Shown: one piece after another, positions 1-64,000 of the stretch
How positions within the stretch are numbered: position 1 is the first letter of the stretch
Layout of the letters: the number at the start of each line of letters is the position of its first letter
NCBI RefSeq assembly: GCF_947568905.1
Contig: NC_079168.1
Span: 78,864,001 to 78,928,000 of the forward strand
DNA: 64,000 nt
From: Ostrea edulis
Lineage: Eukaryota
Direction: 5' to 3'
Notes under the pieces: model-generated
The model's database searches: none
What the model was told of the DNA's origin: nothing
Seen by the model: only the letters and a program-made list of their open reading frames with translations
Made by a program: the position numbers and the translations under genes

Positions 1-1112
1 GATGAGGAATGACCGTTGACTATAATGTTTGAGATATATATTTAACTTATTATGATCAACTGGAGTCTTGCCTAAGGAGTTACGTCTGAAATTTTCTGCA
101 TTTATTGGCAGGATGTTTTCCGCCACATTCTCTGCATTTGTGGTTGAATCTGCAATTGGGGGGAAAATTACAAGCTTTACCCTGGTTGAAGAACTTGCAT
201 GTGCCTAGTGATTTTCTGTCGGCCATGCTAGTTGACCGAGACTGGCTCTGTGTGGGGTTTTGTTTGTACCTTGCTTGCTCAGTGGGGCTGCTCTGGGACA
301 AGGGGCTGGTGATATACAAAAGCCAGAGCTCATTATTTATTTGACCCCAGGGGATACTTGGGTTACTGGCCATTCTAAGTCGGAATTGTTCCTCATATTT
401 TAACCAACCAGATGAACGGTTTGCTGCCAGGCGTATTTCACTCATGTATTTAAGTAAGTCTTGAGCTTTGGTGGGGAATTTTTCTAGCAACACGCTAGAA
501 AATATTTTTAAAAAGCCGATGTCCACCTATCTATGTTAAGATAGACGTTGGACCTTTGTTTTACAAGACACATGCGGCCATTTCCCTTTGCGATTCGGAG
601 TAGTCTTGTAACTCGCGTGCAGATTTTAACAAGAAAGATATGTCAATAAATTTTCCTTGCCAGATTTTTTGTTTTAGATTGTGGGGTACATGGGCCGACA
701 AGGGGTCAAAATAACTAGGGGTTGAGAGAGGTTGGTAGTCATCAATTTCGAGGGCGGATTGAATAGGAAGAAAGTTATCGGAGTCAAGTTGAGGGATGTC
801 AATTATTGACTCACCGCTTGAGGTGTTATCCTCCGCCGGTGGCTCGGCCACGTTGACAATGGCGTCTGGCGTGGGTGGTCTGTGATGCTGCCTAGGGGGC
901 GAAATCAGAGTTCTCGGTCGGCCCCGGCCTCTGGAAGGGGAACCCTCTGCTCGGCCGCCTCTCTTTTTGAAAGCGTTCGCACTTTTCTGCGAATTGGCGG
1001 CATGATTGGGAGGATTTAAACTGAAAAATTCTCTGAGCGATTTTTTGGCTGCTGATGTTTGTCGATGATGCCGGAAAAGGAAGCGTAGGGCAAATGAGGT
1101 TAGACAACTCAT
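1..1112 (-). mobile_element. Ngaro/DIRS-group tyrosine-recombinase retrotransposon 5' part: frameshifted gag-like ORF plus start of pol, running off the window
   Basis: ORFs 561-1112 (DPLSAHV..KIWQGKFIDISFLL) and 80-526 (W..YEEQFR, WGQINNELW, C-terminal CCCH/CCHC fingers CKFFNQGKACNFPPNCRFNHKCRECGGKH) join through LNIDRWTSAFL in a third frame. The minus strand of 1-78 reads KTPVDHNKLNIYLKHYSQRSFLI, resembling the start of the RT ORF in this group. Confidence 0.7.
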
Positions 1113-1511
1113 TAAGGGATTGGCTGTATTAACCTTAAGTTGTACCTTAGCTTATTCCGCTTAATAGCATGAATTGATGACGGCCGGTATGACAAAAAAT
1201 AAACATGGTATATCGTAAATTAATAGAGATTATTTTAATACGAGGATAAAATAATCAGCATTATATTAAACAAATGGTATATCGCCCATTCAAATGGCAA
1301 ATAGTGTGTTGATGTACATTATGGTAGTATTAGATAAGAGAATTCTGTTCAGAAACTAAATGGTTTAGAGTTGTTTAGTCGTTATATGTTTGGAGCAGTG
1401 CCACCTAATTTATCACGAACAAATATATAGTATAATTAAGAAATTAATTTCACTTCTTAAGATTCATAAAAGTACGAACTGCGACACCTCACGCCGACGT
1501 ACTTCATAAAA

Positions 1512-1818
1512 CGCTTCATGAAAAGTAAGCTGGCGTAGTGTCGCAGCTCATACTATCATGTAACTTCATGAAAAGTAAGCTGGCGTAGTGTCGCAGCTCA
1601 TACTATCATGTAACTTCATGAAAAGTAAGCTGGCGTAGTGTCGCAGCTCATGCTATCATGTAACTTCATGAAAAGTAAGCTGGCGTAGTGTCGCAGCTCA
1701 TACTATCATGTAACTTCATGAAAAGTATGCTGGCGTAGTGTCGCAGCTCATACTATCATGTAACTTCATGAAAAGTATGCTGGCGTAGTGTCGCAGCTCA
1801 TACTATCATGTAACTTCA
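1512..1818. repeat. Tandem array, 50-bp unit, about 6 copies, preceded by an inverted partial copy (1471-1505)
   Basis: Unit taacttcatgaaaagtaagctggcgtagtgtcgcagctcatactatcatg recurs at 1561, 1611, 1661, 1711 and 1761, with a partial copy at 1512. Confidence 0.95.
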
Positions 1819-2483
1819 AAAAATGAAATTATTTCTTATATTTACATATGTACTTTGTAATTTATTTCTGTCGAAATTCCCAGTCGTTAAAATAGACGTA
1901 TTACATTTATTGAGATTCATTCCCGCATTATTTACAACTGAAGAAAGGGCTATCAAAAAATTACAAATTATAAAGGTATCAAAGGCAAAAACATTGAAAA
2001 TGTAACTTTTAAGATATATGATGTTAAAATGGTACTGTATGATATAATATTTCTGATCAGCAATTTATGAACACAAATCGCTACGAACACTCTTGTTTCT
2101 AGAGTGTTTTAAAGTCACTTTCTGTGATAACGGATTAGGTGGCAGTTCTCCGGTGTTCTCCTAATTTGGTGCTATCAGTTTTTGAGTGGAACATGTGTGT
2201 TTCCTGACAAGGGTTAAATATCGGATCGAAAGAAGACCTTATCAAATATTGGCTGACTGAGGTTGAAGGCCGATGATATGATCTATGTAGTGCAGAGTAG
2301 ACTGAAATCAAAAGTCAGAAAGGTCCAAACATACGTAAACCTCCTATGATTACGGTATATAAGAACTATAATTTAATTTTAGTTGTTTCCTTTTTGTAAA
2401 TGTAATTAATAATTATCGAAAACACAGCAAATTTCATATTGAATTCCTAGAAAATCAGATAGCAAAATAACGGGAAAATCAGT

Positions 2484-2730
2484 ATTTTGTCGTCTTGTCG
2501 ACCTTTCGTTATTTCGCTAATTATCGTTTTGTCGACTTTTCGTTTTGTCGTCTTTTCGCCTCGAAAAGACGACAAAATGCCAAGCGAAAAGTCGACAAAT
2601 TAGGTCGCTAATTTGCGGTCTTATTTGTCGTCTTTTCGCCTACATTTTGTCGTCTTTTCGACTTTTCGTTTTGTCGTCCTTTCTACTTTTCGTTATTTCG
2701 GGGTGAAAAGTCGCTAATTATCGTTTTGTT
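2484..2730. repeat. Cluster of short direct and inverted ttttgtcgtcttttcg motifs (MITE-like)
   Basis: Repeated ttttgtcgtcttttcg with reverse-complement cgaaaagacgacaaaat copies in the middle. Confidence 0.6.
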
Positions 2731-2939
2731 GAAAGTGCAGGTTTAATCATACCATACACATAGAATACAAATAAAAAGTTATTTAAAACAAATGGAAAAA
2801 AAATACAAATAGAAAATTATACATTATGAATAGAACATATATAATACAAATGGAATATATAGAAAGCAAATGGAATATTATAAATACAAATGAAATAAAA
2901 TCATGCAATGGGGAGAAACTCAAGTATTGCAACGTTTGA

Positions 2940-3275
2940 CATGCCATACTTGGGCGTAGAATCAGAGAGTTGTTTACTAAACTATAGCACAATTTATCAG
3001 ATATTGCAATTCAAAGGAGATTGAAATAGAATTTGATGTCAAAACTTATATTTGGTGATACAAAACAAAAACATTTCAGGTCATACAATGCATTACTTAT
3101 AATGATAAAAAAAAAATATATAGGAATAGATGCCAAAAAAATCAGCTAACACTTAAAGCCCTTATAAATGATTGGAAACAATTGTATCAAATCAACCAGT
3201 ATAGTTATAAGGAAAGAAATGAATTAGACAAATTTAAAATGGACTGGGAAAAATGGTCTCCATTAGTCAATTGAC
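2940..3275 (+). mobile_element. Degenerate 3' end of an L1/Tx1-like LINE ORF2
   Basis: Frame-broken translation ending LDKFKMDWEKWSPL, similar to L1/Tx1 C-termini, followed by a C/CT microsatellite. Confidence 0.4.
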
Positions 3276-4721
3276 TCCCCCCCCCCTCTCTCTCTCTCTC
3301 TCATAAAAAGAAAATGAACATTATTATATATATATTCAATTCAAAGGAATAAAACCAAAAATTAGATTCGAAGAAAAAAATCACATTATTTATAAAAACC
3401 ATGATTAACTATATGTAAATATCGTAATTCAATCCAAAGGAATAATCAAATAACAATGATGGCTTTGAATATATTTTTCAGTTTACCATTTCATAATGTA
3501 GGTCCGTAGTTAATAAAGGTCTTCTTTCTAAAACCATAACATAAGTCGCACTTGTTTCTTCCCACTGACCCAGTTCAAAACGCCATGTGATAAAAATAAG
3601 CCGGGTCGTCGCCCAGATACCGAAATAAGTGTGCCCGTATTAATTATCGCTCGCCTCCTATCCGCCATCTTCGCTAGCCAAGGGTGACGCTCCACGGTTA
3701 GAAAGGAAACCAACATAGCCTACACCCTGCAGGTTGGGGGTATACTCGGTTGTCACCCCAGCGAAGATGCCTATCGGCCGATATTTTAGGCCTATCAATA
3801 GGAGTTGTTCCTCTTCGGCTTGCAGTCACTAGCAGTCTTTGAATATCATGTACTTTCAAAGTATGGAAAAGAGGCTGTTGCACAGAAGCGGGAATTTTCC
3901 TTAGTCGGAGCTCCTTGCAAACATTCGTGACGTAGAACTGACCTTCATTCATATTTATACTCATTGCGCATTTGCCATTTAAATACCTGAAGGATTCCCC
4001 AGTACTAGGGACAAACCTAATACATTTTATGTGTCAATACATTATACATGTAGTCTAAAGATACTTTTTGAAATCGTGAAAATTAAATTGTCTTCTTTTT
4101 TTCCTGAGTATCAGATACAATGTATACGGTTACATGTTACGAGTGTATCAGATATTTAATATTCTATATTATTACAGTCCAAAAGCTCTTATACTCATAT
4201 GCTTTATTTTCTATAACCAACAATGGCAACTGTACATGACTCTGCCACAAAACAATATATGGGAAGTTTAATACGCATTAATAAAATTCAACATTATTCA
4301 AAGTACATGCAACTGTAAAAATTGATTCAACATAGCAATTTGCTACTGGAATACATATAAATTCAAACTGTTTAACGGTTATTTACCTCGTTTGGCCTTA
4401 AAGTTTTTCTTCCAAAGCTATGCAAAGTTCACAACGGTTTTTCGTAAAAGGCACCATGCCTTTGTCAACAACTTTCATTCAGAAAAACATACAAGTTCTC
4501 GTTAGCAGCCTTGACTATCAAAACACAGGTATTGCATGCTGTATTCGGCGTGTTTGTTGAGTCCTATTAACAAACTAAACAGTGCCCAGGTTGGAAGCTT
4601 ATTTCAAACTCGGAACATGGTAATAAACAGATATTTGACATGAAACATTTATAAAAACTAGAAGCGTGTTTCAATTAAGAAAAAAAAATCTAGATGGAAA
4701 AGGAATATGAAAAAAAAAATA

Positions 4722-4800
4722 TGTTCGTGAGGGAGTCGAACCCGGTCGTTTTAAAACTAGAAAGCATCTTTACACTTATCCTCTGAACCACGCAGTAGAC
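4722..4800 (-). repeat. tRNA-like (Pol III A/B box) segment of a repeat; not a functional tRNA
   Basis: Minus strand has TGGTTCAGAGG (A box-like) and GGGTTCGACTCC (B box). No clean cloverleaf. Confidence 0.5.
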
Positions 4801-5354
4801 CATACATTACTGAGGAAAATTAACGTACAGGTGAAGTTGAAAATAATACTAGTGAAGTCGTTTCGATTTTTTTAATTTTACAAAAAAATGCCCCCGTGAA
4901 ACAAAATTTCAAAGCGACAGTTTTTTAGAGGAAAACTCGAAGAACATGCTCATGCTAAATTTATTTTGTTTCACGGAGGCAGTTTTTCTGAAATTCGGGG
5001 ATACCCCTCCATTTTAACGCTGAAAATCATATAAATCACTTATTGCTTGATTTAAACTCGAAATATTTTGGCTAATTTTGTCAATACACGTCTTTTAAAC
5101 TTATTTTCAAAAATTATTGAATGAAGACATACGTTCCAATTGGTGTTGTCATATATTTGAATAACTTAAATTTTTCGATCTTTCATGCAACACCTCTAGG
5201 GAAATTAACATGAGACGTGCAACACCTTCTTTTATAGAAAATGTGCTTCCGATATGTCAAAGCACATAATTTAACATATGTCTAAATACACAATTTAACA
5301 ATCGTTTGAAATAAAATATATCGTATTTGACAATTGTGGTATATGTACATGTAT

Positions 5355-5801
5355 CAATGGCGGATTTAAGGGGGGCGCAACCGCCCCCCCCCCCCTCTAA
5401 AATTTTCAAATTTAAGGTAAATCGTGGTATCTTGTTTAGAAAAATGTACTAAACGATAAAACAGGAATAATTCCTTCCACTCCTGGAGAAATAAATGACA
5501 AAATCTTTTGATTTCTTGTATTATTTTATTGGGAGAACTTATTTTTTTCCAAAAACCCTTAAAATTTACGTCATTTTATTAATTTCACCTTATCAAAAAT
5601 GATAGAAAATAGTACAAATGACTGAATAAGAAACATATTTCAAGCCCTATAAAATTTGTAAAATCCAGGAGCTTCCGGGGGCTTCGCCTCCTGCCTCCCC
5701 CAGGGCTTGCCCTGGACCCACCGGAGGCCTCAAGGCTGCTCCCAGACCCCCTGCCTCATAAAGTGGCGCCCCCGTAACTGCAATTCCTGGACCTGCCCCT
5801 T
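5355..5801. mobile_element. MITE with degenerate CA(A/G)TGGCGG-type termini and 5-bp TSD
   Basis: Begins caatggcggatttaagg and ends gacctgcccctt. tgtat lies on both flanks (5350-5354, 5802-5806). Confidence 0.55.
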
Positions 5802-6619
5802 TGTATGACCTTCAACGCGTTAGAATATCATGATGTTAGAGAAAAGAAAAAAGAAAAAAACAAAAAAGGTAATGTTTCAACCGATCTTGGTTGCCCTGAG
5901 TAAACACATGATTATCTAGTTCACATGAAATTGATAAGAGAGTTGCACGACAAGTAGGCCTAGCTTTTCTTGAACTTTATAATCGCGAGATTTGTGTTCT
6001 CCTGCGTTCTCCTTCAAACATATTGTCTTTCCTCGATTTCTAAAAATAGCTTCTCAGAAAAAGCCAATAAGTTTTCGGAAAGTATCGTCCTTTTTCATTA
6101 AGTTCAAATTATGATCCCTATGGTGTCCAAAGTTAAATGATCAACGATTTTCATGATAAACGGAAAACCTGACACACACAAAACACAATATGCGTGATAA
6201 ACGCAAAACATGATACGATAGGATAAACGCACGATAGAAATGTCAAGAATAATGTTGCGGGTACTGTACCTCCCAAAGATTTGTGTTCGGTCTTGTTTTG
6301 CGTGATAATAATTAAACAAACAAAAATAGACAATAAAACTAAAAAAAAACTGTTCGGTGTGTAAAGATTAAATAAAAATGTTTGATGACTAGCACAATCA
6401 AAATAAATTTTAGGATCAACTAATGCCTGAGAAATGATGCAGAGATTGGAAAACCTTAGAGTGATCCGCAGTTCTGGACGCTCCAGATTATGCACCTTTA
6501 ACCTTAAACCGAACAGAGAAGTTTGTGATTTTGTTTGTTTTTATTGTATAAGTATTATACTAACTTTTATTTAGTAAAATATATGGCGATTTATCTCTAT
6601 TGATTAGCAAGACAACCAT

Positions 6620-8622
6620 GGAGAAAGCCTTAGAATCCGCAAATTTTGTCTTCTTTTGAACTGTCCCCAAAATTCACCGTCTTTGATAAAGATAAACAGA
6701 GCGACCGATATAAAAGTCAGACACTCTGCCAAGTTCAAGAAGATCCGGAGGCTTTGGACGAGGTAGGTAGAGAATGTAACTTTATTGTGATCTACAAGAA
6801 TGGAAATATAAAAAAAAAATACAACATCAAGGGTGGAGGTAAGAGGGAGGGGCAGCGGGAACACATCTCATTCCCACTTTCAGAGGGGGGGGGGGCACTC
6901 TTCATCAATGTCTTTTTTATATCATAATTAAAAAGTATAATCTATATTAAAAAAAAATATATGCATACAAGATTCATGGAAATTTTTTGATTTGTTTTGA
7001 TTTTCATTAGAGTTATGTTACATAAATTCTCATCTTCACAATTTAACTCACGCGAATTTCCACGAATACCACGTGTATTTCTACAGTAATCAGTACAAGC
7101 AGTATATAATAGAATCAATGCATTACAGAAAAAAGTAATATAACGTTTTAGAGAGAGAGAGAGAGAGGGGGGGGGGGGTGTTGAAGCGTGATACTAAACC
7201 ACAGGCACGGAACAGTACGAAAGATAACGTCCTTGTTTTGTTTGAATTAACGTCATCCAAAGAACATATTAATCTGAGAGTTTATTTTGAATTATGAGCA
7301 CTATAAAAACAGATATCTTCGTTTTGCAACATTACAGGAAAAAATAATTAACCTGAGTTTTATTTTATGTTTGTTAACAAGCATTGCATTTTAGGCAGTA
7401 TAAGGACGGGTTCATTGCTGATAAGAGGGTTGAAGGTTAAGATATACTCCGTCATACAAGCCTGAGACTGTACATACAATGTACAGTAAATGATTGAATA
7501 CATAAAAATTCACTGAACCCAAGTCTCTGCATATAGTAGATAAATAAATATATAAATCCATTGAGCCAATGTGAATGCATAAACTTAGTGAAAATAAATT
7601 GATATTAAATTTAAAAACAGAACAGCTGATTTTTGTTTTTGTTTTGAAAATATAAAGGTACAACGTTCAATTCCTAGCAATAAATTCTGTACTTTGATTA
7701 TATATGAGGAATCCCTGAACAAATTCGTAGTATTTCAATGCGAAATTTCATTTAGAATTACAACTGAATTTTGATATTAGATAAATAAAAATAAAAATGA
7801 TAAAATAAAATTTTAACCGTTAATCCATTATATCTTGGAGCAGTATCAGTCAGAATAATTTGTTTATAATATATTTCGAGTAATCTGAATACATTGAATT
7901 ACTCTTTGGTATGGTTGTAATTGTTTCAATAAGCTAAAGAAAATTATTTACATATTAAGTAGTTATTATTTTTTTCTAGAAAAAAAATATTTTATAAAAA
8001 AAAACAACAACTTTTTGTTAATATGTTTCTATTGTTATTGTTCCTGTCCATTTTCACACTTGTTTTATACGATTTCAAACACTTTTGACAATTTTGAATA
8101 CCCAGATTAACCGACCTTTATGGTGGTAAAAAGAGGAAAGAAAAAAGAAGAAAAATTCTAAAGATGATATTCAAATTACTTGGAGGAATACGGATGTGTA
8201 GGGGTTTGCTGGGGGTTTTTCATATCATTATTTTGTTTCAAGAATTTGCCGAATATTTACTGTTGAAATTCCACCTTTTGTGGATTGACTATCATTTTAA
8301 ATTTAATTACTCTTTCCTCAAAACCTCATTGCGGAATATTACTAGCACGGTCCATAAGTTTCAAGGGGCGTGGCTTGAACGGTGCGCACGTTCTATGAGC
8401 TTGAATGGAAGCTTTGGGAGTGTAGTAACAGGCTTCAGGATCGATATATAAAATCTTTTTCTTTTTTTAAAAATCTTATTCAATGAAATAAAAGGACGAT
8501 TGAGCCGCGGAACCACCGCCTTATCGGTGACATGTTGCTTAGTGAAGATGCAACAATGTGTAGATGTTTTCGACACTAACGGTTATATTTGAACTTGCTA
8601 ACCTGACTTTCAGAGAGATTAA
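6620..8622 (+). repeat. Local duplication, copy A (upstream of thaumatin gene)
   Basis: High similarity to 15160-15870 and 17273-18047. The segment 8360-8622 matches 18431-18690 in inverted orientation. Confidence 0.85.
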
Positions 8623-10104
8623 GCATTAATTTAGACACCTATTTTCTCTCCAGTTTTTGTGTCTTGATTGCGTTTTGGCCGTTCGTTTTGTGTTTATGCA
8701 CGTCAGTTTTGCATTTCTTGTTTGATTTCTAATCGATATCGCTGATTGCAGATCTAGCTTGTAGGTTTCAAAAATGCAACCTTCGATCATTTTCGTGATT
8801 CTTGCATTTAGTTAACATGAGGTATAGTTATAGTAAATCAAAACACATACATTTCAAACATGCCATCATTATATGCAAAAACAGTCAATGCGAATAGAAT
8901 TTTTATAGATAATGATGATAACGATGAGTTATAATACGTGGAATGGGCTTGCGAATAAAGTTCATAAACCATATTGCGCGTGAATCATTCAATTTTCTGC
9001 AGCACGTATTATTCAAAATCTTGTATAGATGTCAATATGAAAATTAATCTGCACATCCTGTCCTTAATCTAGAACTTAGATAAAGACAGAAAAACCAATC
9101 AATGGTATAAAGAGAATATCAAACATGACGCGGGGAAGGGAGACAAGAATCTTTGACCTTGTAAAATCTTTGTGCAGGTTTTTTTGGGGGGGGGGGGGTT
9201 ACGTGGGACAGGAAAGAGTGTCACCCTAAAGACTCAGCACTATCCCCAGTGTACTTACAGGTTTTCTTTCCCTTTTCTTGTTATTTTTTTATCAGGAGAA
9301 TTTTTATGAGCTTCCCCCTTCACTATTTTCCCACCTGACTACGCTGCTGAACATCAGTAGTATGTATTGCTATATAATCTATATAATGATACATGTATAA
9401 GTTTAAACAACTTCTGTTTTGCTGAACTAGTGCACCATTAAGCATTAGTTCCGATTATCTCTGTTCTTCTTTGCACGCCATCTAGCGTCAATTCTGTTAA
9501 TGATTGATGCGTTGGTGCTCGTTCGAATTGCAAAGGTTCCTGTTGATTTTACAATTGGGTCAGTTCATTTTGTTTCTACCCTCTCCGTCGCTCATACAAT
9601 GCACCGGATGTTGTTGAGCAGGGATAAAGTTCATATGTAGAGATGACATGTACCATTCATTTAGGCGGTTTTTCTTCCTAATGCAAACTGACCTTAACAA
9701 CCTTGTCTATGTCTTATATACACTGTATAGATGCACGTAATTGAGTGGGTGGACAACGTTTGATAAGAGTAAGGTAACGTGAGCTATATAGATAGATAAA
9801 AAATGACGTCATGTTTATATATTCTAGATCTATACTAGGGTCGATTGTGTTTGAGATTTTTATAACCATAACATTGATGCAGACTGCATGCATTTTAAAG
9901 TAGAAGAAAGTGAATCATTTTCCTCAGCGCTTACCTAGGCAGTGAACAGTATTTTCAATGAATCATGTGTCCGCAAGAAGAATGGTGCAAATCTACACCA
10001 AACAAACTTGTATATTATATTGTCAAAATGTGTTTTTAAAGGTTCTTGAGAGTTTTTCTGTATTACGATATATAACGTAAACTGCAAAATTTGCGGCCCC
10101 GTCC

Positions 10105-10416
10105 TGACTCCGGAAGTTATGCAATGACGATTGTTACATCTTTGTATTTTCAGATAACGATGGAGGCCCTGATATTACTAGCTGACTCTGGAAGTTATGA
10201 AATGACGATTGTTACATCTTTATATTTTCAGATAACGATGGAGGCCCTGATATTACTAGCTGACTCTGGAAGTTATGCAATGACGATTGTTACTTCTTTG
10301 TATTTTCAGATAACGATGAAGGCCCTGATATTACTAGCTGACTCTGGAAGTTATGCAATGACGATTGTTACATCTTTGTATTTTCAGATAACGATGAAGG
10401 CCCTGATATTACTAGC
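10105..10416 (+). repeat. 78-bp tandem array (4 copies), each containing a splice acceptor and start ATG of the thaumatin gene
   Basis: Units start at 10105, 10183, 10261 and 10339. Each has ttt(g/a)tattttcag|ataacgATG, with ATGs at 10160, 10238, 10316 and 10394. Confidence 0.95.
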
Positions 10417-11640
10417 TTTGGTTGCATTCTGTAGCGGACACAAAGTCCACTTTAGTAACAATTGTTACAAAGAAGTATGGGTGGGTGTTCTTGGCAGCTC
10501 TATCCCTGACCAAGGTGAGAAATAGCAAAAATGTTGAGCACATTGCAATAGCAAAACATCTTTCCAACCGCAAATGTTTTTGCAAAGGGCCATAGTTCTT
10601 GTAAAAGTATTTCAAACGCGATGAAAATAGAAAATGACCGTTTTTGTATTAGTATGAATTGTTTTCTATCAATTAATCTTTACTTTCAAATCCAAATCGA
10701 AAAACATTACCCAAATTTTTACAAAAGATTACAATTGTGTGTAATTTAATGTTTTCCACTGAATTTAAAGATTTATGAATAATGCAAACATAAAAGTGGT
10801 CCCATAGAAAAGGTTTAGGTGAATATAGGTTTTTGGCAAGATCAAAACATTTGCAAATAGTTTACAAAGTTTTATAACTTTTGAGAGGGAGTGGGTATTT
10901 TATATTGTTGAAGTTAGATTACGGCGAACTTCCAGTAAACGCTACACATAATGTAAAAGTGTTGTGCAACTGGGTCCGTAAAAATCAGTTATGCTAATAT
11001 GTTGTGTTTGAATAACCCCATTGAATGGTATCTTTCTTTAGGAGGCTTTAAGCTTCTCCACGGACACAGTCACACTGTTTACCTCCCATCTCATTGGTCC
11101 GGAAGGTTCTGGGGACGTACCGGATGTAGTGGATCTCGCTGTGAGACCGGTGATTGTGGTGGAGGTCGACTTCATTGTAGCGGAGCTGGAGGAGTCCCCC
11201 CGGTCACTCTCGCCGAAATCACCTTTGACGGTGCCGGAAACCAAGACTTTTACGACATCAGTCTGGTTGACGGTTTTAATCTTCCATTGAGCATGCGCCC
11301 AAGAAGTGGAACAACAGAGGGACCTTCAGGGGCATATTATTGCAAGCCTGCTGGTTGCTACACAGATATTAACAACATCTGTCCGAGTGGTATGAAGCTT
11401 TACGGATCTGGCGGAGTTGTAGCTTGCAAAAGCGCCTGTTTAGCGTTTGGAAGATCAGAGTACTGCTGCAGCGGATCTCACAACACACCACAGACATGCC
11501 CAAATTTCTCCTACGCTCAAACCTTTAAGAGTGCTTGCCCGCAAGCCTACAGTTACGCCTATGATGACAATAAGAGTACTTTCACCTGCCGTGGCGCCGG
11601 GGGGAGTCAGTCTGAATATGATATTACTTTCTGCGGATAG
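10394..11640 (+). CDS. Secreted thaumatin-like (PR-5 family) protein, about 239 aa; coding exons 10394-10514 and 11042-11640
   Basis: Signal peptide MKALILLALVAFCSG. Phase-1 intron CAAG|gtgaga...ctttag|GA restores PDQGGFKL. Motifs WSGRFWGRTGC, CETGDCGGG, TLAE, DFYDISLVDGFN, CKSAC, YCC and AYSYAYDD are present, with 16 mature Cys and an intact R-E-D-D-D acidic cleft. Confidence 0.92.
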
Positions 11641-11770
11641 AATATCAATCCTAACATACATCGCAGTGACGATCTTAGAGTTTTACATGTGTTTTGTTAT
11701 GAATACTTTAGTGTTACTGATTAAATTTACAAAATCATTTAAAAAGGTTTTGATTGAAGAAAAGATATAG

Positions 11771-12795
11771 ACAGCTGCTTCTTCAACGAAAACGGAAAAC
11801 GGAAATATTCATATCTAATGATCAGTCATTCAAAAACTTACTTTGTTAAACACCACTCTGATTCCACGCACAAGTACTCTGAAGTTGAAATAAAAAATAT
11901 GCTAGAGTTCCTCATTGACAATATCTTCGTGGTCTTTGGTGATCAGGTCTTCCAACAGTCTGTTGGAATTCCCATGGGCACGAATTGTGCTCCTTTGTTA
12001 GCTGACCTGTTTTTATATTCATATGAAGCAGAATTTATTCAAAAACTTCTACGTGAGAAGAAAAAATCTCTCGCTGTGACCTTCAATTCGACTTTTAGGT
12101 ATATCGATGACGTTTTGTCTATTAACAATGATAGCTTTCATTCATATGTCGATTTGATATATCCCTGTGAGCTCGAAATAAAGGACACCACAGAGTCGTC
12201 CAGTTCTGCTTCATACTTAGATATTTTATTGAAAGTAGACATTAACAGCAAACTGACAACTCAACTGTATGACAAATGGGATGATTTCATCTTCTCCATC
12301 GTCAACTTCCCACATTTATGTAGCAATATTCCATTATCACCTGCATATGGTGTTTATATATCTCAACTGATTCGATATGCAAGAGCTTGTTCTGGGTATA
12401 GTCAGTTTTTAAATCGAGGTAAGCTACTGACAAACAAGTTGATGGTACAGGGATTTCAACAGTCTCGATCGAAGTCAGCATTTCGCAAATTCTGTGGTCG
12501 TTATAACGATCTAGTTCGTCAATACAACCTCGCATTGGGTCAAATGTTGTCTGACGTGTTTCATACCGATTGTTAAGCCGTTCTTGGCACACTGATTTTG
12601 ACTGCGGATAACTCCGTTTACCTGATCAGGATATGGGGCTCACGGCGGGTGTGACCGGTCAACAGGGGATGCTTACTCCTCCTAGGCACCTGATCCCACC
12701 TCTGGTGTGTCCAGGGGTCCGTGTTTGCCCAAATATCTATTTTGTATTGCTTGTAGGAGTTATGAGATTGATCATTGTTCGTTATCTTCACCTTG
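11771..12795 (+). mobile_element. 5'-truncated Penelope-like retroelement (Naiad-type), RT C-terminal half plus 3' end; ORF 11818-12576
   Basis: Q..GIPMGTNCAPLLADLFL, FRYIDD, YLD and YDK.DDF..SIVNFP motifs. There is a long insert before motif B, and the ORF stops after RT with no C-terminal GIY-YIG. Confidence 0.8.
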
Positions 12796-12885
12796 CATAT
12801 AGGACCAAAGATTTTTTAATCTCAAATTATGTATTTAAAAATACGTAATCAAGGTTCACTAGTTTGGATTTTGGTGATTTTTTAA

Positions 12886-13888
12886 AGAGACACTACAGCT
12901 CATTTTGCGCAAAAATCATGAAATGACAATTTTCTCAGGGCTATCTCAATTTTTGTTGCATTGTTGAATGTATGAACTTTGCGAAAATAACGCTTATCTA
13001 AAGTTTAAAATTCTTGTTTTAACATAAAAATTTATACTTTTTGATAGCCTATACAAAAAATATCGAGTCTCCTCCTTCGGTCTTCAGACGCATGCGCATA
13101 GACAGTAAACAAGTGCAGCATGTCGTCCAGTGAGAGAAAGTGTAGTGGATAGATCCAGAATTTTGAAAGATTCTGTGAGAAAAGAGGTAACAATAAAATG
13201 AGATAAAACTCATACGTGAAATAAAATTGACCTTGGGATCAGTATGACCGTTGGAAAACAAAGAGCTAGGAGAAACGATTGTAACTCAGTGGCGGATCTA
13301 GGATTTCCGAAGGGGGATGTGAAAGTCCAATATCAGCCAAAGTAATCGGCCATTCTTGGTGCAAAATTTGGAGTTTCACTCACAATTTGTGGCGAAAAAA
13401 GGGAGGGGGATCCTGGCCCCCCTAAATCTGCCACTGGGACTAGCCGCGAAGACACTGCTTTAAAAGTAAGTGTTATTTTTATCTGAACACGACACGTGTT
13501 AACTAGTTGTAAAAACATCGGTCAATAGGAACATGGGAGAGTTTCTGTTGAAATAATGATTTACATAGTTATTTACTTATTATAATGAGCAGGGAATAAT
13601 CTTATACTTGAAAGGTGAGTGTGGACCCCCTTGAAGGGGAATTTAAATAATTTCTTACACAACACCTTCGCTGTCATTCAAAACCACGTGATGTAAATAA
13701 ACATTCAAAAGTCCGAGTCTGCATAAAGAAACCTTTGAATTCCGGATGATCTGCAAAGCGCAGTTTAGAGCAAATTGATGCATTCAATTGTTCAAAATTG
13801 TCAGTATCGATATGATTTTTATCATTTTATTAATACATGTTTTTAAAAACACTTTACTAAAATGTGGAAAATGAGCTGTAGTGTCTCT
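12886..13888. mobile_element. Non-autonomous TIR element, TTAA-type target (Kolobok-like)
   Basis: TIR agagacactacagctcatttt / aaaatgagctgtagtgtctct, with flanks TTAA (12882-12885) and CTAA (13889-13892). Confidence 0.8.
13287..13436. mobile_element. 150-bp MITE nested in the 12886-13888 element
   Basis: Termini cagtggcggatctagg / cctaaatctgccactg. Confidence 0.75.
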
Positions 13889-13894
13889 CTAACA

Positions 13895-14127
13895 AAAAGG
13901 TGAAGATAACGAACAGTGACCAATCTCATAACTCCTAAAATGAATACAATATAGAGAGTTGGGCAGACACGGACCCTGGATATACCAGAGGCGGGATCAG
14001 GTGCTTAGGAGGAGTAAAAATCCTCTGTCGACCGGTCACACCCGCCGTGAGTCCTATATATTTATCAGATAAACGGAGTAATTCGTAGTGAAAATCAGTC
14101 TGCCAAGAACGGCCTAAGAATTGGTAT
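13895..14127 (-). mobile_element. Inverted copy of the Penelope-like 3' end
   Basis: Reverse complement aligns with 12565-12795 (gttcttggca...gtgtgaccggtc...gttcgttatcttcacctt). Confidence 0.85.
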
Positions 14128-14424
14128 TAGGTGATTATATGGCCGATGAGGTAAAATATAAGATGTGTAGTTTTTATTATATCTTTTTTTTATCGAATAT
14201 ACTGTACATGTAAAGACATGTACATTTGAAATGGATCTTGGTCAGTGTTTTGTAACAATGTTCAGGGGTTTGTTTTCATGGTAGGTAGAAAGAATTGATA
14301 TTCAGAATTTATATTTATATCTCATTGACTGAAGATTGAGAAATATACCTGGATGTAGTTTGTGGGCGGTAAAGCAGACCGAGCTTGCGAGGTCCATTTC
14401 CGCGCAGAATTGAGGCGGGCATGT

Positions 14425-14704
14425 CAGGGCCGTAACTGCCGATGAGGCAGACGAGGCAACTGCCTCGTCTGATTTTTTGGCAAAAAAGAAAATAAAATTA
14501 TATAAATGTTATATTATAGGATATATGTTTAAAATGAAGACAAGCACCTTTGTCTTTGACACCATATTACGATTCTTTACATAGTACAAATGAAACACAA
14601 ACATGATAAATTGGGATTTAAAAAGTGTCATTTTCAGTCGTAAAGTCAATCGGCGGCCCCCAATCCCCTGCCTCCCCTGATTTAGAACCCTACTTACGGC
14701 CCTG
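14425..14704. mobile_element. MITE with 11-bp TIR and 5-bp TSD
   Basis: cagggccgtaa / ttacggccctg, with catgt on both flanks. Confidence 0.8.
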
Positions 14705-15159
14705 CATGTATACCCCGTTATTCAGTCCATTCATCAATTTATTACACAATTTTCTAATTTTACTAGATACAACCCGCTCAAGTGCGAGATAATTAATTAA
14801 TTCATAAACGTAAAGAACCCTTGATGCACGAGGGTTGATCCATAGGTTTTTGGAGTTTTTATCTAGAATTTCATTGTGATGAATCAACGACATAAAATAT
14901 ATATGACGCTTAATAATCATAAAGGGCGAAGTACGATGATGGGACACATACATGTAAATTTAATCAGTGACTGAAATTATTATACAGTCGTATAATTTGT
15001 CAGTAATTATCATTACACTTGATTTTTATGAAAATTCCTAAACTGGCACTTAATTACAGTCAGAAATAGTAAATTCTCTATCTATTCCTTTTTAATGACA
15101 CAATGAATTGAAGACTGCAATGTGTTGTGCGACCCCTATGCACTGTGAAAAATGTATCC

Positions 15160-18047
15160 TATTTTTGTCTTTTCTTTTGACCTGTCCCCAAAATTCACCG
15201 TCTTTGATAAAGATAGAACAGAACCACCGATATAAAAGTCAGACACTCTGCCAAGTTCAAGAAGATCCGGAAGCTTTGGACGAGGTAGGTAGAGAATGTA
15301 ACTTTATTGTGATCTACAAGAATGGAAATATAAAAAAAAAATACAACATCAAGGGTGGAGGTAAGAGGGAGGGGGCAGCGGGAACACATCTCATAAGTGG
15401 GGGGCCACTCTTCGTAAATGGTTTTTTAAATATTTAATATCAATGTTAAAAAGTAAATTCCGTAAAAAAGAAAATCATAAGCACACAAGATGTATCATTA
15501 AATTTGTTCTGATTCGAAGATTTTCATTAGAATCATGTCGTATAAATGCTCATCTTCGTAGGTGAGATCACGCAAACACAGTATATAATAGAAGCATTGC
15601 ATTACTAATGTTTAGTAATATTACGTTTTAGAGAGAGGGAGAGAGACTTGAAGCATGCCAAACCACAAACGCGGAACGGTTGTTGGACTTGTGTGTGGAC
15701 CTCTTCCCACCCTCGTTTTGTTTGAAATAACGTCATCCAAACAAAATAATCTTACATGCAAAAGCTAAAATTAAAAACAAAAAGAGCTTATTTCAAATTA
15801 TGAGCACTAGATAAACAGATATGTTCGTTTTACAAAATGATAGGAAAAGACTTCTTTCACATGTCTTAACAAAAGGAATGATCCCTGTACAAATACAAGA
15901 ATTAAATCTGTTTGTCTTGATGTATGCAGACGACATGGTTATTTTTTCCGAAAGTGCTAATGATTTGCAGAGCATGCTGGATACACTTTTTACCTATACC
16001 ACAAAGTGGGATCTTTCAGTGAATGTAGAAAAAACAAAAATAGTTATTTTCAGAAATGGGAGTAAAATTAGCAGTAATGAAAGGTGGCATCTGAATGGGG
16101 AGCCTATAGAAATTGTTGATAAATTCACATACCTGGGTGTTTTAATGAATTACAATGGAAAGTTTAGCACCACACAAAAGCAATTGGCCAGCCAGGGCAG
16201 AAAAGCAATGTTTTCCTTGAAATCTAAAGTCAGCCAAATGTATTTAAACACAGAAACAATGTTATCCTTATTTGATACATATGTTGCAAGTATACTTAAT
16301 TACAGTTGTGAAGTTTGGGGTAGCCATAGTGCAAAGGATGTTGAAAAAGTGCACTTGGAATATTTGAAGTCTGTACTGGGTGTCAGGAAAAATACAAATA
16401 ATGGTATGGTGTATATAGAAACAGGCAGACTGCCCATGAACATTGTTCGCTGGTTTAGAATTTTTAAATTTTGGTTTAAATTATTACAAAGTGAAAATTG
16501 TATTTTGAAAACATGTTACAAAAGTTTACGTGAAGAAGCAGACAAGGGTGGAAATCGTGTGATTAATTGGGCTATCCATATAAAAAACAAACTATTTGAT
16601 ATAGGTTTGGGTCATATTTGGTGTAATCAAGAATATAATGGCGTATATTGTAATACTTATTTCCCAATAATTAAGCAAAGAATTTCTGATATTTTTGTGC
16701 AGAGTATTGTTGAACAAATCAACTCCTCACCAAGATGTAAAATTTATATGTACATTTATGACTATTTTTCATTGCAATTTTACTTGATGAAGGCTATACC
16801 ACATGTTTATAAAAAAAACATATTAGTAGAATTAGAATGTCTTCGCATAATCTTGCCATTGAGAGTGGACGTCATTTTAATGTAGCAAGAAATAACCGCT
16901 ATTGTAAACTTTGTAATTTAGATATTGAGGATGAATTTCATTTCATTCTAAAATGCCCTTACTTTATTGAATTACGCAGGAAATATATCAAGAAGTATTA
17001 TTGGAAAAACCCATCTGTTTTTAAACTTATACAATTATTAAGTGTAAAAAAATTCAAAGAGTTGTGTAATTTGGGGAAATATCTTTACTGTGCCTTTAAT
17101 TTACGTAATGATTTACTTATGTAGCATTCTCTGTCTATAAATTCACATCAGTATTGTGTAACATACCATATAATGTCATGCCATGCCATACTATACAATT
17201 GTTAACTTGTTTATTATTTTTGTAAACATGTATGCCATAAGACGTATGTCTTCAGCAATAAAGAATAATAAATGTCATGCGAGGCAGTATATGGACGGGT
17301 TCATTGCTGATAAGAGGGGTTGAGTATATATAGTAAATAATTGAATTTATAAAGTCACTGAACCAAGTCTCTACATAGAGTAGATAAATGAATATATAAA
17401 TTCATTGAACCAATGATAATGCGTAAATTTAGTAAAAATGAATCAATATGTCTTTGTTGTTGTTGTTGAATGTTTGAAAAAGTTCAACGTTCAACTCCTA
17501 GCAGTACATTCTGTACTTTGATTATATATGAGGAATCCCCGAACAAATTTGTAGGATTTCAATGCGAGATTTCATTTAGAATAAAACTGAATTTTGATAT
17601 TAGACATATATTGGAGAAATAATTTTGAATACAGTACTTTTTGGCGTGATTGTAATTGCTTCAGTAAGCTAAGAGAACTATTTGCATATTACGCAGTGGT
17701 GTGTTTTTTTCTATTTTTTCTTCTTCTGATAAACATATTTTTCTCATATAATGTTTCTATCGCTCTGTTCCATTTTCGCACCTGTTTGCATGACGTCAAA
17801 TACTTGTCAATTTCGATAACCCAGATTAACCGACCTTTATGGTGGTAAAACAAAAATGAAGAAAAAAAGAGAGAAAGTATTGAAATTACTTGGGGTATGG
17901 ATGTATCGGGTTTTGCTGGGGGTTTTCATATTATTTTGTTTAAAGAATTTGCCGAATTTTTACTGTTGAAATTCCATCTTTGGTGGATTGACAATTATTT
18001 TTGATTACTCATTCCTCAAAACCCTATTGCAGAATATTACTAGCACG
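15160..18047 (+). repeat. Local duplication, copy B, interrupted by a LINE
   Basis: Matches 6620-8350. The sequence that is contiguous at about 7370-7400 in copy A is split here by 15875-17272. Confidence 0.85.
15875..17272 (+). mobile_element. 5'-truncated non-LTR retrotransposon (RTEX/L2/CR1-like) with RT and C-terminal CCHC; one frameshift in an A-run near 16810
   Basis: YADD, VNVEKTKIVIF and FTYLG motifs. The 16837-17124 frame gives RMSSHNLAIESGR..RYCKLC..IEDEFHFILKCP. A-rich tail aataaagaataataaa. Confidence 0.9.
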
Positions 18048-18134
18048 GTGGGTATGTATTTTTTGGTATGAAAATGCTCATTAAGAACTGTACTACATGA
18101 TGTGAAAGTACAACTTCTGAAAAGTTTACTTTAA

Positions 18135-18430
18135 GGAAGCAGGGTCAGGTCAAAGATGAGTAATTTTGGTAAGAACAGATAGGCAAAATTAATAGAGTGG
18201 TGCAACCTGAAGGACTCTACGTTGACAATGATCGAGTGATGCTAACTTTTTGTCACGTGACCAAAACATATGGGGTAGGCTAAAACAATGAAAAACACCA
18301 AATAATAATATATCACCCTCTACTAAGTTTATGACAATATTTTTTTAAAGAGGAACGCGATTACATAAAAATTATTATTTTACAATAATGTTATATGAGG
18401 AACAAATTTACCAATCTGTTTAGTACTACC
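18135..18430. mobile_element. About 300-bp TTAA-flanked Kolobok-like element or terminal-repeat remnant
   Basis: ttaa|ggaagca ... tactacc|ttaa, an imperfect short TIR, at the breakpoint of the inverted 18431-18690 segment. Confidence 0.45.
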
Positions 18431-19728
18431 TTAATCTAACTGAAAGTCAGATTAGCAAGTTCAGATACTTTATAAACCGTTAGTGTCGGGAAAGTATTCA
18501 CTAGGAAACATCTCACCGATAGGGTAATGTTTTCAAAGCTCAATCATCCTCTTATTTCATTGAATAAAAAAAAAAATGATTTGATATAAAGATCCTGAAG
18601 CGCCCTAATACACTCCCAAAGCGTTCTGTTTCATTCCATTCAACCTCATAGAAACGTGCACACCGTTCAAGCTACGCCCCATGTAAAGGCGTGAGAGTTT
18701 GTTTACATCGAAGTCAAGCACGTGCAAAATCAGCTGGTCAAAAGCCAAATCACCCACCTCTACAACAAAAACTCAAAAAAATATTTAAATCCTTCTTTCA
18801 TGGTTTTTACTCACAAAATTTCAAACACAATACTTGAATTTACATCTCACAAAAAATTGGAGAGCCTACCTCATAAGGAAAGTCCCATAGAACATGCAAA
18901 GTTCCAGGAATTATTTTCTTTCGGCCATGATTCGAAGTGAACCTCCACATAAATAGAATGATGCAACCTGCAATAAAAATATGGTTTCTTTAAATTTCAA
19001 TAAACTTCATAAAAAAGAAGTTGAATGATATGTGTGTGTGTGTGACTGTACATTCATTTTTTGGATTTCTGATCTTTATGAAGTGAAACAGGCCTTGGAT
19101 AAATGAGGTGTGTTTGGATGAAATTGAGTCCATTTTGAGCAATTCTGATAGAAAATGTGTGTGTGTGAAATTTGGATTTTTCACCTATTTGTTTGTAATG
19201 GATGACAGTGATTTTTTTTTAATATTATTGTGGAAGGCCTTACCTTGTATATAGGAAAATTGTTGGTGATTTTGTGTGGTATACTTATATTTTATTGAGA
19301 TTTGATGTGTAAAATTGCAATTGAAATGTGATGATGTTCTTGATTAAACTTATCAAATTTAATTAATGTGTTGTTCAATTCCTTTGAAATATAGTTGGTA
19401 TCATGTAGAATTATCTTATCTTTAATTGTAATGGGAAGATGGAGAACATTACTCACTGCACCCAGCAAGGCATTCTGATTTTCCTGGACATGGTCAAGTT
19501 GAGCTGTCAAGGGTGGTCCTGTAGAAACAAGATAATACATATTGTCACTTTGGGAGATGTTAAGCATCCAAACATCAAACTCAATCATTAGACTTCAGAT
19601 AACAGAAAGAGAAAGACAAAACTAGCATTACAGTCAAAAATTGGTAAAAATGAAGGGAAAAAGTAAGGCAAAAAAAGTGGATATTTCAGAGTAAAAGATG
19701 GCCGCCACAGGGGGTCAGCCCATGGAGG

Positions 19729-21685
19729 ATGGGAGAGAAGGGGAAAGAGATTAAATACACCAGGAAACAGACTCTGGAGGAAGTCAGTAAAACGGGAGCA
19801 TGCATATTACAAGACCATGCAGACAGTAGGCAGTCTTTAAGCACCATCACGCAACTGCAGCCAAGGGGCACCTGTGACGAGACCAAAACTCCCTGCATCC
19901 CCGACAACGAGAACACATACAGACTTTTTCACATGGGAAAACTGTGTGAAATGTTCAACTTAGCTTACCACCAGCACAAACTAGAGAGCCCAAACTGCCC
20001 TACCAACCTTCAATTTGACTACCCAGCTGAACAACAAAAGGGAGTCTGCTGGGTAGAGAGCCTAAAGTGCAAGTACTGCACTTACCACAGCCAGAGTACC
20101 AAACTCTACGAGGCAGTCGACACCGGAAAACGTGGACCCAAGCCAGCAAAGCCAAACCTATCTGTGTGGGTAGCCCTCCTGGACAATCCCATCATGGGAA
20201 CTGGACTGCAGGAAATTTTCCATGCCCTCAACTGTCCAGCACCCTCAGCCAATTGTTTACAACAAAATGCAAACAAGGTTGGGCCCATGATTGTGGAAAT
20301 GGTTCAGAAGGACTTACGAAGAGAAAGGGCTCACCTCAAAGACCTCATCGAGAACTGTGGGTTCCCACGGGAGACACTAATACTTGTGGAAGGTGATGGA
20401 CGGTACAATAATCCTCTGTACTGGTCTCGAGACAGAAATCCTTTTCAGCCAGCAACCCAGGCAACATATACCATGTCTGAAAATGTAACGGAAGAGAAAC
20501 AAATTATTGGTTGCATCACCAAAAACAAGCTCTGCAAGAGAAGATCACAGGAAATCCCATGCCCGGAACACCCTGGAAAATGCACAGCCAACCTACAACT
20601 ACAGGATCCCATAGGGAGAGAGGACAAGGCAACAGAGGAAATCTGCCGGGAATTTCTCAACGATCAGGAGCCCACACTAATCAGCCATTTCACCACAGAC
20701 GGGGATAGTGCTGCTTTCCAGGGCGTCGAGAGGGCCATGACCGAGTCTGGTCAAGCGGTAGAATCCTTGAGGGACACCCGTCACCTAGCCCAGTCCCAGA
20801 AAAAAGCAGTTGACAATGCCAAGTTCAGCGAGGGAATGTTTCCTGGACATACAGCTGCCCAAAAACTGGCCGTCAAAAGAAAATTCTCGGTGGACTTCAT
20901 GAAGAGATGCACCGCAGAATACGACGTAGCAGTCAAGAAGTTCCGAGGTGACGCAGCAAAGCTGGTCAACACCCTGAGTTATGCTACGGATGCCATAATA
21001 CACTGCTACTCGGGCAGATGTGGCAAGACTTGTGCCGAACACTCTCTCGTCTGTGGCGGCACACCCGAAAGACACTGGGGCAAAGACTACCTCCCAACCC
21101 ATGCCAGAACACTTAACCCGACTGATGACGATGAGGAAACCTTACGCCAGCTCATAAACTTCCGATTCAGCCGGACAACACTCATAGCCACCAGATATGG
21201 GACCAACATTCAGAAGTCTGAGGGACTACATCGCGGGTATTCAAAATCCAACCCAAAGAATGTTACCTGTTCTCGCAAGCTGTGCGCTATTTGAGAGATC
21301 TGTATTTTAATCAGATTGCTGTTCTCGGAACTTTGAGCCTCAGATCTTCTCCTCTATACACCGGATGAACCATGGACCCGGAAAATCGACTGCCCTCAAG
21401 TGTACTGCACTCGGTTCAACAATTCCTGAAGGCACTTGTCTTACGCGGCAACTGAAAAGAAAGCAAGAGTTGTACGAACACAGCAAACAGAGGAAAAGAT
21501 CTAAGACCTATCGTACCAGGAGACAAGTCCTTGTGAGAGAAAAATTCGATCTATATTTCCAGAGAGGAACCGTGACTCAAACAGGGTATCCGAAGGGCAT
21601 GAGTGATCCCCCCTTACCACAGTGTAGCCCAAGGACAAGTAATGAACATTCCTACAGTAAGCAGGAAAAAAATAATGTCGGGTGA
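19729..21685 (+). pseudogene. Kolobok-type DDE transposase (KolobokP-like), disrupted near 21280-21355
   Basis: 521-aa ORF with C..C zinc motifs, VEGDGRY (D), TTDGDS (D), RDTRH and KSEGLH (E). It continues as IHRMNHGPG (21356-21685) after a disruption. Confidence 0.8.
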
Positions 21686-21703
21686 AATTTGACTTACCTC
21701 GAT

Positions 21704-22054
21704 TTAACTTTCAAAAAGACAAACTGGATATCCCGGGTGCTTCAGGCAGACTTTAGGTACTAAATGTGTACATGTTTGCCTTTCTTTATTTATGTGTGGT
21801 GCTTCTAAACTTAAATGAAGTGGATTAATGCAAAGACTGTTGTGACATATGTGTGATACATGTTTATTATGTGGAATGTGTAATGCATTTGTATGTAACA
21901 TGTACATGAGCCTGTGTGCCAATAAAACTTTACGTGTACCCTCTGGAAATGTTATTTTAACTCTGCCATAGATATTCCATATAAATAGAGTGATGCAACC
22001 TGCATACATCTGCTGAAATCTTAGCCGAACCCAGTGAGAAACGCGGAATTTCAT
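21704..22054 (-). CDS. His-Me finger (I-PpoI-like homing endonuclease) small ORF, convergent with the transposase
   Basis: AHRLMY, VSHICHNSLCINPLHL, N..RQTC and C..H...C motifs typical of the Zn-binding His-Cys box. The true 5' end may be spliced. Confidence 0.85.
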   Translation of the reverse strand: MKFRVSHWVRLRFQQMYAGCITLFIWNIYGRVKITFPEGTRKVLLAHRLMYMLHTNALHIPHNKHVSHICHNSLCINPLHLSLEAPHINKERQTCTHLVPKVCLKHPGYPVCLFES

Positions 22055-22432
22055 TGGACGGCAAAAATAAGTATAATCGATCGCGTCAAATTGGAAGTTC
22101 CCGACCTATTTTTGGTCCTATGTGGAAAAAATAATTCCTTATATTCACCTGGAAGGTCACGTGCAGGTAAACATAACGTAGTATGATTTCTACATTGTTG
22201 GATCTCAGCCAATGAGAGAGCTAGGAATTATTCAATCATATTTATCACATACGTCAAATTTATGCGCGTACGGTTAGCCGTAGATTGTTAGACGATGTCG
22301 TTTGAGCGTTTGTAATAAACACGAATACCTGCATCGATTTACGAAAAATCGCATGACAGTGATTGATCAAATGTCAACAGACGTAAGTTTTTTCTGCTTT
22401 GTTGTTTATATAACATTCAGTATAATAAAACA

Positions 22433-22570
22433 AATATTGCATGTAGTTGAGGGTAACATTGAAAATGTTCACCCCTCCAAAAACCATTGTCAACCTCGAC
22501 TATACCTCGGTTGACAATGGTTTTCTTGAGGTGAAAATTTTCATTGTTACCCTCAACTACATGCAATATT
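22433..22570. repeat. Long imperfect palindrome (about 60-bp arms), core of a non-autonomous element
   Basis: aatattgcatgtagttgagggtaac...gttaccctcaactacatgcaatatt. Confidence 0.9.
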
Positions 22571-23251
22571 TATATAATATTATATATATTTTAAGATATC
22601 TTACGAAAATGAATTTATCAGATATCTTCTATTTTATAAGAATCTTGTCTAATATACTAGATATCTTTTAAAGTTGATGAGATGTCTTGTATAGTTTATA
22701 AGATATCTTATATATTTTATGAGATACATGTATCTCATAAACTGTAAATTATTTGAAATATCTTTTAAAATTTATTCGATATCTTATCAAAAATAGAAGA
22801 TATATCATAAACCATTTAAGATAGTTTTTTAGAGGAATAAATACATGTAACTATGGCGTATCAAAGTCCCCCCCCCCTCTTTTTTCCGTCACAGATTGGG
22901 AGTAAAACTCAAGATTTTGCACCCAAAATGGCTGAGTATGTTGGCTAATATATACTAGAGGAAAAAAGAAACTGTGCATTATAACATTTAGGATATTTTT
23001 TTCTATATTTATTGTTTGTATTTATAAAATCTAAACAATCGATAAAGGTGATGTTTTTAACAATATCGGATAGTACCCGACTCAGATGCACGGACTTTTT
23101 CATGGTTAGTGAATACATGTTGTTTATTGAACTGTTCGTACGCACTAGTTTTACTGGTCAATACTGTTTGGAGTAAGAAGTGTAAAAGGTTTATTTGGAC
23201 ACTATTCGCTCAGGAAAGCACTTTAGTTTTGACAAAATTTACCCTTCTGTC

Positions 23252-23410
23252 ATGCCATGACTCAGCAAAAACAAACGCAATCGTGCTGTTGGGATGCTTC
23301 AAGCTGGAATGGCATAAAATATCGTAGCAAGACACTTTGGAGTTCATCGGAACACCATCCGGTCATTATGGAGACGTTTCCAACAATCTGGTAACACTCG
23401 GGATCGACCC
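23252..23410 (+). pseudogene. Tc1/mariner transposase N-terminal HTH fragment with stops (element about 23130-23645)
   Basis: MP*LSKNKRNRAVGMLQAGMA*NIVARHFGVHRNTIRSLWRRFQQSGNTRDRP. Confidence 0.8.
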
Positions 23411-23709
23411 AATCGGAACTCCTCGAATGTCTCGCGCACTCAACATAGATCTCGGATGTAATACAGTGGCATCCATGAGTGAATTTGATGCATTGCCAAT
23501 TCGACGTTAACATTAATGGATTATGAAATATTGTAACGAATACATTTGTTAACAGTATTACCAAAAATAAAATTTGTTCATTGTTATTTTTTATTACTTT
23601 TTCATATATTAAATAATGTACAGTTTCTTTTTTCCGTTAATATATAACTTTCACTCCTCCCCCTCACCTTTTTTTCCCGGAAATCCTTGGTCTGCCGTGA
23701 AGTCCTGCA

Positions 23710-24130
23710 TGTGTTTCCCCAAGCTCTTGGTTTTCTATTAGTCATACTAATTCCAACGTACATTTTAGTTCGCGTATGGGTTTTATTTCGTTCTATCTCT
23801 ACCGCTTTTCTCGCAAAATCTTGTCAAAATTCTGAGCATACTTACTGTACGCCTCCTCTCACTGGGTGACATGCTGCACTGTTTACCGTCTGCGCGCACA
23901 CGTCTGAAGACCAAAAGGAGGAGACGCAATGTTTTCTTATTTATTATAATATTATTATCATTTTGTATAGGCCGTCAAAAATAATTAATATTTGCGTTAA
24001 AACGTTAAAAACGAAAATTAATGTTATTTTCGCAAAATTCATTCATTCAACTCTGCAGCAAAATTTGAGAATTAAACTTCTAAAGAAATTGTCATTTCAT
24101 GCTTTTTGCGTAGAATGAGCTCTGTGATAC
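23710..24130 (-). mobile_element. Diverged partial copy of the 12886-13888 element family
   Basis: Reverse complement aligns with 12890-13275 (gagctcatt..catgaaatgacaattt; gtcttcagacg..gtgcagcatgtc..cagtgagag). Confidence 0.75.
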
Positions 24131-24212
24131 ATGAAATGCACCAATAAAACGATTGCATTTTTGAAAGATTTAAATTTTTTGAAATGTTTTTCCATTGAAT
24201 TTTAAAGTAAAA

Positions 24213-24438
24213 GTAGCTCAATGGTAGAGCATTCGCTTCGTAACCGAGAGATCGTAAGTTCGAGCCCCGTTCATACTATGGCCACGTCAAACCTAAGACG
24301 TAAACAGACTTGTAGGTAATCATTACTCCTTTGTCAAACGCTTGGCATTTAGAAGTGAAAAGTACGGGTCCATCGGATATGACCTTATAAACGGCAGGCG
24401 TTAACGAACCCTCACTGCTGTACTTCAACTCCAGCTGA

Positions 24439-24469
<31 letters not shown>

Positions 24470-24496
24470 CGGGACGTAGAACATTGAATCAATCAA
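24213..24496 (+). mobile_element. tRNA-derived SINE
   Basis: A box gtagctcaatggtagagc, B box aagttcgagcc, a body, the 3' end gaaaaattctcgacgggacgt, and an (aatc)n tail. Confidence 0.75.
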
Positions 24497-24761
24497 GTAA
24501 AGATTTGTGAATAATGTAAAAATAAAGATGAGTTTCTGTTGCAAAAAAAATGGGATTTTGGCAATATTAAAACATTTAGAAATAGTTTTACTAAATTTTA
24601 TTAAAAAACTTTTTGGGTACCCCATGTCCTTAAAATTAGATTACGGTGAACTTCCAGTAAACGCTATACATAATGTAGAAGTATTGTGCAACTGGGTCCG
24701 TTAAAATTAGCAATGCCAGTATGTTGTGTTTGAATAAACCCATTGAATGGTCTCTTTTTAT

Positions 24762-25360
24762 GAGGCTTTAAGCTTTCCCACGGACAAAGTCGCACTGTTA
24801 ACCTCCCATCTCATTGGTCCGGAAGGTTCTGGGGACGTACCGGATGTAGTGTATCTCGCTGTGAGACCGGTGATTGTGGTGGAGGTCGACTTCATTGTAG
24901 CGGAGCTGGGGGAGTCCCCCCGGTCACTCTCGCCGAAATCATCTTTGACGGTGCCGGAAACCAAGACTTTTACAACATCAGTCTGGTTGACGGTTTTAAT
25001 CTTCCATTGAGCATGCGCCCAAGAGGCGGAACAACAGAGGTACCTTCAGGGGCATATTATTGCAAGCCTGCTGGTTGCTACACAGATATTAACAACATCT
25101 GTCCGAGTGGTATGAAGCTTTACGGATCTGGCGGAGTTGTAGCTTGCAAAAGCGCCTGTTTAGCGTTTGGAAGATCAGAGTACTGCTGCAGCGGATCTCA
25201 CAACACACCACAGACATGCCCAAATTTCTCCTACGCTCAAACCTTTAAGAGTGCTTGCCCGCAAGCCTACAGTTACGCCTATGATGACCAAGAGAGGACT
25301 TTCACCTGCCGTGGCGCCGGGGGTAGACAGTCTGAATACGATATTACTTTCTGCGGATAG
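24762..25360 (+). pseudogene. Thaumatin-like paralog: second coding exon only
   Basis: Same length (599 bp) as 11042-11640, very similar, and frame open. The acceptor AG is changed to AT (24760-24761), no signal-peptide exon was found upstream, and DFYD is changed to DFYN. Confidence 0.8.
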
Positions 25361-26884
25361 AATATCAATCTTAACATATATCGCAGTGACGATCTTAAGA
25401 GTTTTACATGTGTTTTGTTATGAATACTCTTTTGAAATTAGATTGTTACTGATTAAATTTACACCAAAAAAAATGCATGTAGGTGTGAATAATTTTGAAA
25501 AAAAAAAAGCTAAAAAAAATTCTTGTTAAAGGTTTAGATTTAGCTCGGATTATTTCCCGCGCTCTAGTCGTTAGAGCTCGCAGTACGAGCCAGCGTTTCC
25601 CACTGTCTCGCTGCGCTCGCTACAAAGCACAGAGTTTGTAACAAGCTCTTGAATAGATATGATAAAGCACAGAGAAATTCACTATATGAATAGATACCCA
25701 CTTCCATTCCTATTCGAGGTTGAACTTACGACTTGCGAAACCAAATCCGATACCGCTCGATAAAACACTTGCAACATGATGAAGAATGCAGAAAAAGCAA
25801 AATCTTACGATGAATGCCTTGTTTCCGTACCTGAAGTTATATACCCAGTAAACACCGGAAACTCTGGGGAAAACAAAATACCTGATTTAGCTTTTATATT
25901 CTAATGCAAATATGGAATAAAGGACCCCCCACCCCGTCAAACTGAAACCAAACACACAATAAAAGTTAAAGACGTCCATAGATTCTTCTCCACGAGCGAT
26001 CATACAGGTGAAACAGCAATCAACAGGAAAACGGTAATCAGTCGGGGAATAATACCGCACCTTGTTTTATGGCATGACCCCAGACAAAACCAAATGAGAT
26101 AACACGAAACGCAAAATATTATCTATAAATGCAAAACTTCCGAATTATCATATAGTGTCGAAAATCAAGCAGACCTCAAAATCAAATCAATACACTGGGT
26201 AAAAACGCTAGTTTCTGAAAAACTTAAACTATATGGAAACCTTGCGGAAATCTCACGTTGAGATTTCCGGTATGGTTTCCGCAGTACGTGATCAAATATA
26301 TAGTTTCCGTCAAATTTCAGTCTGAGGAAACTGAAGGCTATGATGTTTCATGTGCACGGTTTCCACAATGTGTAAACGTTTATATAGTTTCCGTCAAGCT
26401 TCAATCTGTAGAAACTGTAGGCTATAATGTTTTCTGTATGGTTTCCACAGTGGTAAACTAATAATATAGTTTCCGCAAATTGTATGGTTTACGCAATGCT
26501 GAAACTAACCTGAAACTTTTAAACGAAGTACTTTATACTATATCGTTACCATTCTATGGTAATCTGATTAAAATCAGATCCTATGATCCGCTCACGTAGA
26601 TCGCTACACTATGTTCATTTGGCGCTCCATAAAATTCATTCAAATGAACAAAACTGAAGTGAGATGAAATAAAAAGTTTATTGCATGTGTTGTTCATGTT
26701 CATACGTACCAAGCGTGAGTACCACGAGTCGCCAGAGAAGCCTAGCGTACCGGTGTACTTCAATATCAATTCTATTCTTACTACTTGTATTATGCACTCC
26801 GACAAAAATGTCAGTGAAAAGGAAATTAGCTCTTGCTTTATTTTAGCATTTGGTCCCTGGTATATAAAAATTCAAACGTGTTTG

Positions 26885-27251
26885 TTAACTTAAACTGCAG
26901 AGTCCAGTAGCTATAATTACCCCATTCATGTTAACTTAAACTGGATAGTCCAGTAGCTATAATTACTCCATTCATGTTAACTTAAACAGGAGAGTCCATT
27001 AGCTATAATTACCCCATTCATGTTAACTTAAACAGGAGAGTCCATTAGCTATAATTACCCCATTCATGTTAACTTAAACTGGAGAGTCCAGTAGCTATAA
27101 TTATCCCATTCATGTTAACTTAATCTGGAGAGTCCAGTAGCTATAATTACCCCATTCATGTTAACTTAAACTGGAGAGTCCAGTAGCTATAATTACCCCA
27201 TTCATCTTAACTTAAACTGGAGAGTCCTGTAGCTATAATTACCCCATTCAT
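26885..27251. repeat. Tandem array, 46-bp unit, about 8 copies
   Basis: Unit ttaacttaaactggagagtccagtagctataattaccccattcatg at 26885, 26931, 26977 and onward. Confidence 0.95.
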
Positions 27252-28489
27252 TTCTAATCCTGTACACAACCTTTTACTGATTGTTGTATGTACACCGATG
27301 CTAATAGTGTCACGAAAATGACGTGTTGCTAGGAATTTCAATAGTCTTTATTCAACACATCTTAATGCTTTGGGATATCTTATAGGATGCCATACCTTGC
27401 TAATGACCCTTGGTTAGCTTATATTACGAATTCACACAATAGAACGGTCGGGCAGAAGAGGGGCGCCTTGTATTATACCAGTATACAACAATATAACGAA
27501 GCAGAAACATGTGTGGCTGTGTTTTCTGTGCTTATTCTATGATTTTGAGACTTTGTTAGATCTTCCCTTTTTCCTGTACAATGTCGTCTATCTTATGGAG
27601 TAAACTATGCATTATCATGTGTAATTTGAATGTACTAAAATTCACTGTTTTGTTTCAAATGGCCCTGGATTTGTTTTGATACTACCAAAAATTAGTAACA
27701 GGATTAAAACAATACAATAATAGGGATTATGTTAAAGTTCATAAAAGTATTACAGGAACAAAATCATAGAATAAGCACAGAGGTGCAGAGAAGATAAGGA
27801 TGCCTCAGTCAAGCGTGTCAAAAAATGTTATTAGTACAACCATAGAGACGTCAGAGGCCATGTTAAAGGTAAAATTACGCCGAGCAACTTTGACAGGTTG
27901 TCAATATAGCAAATTACATAATTACACCTATACCCGAATGGCTGACGTCTGAAGTCTAATATAAAGAAATGTATATTTAATCGAATATGACACAATTGTA
28001 TGTTATTCTCTGGTCGTTAGAATGATCTTATTTGCAAATACAACCTATTGGTCGTTCTTTCATATTGATTTGTTTTACTATAGATTACTCCGTTTACTTG
28101 ATCAAAACAAATGGTTCACACGCCAGTTTCGAGATACGAACTCTTCTGTATAGGAGGTGCATTTAGTGGAACTTTGAATGCCTAAGTGGGACAGAGTGGA
28201 TATACAGCCAACGAGGAAGACGATGAAATGTATTAAAAGCGGCTTCTCTTTAAATATGTAAATGTGGGAAATACAAAATACTGTCGAAAGAAATGTTTTA
28301 CTGAAGTGGAAAGATACAAACAATGTCATATCTGCAAGAAATATCTTGGATATGGTACTTATGAACAACGAAATAATGTGATAGAATAAGAATTCTATGT
28401 ATTTAATTACTCCCTAAATACTTATCACTTACTTAGTTTGTGTATCAGTCGAATTCGGGTATCAAACAGCGTATGAAAAACTTACTGAG

Positions 28490-28745
28490 TACATTCACTT
28501 ATTTTGTGATGAACATCTGTCCCACTCCCGCGTGTAAACAAATTCTTTCGCGCCTTACTATGTACGAGAGTTCTCCAAAGGGAAATAACTCGGACGTATC
28601 TCGAAACCGGCGTATTGGGGATGCTAACTCCTACTAGGTACTTGATCTCACCTCTGTGTACAGGGGTCCGTGTTTGTTCTATGCTCGATTCTATCTTCTT
28701 TCTAGGGTTTATGAGATTGATCACTGTTCGTTATTTTCACTTTTT
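28490..28745 (+). mobile_element. Diverged Penelope-like 3' end
   Basis: Similar to 12620-12795 (ggggatgctaactcctactagg..ggggtccgtgttt..tatgagattgatcactgttcgttat). Confidence 0.7.
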
Positions 28746-29001
28746 TCATTTTAGAAAACTGATATTTGCTCAGGACGCTCATTAGTATTCAGGAGGAATT
28801 GCGAGCAAGAGTGCTGTCTATGGCGTCAACTTACGGAAACGGTCAAAAATATTTTGTTTATCCCCCCTGCGTTGTTTTCATTTTTTGTTGGTTACCGCAT
28901 TTAAAATTCAATATTAGACAATCACACATTTCAAGTTTCATAAATTTTATCAATGAACGACAAAATGATGAAATATACAACAGCAGTTTGACAGCAACAT
29001 T

Positions 29002-29505
29002 TCAGTACCGCGGTCGCCGCCCACCTCTTTGATGAGAAGGACGGTAGGATAAATCATTAAATCCACCGGAAGTGAAACTTGAAGGTTGGTTTCCTCCACT
29101 CTGCCACTGAGATCCGCCGGGAAAATCTTGCTGGCCAAAATTTGTATCAAATCCTCCGTTATCCCAAGAGGAAGATGAGAATCCGCTTCCTTGTGAACCC
29201 CAACGTCCGGACCTATCGGAGGAAAATCCGTCGAAAGCAGAAACTCCCAACCCGGCGTTGTCAATTCCAAGATCGTTAGCTGAAGGGCTGACGCCTAAAG
29301 CTGGAGCTCCGATAAAATCAGCTGGAAAACCGCCAACATCTCCGATCTGATTTCCGAAGTTCACGCCATTGTTAAATTCTGACATCAATTGTCGTCTATC
29401 AGAGAAGAAATTGCCTCTGGGGGACATGAATCTATTGCCGCCGAATCGGTTGTGTACATGACAGGACGCGAAAGTCAGAAAGAGCAGACCTACTACCGCC
29501 TTCAT
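29002..29505 (-). CDS. Secreted Gly/Phe/Ser/Asp-rich low-complexity protein, 167 aa (cluster gene A)
   Basis: Signal peptide MKAVVGLLFLTFASC. An acceptor lies just before the ATG, and the basic tail is RPSHQRGGRRPRY. Confidence 0.85.
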   Translation of the reverse strand: MKAVVGLLFLTFASCHVHNRFGGNRFMSPRGNFFSDRRQLMSEFNNGVNFGNQIGDVGGFPADFIGAPALGVSPSANDLGIDNAGLGVSAFDGFSSDRSGRWGSQGSGFSSSSWDNGGFDTNFGQQDFPGGSQWQSGGNQPSSFTSGGFNDLSYRPSHQRGGRRPRY

Positions 29506-29787
29506 CTTCTGTTCTTGTAAAATAATTGAGAAAAACTGACGTAATCTTTGTACATGTGAAATAGATAAAATACATGTATTGCAATAAAAAAAAAACTATT
29601 CTGAATTTGTAATGTACCATGAATATAACGTTTTACTCAATTTTAAAACTACATTGTATTTGGGTTTTAAATCTAGAATTATCATGATAATAAAAAAAGA
29701 GTTATGATAACACCAGAGTGAGATTCCTCTTCGTAAAAGGTGCTGAAAAAATATCAAATTGGAGAAAATTTGAATGAAACAAAATAC

Positions 29788-29858
29788 CTTATTATCTTTC
29801 CTCAGAGGGGAGATTCCACGGTTCCAGGCTTAATAGGAGGTTCTAAGGAGGTTTTATA
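29788..29858 (-). promoter_or_regulatory. Putative TATA box (29852-29858) and short non-coding exon 1 of gene A
   Basis: Minus-strand GGTATAAAAC, then donor AAG|gtattt at 29788/29787. Confidence 0.5.
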
Positions 29859-30559
29859 CCGTTAACATCTATAAACATCATGGCGCACTCCGATCATCTG
29901 TTAACGATGTAATCTGATGGATGACAAGCATGATAATGTACTTACTTGGGCTTCCATAAAACACCCATTTTCCCTTCTTTGACCTTCTAAAAAATCTGCA
30001 TAATTCTATTTCTGAAGTAATTATCGTAAAATGACGAGGGTAAATAATAAACAGTGATGAATAGACTCGCCGACAAAGAAATGCATCGTGTTTTAAAGAT
30101 GTAAATATATCCATAAAGTGAGACAGACGGAAACATCGAACACGTGCGTGAATACATTCTTAAGCCTCCTAATATTTATATACTTAAAATTCATGCGGTT
30201 TTTTTTAAAATTCAAATTTACATTCGGGATGTATCTATTAATATTGTAATTACAAGAAGATAAAATTACAATTTTGTATAATCTATGACAATTGTATAAC
30301 AGTTGATTTCAATTTAGAAATTTTCCCCACAATAAGTTCGAAAGATTTATCATTATCATTTGTAAAGCTAAGGAGAATTTAAGTCAGTTCATTTAAAAGT
30401 TTCGGTAAAAACTGGGTCCTTCACATGGTGTATGACCGTGACTGTGCATCTTAAACGACGAGCACTACGTTTGCACACATTGCTCCTGTTGCATTTGCGC
30501 ACGGATTTCTTTAAGGACAATAGTTTTAAATCATTTAATATTTTTTGCTTAGATTGAGT

Positions 30560-30830
30560 TTGCTTAAGAAATTAATTTTATTCTCGAAAATACATGAGCT
30601 TATGAAATAGCATGCTTCATGAAGTTCTCATACGTTGCAGTTCATACCCTCATGCATTTTCATTAATGAAATTCATTTCTTCTATTTACATTCTACTTTT
30701 TACTACATTTTTGTCGAATTTCCAGCCATTAAAATAGACGTTCTATATTCATCAAGTAAGTCCTGTATTCATACACGCATTATTTACAACTGTAACGCGT
30801 TCCAAAAGCAAAAACATTGAGACTAAAAAT
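30560..30830 (+). repeat. Array-less relative of the element carrying the 50-bp array (1435-2000)
   Basis: Shares aagaaattaattt, aatgaaatt..tttcttctatttaca, tgtcgaa..ttaaaatagacgt and gcattatttacaactg in the same order. Confidence 0.65.
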
Positions 30831-31389
30831 AACTACACGTATATGGGTTTGGATAGTGTCATACATCCAGACTTTTCTGCAAAGTAGAATTTGTGCATCT
30901 GAAATGATGACGTCCCCTGATTTCTGATTTAAACCAGATAAAAATTCATTGTGTTCTATATAAAGTAGTCAATGCGCTAGTAATACATCTCGTCTGTTTT
31001 GATCAATGTGCGAAAATATAGCATCTATACGTGTAATTCAGGTCGTTTTACGCATTTATGCGATGTATTACGTCATATACATCCAAATGTAATTCATCCT
31101 TCAGAGGACGTGCATGTTCCTCAGAATGTACCGTGTCAGTTTCTCTACACATCAGAAAAATGGTGTTAAAATTACAAATATTCACTTACATGTTTGTTTA
31201 TCTTGACCTTTTCTCTGTGGCTTCATTTTTTGTCAGTTATATCCCTTTTGTCTATTGCAGTAAACAGATCATTTACTGCAGTGTATGTTACGTGACTATC
31301 AGGCAAGGAGAAAAAACTCTTTTCGATTCATACGTCTGTACACTTGGCATTACAGTTTGTACAATTTCAATTGGAATTTGTCTACTCAA

Positions 31390-32360
31390 ACATTACTTTG
31401 TAATTTTGTCTATGTATTTACCTTACTTTGTACAGTGTATTTTGTAATTTTGTAAATATACAACTTACTTTGTAATTTTGTTTAAGTACACTTTACTTTG
31501 TAATTTTGTAAATATATACCTTACTTTGTAAGTTTGTAAATGTACACCTTACTTTGTAATTTTGTAAATGTACACTTTACTTTGTAAGTTTGTAAATGTA
31601 CACCTTACTTTGTAATTTTGTAAATGTACACTTTACTTTGTACTTTTGTTAATGTACACTTTGCTTTGTCATTTTGTCTAAGTACACTTTACTTTGTAAG
31701 TTTGTAAATGTACACCTTACTTTGTAATTTTTTAAATGTACACTTTACTTTGTAAGTTTGTAAATGTACACCTTACTTTGTAATTTTTTAAATGTACAAC
31801 TTACTTTGTAATTTTGTAAATGTACACCTTACTTTGTAATTTTGTAAATGTACACTTTACTTTGTAAGTTTGTAAATGTACACCTTACTTTGTAATTTTT
31901 TTAAATGTACAACTTACTTTGTAATTTTGTAAATGTACACTTTACTTTGTAATTTTTTAAATGTACACTTTACTTTGTAATTTTTTAAATGTACAACTTA
32001 TTTTATTATTTTGTAAATGTACACTTTACTTTGTAATTTTGTAAATGTACACCTTACTTTGTAATTTTGTAAATATACACCTTACTTTGTAATTTTTTAA
32101 ATGTACAACTTATTTTATTATTTTGTAAATGTACACCTTACTTTGTAATTTTGTAAATGTACACCTTGCTTTGTAATTTTTTAAATGTACACTTAACTTT
32201 GTAATTTTGTTAATGTAGGTATACCTTGCTTTGTAATTTTGTAAATGTACACTTAACTTTGTAATTTTGTTAATGTATACCTTGCTTTGTAATTTTGTAA
32301 ATGTACATCATATTTTGTAAATTTGTCTATGTGTATACCCTGCTTTGTAATTTTGTATAT
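31390..32360. repeat. Minisatellite, about 28-bp unit, about 34 copies; degenerate relatives at 32600-32720 and 33300-33660
   Basis: Unit tttgtaaatgtacac(c/t)ttactttgtaa(t/g), period 28 at 31561/31589. Confidence 0.95.
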
Positions 32361-32760
32361 CTAAACCTTCCTTTTATCTTTTTCTGTGAACACCTTGCAT
32401 TATAATTTTCGGTATATTCCTGGCTTTGCAATCTGCTCATATAACATCTCGTTTTGAACATCTGGTCTTAGAATTGTCCATACGGTACATATACCTTTCA
32501 ATTCTAACTCTGCTTTGTACTTCGTCTATGTGCATAGTACATGTAATGTGTAATTTGCCTGTGTACGCTTTCTTTGTAGTTTGTGTATGTTTACCTTACT
32601 TTTTAATTTGGCTATGTAACCTGTTTTTTTATTTGGCTATGTAACCTGTTTTTGTATTTGTCTATGTAACCTGTTTTTGTATTTGGCTATGTAACCTGTT
32701 TTTGTATTTGTCTATGAGCAATTTGTTTTCCCAACCAATTTTCATTCAACGTCCTTTTAT

Positions 32761-32880
32761 ATGAGTATTCCTTGTGACAAGACCTTTCCGTGGGTACCAA
32801 CATTTTTTACCCTTGACCTTGGAATTTGACCTACTTTTTGAAAACTTTAACCTTGCTAATACCTTTTGAACAGTAAGTGA

Positions 32881-32916
<36 letters not shown>

Positions 32917-32952
32917 CAAGGGCTTTCCGTGGGTACCAACATTTTTGACCCC

Positions 32953-33020
<68 letters not shown>

Positions 33021-33026
33021 AAGAAA

Positions 33027-33060
<34 letters not shown>

Positions 33061-33249
33061 TACAAGATCTTTCCGTTGGTATTGAACCTTTTGACCTTGA
33101 CATTTGACCTACTTTAATTTTTTTTTTTACATTGGTCATAACTTCTAAATGGTAAACATTAGAGCTTTCATATTGTACATGACCATTTCTTTTGACAAGA
33201 TCTTTCTACTGGTACCAAGATATTTGCCCTTGTGACCTTGGCCATCTTC

Positions 33250-33298
<49 letters not shown>

Positions 33299-33299
33299 C
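32761..33299 (+). mobile_element. Helentron/Helitron-like non-autonomous element with an internal about 140-bp tandem array
   Basis: Units at 32761, 32900, 33046 and about 33179 (atgagtattccttgtgacaag). The 3' end has the hairpin gtgtttcacaaacac followed by atcttgtt. Confidence 0.65.
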
Positions 33300-34017
33300 T
33301 ATGTACACCTGATTTTGTATTTTCTATGTACTCTTTGCTTTCTATTTTTCTATGTGCACCTGGATTTGTATTCAAGTACACCTGGGTTTATATTTTTCTT
33401 TATACACCTGGGTTTGTATTTTCTATGTACACTTTCCTTTGTATTTTTCTATGTACACCTGACTTTGTATTTTCTATGTACACTTTGCTTTGTTTTTTTG
33501 TATGTACATCTCTGCATTTGTCTATGATCACCTTGCTTTGTAATTCATCTGCAAACACCTTCCTCTGCATCTATGTATTGATGAAAATTCTTTGCAGGCA
33601 CTCATGTACATCTTGTTTTGCATTTGTTTGTGTACACTTTTTATTTGTCTATGCCCACCTTGTTTGATATTTCATAATTTTCATTGTATGCCTATTTTGC
33701 GATCAATGTGTATAAAAACAGAAAAGGTTCAGAGTCATGTTATTTATTACTAGACAACAAATCACACAAAACAAACTCGTGATCGCAGGACCATCTCACT
33801 GTCTGAACTGGAAGCTGTTAGCGACAATTAGTCTGTAATCAAATAAATAAATTCACGAATGAATAATCACAAACTTCGTTGAAAGGTTTGCAATTTAATG
33901 AAATTAGTAAGTGGTTTTGCGTTTTGAATTGAGGAAATGACTTTTGTAACCAAATAAATGTGTACAAAACTTACCAAAAAGGGAGCAAGAGGCGTCCGCT
34001 TTCTCCTGATTTGTGAG

Positions 34018-35814
34018 TTAATACCCGGATCTCCTTCTGGAGGGACGGCGTGGACGCATCCTTCGGACGTTCCTTCTCCTGGTTATAGTCGGTTGGGTGG
34101 CGTAATACTCATCTTGATTTACAGGGGGGTCAGTCACCACGGGTCTTCTGTAGACTGGACGGCGGGTGGGCTCAGGATAGCTGTATTTACGAGGGTATTT
34201 TGAACTATATCCGTACTTCTTCTTACTCCGCCTCTTCTCATATTTTCCATTGTCATATTTTCCATTATCGTATTTTCCATTGTCGTCTTTTCCATTGTCG
34301 TATGACTTTTTGGTGGGGTATTTTTTGTCCATGTCGTACTTGGTTTGTTTTCTTGGGACGTACTTATCGTAGGAGCCTTTCTGGTGTTTTTCTGGCATCT
34401 TATCGTACTTCGGCTGGTACTTGTCTACAGGTTGGTAATTATCAACCATTTTGTTGGCTTTTGTAGGGTAAGTATCCATATTCTTGTCTACGATGGGATA
34501 TTTGTCGTTCTGATCGAACCTGTTTGGGTAAACATCTAGTCCTCTGTCGTAGACCTTTGTTGGATAAGGCTCGTAAACCTTCGTGGGATATGGGTCAACT
34601 TTTTTGTCCATCTTGGATGGGTAGGTATCAAAGCCCTTCTCGAATTTGGCCGGATAAACGTCTGGGACTTTTTCGTACTTTTTTGATGGTTCATCATATT
34701 TTGGGAACTTGTCGTATCCATTGTCGTACTTACGTGGATATTTGTCCATAGTGTTATCGTACTTTGGTTGGTATTTATCAGCTGGATACTTATCGGCTGG
34801 ATATTTGTCCATTGGATATTTGTCCATTGGATATTTGTCAACTGGATATTTATCCACTGGATACTTATCGGCTGGATATTTGTCCATTGGATATTTGTCA
34901 ACTGGATATTTATCAACTGGATATTTATCCATGGGATACTTATCAACTGGGTATTTATCTACGGGATACTTATCAACTGGATATTTATCCACTGGATATT
35001 TCTCGGCTGGATATTTATCCACTGGATACTTCTCGGTTGGATATTTATCCACGGGATACTTATCAGCTGGATATTTGTCAACTGGATACTTATCGACTGG
35101 ATATTTGTCTACGGGATACTTATCAACTGGATATTTATCCACAGGATACTTTTCATCTGGATATTTGTTCACTGGATATTTGTCTGTCGGGTATTTTTCT
35201 ACTGGGTATTTATCCATTGGATATTTATCGTAGTTTGATGGATTATTTTCCGGATATTTACCGAAAGATTTGTCGGGATAACCATCCGTCTTCTTCGCAG
35301 GATACATGTCCATCTTTTTGTCCATCTGCCGAGGGTAAGCATCCATTTTCTTGTCCATTTTTGGCTGGTAGTTGGAAACATCTTTCTTCATTTGTCCCTG
35401 GCCAACAGGGGGTCTAGGTTGGTAGTTCGTATCCACAATGATGGCCTGGTTTTCGTCGTTGTCGAAAGCTCTAGTCTCAATAATACCAACTCCACTTTGG
35501 ACGGTTCCAAAATCGGTCTGGACATCAAATGGACGGCCGACGACATCGAGTCCTCGGACCTGAGCTACTGCGGTATCGAATCCTGGGGGCATCCCATTCT
35601 CAAGTCCCACAACAGCTACTGTATCGAATGTATTGGGTGTATTGGAGAATCCACTTCCGCCGTCTCTGGGAAACGGAACGTCAGCGGTTATACGCCCGCC
35701 AAAGTTATCTCCTGCGATCTGGAATGTGTCCACGCAATTTGGATCACGGGGATCACACACTTGCTGACAAAGAGTCGAGGATAGGAACAAGAGGGAGAGT
35801 ACTATCGTCAACAT
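34018..35814 (-). CDS. Secreted 598-aa Tyr/Lys/Asp/Pro repeat protein with about 30 tandem [DE]KYP[VMAT] pentapeptides (cluster gene B)
   Basis: Acceptor ttaacag|ATG and signal peptide MLTIVLSLLFLSSTLC. CDPRDPNC motif, 15-bp repeat at about 34770-35230, and tail RRMRPRRPSRRRSGY. Confidence 0.92.
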   Translation of the reverse strand: MLTIVLSLLFLSSTLCQQVCDPRDPNCVDTFQIAGDNFGGRITADVPFPRDGGSGFSNTPNTFDTVAVVGLENGMPPGFDTAVAQVRGLDVVGRPFDVQTDFGTVQSGVGIIETRAFDNDENQAIIVDTNYQPRPPVGQGQMKKDVSNYQPKMDKKMDAYPRQMDKKMDMYPAKKTDGYPDKSFGKYPENNPSNYDKYPMDKYPVEKYPTDKYPVNKYPDEKYPVDKYPVDKYPVDKYPVDKYPVDKYPADKYPVDKYPTEKYPVDKYPAEKYPVDKYPVDKYPVDKYPVDKYPMDKYPVDKYPVDKYPMDKYPADKYPVDKYPVDKYPMDKYPMDKYPADKYPADKYQPKYDNTMDKYPRKYDNGYDKFPKYDEPSKKYEKVPDVYPAKFEKGFDTYPSKMDKKVDPYPTKVYEPYPTKVYDRGLDVYPNRFDQNDKYPIVDKNMDTYPTKANKMVDNYQPVDKYQPKYDKMPEKHQKGSYDKYVPRKQTKYDMDKKYPTKKSYDNGKDDNGKYDNGKYDNGKYEKRRSKKKYGYSSKYPRKYSYPEPTRRPVYRRPVVTDPPVNQDEYYATQPTITRRRNVRRMRPRRPSRRRSGY

Positions 35815-36234
35815 CTGTTAAAATATTTAACAATGACTTAGATATGTCTACAACTGACCATTCATCGTTAAGAAAAAAGACTATTGTAAATTGTACTTTA
35901 TTTCACAGGGAATAACATTATAACATGGTGATTTTACAGTAATTAAATCATACTTCAATCTTACAAAGAAGATTCTCAGTCATCATTATTTGGTGAATAG
36001 TTTACATAATTAATCAAAGTAGAAGTTAATACGGTAACCTACATTTTTGGAATGCATGCTGAATTATGCTTTATCCGTTTATTTTATCATTCAGTTAAAA
36101 ACTTGATTATACATACTGATATCTAGTTTCAAGATTAATTATAAAACATTGGTTTGTTTTTAAATATATATGCATATGCATAAATTCATTTTTACCAATT
36201 CACGATCTGTTTCACTTCCACACCTAATTCTTAC

Positions 36235-36297
36235 CTCTCTTCAGCTCGGTGAACTGCTTTTCCGATGACTTGTGAAACTGTTGACGCCTTTTATATA
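36235..36297 (-). promoter_or_regulatory. TATA box (36289-36297) and non-coding exon 1 of gene B
   Basis: Minus-strand TATATAAAAGG, then donor GAG|gtaaga at 36235/36234. Confidence 0.7.
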
Positions 36298-38799
36298 AGC
36301 TGTATAACTATGAATATTATTAGCTTGGAAATAAAACATACATCTGTAAAACGACCAAAGATCACCACTGTGTTTATCACCAATAATTGATATCAAATAT
36401 GAAATTTAAGAGCACGTGAGAATCAAATATGCATATGAGCAACCGAACATGTCAAATGTGAAAAGTAAAGCTTCTAGATGGCAACCTTAGCGACCACCTG
36501 CGGCTCATGAAATGTTGGTTATTAAGTTTTCCATCTAAATCAGGATCATACGTCAATAAATTTACGGAAGGTGTTTATTCCTAATGATGTCTCTTACCTC
36601 GAGTGAGGTCTTATTAAGGAGAAATACTGCTAAGCAATGTTACAGGTGCGCTATACCCATGGCTGCGTGTGAAGTCCGACGATGTCATTCATGAATTTGT
36701 CTTAGTCAGGTATTCAAGCTTTGTTCTAATCAACATATATCGTTGGGGGGGGGGGGGGGTATTTATTACCTGTCATTTACTCTGTAAACGATACTTGACA
36801 AATAAACATCATATGTAAAATGAAATACATGTAGATAAGTGACTTCAGCATTCTTGTACATTCAAAAATGGTATAATACATGTACAAAACTCGTAGGGGA
36901 AAACTATTGAAAATGTTCTTTTATAAAAAAATTTAAAGGCGGTGAATTCTTATTTAGTTGCCTCGACAGGAACACCCATCAGTATGACGATAATCTAAAC
37001 ATTGTCGACAACACAAAACAGGTCTGGTACATTATACACATACAGACATGCAGGACTGTACAGCTTATGATTGGTTGTTAAGATTTGCCTCGATTTTTTT
37101 TTTTAAAAGAGATGGGAACTAAGAGGCCTATATGTGTTTATGCCTTTTCCATCTAAATTTTAAAAGGCCGAGATATTTTCACAGGAAAGTGGTGTGACCT
37201 AATGTCAACGGGTATTCGAATACATATGTATAAAATAATTAAATCCAAGTGGTATGATAGGGCTGAGTCAATTGAATTCAATTATGACTTATATGAGTTT
37301 AGAAAATAGGGGTTTAAACAAAAAAGAGAGACTTTAAATGGGTTTTTTTCTATTACCTAAACTTAGACAATAGAAAACGTGTTTGACATATTTCATTTTG
37401 TTTTTAAAATACTATTTTCTATGAAGCAATCTATATGTAAACAAAAACATGGCACGAGCCTTGTTTACATAATAAAGAAATGTGAGTGCTGTATCTCACT
37501 TGTAACTAAAAAACTGATATTCAAATTTTGGTTGACCATTAGAAATACTTTAGTGAAGCTTTGTAAACAATGGAAATGGAAAAATAAAATTTGAATTTTG
37601 TTTTTAGCTCAAATCGTTTCCATGCCCCTTTAGGGTTAATCCGCCCTTGCCAAGTTAGATGAATCGGACAATAGCGATGTTACTATAACTTTAATATTGG
37701 GGGTATGCCGCTCGCCCTGTCCGTTGGTGTTGAGCCTTGGCGGTTTCTATTTGCTCGCAAATCTATGTAAACTACGACGGCGAACTATTTGTCATCACAA
37801 CCCACACTTCTTAACAAACATTTTTTTTCTTTCAAAAATTATGAAAACGAAAACTAGTTATGCTTGAGTGCCGTGTGGAATGTAATTTGTTCCAAAGATC
37901 TCTCAATTAAGTCCAAGAGAGTGAGGAAAATTCATTTTGAGTTACGTGAGGAGGGGTTGATATATTTCAATTTTTGAACATCATAGAAAATTTAGAAGTC
38001 CGTTACTCTGTTAGTAATACTATATTGGTACTTATTAAAACCAAGCAAAATAAAACAAATATACATTCAACCTATGCATCCATTTTTTATTCTTATTTAT
38101 TTATTTACTTATTATTATTGTATCAAGCGTTCTTAAATTTTCTTTCTATGTACATCGATGTCAAAGCTCAAAATGGTCTAACTGTTGAACATGAAGATTA
38201 ACCGATATAATCGGTCTTGTGTAATCCGGGGTTGGGGGGGATTTGCGTATCAATTTACTGATTTCTCTTTTTTTTTCTAGCCCTTTCTGACTTTTCTGAC
38301 TATAGGAACAAAAAATTGAAAGAAACCGAATGACTTCTATAGTTAAATATTGAAAATATTTCATATCAGTAGATTATAAAAATCTTGCACAACTGCACTT
38401 TGTAGTGAACATCCATTCCAGTCTAATTCAGAAGTTAGAGAACTGAGTTGACAAACTTTGTCAGGGACGAATCGAAACCAACAGAAACGGTATATCTCCC
38501 CTGTAAGACCTCATTTTATTTGGAGTGTTTTAATAGCTATTGGAATGGTGTGCCCATGACTTTATTCTAAAAGAATATCAAAAATGTAAAGATGGATTAC
38601 TGCCATGTACTAGATGTGTCTAAGTGTTGAAAAATTGTGGGATATCATAAAGTTATTATTTTATTTATTTACTTTTTCTATGATTTTGGTTGTGTTTTTT
38701 TTAAATTTTCGTTTTTATTTTTATTTACTTTTCTTAGACAAGATTTTAATAACATAGGAGAGAGAAATTCTATAAGATCCCTGATAAAACGGAGATGAA

Positions 38800-39206
38800 C
38801 CCTTACCAAAATGTAAAGTTTGCTGCAAATTTGCCGCAAGTTTGCTGCAAGTTTGCGGCAAACAAATCAGTGTGCCAGAGCTGTTTGCCAGAAGTGTGCA
38901 GCTAATGCCGCTAGCGGCATACAGTGTGCCACTAGCAGCACACAGTGTGCCACTAGTGGCACAGTGTGCCAGAAGTGCGCCACAACTTTTCCTAAATGAA
39001 ACAGTGTGCCAGAAGTGCACCACAACTTTTTCTTTGGTATTCAGAATCAAAACTGTGTGCCAGAAGTGCACCACAACTTTTTCTTTAGTATTCAGAATCA
39101 AAACTGTGTGCCGGAAGTGCACCACAACTTTTTCTTTGGTATTCAGAATCGTGTGCCGGAAGTTCACAACTTTTTCCTTAAAATTTTAGAACTGAAATAG
39201 CAAGGG
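38800..39206. mobile_element. Repeat element with ccctt/aaggg ends and internal gtgtgccagaagtg repeats
   Basis: Same family as 48925-49369, in opposite orientation (cccttaccaaaat vs attttggtaaggg). Confidence 0.65.
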
Positions 39207-39878
39207 CACCAAAGTTCACGACTTTTCTTGAATATTTAGAATAAAAGAGCCATTTTAATATATCCATCACAACATTTTCTATAATAGAACATATATGCAC
39301 ATTTCTTGCGTACCCCTTCCATCTTCTTGTCTTAATGGGAATTAGCGGTCATTTTGTCACCAAATATTGAATTCAATGAAAGTTGCCCTATAATAGTTAT
39401 TATATATTAAAGTAATAATTACACTTGTATTTAATTATTTCAAACACCTTTTAACCTCTAAATGAATATGTGATTTTGGTGATTGAATATTATTGTCTTG
39501 CAAGACAGTATAATTATTCTTTAGTTACCTTTGCATGCTGTCAGCAAAATGTAAATGCTGTTTTTGTTTTTATTTGAGAAATGATTTGATTTGGGTGCAG
39601 TGAATACATCTTCCGTATATATTTCTTTACATTAAAAGCGGTTATCTAACATAGTTTTATTAGGGTTAATTCTCTTGTTTTTGTACATAATAAAAAATAA
39701 ATGTTCTTATTAGTCATCAATATGTATTTCAATATCATCGAGAGATTTTGAAAAAAAGAAAATGGTTGTCATCACTTTCACAGCTAATGCCCCTTTAAAA
39801 TAAGATGTAAGTGCACAGTTATCTGAATTTTAATCTAATTAGAAAAAAAAGTGAAGAAAAAATATCTATATCTAAATC

Positions 39879-39882
<4 letters not shown>

Positions 39883-39928
<46 letters not shown>
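39883..39928. repeat. (GA)n microsatellite
   Basis: Direct reading. Confidence 0.95.
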
Positions 39929-39931
<3 letters not shown>

Positions 39932-40519
39932 CTTTTCTTTATTTACATGTATATCTGAACATTGATTACAATTCAGATACTGGATTTGTGAGTTGAAATT
40001 AATCAAATGAGAGTGGTAAAAATTCACCTTTATATCGTATAATTTATCCAGGTACGTTATTCTGGTGTGTGGAATGCTAATTGATACTAAGTTAGAATAA
40101 TCTAAGCTGTATACCAAAGTTGGTCTTCATGGAACTTTACGGCTCTATGCATCCCAAATAGAGATCGGGTTCAATGCGTCGGGTGTGGGATTCACTCAAT
40201 ATTATATGCTGAGCGCGAAAGTTGATATCAACAGACGCCATGAATTTATCACAATAAATACGTTACCTTTATAAATTTAGATATTCACCTGCTTGCAGTC
40301 TTGTATCGGAAAAAAACCATGTAAACAAAAAAGCACCCTTCGTGACCCGCCACCTCTGACATGCTCAGAAACCAACATCCGGTATCATCTTTTCTTTTCC
40401 GCCGTTGTGGAGTGCAGTCACGTTTTTCTCGAGGAGGAAAAGAATTTTTTCTACTTGCTAATTTTGGCTAAGTATTGCATGGTAGTTTTTGTTATTACTT
40501 TATTACATTATTAAGCATT

Positions 40520-42186
40520 ATGGCGAATGAAGGTGAAAATGTTAAATTACCTTTTATTGCTGTAGAGGGAGAGTACTGGGACTCTGTTGACTCTAGAAGT
40601 TTTGGTCCCATGGAATCTGACCCTTTTCTTTCTTATGGGAATGTCATGGATTCCCCAGGAATTCCTCCTACCCCGGTTACTTCGGTAGGTCAAATTAGAG
40701 CTACATCTACTATTACGCGACCTCCTGGTAGTCCGGTGGCTAGTTCTCGCCCTGAGAGTTTTCCTTCGGGTAATCGTAGGGAGACGTTTTATCGGTCTAG
40801 GTGGCCAGCTAGATTTCCTCATCCCATGTATTCTGTGCCACCTTATCCCTACTCGACTCAACCTGTGTGGACAGGGCAAGGTTTTGTTAGTAAACCAAAC
40901 TTAATGGAGTCCTCCAATAAGGACGAAATTAAATGTTTGGTTTCCTCTATTCAGAAACTGGAGGCTTCTATTTCTTCAAAATTTGTGACAGTGGAACGTA
41001 GACTAGATTTGATTGAAAAAAGCAAATCAGCTACGTCCCCCACTGTTCCTGGGGCTGCTCTTGTCACCCCTCGGCCCGTTTTTGATAATAAAGCGGACGA
41101 GGAGGTTGACTCATTATCTTTGGCTCCCAGTAGTCAAGAGGCATCTTTTCTCCGGTTCCTTCAGTCGATGAAGTTGGGCTTTCTCAGGAGCAACTTCCAG
41201 TAGAGAATCTCACTCTGAAAGCTAAAGTGTACGCAATTCGTAGAGAATTGTCAGGTCCCGATTCTTTAGTTTCTCCTCCCAGGAGTTCTCACAAACCTTC
41301 TGATTTTCAGTCCTGCTCTGGTCTTGTGAGAGATTCTTCTAAGTCGTATGCTTCTTTTCCCGAGTCTAGTCATTTTAAATCTGCATTGGCTTCCATTAAT
41401 TCTCATCTTGTCGACGATCAGATGTCCTCCAATAAGGCCTCTAATTTAGTTAGACAAAATCTGGCTTTTAGTACATCTTCTTTCCCTGGTAAGGTTAGAA
41501 TGAAGTATTTTGATATTCATGATGTTTCCTTGGGAAAATCTCAACCTGTTTTTGATAAGACTTTTTCTAATCTTCTTGGTGCTAAGTCTTCTGAGGGGGT
41601 CAAGTTATCTCAGACTTCTTATTCTAGGTCGGAGAACAATCTTCGGGGTGTTGCCGCAGCTTTACAGTATGTGGAGCACTTTCTTGCTGCTGCAGGTGCC
41701 TCTCTTAAAGATAAGGGCGAAGAATTTGATGATGTTCGTTCTTTTCTTCTCCAAGTAGATAGATGTCTTTGCACTTCTCAGCTCTTGAATCTTGGCACTA
41801 TTGCCAATTTTTCTTTAGCTAGGAGACAAGAGATTCTTAAAAAATCTAACGTCTCTGAGTTTCTTAAAGACAACCTACTTTTTTCTCCTCTTCATAAAGA
41901 GCAGTTATTTGGCATCTCTTTACGCAAATTACAAGAGGAATTACACAAAGAACCTCCTACTGTTAAAGTAGATGTACAACTCAACAATGGTAGTTCTAGG
42001 CGTGTTTCTTGTTCTTCTAAATCAGACTCTTCTAGAAGTAAGTCGCAAGGTGCTACTAAATCTGGCTCTTCTCTGCAAGGTTCAAATAATCTTAAGAGAA
42101 GTAATGAGCATCGTTCTTTCCCATCGGCTTCTGGATCTAATAATAAAAAACCCAAAGTAGCCAAGGGTAAGAAATCTCAGTTTTGA
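40520..42186 (+). pseudogene. DIRS gag-like ORF1, frameshift near 41147
   Basis: ORF 40520-41203 continues in another frame (SPVPSVDEV..KAKVYAIRREL) to 42186. It is positioned 5' of RT. Confidence 0.7.
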
Positions 42187-42255
42187 TGCCTCCCCCCTCC
42201 TGTAGCACAATCCACTCTTTCCGAGGAAGTAGGTGTTCCCTTTCCTCATCTTCCT

Positions 42256-44295
42256 GTGGGAGGACGCCTCTCTCTTTTTCTTCCTCATTGGTCCCGTCTC
42301 ATTTCGGACAAATGGGTTCTTTCTGTGCTACGGAGGGGTTTAGAGCTTCAATTTCGAGAACAGCCTCCTCTCTCTGCGGTTCCTCTGGAATTTTCTATGA
42401 CCAGAGACCCGTGGAAAAATCTGTTGTTACAAGAGGAAGTGTCTCTACTTCTCCAAAAGAATGTATTGGAAGAAGTAAGTCCACCTCTAGGTTGGGGGTT
42501 CTACTCTCGTCTCTTTCTTGTACCCAAAAAGAATGGACAAATGAGACCTGTGTTGGACCTCTCTTTTCTGAATCAGTATCTGGTGATTCCACATTTCAAA
42601 ATGGAGACCAACAGGTCGATCAGAACCTCTCTCCATACAGGGATGTGGACGTCTTCTTTAAATCTGACGGATGCTTATTTTCATGTCCCTATAGCTCCGG
42701 CTTATCGGAAGTTTCTTCGTCTGGTCTGGGAGGGCAAGGTATATGCTTTCAGGGCAATGCCTTTTGGCCTATCTACTGCTCCACTAGTGTTCACAAAAAT
42801 TTTTCAAACAGTGGTTGCGTATCTACACTCCCAGTCCATTTTCATCCATACATATCTAGACGATTCTCTGATCAAGAATTTTTCTTTCAACCTTCTTCAT
42901 CAACATACTCATCGAGTTATTTATCTTCTGTTGAAGCTGGGTTTCCTTATTTCTTGGGAAAAATCAGAGATAGTTCCCAGTCAGAGTTTCATTTTCCTAG
43001 GGGAACAATTTCGAACAGATCTTGGGATAGTTCTTCCTCCAGAGGAGAAATTTCTCAAGCTTCAGTATCTGTTGGATCAACTACTTTCAGCCAAACAGGC
43101 TTCAGCTCGCTAGTTTCTACAACTGATAGGTTTTCTGATTTCTCTGATGGACATAGTACCTTTAGGTCGTCTTCATACTCGCCTCATTCAGTGGTATCTT
43201 CTGGAATTTTGGGTACCAGCCTCACAACAGTGGGAAGCTGTTATTCCCATTCTTCCCAGATTGTATCCTCATCTTCTGTGGTGGTCAGTGAGAGAGAATG
43301 TTATGATAGGTTGCTCGCTAGACCCCCCAGTTCCTTCTATGACCCTGTTTACAGATGCTTCTCTGACAGGCTGGGGAGCTACCCTGGAAGGCAGAGAGGC
43401 ATCAGGTATATGGTCCGGTCTCCAGTTGACAGAACACATCAATTTACTGGAGATGCGGGCTGTTCTTCTGGCATTGAAACACTTTTCCCAATTTGTTCAG
43501 GGTCAATCTCTGATGATAGCCACAGACAATACAACAGTAGTGGCTTATCTGCAGAATCAGGGCGGCACACATTCTCAGTCTCTTTACCTTCTGTGCAAAG
43601 AAATTCTGTTGTTTTGCCGTTCCCTGGGAATTCGCTTGTCAGTCAGGCATGTTCCTGGCAATCTGAATCTAGTAGCGGATGCTCTCTCAAGGTCACTGCA
43701 TCCAGTGAATACAGAATGGGAGTTACATCCAGCAGTCTTTCAGGAGATCTGTCTCAAGTGGGATCGTCCTCATATAGACCTCTTTGCTACGCATCTGAAT
43801 TGCAAACTGCCAACGTTTGTCTCTCCGATTCCAGACAACAAAGCTTTAGCAGTGGATGCAATGTCTTTCGATTGGAAGGGGATGTTTTCTTACATGTTTC
43901 CTCCTTTTCGCCTCCTTCCCAAGATTTTACACAAAATCAGGGTAGAAATTTGCAAGACCATTCTTATTGCTCCAGCATGGCCAAAACAATCTTGGTTTCC
44001 AGATCTTCTTCAACTGTGTTGTGCGAGACCAATTCTGCTTCCTCTCAGGAAAGATCTTTTGTCTCAATTCAAAGGCAGGAAAGTTCATCAGAATCTTTCC
44101 AACCTCCATCTACACGCATGGTTACTGTCAGGGAATCTCTCAGACAGGATGGCTTTTCTGACAGAGCAGCCAAACGTATCTCTAGTTCAGTCAGAAAATC
44201 TACAGGAGCAATTTATGACTCTAAGTGGAACATCTTCTGTTCTTGGTGTCGTTCAAAGGAAATTGATCCTCTCGCAGTTACTGTCCAACAGTTAG
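42256..44295 (+). pseudogene. DIRS RT/RNase H/methyltransferase-like ORF with one premature TAG (43111-43113)
   Basis: YSRLFLVPKK, RPVLDL, MPFGLSTAP, YLDD, FLG; RH TDAS..GWGA, HINLLE, TDN, ADALSR; MT-like IDLFA, YMFPPF, APAWPKQSWF. Confidence 0.92.
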
Positions 44296-45212
44296 CTGAG
44301 TTTTTAGTCTATCTGTTTGAAGACAAAGGTTTCTCTCCCTCTACTATTAAGGGCTATCGTTCAGCTTTATCCAGAACTATAGCTTTGTCAGGAGGTCCTG
44401 ATTTTGGGAAGAATGAGTTCTTGTCCCTCATGGTCAAGAATATTTGTTTGGAACGACCTAGACAACGTAGGTTGGTTCCATCCTGGAATTTAGCTTTGGT
44501 TCTTAGGACTTTACAATTTCCTCCTTTCGAACCTTTATTTTTAGCTCCCTTTAAGTTTTTGACCTTGAAGTGCTGTTTTTTATTAGCTTTAGCTTCTGGT
44601 CGTAGAAGGAGTGAGATTCATGCTTTCTCCATTGCAGATTCTTGTCTCAGATTTTCTGCAGATAATTCTTCAGTTACTCTGTTGACAGATCCATCTTTCT
44701 TAGCCAAGAATCAGTTATCAGACAAAGGTTCTGGACCTATTGTTATTCCTGCTCTACCTAAATCATTAGGTAATCAGGATTTATGTCCAGTGCGTACACT
44801 TCAGAAATATATTTCTGTTTCGTCAACGCTCAGACCTTCTGGTTCTACTAGACTTTTCATTCCTATTAAGAAAGGTCTAAGTGATATTTCGGCTAAGACT
44901 ATTTCTACTTGGCTTTGTCATACTGTTAAGATGGCTTACCAATCTTCATCTCCAGAAGCCTTGTCTCGTGTTCAAGTTCAGGCACATGAAATTAGAGCCT
45001 TGTCTTGCTCCTGGGATATTTTCAATTCCTCCTCTATGTCGGAAATCATGTCAGCTGGTTATTGGAGGTCTGATAGTACCTTTTATAACCATTACCTTAG
45101 ATCTATGCCCCTTCATAGTGACAGTTTGTTCTCGCTTGGACCTCTAGTTTCAGCTCAAAAAGTGGTTTTTCCTCCTAGTTGCCAATCTCAGGGGGATTCA
45201 GCTCTACTTTGA
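44140..45212 (+). CDS. DIRS tyrosine recombinase (C-terminal part of the 1009-aa ORF 42183-45212 overlapping RT/RH)
   Basis: STIKGYRSA, LASGRRRSE (R), KN, AHEIRA (H..R) and GYW..STFYNHY (Y) motifs. Confidence 0.92.
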
Positions 45213-47670
45213 ATTCTGCTTATCTAAATTTATAAAGGTAATGTATTTATGGTGATAAATTCTAAATTTTTAGTATTAAAATTTGTATTTGTTAAATAAA
45301 TACTTACCTTTATAAATCAGAGGTCCCAACCCACCTCCCCTTCATCCCCCTTCTAATTTTTTGTTTTATGTCAAAGAATAGATGATACCGGATGTTGGTT
45401 TCTGAACATGTCAGAGGTGGCGGGTCACGAAGGGTGCTTTTTTGTTTACATGGGTTTTTTTTCCGATACAAGACTGCAAGCAGGTGAATATCTAAATTTA
45501 TAAAGGTAAGTATTTATTTAACAAATACAAATTTTAATACTAAAAATTTAGATGTTATACCGGTAAACATCTTGAACATGAATCGAGAACAGGAGTTGAT
45601 GCAGATATTCTGAGGAGAATCTTCCAATCATTGAGTAAGTGATTTACTGTGTATCTTATAGTTATAAACTCTGTAATATATTGTTCAAAACGAAACTGAC
45701 CATCGCTCATTGTATGTTGTTGCGTCAAATCTTAAGTCAGTGTTTACCTTTATAAATTTACATTCTTCATTCAATTCTTTGAAATTATGTGGAATTTAAT
45801 TTTTTTTTAAATTTCCTTTGTATGAGAATAGATTATACTCCTTCTAGTTGCATTATCGTAGCCATCGCGGATTTTTTTTTTTATACATTTGGACAGGACC
45901 ATATAGGCACTTAAAAAAAATGGAGAGAGAGGGGAAAAGGCCGAAAAACAAACAAATAATTAGGCCTATTTCCGTAATAATTATGCTATTTTTTGTTTAC
46001 TTTCTACTCGGGTTATATTTGCAAAACTGAATAGTTTATTCAGTAAATGGTGTTTTTTAATGAATGGTTGATTATTTTTTTTATTCAAATACTTATGATT
46101 TGAACCCAGATGTCCAGTTAGAAAAGTTAAACTGCATTATGATCAGGGATGTGACCTCCAGAATCTCAATTTTGTCACTCCATAAATGCATATACGTTAT
46201 TAAAATGGATTGAAGATCTTGTCTTGGCAATAAAGTTAATTTGTACGTAAAGTCTGGTCAGCATGATATTAACAGTTGTACATCAAATATTGCATTTATT
46301 AGCCCAATGTGCTATAAAGCAACATTGATTATTTCTCGGCTTTGAAAATCGGTGGCCCCAGGTGTCGGGCGACGGTAATTACATGTACACACCCCTGAAT
46401 GATTCCTCCTATGTTAGACGCCTTGCAAACTTGTATATAGGACGGCCAATGGTATCTCGTAATTATTTGCAATTTTATATCTTTTTCAGAATATATTTCA
46501 TGATAGTCGTGAAGATACAGAAGTTGTGATGGTGTGTTGATAGGCTGTCTTCAACTTGCCATATCTGAGAGTTCCAACATACAGGCCTGGATTAATGTGT
46601 ATAAATCACTAATGAAGTTACTTAGTGTTATTTAGTTTTAAAAAAAGAATGACATTTCAATTTATACACACTTGCCAAGTGAATCTGATGAGACTGCTAC
46701 ATGTATTTGTGAGTAAAGGCACTCTGTCTTAACCGAAAAACTATTTACAGTTTATCACAACAAATGGATGGGACAGTAGAGTTGTTGCGGACAATATGTG
46801 ATTGTGATGACCAAGTACTGAACAAGTGGAAGATTAGAAGAAGGTCCAGAATTCAATCGTTTTTGATTCTAAGGCGCAGACAGCATGGAGATAGTCCTAT
46901 TATTCTCCCATTCATCTATGATGGAGAAACTTGTGTAAATGTTTACAGTGTTCTCCCTAATAAGTGCCCACAAGTCTGTATTAATTTATCAGAATATAAA
47001 GTCCTTCACAGTACTCAAAAGTACTGACTTTAAAATTCATGTAGATTGTCTCCAGTTTTTTCTGAGGAAAAGTGCATAGTTCACATGTGTGAATTTTGAA
47101 TATATTTCATTCTTGTCTGCAAATGTTGCTGAAACCTGTTATTGATGCACAATGCACATAGTCATGTTATGCAAATGATAGACCTCCTTTTTATTTACAT
47201 GTCCTTAAGATCATGTCAACTCCTTTGTCTTAATTGTATATGCAATTCTAGCATTTATAGCATCATTTGTATAGCACTTGCTAGTTTAATAAGGATTTTA
47301 TTTTTTAAAAACTTTCATTTGACATGATTGATCTAAAACGGCCAAAATTCACAAATCTATTTAAATCACAACCTGACCTTATGTCAGAAAAGTGCCACTG
47401 TGGGTTGATATTTTTCTCTTGGATCTTGAAAGAAATTCTTTATGCAGCAGTTTCCAAATAAAATGCACTCTCATGGCCAGGGTGGGACTTCACCGAGAAC
47501 TTTTTAACATTGCACAATGCAATATTTGTGGATTAGAAGCTGTTGCAGTTTCTTTAAGTTTTCTCTCACATCTTGTTATAATTATATTTTTGGTCGGGTT
47601 GCACAATGTGCAAACAGTTTATAAAATGCAGAATGACTGGTGGGCAAGCGACAATAGCGTCCCTGTAATA

Positions 47671-48670
47671 GTACCTACTTTGTGAAATCAACTCCTTTCA
47701 CACCTCTCACTTGATGTTCCTCAAACTTTGTACAGTTGTTAGGGATACATCGAAGATGTGCGTGTACCTTTTTGAAAGTGATCAGACATTTTTTGAAAAA
47801 TTTACATGTAGTTAAACTTCGTCATTTTTTAAGCATTTCTTTAATCGACAGTATCTATTTTGTGTAATTAACTCCTCGTATACCTCTAATTTGACATTCC
47901 TCAAACTGTGTACAGTTGTTATGAATACATTGAAGATGTGCATATGTGTTTTTGAAAGTGATCAGACATTTAAAAAAAAAAATGTACATGTAGTTGAACT
48001 TAAGTCATTTTAAAGCATTTCTTGAATAGATGGTAACTATTTTGTGTAATCAAATCCTCATGCACCTCTAACTTGACATTCCTTAAACTTTGTACAGTTG
48101 TTATGAACACATTGAAGATGTGCATGTGTCTTTTTGAAAATGATTAGACTTTTTTTTTTTAATTACGTGTAGTTGAACTTGTTATTTTTTATGCATTTCT
48201 TGAATGGATGGTACCTATTTTGTGTGATCAACTCGTGCACATCTAAATTGATATTCCTCAAACTTTGTACAGTAGTTATGGACACATTGAAGATGTGCAT
48301 GTGTCTTTTTGAAAGTGATCAGACTTTTTTCAAAAAAATTACATTTAGTTGAACTTTGTCATTTATTTAAAGCATTTCCTGAATAGTTGGTACTTATTTT
48401 TTGTAATCAACTCCTCTTACAGCATTTATTTGACATTCTTCAGACCTTGAACAGCTGTTATGGAAGCATTGTAAATGTGCATGTGTCTTTTCGGAAGTGA
48501 TCAGGCATTCTTTGAAAAATTTACATGTGCATGGTGAAGTTGAACTTAGTCATTTTTTTAAGCATGGTACTTTATGTAACCAACTCAGCTTTTACTTAAC
48601 ATTTTCCAAACCCTGTACATTATAGATGTTATAAAAACATTGAAGATTTACATCTAACATTTTAAAAATG
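47671..48670. repeat. Satellite-like array, about 180-bp unit, about 5.5 diverged copies
   Basis: aatcaactcc recurs at 47686, 47866, 48048, 48226 and 48405. It resembles TE-embedded oyster satellites (inference). Confidence 0.9.
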
Positions 48671-48924
48671 TTTCTTTTTTTCTTTTCTTTTTTTGTTGAA
48701 AAATTCTACCTTTAATTTGTCATTTTTCCAGTATGTTTCTACTGTTGTTCCTATGATAGATAACATATTTTACAAGAACCTGGTCATTTCTGTTTTTGAA
48801 TCTCTCTTTTTTTTAATTAGTATTTTTGAATATGTTAATTACTTGATATGCCATTGTTCTTGAAATTATATTAATTGAATTATTATTGTGTTTTTGTTTT
48901 GTAATATGACAGTTTATATAGGAT

Positions 48925-49369
48925 CCCTTAATTTCGAGCAGATAGTGCCAGAAGTGTGCCGCAAGTTTGCCGCAAACTGTGTGCCGGAAGTGTGCAGCAA
49001 GAGCGTGCCGCAAGTTTGCCGCAAACTGTGTGCCAGAGGAAAAATTTGCATACGAAAAGTATACTTGCGGCAAATATGCCGCACACTGTGTGCCAGAAGT
49101 GTGTGCCGCAAGTTTGCGCAAACTGTGTGCCAGAGGAAAAATTTGCATACGAAAAGTATACTTGCGGCAAATATGCCGCACACTGTGTGCCAGAAGTGTG
49201 CAGCAAGTGTGTGCTGCAACTGTGCCACAAACTGTGTGCCAGAGGAAAAATTTGCATACGAAAAGTATACTTGCGGCAAATGTGCCGCAACTAGTTGCGG
49301 CAAACTTGCCGCAAATGCGCTGCAAATTTGCAGCAACTGTGTGCCAGAGGGCTTATATTTTGGTAAGGG
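48925..49369. mobile_element. Repeat element with ccctta/taaggg ends and internal tandem/inverted gtgtgcc repeats, immediately upstream of the C1q ATG
   Basis: Family match to 38800-39206. Confidence 0.65.
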
Positions 49370-49437
49370 AAATACGAGAATCTTTATCAGTCTGAACTGA
49401 CCTCATTACATTGACGGAAATATCATACCAGTGAAGA

Positions 49438-50349
49438 ATGCGGGTCAGTATTATAATTTGTGTATTGGTGAATATTTGGGGTATGGCAGTTAGCGAAGAC
49501 AGGGTGTACACGGAAGAATTCGTAATGAACCTTGTTCAGAGGATGGATCGTCTGGAACAGGAATTATCTCTGTTCAAGAAAGAAAGCATTGCCAACATCC
49601 GGGAACTTCAGACCAAACTTCGACAGTCTAGCCAGAGAGCAGACGAGCTGGAGAGCAGGTTGGAGAGGCACCAGGCCGTTGTATCGAGATGGGTGAGTGA
49701 CCATGAAGGCACCATGGATGAAGTTAATTCACCTGAATCGGAAAAGCAAAATTCGAGCAACACAAATCAAGGTTGGAACTAAATCTGATCGCATCATACT
49801 GTAATTCTATCTACCAGGATTTGATAATTGCGGAGGGCAAAATATGAGAATGTCACTCTATGTATCGTTCAATCTTTTTTATGTTTTTTTTTTTTAGATC
49901 GTATCCAAAGACTTTTGATTCCCTCAATTCCCGACACTACAACCCAATCGAGCACCCTTCCTGTTGCTTTCTATGCGCACGCATCTGATCATCAGACGGG
50001 ATTGGGTACTGGACAGACTATTCACTACAAAACAGTTATCACTAACGCTGGAAATGGATTCGATTCCAAAATCGGGATATTTAAGGCACCTGCAGCAGGG
50101 TACTACTATTTCGCGACAACTTTGGTCAGTGGTCAAGGCGAGACTGTGAGAAGTAGCATCGTTCACAATAGCCAAGACGTTGCACATGTGTTCGCGGGAA
50201 ATGAAGGGACATACGGGTCTGGTTCTAACTCTGTTGTCCTCTATTTGAATGTAAATGATGACGTGTGGACCAGGGTATCTATTGACACAAATGCTCATGT
50301 ATATGCCGATTCGTGGTGTACATTCTCTGGGTTTCTGATTTCAAATTAA
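49438..50349 (+). CDS. Secreted C1q-domain-containing protein with coiled coil, about 261 aa; exons 49438-49771 and 49898-50349
   Basis: Signal peptide and coiled coil. Phase-1 intron CAAG|gttgga...tttag|AT. gC1q motifs VAFYA, VITNAGNGFD..IGIFKAP..GYYYF, GSNSVVLYL..NDDVW and TFSGFLI. Confidence 0.92.
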
Positions 50350-51678
50350 AAGAAAATTGTCAAGAATTATGTCATTCATATAGAGACGTACTTGTAGTAT
50401 ATAAAAAGTGACGTGGGTCTTTGCCAACAAGATTAAATCTGATACAAGAACAAGGGATAATTGTTTCTGTATGGTCAAAGTGATATGATTTTTTAGAAAT
50501 GAAACTATGAGTATTTTAACACGGGAAAGTTATATACTGAGAGGCCCAGAGTTACAGAATCAAGGAACAAGACGTGTCAACGTCCAGGGAAAAAATGAAA
50601 TTATTGAAACGTCGAACAACCACAATTCAAAATGTCTTTATCATTTTATGATAAAATCGCCACAATTTCAAAGATGAAAACATTGAAAGTGCAACAACTT
50701 TTCCTCTTTGAAACAAGGTAGAAAATGGAGACGGAAACCGTCCTTGAAGATGCAACACTCCTTAAATCAATGTTGGAAATACAACATTTTGAATTAAACT
50801 AGCAGAATTATTTAAAGTTTTAACAATTAAAAATCGACGTTGGATAGACAAATATTGATAGTTCAACGTTAAGTCGTTGTTGACACTCACAATTCAAAGT
50901 AGAAACGACATAGTATCAATGTTAATTCAACATAACGTTGATTAATTCCACGTGAGAATTTCCCAATCTTATTAAACCAACCAAGGTCTCAACGTTAAAT
51001 CAATGATGCAGCATTCCTCGTGTTGAAGTACGCGATACATTGATAAAATCATTTAGTTGAGGAAACAATAACCATCTATCTTAGACTATCTATCAATATA
51101 AAGTACACTATAAGTGGATCACCCCAGTCCATGGGTTGAAATAACCATCTGTAAGCTAGATTCGCCTAGCATTGCCTGATGAGCGCACTAGACCACTCGA
51201 CCATCTAGGCAAGTGTTTTATATACGTTCAAGACAACAAAAGGGAATAAATTTGCTCTTTTATTTACATAACTATCAAGCGAGACGCTACATGTACAAAT
51301 ACAAATTCTTAAACTATGTGACACTCTTAAAAACATAAACTTATTCAGGTTTGTCTTCGAAGTACATGTAAAAATTCTGTAATGGGTATTTAAAATGATA
51401 ATGACCGTTTCCTCGTTGAAGCTTAACGAAGTTCACCCTCGTAAGATTGATTCGACATCACAGTTGTACCTCTCGTTCGATAATAAACCCATAGAAATGT
51501 TGTAGGTATTCAACAGTTTGATATCAACTTCTAGGATGAAAAGACATGCTTTCACAAAAACGCATTCTTCGTAGCGAGTTTCCACAGCATAATTATTATA
51601 CATAGATAGAAAATTATTCCTTTCATAGGCATCCATCTCTTATATGATTTGAAGTCTCGTTCAGTGTTACAAAATTAT

Positions 51679-54600
51679 TTAGTAACCACGCCTCAGTACA
51701 GCACCAAGTCGACTTCTTTTGGGGCTCAAGGACAAACGTCTTCGTGCAACATACTGCTTCCGGTAAGGCCGCGCGTTTGAGGCAAGGACAATCTTGTAAG
51801 TTGGTGAACGGGGGACTGCATTTATGTATACTCGCCGATCAATACTGACACGAGCTGGAGGGACATTGACGTATGATGGCGCTGTCTGCAGTGGCTGACC
51901 TTGTGTCAACAGAAAGACGTTGTCGTCATCCTCTGCGGCATACCCAATAATGCCACATCCGGGACAGTTCAAGATCTGACATTTCACCATGGCAACAAGG
52001 ACGCAGAGGAGCACCAAGACGAAATCCACATCCTGGAAAAAATGTCAAATATGAATGAATATTGTCGCATAATTTTCATAGTAAGCTTGCTATCCTGGAA
52101 ACAATTTTCGTAAAGAAAAAAAATTGCTCAAAGAATTGCATTTATAAATATGTTGTCAATAATAACATTTTTCGATAAAAGCACTGACTGTTCAACTCCA
52201 TATAAATATCTGTTATTTACAAGGTATGAATATACATGTATATAAAGAATTATGTTGTTTGTATTATGTGGGGGAATATAAACAACGGGAACGGGAGGGG
52301 ATGATTTCTGCATATATCTGTAATTATATATTCTACATGCATGTGATTATAAATCTTACATGTTCTCATATATCCTATATATATTTTAATACAAACAATT
52401 TAAGACATTCGTTCTTTAGACAATACTCACGTTCTAAAATAAGGATCATACAGATACTTGACCCCCTCTTCGCATTCATTCTGCTTTATATTAAAGGACA
52501 CAACGCATGTTTCTAAACTTTTTCATTTTTTCAGCAAAATTAATTCTTTTTATGCCTAAAACTACTTTAAATGTGTTTTAAATGAAATATTTTGCGTAGT
52601 TTTCGAGTTTGAAAGCGATGAAATTCAAATCTTGCGATATGCATATTTTTTTCCCCCGCTAGTTTACGCGCCATTATGTGTGACGTCATATGCGCCCTCG
52701 GGTTTGAAAACATCTATTAGCCATTTCATAAACAGATTAGATTTAATCGACAAAAAACCAATTATTACGTTAACAGATTGTAAATGATAATGCACTAAGA
52801 TATTTTGTGCCGTGCTCGGGTGTACTAGTTGTCGGTAGAAAGGATTTAGACTGAGTATTTTCCAATTTTTCGAAGGAAGGTACGAGAAAAAACACGTGAA
52901 TAATTTTTTTGTTGGAGCAAGAACTTTACCTTAAAGAACACACCCAGTCACCTTTTCAAAAACCGCTTGGACAGAGACCCAGATAAACTGCGAGAAAATG
53001 GATATATCGAAGCTATAAGCACTGGTAGGCCTATAGCATACATTCTGTTTTGCTCTTCAAATTCAATACACACTCGGATCAACTGACCTTCACCTTGTAA
53101 CAATATATATCGACATTAAAGATACAAAATAATTGAACTTTTAATTATACAAATAATAGAATATTGTATTCCCTAACTTTAAATTGAATTATAAAATTAT
53201 TTCCGTATTGAACTCGTAGCATCTTGAGTGCGTCAGTATAACGCCGTGCTCCCACTTTGTATATTCCTAAAGACGTGCAGATCACAATTCAAAAATAGTA
53301 ATAAGATTGCTTTATCAAAATAAAATAATGTGATTACCACTTTAAATTTGATTATTTTTATTGATTTGCATGTGTGTTGTCTTTTTCTTTCTTTCCGAAA
53401 TGCACTCGTGACAATAGCTTGGCATAGGGCCTAGTTGTCAACAAATTAACGTATCATAATTTGTCTAATCCAAAAATAAATAATGATTGCACTGTTTACT
53501 TTAGAGAAACAGCGCCAATTACAGATGTATAAAGGAATAATATCACCAAACAGTTTATAGACAGCGACCCATATAAACATTTACTCACAATATTGCCGAT
53601 TTCATACACGCTTTACTCGCTATATTTGGGTATTTACATCGTTATATGTGTGCATTGGTGGCGAAAACATATAAAACTCGGAAAATTTGTTAACATCGAT
53701 TTAAATGTTACCCATGATAAATAAATTAGGCCCCTAAAAGTTGAGTTTTTAATAATATTTCGCAGTACTTTCACAATCCGAAGGGTGCATGTGACGTCAC
53801 TGTACCACGTGACTACCTACCTAATTAACTAGACTTTTTGAAATCGGGGCTTAGATTTAAGTCTGTATTGTGGTTAATTATCGCAAAATTTCGGCGAACG
53901 AACTATTAGAATTAATTACTATAAGCATAAAGAAGACGAAATGCATGTAATGTTGTATACTTTGAAAACATGAGATGTGTTCTTTAAGGAAAATGTGAAC
54001 CTAATATAGAAAGAAAAAAGTTTTTAAAAAATTACACGGTAACTTAATGACATGGTTGTCTAGCAACACATCAAATACAGTATAGTAATTCTTTTGAAAT
54101 AACACACAAACAGAACGACACTTTGGTATCGTTATAAACTGCTCGTGTACATGTATATTCCACCTTTTAAGAAAGAGGAAATGACACCATTTTATAGTCC
54201 ATGGGTTTTTATTTTCATTAGCAGCGGACATATTCCTTGGTAATAAAGCATAATTTGTCATATTTTGGAATTAACGATAATTCATTGACATTTTATATGT
54301 AGCTTTTGAAAGAATTGCATATCTTGTTGTTTTCGGTGTAAACTGAAGTGGATCATTTTATACTAGCACTTTAATTTACCTAGCAACTAATTATCCCCTA
54401 GGCAACGAAATATTTTACAGCACATCTTCACCTATTTGATAGTTTGTTAAGTAACGGTCAAATTAAACATACGAATGATTTCCATCAAAAGTCGTGTTTA
54501 GTACCTTTTGATACTAGCGACACTGTGAGAAAGTAAATAAACATGCACAATGCATGTATCTATTTCCTGTCCGTGCTACTGTAGACCATGCTAACAAGCA

Positions 54601-54941
54601 CCAACACTGTGATTAACGTCATAATGTGGTACGTTGGCGCCAATGTTAAATTTTCACAAACACACTGGGATTTTTTAAAGAAAAAAAATCCGTTATATTT
54701 AACAATTTCTGGAGCTCATTAGAGTCAAATAAATTTAGATTTACTTGAAAAGTTGGGAACCAAAGATCATTTGACGTTTGGAACACGGCAAATTTTGCAA
54801 AATTGTAGTAAATGCACGAAACCAAATACGGCCCTCATCCCACCGTATTCCAATGTTAATCATTATCCCTGTCCTGCAAGGTGACGCGGGTGTAGGCAAG
54901 ACATATCTCAAATAACTTACCTTTGTAAATAAAGCAGCCAT
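51679..54941 (-). CDS. Small secreted basic protein, about 124 aa; exons 54941-54921 (MAALFTK) and 52032-51679 (cluster gene C)
   Basis: Phase-0 intron AAG|gtaagt...ttccag|GAT gives signal MAALFTKDVDFVLVLLCVLVAMVKC. CPGC, EDDD and the tail KRSRLGAVLRRGY follow. Confidence 0.8.
52495..53983. mobile_element. About 1.5-kb TTAA-flanked TIR element (Kolobok-like) in the intron of gene C
   Basis: ttaa|aggacacaacgcatgtttc ... gaaaacatgagatgtgttct|ttaa. Confidence 0.7.
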
Positions 54942-54991
54942 TTTTTCATACAGTCTCTTGCAAAGTTGTGCGAGGTTTCAACGGTTGTTGT

Positions 54992-54999
54992 CTTATATA
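54992..54999 (-). promoter_or_regulatory. TATA box of gene C
   Basis: Minus-strand TATATAAG about 50 nt upstream of the ATG at 54941. Confidence 0.6.
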
Positions 55000-56376
55000 C
55001 AACTTTAAGCAATCAATTATTATATGTGAAGTATTAATAAAAAAAATTCTGAAGTACGACCGTTGACTGGGAGGGCCTTGATTATTCCACTAGAGGACAA
55101 TATACACGTTCATCTCATAACAAACATAAATGCTTATATTACTGATATTTGTTTTGATTATATGCTTTCTATCTTCTATTTTTGTAATAAGGCGATAAAA
55201 TGGCCCCCGTAAGTACCGACTGCGATTGACATATTTTTGTATTTTGTGGCCATAACACTTTCCCAGTCTTTTTACACGATATTTACACGTCAATTTTGCA
55301 CTGCGTTGGTATCTATTATTTTTTGTGGGCATTACTTGTGGTGTTATTTGAAAGTCAAGCGCAATGGTCATTCGAAACCAGATTCCGTCTCTATTTCGTT
55401 TGGTAACTGTGCCAAATTCCACTCAAAGATCTAACACTGAAAAGTGAATTTTCCATCTAGATGTTATTAAATTCTGATGTTTAAATGATTGTACCGGTTA
55501 TAAGAAATTACAAGGAAAAATGGAGGACGCCCTCTAAGCTTACACACTTTACATATTGACAATGACCTTAACAAGGATCACCCCCCTGATATAGCTTTAT
55601 TGAATCTGGAATGACACCCTTTCTGGTCATGCGCGATGTTTTTCAATTATATACTAGTATATATATCCAGGTACAATTCACTTGCTTCCTATCATCTTCA
55701 AAATATCGGGGTATATTTCCAGCTCTGATTTTAGAATGAGCATATTTTGATGTTACAATACAAAATGTGTATATGTTAAGGAAATCATACAAACTCTTAA
55801 TGTCGGAAAAAATGACAGAAACGTCGCGGATCCATGACCTTTTAATTACGGAGCGACACTATCCAGAAACGTTTAACAAACTCATTTCAGGTCAATATAT
55901 ACATAATGATATAAAATAAACTAGACCCCACCTTGTAGATATTCACCAATATTAATTTATTTATGAGATAACAGTGATAATATTCATCAATATTAATTTA
56001 TCTATGAGATAATAATAATAATCAACAATATTAATTTATTTATGAGATCTTTCACCAAGATCTGCATTTAAAAATAACCTGTCAGAATGTTTTGGTCAAA
56101 TAGACAGTATATAAAAAAGGACATTTTTTAAATATGGAATACATGTAAAGTATTAAGTAACATGTACTAGCATGAATCATGATCAGAGGTGATGCTATTG
56201 GAGACCGCTGGATGGTATGAAAATGAAAATACAGGCTTAAACCACCCTCGTATCATGTGATAGTATTTACTACATTGAGGTTTTCTCAAGGTGTTACTCT
56301 TACAAATTTCCATCCATATAAACTATGCCAATAGAATGTTTCGTAACATTTACAGTTCCATGATTTATTTCATTTG

Positions 56377-56542
56377 CAGAAATTCCTGTTTAATAAAATT
56401 TTACAGAGTGATTATCAGAAATTCCTGATTAATAAAATTTTACAGAGTGATTATCAGAAATTCCTGATTAATAAAATTTTACAGAGTGATTATCAGAAAT
56501 TCCTGTTTAATAAAATTTTACAGAGTGATTATCAGAAATTCT
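56377..56542. repeat. Tandem array, 39-bp unit, about 4 copies
   Basis: cagaaattcctgattaataaaattttacagagtgattat at 56377, 56416, 56455 and 56494. Confidence 0.95.
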
Positions 56543-56646
56543 ATTTGATTTTCGAAGTTAGGTGTGTTGCTAAAAATGTCCTTTCTAGGGTTAACTTTTA
56601 AATTAATATTTCTGAAGAAGGCTGAATGTAAAGTTAAAGGCGACAG

Positions 56647-56776
56647 NNNNNNNNNNNNNNNNNNNNNNNNNNNNNNNNNNNNNNNNNNNNNNNNNNNNNN
56701 NNNNNNNNNNNNNNNNNNNNNNNNNNNNNNNNNNNNNNNNNNNNNNNNNNNNNNNNNNNNNNNNNNNNNNNNNNNT
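56647..56776. other. Assembly gap (130 N)
   Basis: Run of n. Confidence 1.
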
Positions 56777-57935
56777 TTTTTCGGGAATGCTTCACACATT
56801 TTGAGAACCAGTAGGCGGCAGAGTTGGAGAAAAGCAACTCTGTCTACAGATCTACACAATACAATGTATTCTTATACAATTTGTTTCAGTAAACAAAAGT
56901 AATAAAAAAAATGTTTCCACTTCAAAAGCAAAAAAAGAAAGAAAGAAAAGAAAGAAAGAGAGAATAGGACAGTGTATGAACAGACTGAGTGTGATCAATA
57001 AACCTCAGGTTACAGAACACGTGGACCTCGTTATGCAAGTATGTCGATCACGTGCTGGACCAGCTGACGGTTTGACATTGTTATCGTTCTGACCACTATT
57101 GTACATAATTATTTGTGTAATAGGGAAACTCACTGGACATGATTCATATTCAAGGAAAATTGTGACAATGTCTGTAAATGAAAGTTAAGAAACGGATGTT
57201 CTTACTTTGGAATTCTATTTTTACGTAATGAATTTAATCTCTGTCCCATTTAGAATATCCTGTCTGGCATGCCCTCCGTTGATGTTAAAAGAAAAAAAGA
57301 TTTCAAGAATTATTTCTAATTAGAAAATTCGTTCCTGGAAATTGGAGCATTTTGGATATACAGTTAATTAGAAACTAGAGTACTAAAATTTTCATTCCTA
57401 TGACATGTTGTGGCGGGTTGGAAGCTGAGCCAGTTATTGATTAATGTGCACTAGCAATAGGGATTAGCATTCTACGTAAAACACGAAAGCTAAATAGTTT
57501 CTAAATATACAAATTGAACTACATTGACTACATTTACATTTTTCTTAAAAGTCGACAAAGTAATTTAAATTGTAAAACAACATCACAACCTTATTGCAGA
57601 ATAAATCATCAGGTAAAAGAGCAATACACGTGTACGTTTCTGTAGATGTACCTACATATAGTCAACAGAAGGGAATCTCGACATCATATTCAGATATATG
57701 CATGCTACTTTCCAACACAAGTAGACAAACAAACCAAATGCCGGCTGTATACAAAGTCTTTGGGACTACATTTACACTCAACCAGAAATATATCCTCTAA
57801 CTGTTGTCTTTGAAACTCTCACTTATATGCAAATCAGCAACTTGTTATACTATCAGTGGGCGGAGACTATGAAATATCATGTATATTTCAATTTCTATTT
57901 ATACATCAATGTATGTTATATTCACAGTACTTTTT

Positions 57936-58036
57936 TTCGTTTGTATGGAATTTATTGTACAGCGGGGTGTGGCAGTCGAGTCGCGCAGCAACGAGATTGT
58001 CACACCCCTCTGTATAATAAATTCCATACAAACGAA
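57936..58036. repeat. Palindrome with about 42-bp arms
   Basis: ttcgtttgtatggaatttattgtacagcggggtgtg...cacacccctctgtataataaattccatacaaacgaa. Confidence 0.85.
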
Positions 58037-58450
58037 AGAATCTCCCGATGTCTTGTGGCATGAATATTCATAATTGCACGCAACGTGGCGTCTTAAGTCT
58101 GCTGTTGTCAAACATTGGACATGGAGATCGATGGCATTGACTTTTTAGAGTTTCAAAATGACTTGGATGACATTACATTATCTCAAATATGCATGGATTA
58201 AAAGCGCGGAGGGGGGATTTGGCACAATATAAGTATTTCGCAGACTTTAGATACATTCAATTAAGATGTACTCTTGCAATTGAAAAGCATCACAAAAGTC
58301 GGCCCGTTCACGAAGCAAGGCTTTAGAGGTAATATGTATGTGAAAGAAAATAGTCATGCATCTATATTGAAGTATGTTAATTGAAGGTATCAATTTTACT
58401 TCATTTATTTATATCTTGTATTTCTTATGTTTTCATCATTGAATAAATGT

Positions 58451-58921
58451 CACAGGTGCTTGTGGACAGGACTTCCGGTACCCCCCTTCTTTTATTTTTA
58501 AATGTTCAATTCCTTGGGTATTTCGGACGTATTTTTGATAAAATATGTAACTTCAGAGTTTATATATTTCAATGGAATACACAAATCTCGCATAGAAACC
58601 GTTTTTAAAAATGCCATATCACCGATCATAATATATGAACAAGGTGTGCAACTCAGCCAGCGACATGTTGAACAAATCTACACCTCGCTGAGAAATCCTA
58701 TCGAAAAAACACTAATACTGCATATACCAACTGAAATATATTATGATCGGTGATATGACATTTTTAAAATCGGTTTCTATGCGAGATTTGTGTATTCCAT
58801 TGAAATAGATAAACTCTGAAGTTACATATTTTATCAAAAATACGTCCGAAATACCCAAGGAATTGAACATTTAAAAATAAAAGAAGGGGGGTACCGGAAG
58901 TCCTGTCCACAAGCACCTGTG
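58451..58921. mobile_element. MITE with about 180-bp near-perfect TIRs and 8-bp TSD
   Basis: cacaggtgcttgtggacagg... / ...cctgtccacaagcacctgtg, with ataaatgt on both flanks (58443-58450, 58922-58929). Confidence 0.92.
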
Positions 58922-59102
58922 ATAAATGTTACAAAATTGTTGCTTTTCTATGTACATAGTTTGGAAGTGTTTGGTACGGTTGCGTGGAAGTTATTACACA
59001 GCTATGCTCCGCTTCAAAGAAGTTATTGCACAGCTAAGCTCCACCCCAAAGAACTTATTGTATGTTAGAATTCTGTCTGGAAAAAAAAAGTGCCGCGCCA
59101 TG

Positions 59103-59124
59103 ACACACACACACACACACACAC

Positions 59125-59178
<54 letters not shown>
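59103..59178. repeat. (CA)n(TA)n microsatellite
   Basis: Direct reading. Confidence 0.95.
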
Positions 59179-59181
<3 letters not shown>

Positions 59182-59842
59182 GATCAACTCTTTGGACGAA
59201 TAAGGCATGTCCTAATTCGCTCCGCTTTTAACATTGACTGGCAAACCTAAAAACCAAAAAAACATGTAGTCTGCGTTGTAAAAGTGTAGTTGTAGTGCTA
59301 GATGTATTTATATGTAGTTTTTGTTATTATTCTCTGTTGATATTGGCCACATTATGTAATTCTTTTCCTTTGTCCTGAGGAACGGACGGGTCGTCCGGAA
59401 AATTTGACAATCTGGTTGTTCGTGTCGTTGGTCATTTTAGTGCTTTGTATATTTATATATACATATATACATCATATAGGAATATAAGGAATCCCTGTCT
59501 AGTTTGTTGGGTATAGGAGGTGATTAACTACAAAGAAACCTGATAATTTGCATAACGGCGATTAGCCTTTATCATCCACGGCATAACTTATCACTTACTC
59601 ACGTGTGAGGTGATTATATATAAAGGAAATACATGATAATTCATGCATAACGAATCGTCACGTTTTCTATCGTTCATAGTTAATCACCCCACATGCTTTT
59701 ATCAGTACCTAGACAGTGATTCCTTATAGCAATTAATTTTCTCGTTATACCAAGTTAATTTCATCGTTATAACGAGTTAAATATCGTTATATCGAAACAT
59801 TAGCTCTATTATAATGAAATTCAAATCGTTTAATATAGGATT

Positions 59843-59989
59843 AAACATTCTTTTTGAAGAATTTATCGATGTGTAAACTCCTGACATTTTACTCACGAAC
59901 TGAATAAAAGCGCGAAGCACTTTTATGTTAAGTTTGTGAGTAAAATGTCCGGAGTTTACACATCGATAAATTCTTCAAAAAGAATGTTT
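59843..59989. repeat. Palindrome with about 58-bp arms
   Basis: aaacattctttttgaagaatttatcgatgtgtaaactcc...ggagtttacacatcgataaattcttcaaaaagaatgttt. Confidence 0.9.
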
Positions 59990-60855
59990 GATTCTTATAA
60001 TTCCAATTCATTCACTTTATTAAAAATTGCAAAAATTTGAATAGTTTCCCCGCACTATGTTATTTGTTTTCAGGCGTGTATGAATACATCGCGTTCTCGG
60101 ATATATTGATGTATAAACTCTTGTTCAGCTTTATTTTTGTCCAATCAAAACAATTGTAATAAATAACATTGGAATTATACTACAATACAAAGTCGTTATA
60201 TAGAGTGAGACCCTATATTGTACGTCGTTACGAAATACTACGTCTAATAAGTTATAAAGATCGAGACACTTTAAAGTCGTTATAATGAAATACTAAGTCG
60301 TTATGACGGAATATTATGTCGTAATACTAAGTCATTATAAGATGCTATATGCGACATGGCTATATTCATATCTTACTCAATACTATTAGGCGTTTGTATT
60401 CCCGCCGACTGAATTAAATACAAATTTAAATAACTGTCTAGAATTATGCAAAAAAAGTTTATTGAATAAATAAAAACAAAATGTACAAAACACAAAACTG
60501 CCTAGAGCACCAAGAAATCCCCCATTCTTAACGTATATTCTCGTCCAGAGTTCTCGGCCAAGTCTGCTTACTTGGAGATTTGCTATGGACAGCTTCACTG
60601 CAATAATCTATCAAAATCAAAAAATATAGCTAAAGAGAATCATTCAAGTTAAAAAGTAATCCAACAAAATAAGGATCAAATAACCTTGCCTATCTATCCA
60701 TGAAGCTTAACCTATCATGGCAAAAAGTTCACAATTGTATCAAATATTTTTTTTTAAGTTTTAGCAATGTTACATAAATTGATATATGTCGTAATGATAA
60801 AGAGGTATTGATTATGCATAATAACTGGTGATATTATTGTACATTACCTGTTAAT

Positions 60856-62214
60856 TTAGTATCCTGAGCTAATTCGTCTAACTGGTCTGATTGGCATATT
60901 TCTTGGGTAATTTGAAACTCTACCATGTGACCTTGGAAAGTATGGCATTGGTCTTGGCATTCCAAATCTTGGGTACGGTCTTTTCATCGGTAAGATGCTT
61001 GGTCGTCTGCGTTTGTATATTGGACTTCCTTTTCCAAATCGGGGTTGGTATGATTTTCCGAAACTTGGAGCATAGCCCATGGATCTTCCTTTACCGAATC
61101 CTCTGCCAATATTACCCCCGAGTCCCAGACCTCCACCAATTCCCAGCCCACCACCAATACCCTTTCCTCCGATTCTTCGGCCACCGATGATTCCCTTTCC
61201 GCCTCCGATTCTGCGAGGTCCTCCTCCAATTCCAATTCCCTTTCCTCGAGAACCCCAGCCACGACCACCTCCAAACCCTTTACCAAATTTTCTGTTTTGT
61301 CCAAAGCCTCTGTTGTTACTGATAATAGGACCTAGTGATCCACCAAATTTCCCGCCTCCGACTCCTATACCAAAATCTTTGTTTTGCCCAAAGACACCAC
61401 CGCCAACCATGGGACCACCAGCTATTCCTCCTTGGAAACCAATTCCTCCATCAAATCCTCCAACTGAGGGTCCTCCAATCATACTCCCCTTTCCTCCGTC
61501 AAATCCTCCAACTGAGGGTCCTCCAATCATACTCCCCTTTCCTCCGTCAAATCCTCCAGAAAAGCTTCCTTTTCCTCCGTCAAATCCTCCAGAAAAGCTT
61601 CCTTTTCCTCCATCAAATCCTCCAGAAAAGCTTCCTTTTCCTCCGTCGAATCCTCCAGAAAAGCTTCCTTTTCCTCCATCAAATCCTCCAATGAAACCAC
61701 CTCCACCGCCAAAGTTTCTTCCGACGGCCGCCCCACCAATAATTCCTCCCTTTCCTTCATCAAAACTGCCTCCTGCTCCGAGAAAAGATCCATCAATGCC
61801 CGAGTTCACATCGAAACCAGGTTCAAAACCACCGCCTGCGCCCAGATTGGCATCCAGACCAATGTTAGAGTCAAGACTAAGCCCTCTAGTGGCAAATGCG
61901 ACACCGCTCAGATCGTTCTGGAATCCATTATCGAATCCGTTATCAGCCAATCCGACATCCGTACCGGGAAAATCGTTGACTACTCCCCCGTCAAATCCGA
62001 ATTCAAGTTTTGGTTCCACAAAATTGTTGAGTCCCTGTCCGAACCCGACATTTGGAGCTTGATCGAACCCAATGGAGTTGATAAATCCTCCCCTGCCGCC
62101 CCCTCCGCCCAGACTTCCGCTGTTCCCGAAGGAATCACATCCCAGGTCCCCGGGGTTACAGGGCTGGAGTCCGTAACAATAGGCGGCGCTCAGGAGAATC
62201 AGTACAACCTTCAT
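60856..62214 (-). CDS. Secreted Gly-rich repeat protein, about 452 aa (shematrin-like composition; cluster gene D)
   Basis: Acceptor tgttgtttag|G ATG at 62214, so the listed upstream Met is probably intronic. Signal MKVVLILLSAAYCYG, CNPGDLGC, GGFDGGKGS repeats, and tail PIRPVRRISSGY. Confidence 0.9.
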   Translation of the reverse strand: MKVVLILLSAAYCYGLQPCNPGDLGCDSFGNSGSLGGGGGRGGFINSIGFDQAPNVGFGQGLNNFVEPKLEFGFDGGVVNDFPGTDVGLADNGFDNGFQNDLSGVAFATRGLSLDSNIGLDANLGAGGGFEPGFDVNSGIDGSFLGAGGSFDEGKGGIIGGAAVGRNFGGGGGFIGGFDGGKGSFSGGFDGGKGSFSGGFDGGKGSFSGGFDGGKGSFSGGFDGGKGSMIGGPSVGGFDGGKGSMIGGPSVGGFDGGIGFQGGIAGGPMVGGGVFGQNKDFGIGVGGGKFGGSLGPIISNNRGFGQNRKFGKGFGGGRGWGSRGKGIGIGGGPRRIGGGKGIIGGRRIGGKGIGGGLGIGGGLGLGGNIGRGFGKGRSMGYAPSFGKSYQPRFGKGSPIYKRRRPSILPMKRPYPRFGMPRPMPYFPRSHGRVSNYPRNMPIRPVRRISSGY

Positions 62215-62521
62215 CCTAAACAACAGCAGAAATTTATCAGCTCTTCTAGTGCTCATTTAAAAACGTAACTCTGAATGCAAGATAAAAATTCGGGGCAAAG
62301 ACTTCAGATTTTTTGGGGGCTAGAAACAGTTTGATGTTACCATCATCAAACAAAGTTGTTGGGTTTTTTTTTTCCCCGGCTATACAAATATACTTGTCTT
62401 GCCAAATAATTATCATGTATAACAAGGCAAAAATATCGTTCTTTGTGAATAATTACTAAGTTGTTTTTTTTTTATCTGATAAGACAGGCCAATAATGGAT
62501 GAATAGCACGTCCTCGCTTAC

Positions 62522-62579
62522 CTCGTTCGTTGAAAATTTGCCGGGTCTGTCATATGGGATATCGGGGCCTGTTTATATA
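62522..62579 (-). promoter_or_regulatory. TATA box (62572-62579) and non-coding exon 1 of gene D
   Basis: Minus-strand CTATATAAAC, then donor GAG|gtaagc at 62522/62521. Confidence 0.7.
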
Positions 62580-64000
62580 GTTTCTAGGTGCCAATAAACA
62601 GATCTTGTTGTCCGGAAATCTCAACGTCGATCAATCTGTCCATTTTCACTGATTCATCAAAGCAATAACTAAACTGCAATAATGCTTATAACTTATGCCT
62701 TTTATGTATTTAATCAAACACTACGTTTCTAGATAGACCTCGACATTAATTATGCGGGGATACCTTATTAATTGGATATTATTTCTAGGTAGCATTGACA
62801 TAATTATGAGCGTGTGTGACTAGTTTATGATATTCTATGTCACAAAAATCGCATGTTTGGTATATGCTTTGTGTGTTGCATTTGTTTTCTTTATGGAATT
62901 TCACACAGCTAACAAACAGATAAGAATGACATCTCACAGTGTGCGGAGAAAAGCTTTACCTCAACAATAAAAGATAAAATGGGAAACTGAACCCCAACTC
63001 ACGGTTAAGATATTTTAAAAGTTCTTTATATGGCATCTTTGAAATTAACGTTTTGAAAAGGAGATGACGTTTGAAATCGTTACAACTTTCAGGTGGGAAT
63101 TTTTTTTAAATTCATAACTAAACCGGGTATTAAAACGCTGTCTTTGATGTATCCTTTATTCTCAAATTAGTGACACTTACTAACTTCCCAGTGCAGCGGT
63201 TGTTGTCGTCGACAACAGTTGCTTATTGCAACTTAAATTGTGTATACTACTTTTTGCATACACAATGGCAGGAGCAAGATTTTCCTCGTTTGACTACGAA
63301 ATATTTGGCAAAGTGCAAGGTAAACATTTTTCACATTCAGTCAAGTGAAGCATGTGTTTTCACTACAGTTCGAATTATCTCAAACACTCTTCAAAGTGAA
63401 TACTCAAAAGGGAACTTTGGTTTCTGTTTTACTCATTTGTTGATTCGAGATTTCTATCCAAACAATGTTTTTAAATTGATCACCATCCTGGATGAATACA
63501 AAATGATGTAGTTGCCAGGTACAAACAAAGGGACTAGTAACATATATTTTATATAGATACACTGTGGTGTTATACAGTGTTATAGGGTATTTCTGCTTCT
63601 GCTTGATAATGGCCACCATCAATAAGTTGATTATTCCGTATATCTATATCAAATGAATATATGTGGTGCAAGTCATTGGGGTGCAGCAGGTTGTAGTAAG
63701 TAGTAGGCAGTCATACCCAGGTGTTCCAAACGCAGCTGTAACTTATGCACTTCCAGTCAAACTGAGTTATTGACACGCCAAATAAATAGTAGGAGATACT
63801 GCATTACTTTGGAAAATTAATGGTGATACGGAATGGGATATTGTAAATAGCAAGATGCAGTTTGCTTGAATTTTGCCACCTGAGATTTTTGAGGGATGTA
63901 GAATTAGGAAACATTTCATTATCAATCCTAGTGTGTTTGTTTTTAGAGCCATGTCTATGAATCAAAATACTTTGTATTAACGTAATTCAATTTTACTTGT

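What the first reader, a model, noticed from the sequence alone, without database searches (positions are those of the whole stretch)
29002..62579. Cluster of four co-oriented secreted low-complexity genes sharing an Arg-rich, Tyr-terminated tail: candidate uncharacterised shell/adhesive secretion system
Seen: four minus-strand genes across about 33 kb, each with a signal peptide, acidic residues concentrated ahead of a strongly basic C-terminus, and a final Tyr (GGRRPRY, RRRSGY, LRRGY, RRISSGY). Their middles are unrelated (G/F/S-rich, KYP repeats, short, GGFDGGKGS repeats). Known: pearl-oyster shematrins are Gly-rich secreted shell proteins ending in basic RKKKY-like motifs, and molluscan matrix genes often cluster and diverge fast in their repeats. 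Inference: this is a co-expressed family of charge-polarised matrix proteins whose shared tail could be a cross-linking or assembly signal. I do not recognise any of them as a named protein.
Basis: partly seen in the sequence, partly recalled or inferred. Interest (0 to 1): 0.8.

Follow-up and report, generated by a model that had tools for sequence, protein, structure and literature searches.

The report
Oyster cluster of secreted disordered proteins
Four neighbouring oyster genes encode secreted, floppy proteins with acidic fronts and arginine-rich ends finishing in tyrosine; they look like building-material proteins such as pearl-oyster shematrins, but only two appear related, one may be broken, and their tissue and job are untested.

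Summary
The four minus-strand ORFs are real at the stated places: G1 29002-29505, G2 34018-35814, G3 51679-52029, G4 60856-62214. All end in an Arg-rich stretch closed by Tyr. Each has a TATA box, a tiny non-coding first exon, and an intron ending 0-8 nt before the ATG, with the whole CDS in one exon.

The "shared tail" is shared composition plus a terminal [S/R]GY or RY. It is not an alignable module (shuffle z about 0). Only G2 and G4 look like old paralogues:
- a Cys-x6-Cys head (z 3-4.3);
- the same SGY end;
- an intron just after the stop.

G4 is conserved in other oysters, tail included, at dN/dS about 0.2. G2 (30 × [D/E]KYP[V/M/A/T]) and G3 have no detectable relatives; G1 was looked up only in its own 90 %-identity cluster. 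G3 has no in-frame ATG and may be decaying.

The promoters are unrelated and no RNA data were available, so co-expression and a "system" are unsupported. The assembly gap is intergenic but separates G4 from the other three.

The most likely role is extracellular structural or cross-linked matrix, analogous but not homologous to shematrin/KRMP. An antimicrobial-precursor reading is not excluded. Other windows of this genome were noted earlier for secreted-protein clusters with different conserved tails.

The parts
29002..29858 (-). G1 gene. TATAAAA 29858-29852; non-coding exon 1 ending 29788; inferred intron 29787-29514; CDS 29505-29002 (167 aa; G/S/F/D/N-rich; ends GGRRPRY; stop TGA).
   Evidence: The same protein is on DNA contigs of at least 5 other samples of the species. 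Those contigs carry 13 non-coding SNP sites against 1 synonymous site in the CDS. Splice sites are inferred from consensus only.
33750..36297 (-). G2 gene. TATATAAAA 36297-36289; exon 1 ending 36235; intron 36234-35815, ending right at the ATG; CDS 35814-34018 (598 aa); probable 3'UTR intron 33974-33833; AATAAA near 33750. The protein has a signal peptide, then Gln-Gln-Val, then Cys-x6-Cys, an acidic head, 30 contiguous [DE]KYP[VMAT] units (residues 196-345), a Lys/Tyr/Pro-rich stretch and an Arg-rich tail ending RRRSGY.
   Evidence: K-Y-P is invariant in all 30 units while synonymous codons vary (AAA/AAG 21:9, GAT/GAC 17:8). No relatives were found. The Atlas model has pLDDT 0.33.
51679..52490 (-). 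G3 locus. TATAAAG 52490-52484 at the edge of a high-copy repeat (52484-52700); candidate exon 1 ending 52431; acceptor at 52033; ATG 52031-52029, 2 nt out of frame with the ORF 52029-51679 (116 codons from GTG; ends LRRGY). A doubtful or decaying gene.
60450..62579 (-). G4 gene. TATATAAA 62579-62572; exon 1 ending 62522; intron 62521-62216; CDS 62214-60856 (452 aa); 3'UTR intron 60847-60598; conserved 3' exon 60597 to about 60450 with AATAAA. The protein has a signal peptide, Cys-x6-Cys, a conserved acidic G/F/D/N head, a species-specific GGFDGGKGS repeat expansion, and a basic Pro/Arg/Tyr tail ending RRISSGY.
62580..62900 (-). G4 promoter. About 330 nt is conserved across three oyster lineages, with invariant blocks such as ATATCCAATTAAT, GATGAATCAG and ATTTCCGGAC.
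   Evidence: The blocks are absent from the G1-G3 promoters.
56647..56775 (.). Assembly gap in non-coding DNA between G3 and G4.
   Evidence: It was not filled. No gene of the set crosses it.

Best explanation
The interval holds four separate, lineage-restricted oyster genes for secreted, intrinsically disordered proteins. They are built on one plan: signal peptide, acidic front, variable low-complexity middle, and a basic Pro/Arg/Tyr-rich end whose last residue is Tyr.

G2 and G4 are probably old paralogues whose middles were replaced by different repeats. G1 shares only the plan. G3 shares the plan but has lost its in-frame start and may be decaying.

I infer, without having shown it, that they are extracellular structural proteins of the shell organic matrix, periostracum, ligament or cement. 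On that view the acidic heads and basic tails drive head-to-tail electrostatic assembly or coacervation. The Tyr residues next to Lys/Arg/Pro would then be oxidised by tyrosinase or peroxidase to cross-link the material. These Tyr residues are the 30 KYP units of G2 and the tail-restricted Tyr of G1 and G4. The small N-terminal Cys pair would allow a disulfide loop or link.

This works like shematrin/KRMP and mussel fp-1-type proteins but is not a member of those families.
For: Shown directly:
- ORFs, tails and charge polarity.
- The same gene architecture in all four.
- G4 orthologues in Saccostrea cucullata and S. echinata and in a third oyster known only from Logan contigs. The C-terminus is kept (RRI[GS]SGY; RRMASGY in the Logan copy), dN/dS is 0.19-0.28 in head, middle and tail, and the acylphosphatase neighbour is syntenic.
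- G2 versus G4 heads: z 3.0-4.3, P 0.002-0.015 against shuffles; hhalign P 0.005.
- Both G2 and G4 have exactly two mature Cys spaced x6, the same SGY end, and an intron just after the stop.
- Disorder: AF2 pLDDT 33 for G4 and Atlas pLDDT 0.33 for G2.
- K-Y-P is invariant across 30 units despite synonymous drift, which points to protein-level constraint.
- Tyr in G1 and G4 is confined to the basic tails.

From the literature: unrelated Pinctada matrix families (shematrins, KRMPs) share a basic C-terminal signature ending in Tyr (PMC3896809). Repetitive low-complexity, lineage-specific secreted proteins dominate mantle secretomes (PMC5400390).
Against: - No expression or proteomic evidence of any kind; no RNA run was on record.
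- The tails are not alignable.
- The promoters are unrelated.
- G2 and G3 have no detectable relatives, and G1's wider relatives were not searched, so conservation of their tails cannot be tested.
- G3 lacks an in-frame ATG.
- The neighbouring genes are immune-type (C1q, thaumatin).
- The DKYPV unit is charge-neutral, unlike the basic mussel fp-1.
Confidence: 0.45

Rival explanations
1. Coincident neighbours. These are four unrelated, fast-evolving secreted disordered proteins with different jobs. The tail likeness is only composition plus a terminal Tyr, a common look among the many oyster secreted low-complexity genes, and it carries no shared function.
For: - Tail alignments score no better than shuffles.
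- There is no nucleotide similarity among the loci.
- The promoters are unrelated.
- G1 and G3 show no homology to G4 by profile comparison.
- Other windows of this genome carry several different clusters of secreted proteins with other kinds of tail (unchecked notes).
Against: - Four of the five host genes in 33 kb end in Tyr after an Arg run.
- All four share the same unusual exon plan.
- G2 and G4 share the head motif, the SGY end and the 3'UTR intron.
- The G4 tail is under purifying selection.
Confidence: 0.3
2. Host-defence precursors. The acidic front is a neutralising pro-region, and the cationic Pro/Arg/Tyr-rich end is released at dibasic sites as an antimicrobial peptide, as in the oyster proline-rich peptide Cg-Prp.
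For: - The Cg-Prp precursor is a signal peptide, an anionic pro-region and a cationic Pro/Arg peptide (PMC3390580).
- The last 50-70 residues are 38-46 % Pro+Arg in G2 and G4, with many dibasic sites.
- G3 has a DRR site ahead of a +12 tail.
- C1q and thaumatin-like genes lie nearby.
Against: - Only one Pro-Arg-Pro motif occurs in all four tails.
- The proteins are 10-30 times longer than Cg-Prp precursors.
- In G4 the acidic head is the best conserved part (dN/dS 0.19), which is not what a mere pro-piece would show.
- The 30 KYP units of G2 have no counterpart in antimicrobial precursors.
Confidence: 0.15
3. G3 is not a working gene. It is either a pseudogene that lost its start through a 2-nt change at the ATG, or a chance ORF.
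For: - The ATG is 2 nt out of frame, and this is confirmed in independent DNA contigs.
- No relatives appear in a word search of 5.8 billion proteins.
- About two ORFs of this length are expected by chance in the window.
- A high-copy repeat abuts the putative promoter.
- There is no counterpart within 10 kb downstream of the Saccostrea G4 orthologue.
Against: - The frame encodes a textbook signal peptide, an acidic patch and a basic Tyr-ended tail.
- The acceptor-G-ATG layout copies G4.
- An upstream ATG (52475) with a GTATGA donor would restore the frame in a spliced mRNA, although it lies upstream of the expected transcription start.
Confidence: 0.5

Closest known systems
Shematrins and KRMPs of pearl oysters (Pinctada)
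   Same: Both are secreted, repetitive low-complexity proteins with no globular domain. Both are lineage-restricted. In both, different families share a short basic C-terminus ending in Tyr (PMC3896809, PMC5400390).
   Different: - No sequence homology was found (one search returned only ostreid hits).
- Here the end is Arg-rich with [S/R]GY or RPRY, not RKKKY-type.
- Only G4 is Gly-rich, and it is poor in Tyr outside the tail.
- There is no Lys/Trp head as in KRMP.
- Shell location is untested. The literature treats shematrins as confined to pearl oysters.
Mussel foot protein-1-type coating or adhesive proteins (tandem short Tyr/Lys/Pro repeats modified to DOPA)
   Same: G2 has 30 tandem pentapeptides with invariant Lys-Tyr-Pro, and its mature composition is 12-14 % each of K, D, P and Y. 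The comparison with mussel repeats rests on my own knowledge; I did not retrieve a paper for it.
   Different: Each G2 unit carries an Asp and so is charge-neutral. G2 also has an acidic head and an Arg tail. DOPA, the tissue of origin and homology are all untested.
Cg-Prp, the oyster proline-rich antimicrobial peptide precursor
   Same: Both have a signal peptide, an anionic region and a cationic Pro/Arg-rich C-terminus (PMC3390580).
   Different: The size differs greatly: a 16-18-residue peptide against 40-70-residue tails on proteins of 116-598 aa. Pro-Arg-Pro motifs are almost absent here, and the acidic domain of G4 is conserved.

Membership tests
Shematrin | Signal peptide with a secreted Gly-rich (XGnX, Gly-Tyr) repeat body | tested here: inconclusive
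   All four have signal-like starts. Only G4 is Gly-rich (32.6 % Gly) and it has 2 % Tyr, all of it in the tail. G1-G3 do not fit.
Shematrin | C-terminal RKKKY / RRKKY / RRRKY / PRKKY-type signature (PMC3896809) | tested here: not met
   The ends are RRPRY, RRRSGY, LRRGY and RRISSGY. They are Arg-based, and three have Gly (Ser-Gly in two) between the basic run and Tyr.
Shematrin | Sequence homology to Pinctada shematrins | tested here: not met
   The word search with G4 returned only four ostreid uncharacterised proteins. Only the 8000 candidates sharing most words were scored, so the test is limited.
Shematrin | Expression in the mantle edge and presence in the prismatic shell layer | not testable with these tools
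   No RNA run holds the locus. No proteome could be searched.
KRMP | Lys/Trp-rich domain directly after the signal peptide, followed by a Gly/Tyr-rich stretch | tested here: not met
   The mature N-termini are acidic with a Cys pair (G2, G4), a CxxC (G3), or His/Arg/Phe-rich (G1).
Mussel fp-1-type DOPA protein | Long tandem array of short Tyr/Lys/Pro repeats | tested here: met
   G2 only: 30 contiguous [DE]KYP[VMAT] units. TRF finds a 15-nt period with 30.5 copies.
Mussel fp-1-type DOPA protein | Tyr to DOPA modification and origin in a foot or adhesive gland | not testable with these tools
   This needs mass spectrometry and tissue RNA.
Proline-rich antimicrobial peptide precursor (Cg-Prp-like) | Signal peptide, anionic pro-region and a short cationic peptide with Pro-Arg-Pro motifs, 25-50 % Pro+Arg (PMC3390580) | tested here: inconclusive
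   The charge layout is met. Pro+Arg is 38-46 % in the G2 and G4 tails, but only one PRP motif occurs overall and the sizes are far larger.
Extensin_1 (PF02095) | Score above Pfam's gathering cut-off | tested here: not met
   G2 scores 95.9 bits against a cut-off of 105. This is a repeat-composition match.

The most novel reading that the evidence does not exclude
The Arg/Pro/Tyr-rich end closed by (Ser/Arg)-Gly-Tyr is an ostreid counterpart, evolved independently, of the basic Tyr-terminated signature of pearl-oyster shematrins and KRMPs. On this reading it is a portable C-terminal assembly and cross-linking tag placed on unrelated disordered bodies. G2, with its charge-neutral DKYPV polyampholyte array, would be an undescribed oyster DOPA-type coating or cement protein.
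Probability: 0.2. Interest if true: 0.65.

Novelty: new variant of a known kind. Interest (0 to 1): 0.4.

Why it matters
Oyster cement, periostracum and shell-matrix proteins are poorly known at sequence level. Basic, Tyr-ended tails have so far been treated as a pearl-oyster peculiarity.

If these genes are matrix components, three things follow:
- G2 would offer a simple Lys-Tyr-Pro polyampholyte for wet-adhesion and coacervation studies.
- G4 would be a conserved ostreid marker with a sharply conserved promoter.
- Recurrence of a basic Tyr-terminated end in unrelated families would argue that it is a functional assembly tag.

If they are not, this is one more cluster of fast-evolving secreted disordered proteins, which is ordinary for bivalve genomes.

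Tried and rejected
- **Pfam on all four proteins:** nothing except a sub-threshold Extensin_1 repeat match for G2.
- **ESM Atlas look-alikes for G2, G4 and G3:** scores of 0.76-0.83, which is chance level. The neighbours were arthropod cuticle/GYR-type and keratin/hornerin-like clusters, so these are leads only.
- **Full HMMER search with the G2 head:** three hits, all giant bacterial repeat proteins or low-complexity sequences. I rejected them as spurious.
- **Word searches for the G2 head and for G3:** none.
- **hhalign of the G4 family against G1 and G3:** nothing.
- **Alignment of tails against shuffles:** no signal.
- **G1 middle against the G4 head:** not significant; the best of three tests gave P 0.03.
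- **blastn among the four loci, and a search for G4's conserved promoter blocks in the other promoters:** nothing.
- **tblastn of G1-G3 on 21 kb around the Saccostrea G4 orthologues:** no counterparts. I could not walk further because no gene is called downstream.
- **RNA evidence:** the run search returned only DNA holders, so the read-laying run was used to check the G3 start.
- **Alternative G3 starts:** the ATG at 52449 in the candidate first exon, spliced to the acceptor at 52033, gives a short, unrelated frame. Splicing from an ATG at 52475 would restore the frame, but that ATG lies upstream of the expected transcription start.
- **Literature:** I found no paper naming any of these proteins.
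Full report
**What is there**

Mechanical ORF listing shows four minus-strand ORFs in a GC-poor (36 %) window:
- G1 29002-29505, 167 aa.
- G2 34018-35814, 598 aa.
- G3 51679-52029, 116 codons.
- G4, whose true start is the ATG at 62214, 452 aa.

They end GGRRPRY, RRRSGY, LRRGY and RRISSGY. G2, G3 and G4 run from acidic fronts to strongly basic ends; net charge of the last 40 residues is +8, +12 and +8. G1 is basic at both ends. ORFs of 167 codons or more are not expected by chance here, but about two of 116 codons are.

The only other host gene inside the interval is a two-exon C1q gene on the other strand (49438-50349). A tyrosine-recombinase-type retroelement with RT and RNase H lies at about 40475-45212.

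The assembly gap 56647-56775 lies in AT-rich non-coding DNA next to a 39-nt tandem repeat, about 4 kb from both G3 and G4. No gene crosses it. It does mean that G4's adjacency to the other three rests on a scaffold join. I did not try to fill it.

All four loci have the same exon plan:
- a TATA box;
- about 55-65 nt further on, a consensus donor, which gives a tiny non-coding first exon;
- an intron of 270-420 nt;
- an acceptor 0-8 nt before the start codon;
- the whole CDS in one exon.

G4 and G2 also have a donor just after the stop, at 8 nt and 43 nt. This implies a 3'UTR intron. In G4 it is conserved in three other oyster sequences, together with the downstream 3' exon and its AATAAA. All splice sites are inferred from consensus and conservation, not from RNA.

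**G4**

A word search found orthologues:
- Saccostrea cucullata (XP_062569903.1, 'uncharacterized protein LOC134231969');
- S. echinata;
- a third oyster known only from Logan DNA contigs.

The alignment shows a conserved signal peptide, a Cys pair, a conserved acidic G/F/D/N-rich head and a variable Gly-rich middle. The GGFDGGKGSFS units are a recent expansion private to this genome, at 95-98 % nucleotide identity. The basic Pro/Arg/Tyr tail is conserved and ends RRI[GS]SGY, or RRMASGY in the Logan copy.

Against Saccostrea, dS is about 1 and dN/dS is 0.19 (head), 0.27 (middle) and 0.21-0.26 (tail). An acylphosphatase gene lies upstream in both genomes. About 330 nt of promoter is conserved with invariant blocks. 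AlphaFold2 with the family alignment gives pLDDT 33 throughout, so the protein is predicted to be disordered.

**G2**

Residues 196-345 are 30 contiguous [DE]KYP[VMAT] units. K-Y-P is invariant while synonymous positions vary, and TRF reports only 77 % nucleotide matches. The array is therefore old and kept at protein level. The mature protein is 12-14 % each of Lys, Asp, Pro and Tyr.

Two searches with its non-repetitive head found no true relatives:
- the word search;
- an exhaustive HMMER scan of 1.84 billion representatives, whose three hits are bacterial repeat or low-complexity proteins.

**G1**

The exact protein is on DNA contigs of several other samples of the species, collinear with the window. 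Those contigs show 13 SNP sites in 1448 non-coding nt against one synonymous site in 504 coding nt. This is suggestive only, because the contigs were retrieved by exact protein match. I ran no wider homology search for G1.

**G3**

The signal-peptide frame begins at GTG. The ATG placed just after the acceptor, exactly as in G4, is 2 nt out of frame and opens a 15-codon dead end. Contigs from four DNA runs of two studies agree with the window at this point.

Three further points weigh against it. No relatives were found. Its putative promoter abuts a very high-copy repeat. No counterpart lies within 10 kb downstream of the Saccostrea G4 orthologues. I rate it as even odds between a decaying gene and a working gene with an unusual start.

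**Are they one family?**

| Test | Result |
|---|---|
| Last 70 residues, local alignment against composition-preserving shuffles | z between -1.1 and +1.5; not alignable |
| Nucleotide similarity among the four loci | none |
| G4 family profile against G1 and G3 | nothing |
| G2 against G4 family, first 60 mature residues | z 3.3-4.3 |
| G2 against G4 family, whole head, collinear over about 110 residues | z 3.0-3.6 |
| hhalign, G4 family against G2 | P 0.005 |

G2 and G4 also each have exactly two mature Cys in C-[DN]-P-x-D-x-x-C, the same final SGY, and the post-stop intron. I read G2 and G4 as probable ancient paralogues with replaced middles. G1 and G3 share only the plan.

**Function**

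No RNA run held the locus, so tissue, stage and co-expression are unknown. G4's conserved promoter blocks are absent from the other promoters, which argues weakly against a common control.

Several features point to an extracellular structural or cross-linked material:
- disorder;
- charge blocks;
- Tyr placed beside Lys/Arg/Pro, with all mature Tyr of G1 and G4 in the tails;
- the N-terminal Cys pair;
- the KYP array.

The literature shows that unrelated Pinctada matrix families share a basic, Tyr-terminated C-terminus (PMC3896809). It also describes such repetitive proteins as young and lineage-specific, with shematrins confined to pearl oysters (PMC5400390). That makes this an analogue, not a member. 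Names such as 'shematrin-like' already exist in Crassostrea annotation and mantle transcriptomes (PMC13465682), but G4's orthologues are not so named.

A real rival is a Cg-Prp-like defence precursor, with an anionic pro-region followed by a cationic Pro/Arg peptide (PMC3390580). The tails are 38-46 % Pro+Arg in G2 and G4, but they carry only one Pro-Arg-Pro motif. The acidic head of G4 is also its best conserved part.

**Verdict**

- 'Family with a shared tail module', 'co-expressed' and 'secretion system' are not shown.
- This is a new variant of a known kind (lineage-restricted secreted repetitive proteins with basic Tyr-ended tails), of moderate interest.
- G2 is the most attractive single protein to test.

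Earlier notes of this scan call the genome the flat oyster and list other clusters of secreted proteins with different conserved tails. I did not verify the species. My own evidence shows only an ostreid at dS of about 1 from Saccostrea.

Noticed in passing
window 62580-62900 (minus strand); L006 9380-9712; L008 1-330: The G4 promoter is far better conserved than synonymous sites of its own CDS. Invariant blocks include homeodomain-like TAAT sites (ATATCCAATTAAT, ATTAATGTC), an AP-1-like TGAATCA and an ETS-like TTTCCGGA. The factor assignments are my inference.
   Followed up: partly
window 52484-52700: A very high-copy repeat, with summed contig depth 10^4-10^6 against about 3-90 in the flanks, lies directly upstream of G3.
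   Followed up: no
window 40475-45212 (+): A retroelement with RT (PF00078), RNase H-like (PF17917) and a C-terminal ORF part that looks like a tyrosine recombinase (DIRS-like; the last point is by eye, with no Pfam hit). It is inserted between G2 and the C1q gene.
   Followed up: partly
window 49438-50349 (+): A two-exon gene with a signal peptide plus coiled-coil exon and a C1q domain exon (PF00386, E 1.6e-23). It is the only non-cluster host gene inside the interval.
   Followed up: partly
window 10999-11640 and 25007-25360 (+): Two thaumatin-family copies (PF00314, E 2.8e-70 for the first).
   Followed up: no
window 19729-21294 (+): An intact 521-aa Mutator-like transposase ORF (PF20700, E 2.7e-47) in a GC-rich island.
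   Followed up: no
window 38721-39189 and 48813-49400: Two related satellite-like arrays (units of about 50-100 nt, rich in GTGTGCC.GCAA) flank the retroelement/C1q segment. They produce long mechanical ORFs in several frames.
   Followed up: no
window 63252-63385; L006 6602-6745: An acylphosphatase exon upstream of G4, syntenic with Saccostrea. It is a useful anchor for synteny walks.
   Followed up: partly

What the first reader, a model, noticed from the sequence alone, without database searches (positions are those of the whole stretch)
34018..35814. About 30 tandem DKYPV pentapeptides: possible DOPA/lysine cross-linking protein
Seen: about 30 consecutive [DEN]KYP[VMATD] units, additional KYD/DNGKY repeats, and very high Tyr and Lys content with each Tyr next to a Lys. 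Known: mussel foot proteins use Tyr converted to DOPA adjacent to Lys in Pro-containing repeats (mfp-1 AKPSYPPTYK) for adhesion and quinone tanning. Inference: a charge-balanced (D/K) tanning or cement substrate with a repeat unit I do not recognise from described proteins.
Basis: partly seen in the sequence, partly recalled or inferred. Interest (0 to 1): 0.7.

Follow-up and report, generated by a model that had tools for sequence, protein, structure and literature searches.

The report
Oyster secreted protein, 30 DKYPx repeats
This is a real oyster gene for a secreted, disordered structural protein with 30 perfectly phased Asp-Lys-Tyr-Pro-x units. It sits in a cluster of shell/ligament-type matrix genes and is a good but untested candidate for tyrosine-based cross-linking, not a proven mussel-glue relative.

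Summary
Window 34018-35814 (-) is one 598-aa open frame with exactly 30 consecutive [DEN]KYPx pentapeptides (residues 196-345). Composition is K 13.9 %, Y 12.2 %, D and P 12.7 % each. Lys, Tyr and Pro are invariant in all 30 units despite synonymous codon variation, so the peptide is under selection.

The gene has a TATA box, a short non-coding exon, a 420-nt intron and an acceptor directly before the ATG. The protein has a signal peptide, an acidic Tyr-free N-terminal block, a charge-neutral repeat core and an Arg-rich tail ending SGY. The ESM Atlas model is disordered.

The only true homologue found is a 223-aa Magallana gigas fragment auto-named "adhesive plaque matrix protein-like". All other hits are repeat-on-repeat.

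At least 11 further secreted low-complexity ORFs, including two abductin-like ones, lie within 150 kb. This points to an oyster-restricted structural matrix protein.

DOPA/Lys tanning is plausible: quagga-mussel Dbfp1, a DOPA protein, repeats DKYPGGGN. It remains untested, because no RNA, proteomic or modification data could be reached. The protein is not a member of the mfp-1 or extensin families. Moderate interest.

The parts
36287..36297 (-). TATA box (TATATAAAAGG) of the gene
   Evidence: Read directly. The same element sits at the same relative place upstream of the two neighbouring genes. Promoter function is inferred.
36235..36268 (-). Predicted short non-coding first exon (5' UTR). The start is approximate; it ends at a GTAAGA donor (GT at 36234-36233).
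   Evidence: Sequence. The layout is repeated in the genes at 29002-29505 and 60856-62214. No RNA data were available to confirm it.
35815..36234 (-). Predicted 420-nt intron in the 5' UTR; the acceptor ...ttttaacag lies directly before the ATG
   Evidence: Nine of the eleven other secreted ORFs of the cluster have an acceptor-like AG within 10 nt before the ATG.
34018..35814 (-). Single coding exon, 598 aa plus stop (TAA at 34018-34020)
   Evidence: The ESM Atlas holds this protein letter for letter. Of 7 SNPs in another individual, 6 are synonymous.
35767..35814 (-). Signal-peptide-like N-terminus (residues 1-16, hydrophobic core, T-L-C before Q17)
   Evidence: By inspection of the translation; no predictor was available.
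35395..35766 (-). Acidic, Tyr-poor (one Tyr) N-terminal block (residues 17-140, pI 4.05, net -10, G/V/D-rich, CxPxDxxC motif)
   Evidence: There is no homologue anywhere. The neighbour gene 60856-62214 has a like block with pI 4.05 and the same Cys motif.
35230..35394 (-). Degenerate lead-in repeats (residues 141-195, MDKKMD.YP type)
34780..35229 (-). Core array: 30 x [DEN]KYPx (residues 196-345), net charge 0
   Evidence: K, Y and P are invariant; between units, positions 2-4 show 423 synonymous and 0 non-synonymous codon-pair differences.
34240..34779 (-). Degenerate K/Y/D/P repeats (residues 346-525), including DNGKY x3 (34241-34303)
   Evidence: This part and the tail align to the M. gigas fragment P0004; MAFFT gives 68 % identity and nearly all Tyr conserved.
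34021..34239 (-). Basic Arg/Pro/Tyr tail (residues 526-598, pI 11.4, net +19), ending RRRSGY
   Evidence: The neighbour gene's tail (pI 12.0) ends RRISSGY.
33743..33748 (-). Candidate poly(A) signal AATAAA, about 270 nt after the stop
   Evidence: Sequence; function inferred.
60856..62214 (-). Neighbour gene with the same block plan: signal peptide, acidic N block with CxPxDxxC, Gly-rich GGFDGGKGSFS repeats, basic tail ending SGY
   Evidence: It is probably a distant paralogue with a different repeat core; sequence similarity alone is not significant.
29002..29505 (-). Neighbour gene, 167 aa, secreted-type, G/S/F-rich, tail ...GGRRPRY, same exon layout

Best explanation
It encodes a secreted, intrinsically disordered structural protein found only in oysters. 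The protein has three charge blocks: an acidic N-terminus with a single Tyr (at 131), a long charge-neutral K-Y-P repeat core, and a strongly basic Arg-rich tail. It belongs to a genomic cluster of genes for secreted low-complexity matrix proteins of the kind that the bivalve mantle secretes into shell, periostracum and ligament.

The most likely working (inferred, not shown) is as follows. The opposite-charged ends and Lys-Tyr cation-pi contacts drive self-association with itself, or with acidic matrix and mineral. The 73 exposed Tyr, 49 of them directly preceded by Lys and 45 followed by Pro, are then oxidised by one of the many tyrosinases or by a peroxidase. They are locked by DOPA-quinone/Lys or di-Tyr cross-links into an insoluble organic layer.
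For: Shown:
- The frame is intact, with 30 in-phase units.
- K, Y and P are invariant in 30/30 units, with 423 synonymous and 0 non-synonymous pair differences; 6 of 7 SNPs in another individual are synonymous.
- The gene has a TATA box, a 5'UTR exon, an intron, and an acceptor directly before the ATG. Both neighbours share the whole layout, and nine other cluster ORFs have an acceptor-like AG just before the ATG.
- The M. gigas homologue P0004 conserves nearly every Tyr across about 220 residues.
- There is no other homologue among 1.8 billion representatives and no paralogue in the genome.
- The Atlas model has pLDDT 0.33, i.e. disordered.
- The block charge pattern is shared with the gene at 60856-62214.
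- At least 11 further signal-peptide plus low-complexity ORFs lie within 150 kb. Two carry abductin-type FGGMGGG repeats; the abductin motif is GGFGGMGGGX (PMC9999432).
- At least 28 tyrosinase-domain loci are in the genome.

From the literature:
- Lineage-restricted repetitive low-complexity proteins dominate mantle secretomes (PMC5400390).
- Gly/Tyr-rich regions of KRMP and periostracal proteins are held to be quinone-tanned (PMC3191542).
- The DOPA-bearing Dbfp1 repeats DKYPGGGN (PMC6474901).
- Phenoloxidase granules have been reported in the O. edulis pediveliger foot gland (PMC6337334).
Against: There is no expression evidence. The four runs that hold the locus, and the Logan contigs of the neighbour gene, are collinear genomic DNA; no RNA run was returned. 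No proteomic or DOPA data exist for it. The tissue (mantle, foot, other) is inferred only from genomic neighbours, whose own functions are also inferred from composition. No tyrosinase gene is linked to the locus; the nearest lies about 50 Mb away. Similar [DE]KYPx arrays occur in unrelated proteins (a fungal hydrophobin, a butterfly protein), so the motif alone does not prove tanning.
Confidence: 0.5

Rival explanations
1. It is a true adhesive: a component of the larval (pediveliger foot gland) or adult (mantle) oyster cement. K-DOPA pairs would displace surface water and ions and bind the substrate, as in mussel and dreissenid foot proteins.
For: K always directly precedes Y. The DKYP core is shared with the DOPA protein Dbfp1 of the quagga-mussel byssus. 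The M. gigas homologue is auto-named 'adhesive plaque matrix protein-like'. O. edulis larvae have phenoloxidase granules in the foot gland. A 2025 review of marine adhesive proteins that covers bivalve adhesion names no sequence-defined cement protein of true oysters.
Against: The automatic name rests on composition only. The C. gigas pediveliger candidate text read (term search only) mentions no Lys/Tyr-rich repeat protein. The genomic neighbours look like shell or ligament matrix proteins rather than glue. Dbfp1 itself is thought to be a cuticle varnish or cohesive component, not an interface adhesive.
Confidence: 0.2
2. It is a secreted matrix protein that is not oxidatively tanned. It would act as a polyampholyte scaffold or coacervate former that binds mineral or chitin through its charged blocks, with Tyr serving only in cation-pi and hydrophobic cohesion.
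For: The block charge architecture (pI 4.05 / neutral / 11.4) and the disorder fit this role. In the quagga-mussel study no hydroxylated Tyr was seen in the Dbfp1 spectra, and DOPA content is low at 0.5-2.8 mol %.
Against: A Tyr content of 12 % with strict K-Y-P conservation, in a genome with at least 28 tyrosinase loci, is typical of tanned matrices. The insolubility of such matrices is usually attributed to cross-links.
Confidence: 0.2
3. It is a hinge-ligament protein that supplies Tyr/Lys cross-linking sites beside the abductin-like elastomers encoded nearby.
For: Two abductin-like genes (FGGMGGG repeats) lie 84-100 kb away in the same cluster. Ligament proteins are highly repetitive, low-complexity and insoluble.
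Against: In P. fucata, the ligament proteins identified lacked acidic-residue-rich regions, whereas this protein has 15 % D+E. The Met-rich motif also occurs in nacre and prism proteins, so the neighbours do not specify ligament.
Confidence: 0.07
4. It is not a functional gene: a 15-nt satellite that happens to be open in one frame.
For: Many other period-15 satellites in this genome translate into look-alike periodic strings and 'hit' the repeat.
Against: Those satellites carry stops or lack flanks, whereas here 195 + 253 non-repeat residues are open in frame. Substitutions in the array are confined to synonymous sites and to position 5. SNPs are 6/7 synonymous. A 68 % identical homologue exists in another oyster genus. 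Promoter and intron signals are present.
Confidence: 0.03

Closest known systems
Dreissenid foot protein 1 (Dbfp1/Dpfp1; quagga and zebra mussel byssal cuticle protein)
   Same: Secreted, tandem short repeats built on the same D-K-Y-P core (DKYPGGGN). The repeats hold both Asp and Lys, and fragment pI ranges from 4.4 to 10. Dbfp1 carries DOPA on Tyr (PMC6474901).
   Different: Its repeat is an octapeptide with a GGGN spacer, which is absent here. The lineage is a distant heterodont. Homology outside the motif was not tested, because no reference sequence is held by the tools. The resemblance is most likely convergent.
Mytilus foot protein 1 (mfp-1, 'adhesive plaque matrix protein')
   Same: A Tyr/Lys/Pro-rich tandem-repeat secreted protein. 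It is the namesake of the automatic annotation of the M. gigas homologue.
   Different: mfp-1 has a decapeptide AKPSYPPTYK repeat and is strongly basic, without acidic residues in the repeat (my own knowledge). Here the unit is a pentapeptide, the repeat is neutral with one Asp per Lys, and there is no PPTYK.
Pearl-oyster prismatic/periostracal framework proteins (KRMP, shematrin) and the wider class of lineage-restricted mantle RLCD proteins
   Same: Signal peptide plus repetitive low-complexity domains and no globular domain. Lineage-restricted. Basic region plus Tyr-rich region proposed to be quinone-tanned (PMC3191542, PMC5400390). A basic C-terminus ending in Tyr, as I recall for shematrins (memory, not checked).
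   Different: No sequence similarity. Those proteins are Gly/Tyr-rich, whereas this one is D/K/Y/P-rich. Mantle expression and shell location are shown for them and unknown here.
Pfam Extensin_1 (PF02095), plant extensin-like repeats
   Same: A Pro/Tyr/Lys/Val periodic repeat; the best Pfam hit (95.9 bits). Extensins are Tyr-cross-linked wall proteins (my own knowledge).
   Different: The score is below the gathering threshold of 105 bits. The match is compositional and the source is an animal protein.

Membership tests
mfp-1 / adhesive plaque matrix protein (Mytilus) | Tandem decapeptide AKPSYPPTYK-type repeat | tested here: not met
   The unit is a 5-residue [DEN]KYPx with a 15-nt period; there is no PPTYK in the protein.
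mfp-1 / adhesive plaque matrix protein (Mytilus) | Strongly basic repeat domain without acidic residues | tested here: not met
   The repeat array has net charge 0 and pI 6.5, with one D/E per K.
mfp-1 / adhesive plaque matrix protein (Mytilus) | Tyr converted to DOPA and Pro to Hyp; made in the foot gland | not testable with these tools
   No RNA runs or proteomic data could be reached.
mfp-1 / adhesive plaque matrix protein (Mytilus) | Sequence homology outside composition | not tested
   No tool-supplied mfp-1 sequence was available. None of the best 150 library hits carries the mfp-1 decapeptide.
Dreissenid fp1 (Dbfp1/Dpfp1) | Repeat built on D-K-Y-P | tested here: met
   DKYP occurs 27 times here, 25 of them in the array; the Dbfp1 consensus is DKYPGGGN.
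Dreissenid fp1 (Dbfp1/Dpfp1) | Octapeptide with Gly-rich GGGN spacer | tested here: not met
   There is no GGGN in the protein, and the repeat core contains no Gly.
Dreissenid fp1 (Dbfp1/Dpfp1) | DOPA content; byssal location | not testable with these tools
   This needs biochemistry. As far as I know, adult true oysters make no byssus.
Mantle-secretome RLCD structural proteins (shematrin/KRMP kind) | Signal peptide plus repetitive low-complexity domain and no conserved globular domain | tested here: met
   (pLDDT 0.33; only a sub-threshold Pfam hit).
Mantle-secretome RLCD structural proteins (shematrin/KRMP kind) | Lineage-restricted distribution | tested here: met
   The only true homologue is from Magallana gigas. 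The N-terminal block has no match at all.
Mantle-secretome RLCD structural proteins (shematrin/KRMP kind) | Expression in mantle epithelium and/or presence in shell matrix | not testable with these tools
   All retrievable reads and contigs are genomic DNA.
Pfam Extensin_1 (PF02095) | Score at or above the gathering threshold (105 bits) | tested here: not met
   95.9 bits.

The most novel reading that the evidence does not exclude
This is a main Tyr/Lys cross-linking or adhesive protein of true oysters, in periostracum or cement, whose sequence basis is still unknown. It would have evolved a DKYP-based repeat independently of dreissenid byssal fp1. It would have escaped shell and cement proteomics because trypsin, Asp-N and chymotrypsin all cut its core into 5-residue peptides.
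Probability: 0.2. Interest if true: 0.65.

Novelty: new member of a known kind. Interest (0 to 1): 0.4.

Why it matters
A 2025 review of marine adhesive proteins that covers bivalve adhesion names no sequence-defined cement protein of true oysters (PMC12817120), and I know of none for oyster periostracum either. A conserved, selected K-Y-P repeat protein that shares its core motif with a known DOPA protein of an unrelated bivalve would be a concrete candidate and a clean case of convergent motif evolution.

The finding also carries a practical point. In-silico trypsin digestion gives 36 five-residue peptides, so the repeat core is invisible to standard bottom-up proteomics. Only about 20 flanking peptides can report the protein.

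If the protein proves to be an ordinary minor matrix component, it simply adds one more lineage-restricted low-complexity protein to an already long list.

Tried and rejected
- **Whole-protein and N-terminal word searches** found nothing.
- **The exhaustive HMMER search** gave 2183 hits. All of the best 150 except P0004 align only to the repeat (for example DKHTV, EGEPV and DTVPV arrays) and are compositional.
- **Own-genome 'paralogues'** turned out to be period-15 satellites, many with stops.
- **Expression evidence:** Their contigs cover gene and intergenic DNA evenly, so they are DNA. The Logan contigs of the neighbour gene are also collinear genomic DNA.
- **The look-up of encoding contigs** has no record for P0004, so the rest of the M. 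gigas gene could not be read.
- **The ESM Atlas** gave no usable feature hit, and its structure hits all had TM <0.36.
- **Literature:** the string DKYPV occurs in no paper. The oyster single-cell atlas supplement has no fp1 entry. The search was unproductive.
- **The different C-terminal end of P0004** is not explained by a frameshift in the O. edulis DNA.
- **Own structure prediction** was judged pointless after the Atlas result.
- I did not align against mfp-1 or Dbfp1 sequences, because none is held under a tool reference.
Full report
**Observation**

The minus strand of window 34018-35814 is one open frame of 598 codons.
- Residues 196-345 are exactly 30 consecutive pentapeptides of the form [DEN]-K-Y-P-x.
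- Tandem Repeats Finder sees the same array as a 15-nt period x 30.5 copies at 34772-35229, with a 60-nt higher-order period. A second small 15-nt array at 34241-34303 encodes DNGKY three times.
- Composition is K 13.9 %, D 12.7 %, P 12.7 % and Y 12.2 %.
- 'Each Tyr next to a Lys' is exact in the array. Overall it holds for 49 of 73 Tyr, and the order is always K-Y, never Y-K.

**Is it a gene?** Several independent lines say yes.
- In the 30 units the codons for K, Y and P vary only synonymously (AAA/AAG 21:9, TAT/TAC 27:3, four Pro codons). That is 423 synonymous and 0 non-synonymous pairwise differences at these three positions. Amino-acid changes are confined to position 1 (D/E/N) and position 5. 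The array is thus old enough to have diverged at silent sites, and the peptide is under selection.
- Of seven SNPs seen in another individual's contigs, six are synonymous.
- Upstream there is a TATA box (36287-36297), a stretch that fits a roughly 35-nt non-coding exon ending in a GTAAGA donor, and a 420-nt intron whose acceptor lies directly before the ATG. An AATAAA lies about 270 nt after the stop.
- The ESM Atlas holds the 598-aa protein letter for letter, so a gene caller produced the same model.
- The splice structure itself remains a prediction, because no RNA was available.

**Anatomy of the protein**
- Residues 1-16 look like a signal peptide (by inspection).
- Residues 17-140 are acidic (pI 4.05, net -10), G/V/D-rich, hold a single Tyr (at 131) and start with a CxPxDxxC motif.
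- Residues 141-195 are degenerate MDKK..YP repeats.
- Residues 196-345 are the perfect array, with net charge 0.
- Residues 346-525 are degenerate K/Y/D/P repeats.
- Residues 526-598 are an Arg/Pro/Tyr tail (pI 11.4, net +19) ending RRRSGY.
- All 73 Tyr lie after residue 130.
- The Atlas model has mean pLDDT 0.33 and pTM 0.13, i.e. disordered.
- Pfam gives only a sub-threshold Extensin_1 match, 95.9 against 105 bits.

**Organism and relatives**
- The assembly has 894,786,893 bases and the scan lists ten pieces. This fits the 894.8-Mb, 10-chromosome Ostrea edulis assembly (PMC10979132). That is circumstantial but consistent with the gene content.
- Word-based searches with the whole protein and with the N-terminal block found nothing.
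- The exhaustive HMMER search gave 2183 hits. In the best 150, every match but one lies on the repeat alone, against unrelated periodic proteins.
- The exception is P0004, a 223-aa fragment from Magallana gigas (UniRef A0A8W8IC30), auto-named 'Adhesive plaque matrix protein-like'. It aligns to residues 346 to about 575 at 68 % identity in the MAFFT alignment (55 % by BLASTP over 87 % of the query), with nearly all Tyr conserved.
- The rest of that gene could not be reached.
- In the window's own genome neither the N-terminal nor the C-terminal part has a paralogue. The many repeat 'hits' are period-15 satellites.
- As far as these databases go, the family is restricted to true oysters.

**Genomic context**
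- Two other minus-strand genes in the window have the same exon layout (TATA, short 5'UTR exon, 280-420-nt intron, acceptor at the ATG) and encode secreted-type low-complexity proteins: 29002-29505 and 60856-62214.
- The second shares the whole block plan: the CxPxDxxC motif, an acidic N block of pI 4.05, a neutral repeat core (here GGFDGGKGSFS), and a basic tail of pI 12.0 ending RRISSGY. Its sequence similarity to the target is not significant on its own. I read it as a likely distant paralogue whose repeat core has been replaced.
- Extending 100 kb to each side shows at least eleven further ORFs with signal-peptide-like starts and low complexity. Nine of them have an acceptor-like AG within 10 nt before the ATG.
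- Two of them combine an Asp-rich N-terminus with FGGMGGG repeats. This is the motif of abductin, the scallop hinge-ligament elastomer (GGFGGMGGGX; PMC9999432), and of the Met-rich insoluble proteins of pearl-oyster nacre, prism and ligament (PMC7591529).
- None of these ORFs has a Pfam domain.
- This is the pattern described for bivalve mantle secretomes: lineage-restricted, rapidly evolving genes with repetitive low-complexity domains (PMC5400390).

**Mechanism**

What is shown:
- It is a selected, secreted-type, disordered protein.
- It has a block polyampholyte design.
- It carries 49 K-Y pairs and 45 Y-P pairs.

What is inferred:
- It is laid down in an extracellular organic layer and cross-linked through its Tyr.

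Supports for the inference, all by analogy:
- Gly/Tyr-rich regions of KRMPs and of periostracal-groove transcripts are regarded as quinone-tanned (PMC3191542).
- Tyrosinase is found in the insoluble nacre fraction (PMC7591529).
- This genome has at least 28 tyrosinase-domain loci, none linked to the gene.
- Most to the point, quagga-mussel foot protein 1, a byssal cuticle-type protein with 0.5-2.8 mol % DOPA, is built on the repeat DKYPGGGN (PMC6474901).
The pentapeptide form and the oyster lineage are new.

Caveats:
- The same paper saw no hydroxylated Tyr in the Dbfp1 spectra.
- Related [DE]KYPx arrays occur in a fungal hydrophobin (P0092, Pfam Hydrophobin 38 bits), in a butterfly protein (P0033) and in a metagenomic surface-type protein (P0088). 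The motif alone therefore proves nothing about chemistry.

**Which material?** This could not be resolved.
- Shell organic framework or periostracum is favoured by the neighbours.
- Cement is favoured by the K-Y adjacency, by the analogy to foot proteins, by the reported phenoloxidase granules in the O. edulis pediveliger foot gland (PMC6337334), and by a 2025 review of marine adhesive proteins that names no sequence-defined cement protein of true oysters (PMC12817120).
- Ligament is suggested only by the abductin-like neighbours.
The Logan contigs carrying the neighbour gene are collinear with the genome, intron included. There is thus no expression evidence either way.

**A practical consequence.** In-silico trypsin digestion yields 36 five-residue peptides from the core. 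By the same logic, Asp-N and chymotrypsin would also give pentapeptides. Only about 20 peptides of 7-40 residues from the flanks are detectable. Absence from published shell proteomes would therefore not be informative unless those flanking peptides were searched.

**Comparison and membership**
- It works most like the Tyr/Lys-rich tanned matrix and byssal cuticle proteins.
- It is not a member of the mfp-1 family. Two defining features fail: it has a pentapeptide rather than a decapeptide repeat, and it is neutral rather than basic.
- It is not a member of Pfam Extensin_1, because the score is below threshold.
- It shares only the four-residue core with dreissenid fp1.
- It fits the operational class of lineage-restricted mantle-type RLCD proteins in architecture and distribution. 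The expression criterion is untested.

**Verdict**

The finding is a real and tidy feature, correctly described. It is a new member of a known kind: an uncharacterised, oyster-restricted repeat protein already present in automatic annotations. Interest is moderate.

Alignment against mfp-1 or Dbfp1 sequences was left out because no tool reference holds them.

Noticed in passing
G000:C5:78778134-78926256 (window -85866 to 62256): A cluster of at least 12 ORFs with signal-peptide-like starts and low-complexity sequence. Most have an acceptor-like AG within 10 nt before the ATG, suggesting a common 'non-coding exon 1 + single coding exon' design. It includes four or five small Pro-rich paralogues (…PLLALSFA…NSLGPNPS…PPPP…).
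   Followed up: partly
L033:4254-5204 (+) and L024:557-1159 (+) (C5:78798254-78799204, 78814557-78815159): Two tandem paralogues combine an Asp/Phe-rich acidic N-terminus (FGDDDYFDD…) with FGGMGGG repeats like scallop abductin, followed by GYGKK motifs. They have no Pfam hit. They may be oyster ligament or Met-rich shell framework proteins.
   Followed up: partly
window 60856-62214 (-): A 452-aa Gly-rich secreted-type protein with four exact GGFDGGKGSFS units plus variants. It has the same CxPxDxxC start, acidic N block and basic …SGY tail as the target. It is likely a distant paralogue with a swapped repeat core.
   Followed up: partly
window 29002-29505 (-): The 167-aa G/S/F-rich secreted-type protein belongs to a 90 %-identity cluster with members of 127-215 aa from resequencing runs. 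This suggests length (indel or repeat) polymorphism among individuals.
   Followed up: partly
window 32800-33363 and 33297-33542: Just downstream of the gene lies a very high-copy repeat: summed contig depth is 10^5-10^6 against 10-130 for the gene, with many alternative joints. A 26/51-nt tandem repeat follows it.
   Followed up: no
window 40475-45212 (+): Long ORFs that look, by eye, like a retroelement with reverse transcriptase/RNase H and a C-terminal recombinase-like part. Further RT-like fragments lie at 11818-12576 and 15821-16885. Not scanned against Pfam.
   Followed up: no
window 10999-11640 (+) and 49828-50349 (+): A Cys-rich ORF that looks like a thaumatin-like protein exon (an earlier scan note, s1-287759, concerns its 5' end), and an ORF that looks like a C1q-type globular domain. 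Both were judged by eye only.
   Followed up: no
P0092, P0033, P0088 (hits): [DE]KYPx pentapeptide arrays also occur in three unrelated proteins: upstream of a fungal hydrophobin domain (P0092, Pfam 38 bits), in an unnamed protein of the butterfly Iphiclides podalirius (P0033), and in a metagenomic protein with a hydrophobic C-terminus (P0088). This looks like convergent use of the motif in secreted surface proteins.
   Followed up: partly
G000, genome-wide: There are 32 matches above threshold to the Pfam tyrosinase domain, in several tandem groups (for example C4:60.16-60.42 Mb, C1:71.95-72.12 Mb, C1:95.12-95.15 Mb). None is within 49 Mb of this gene.
   Followed up: no
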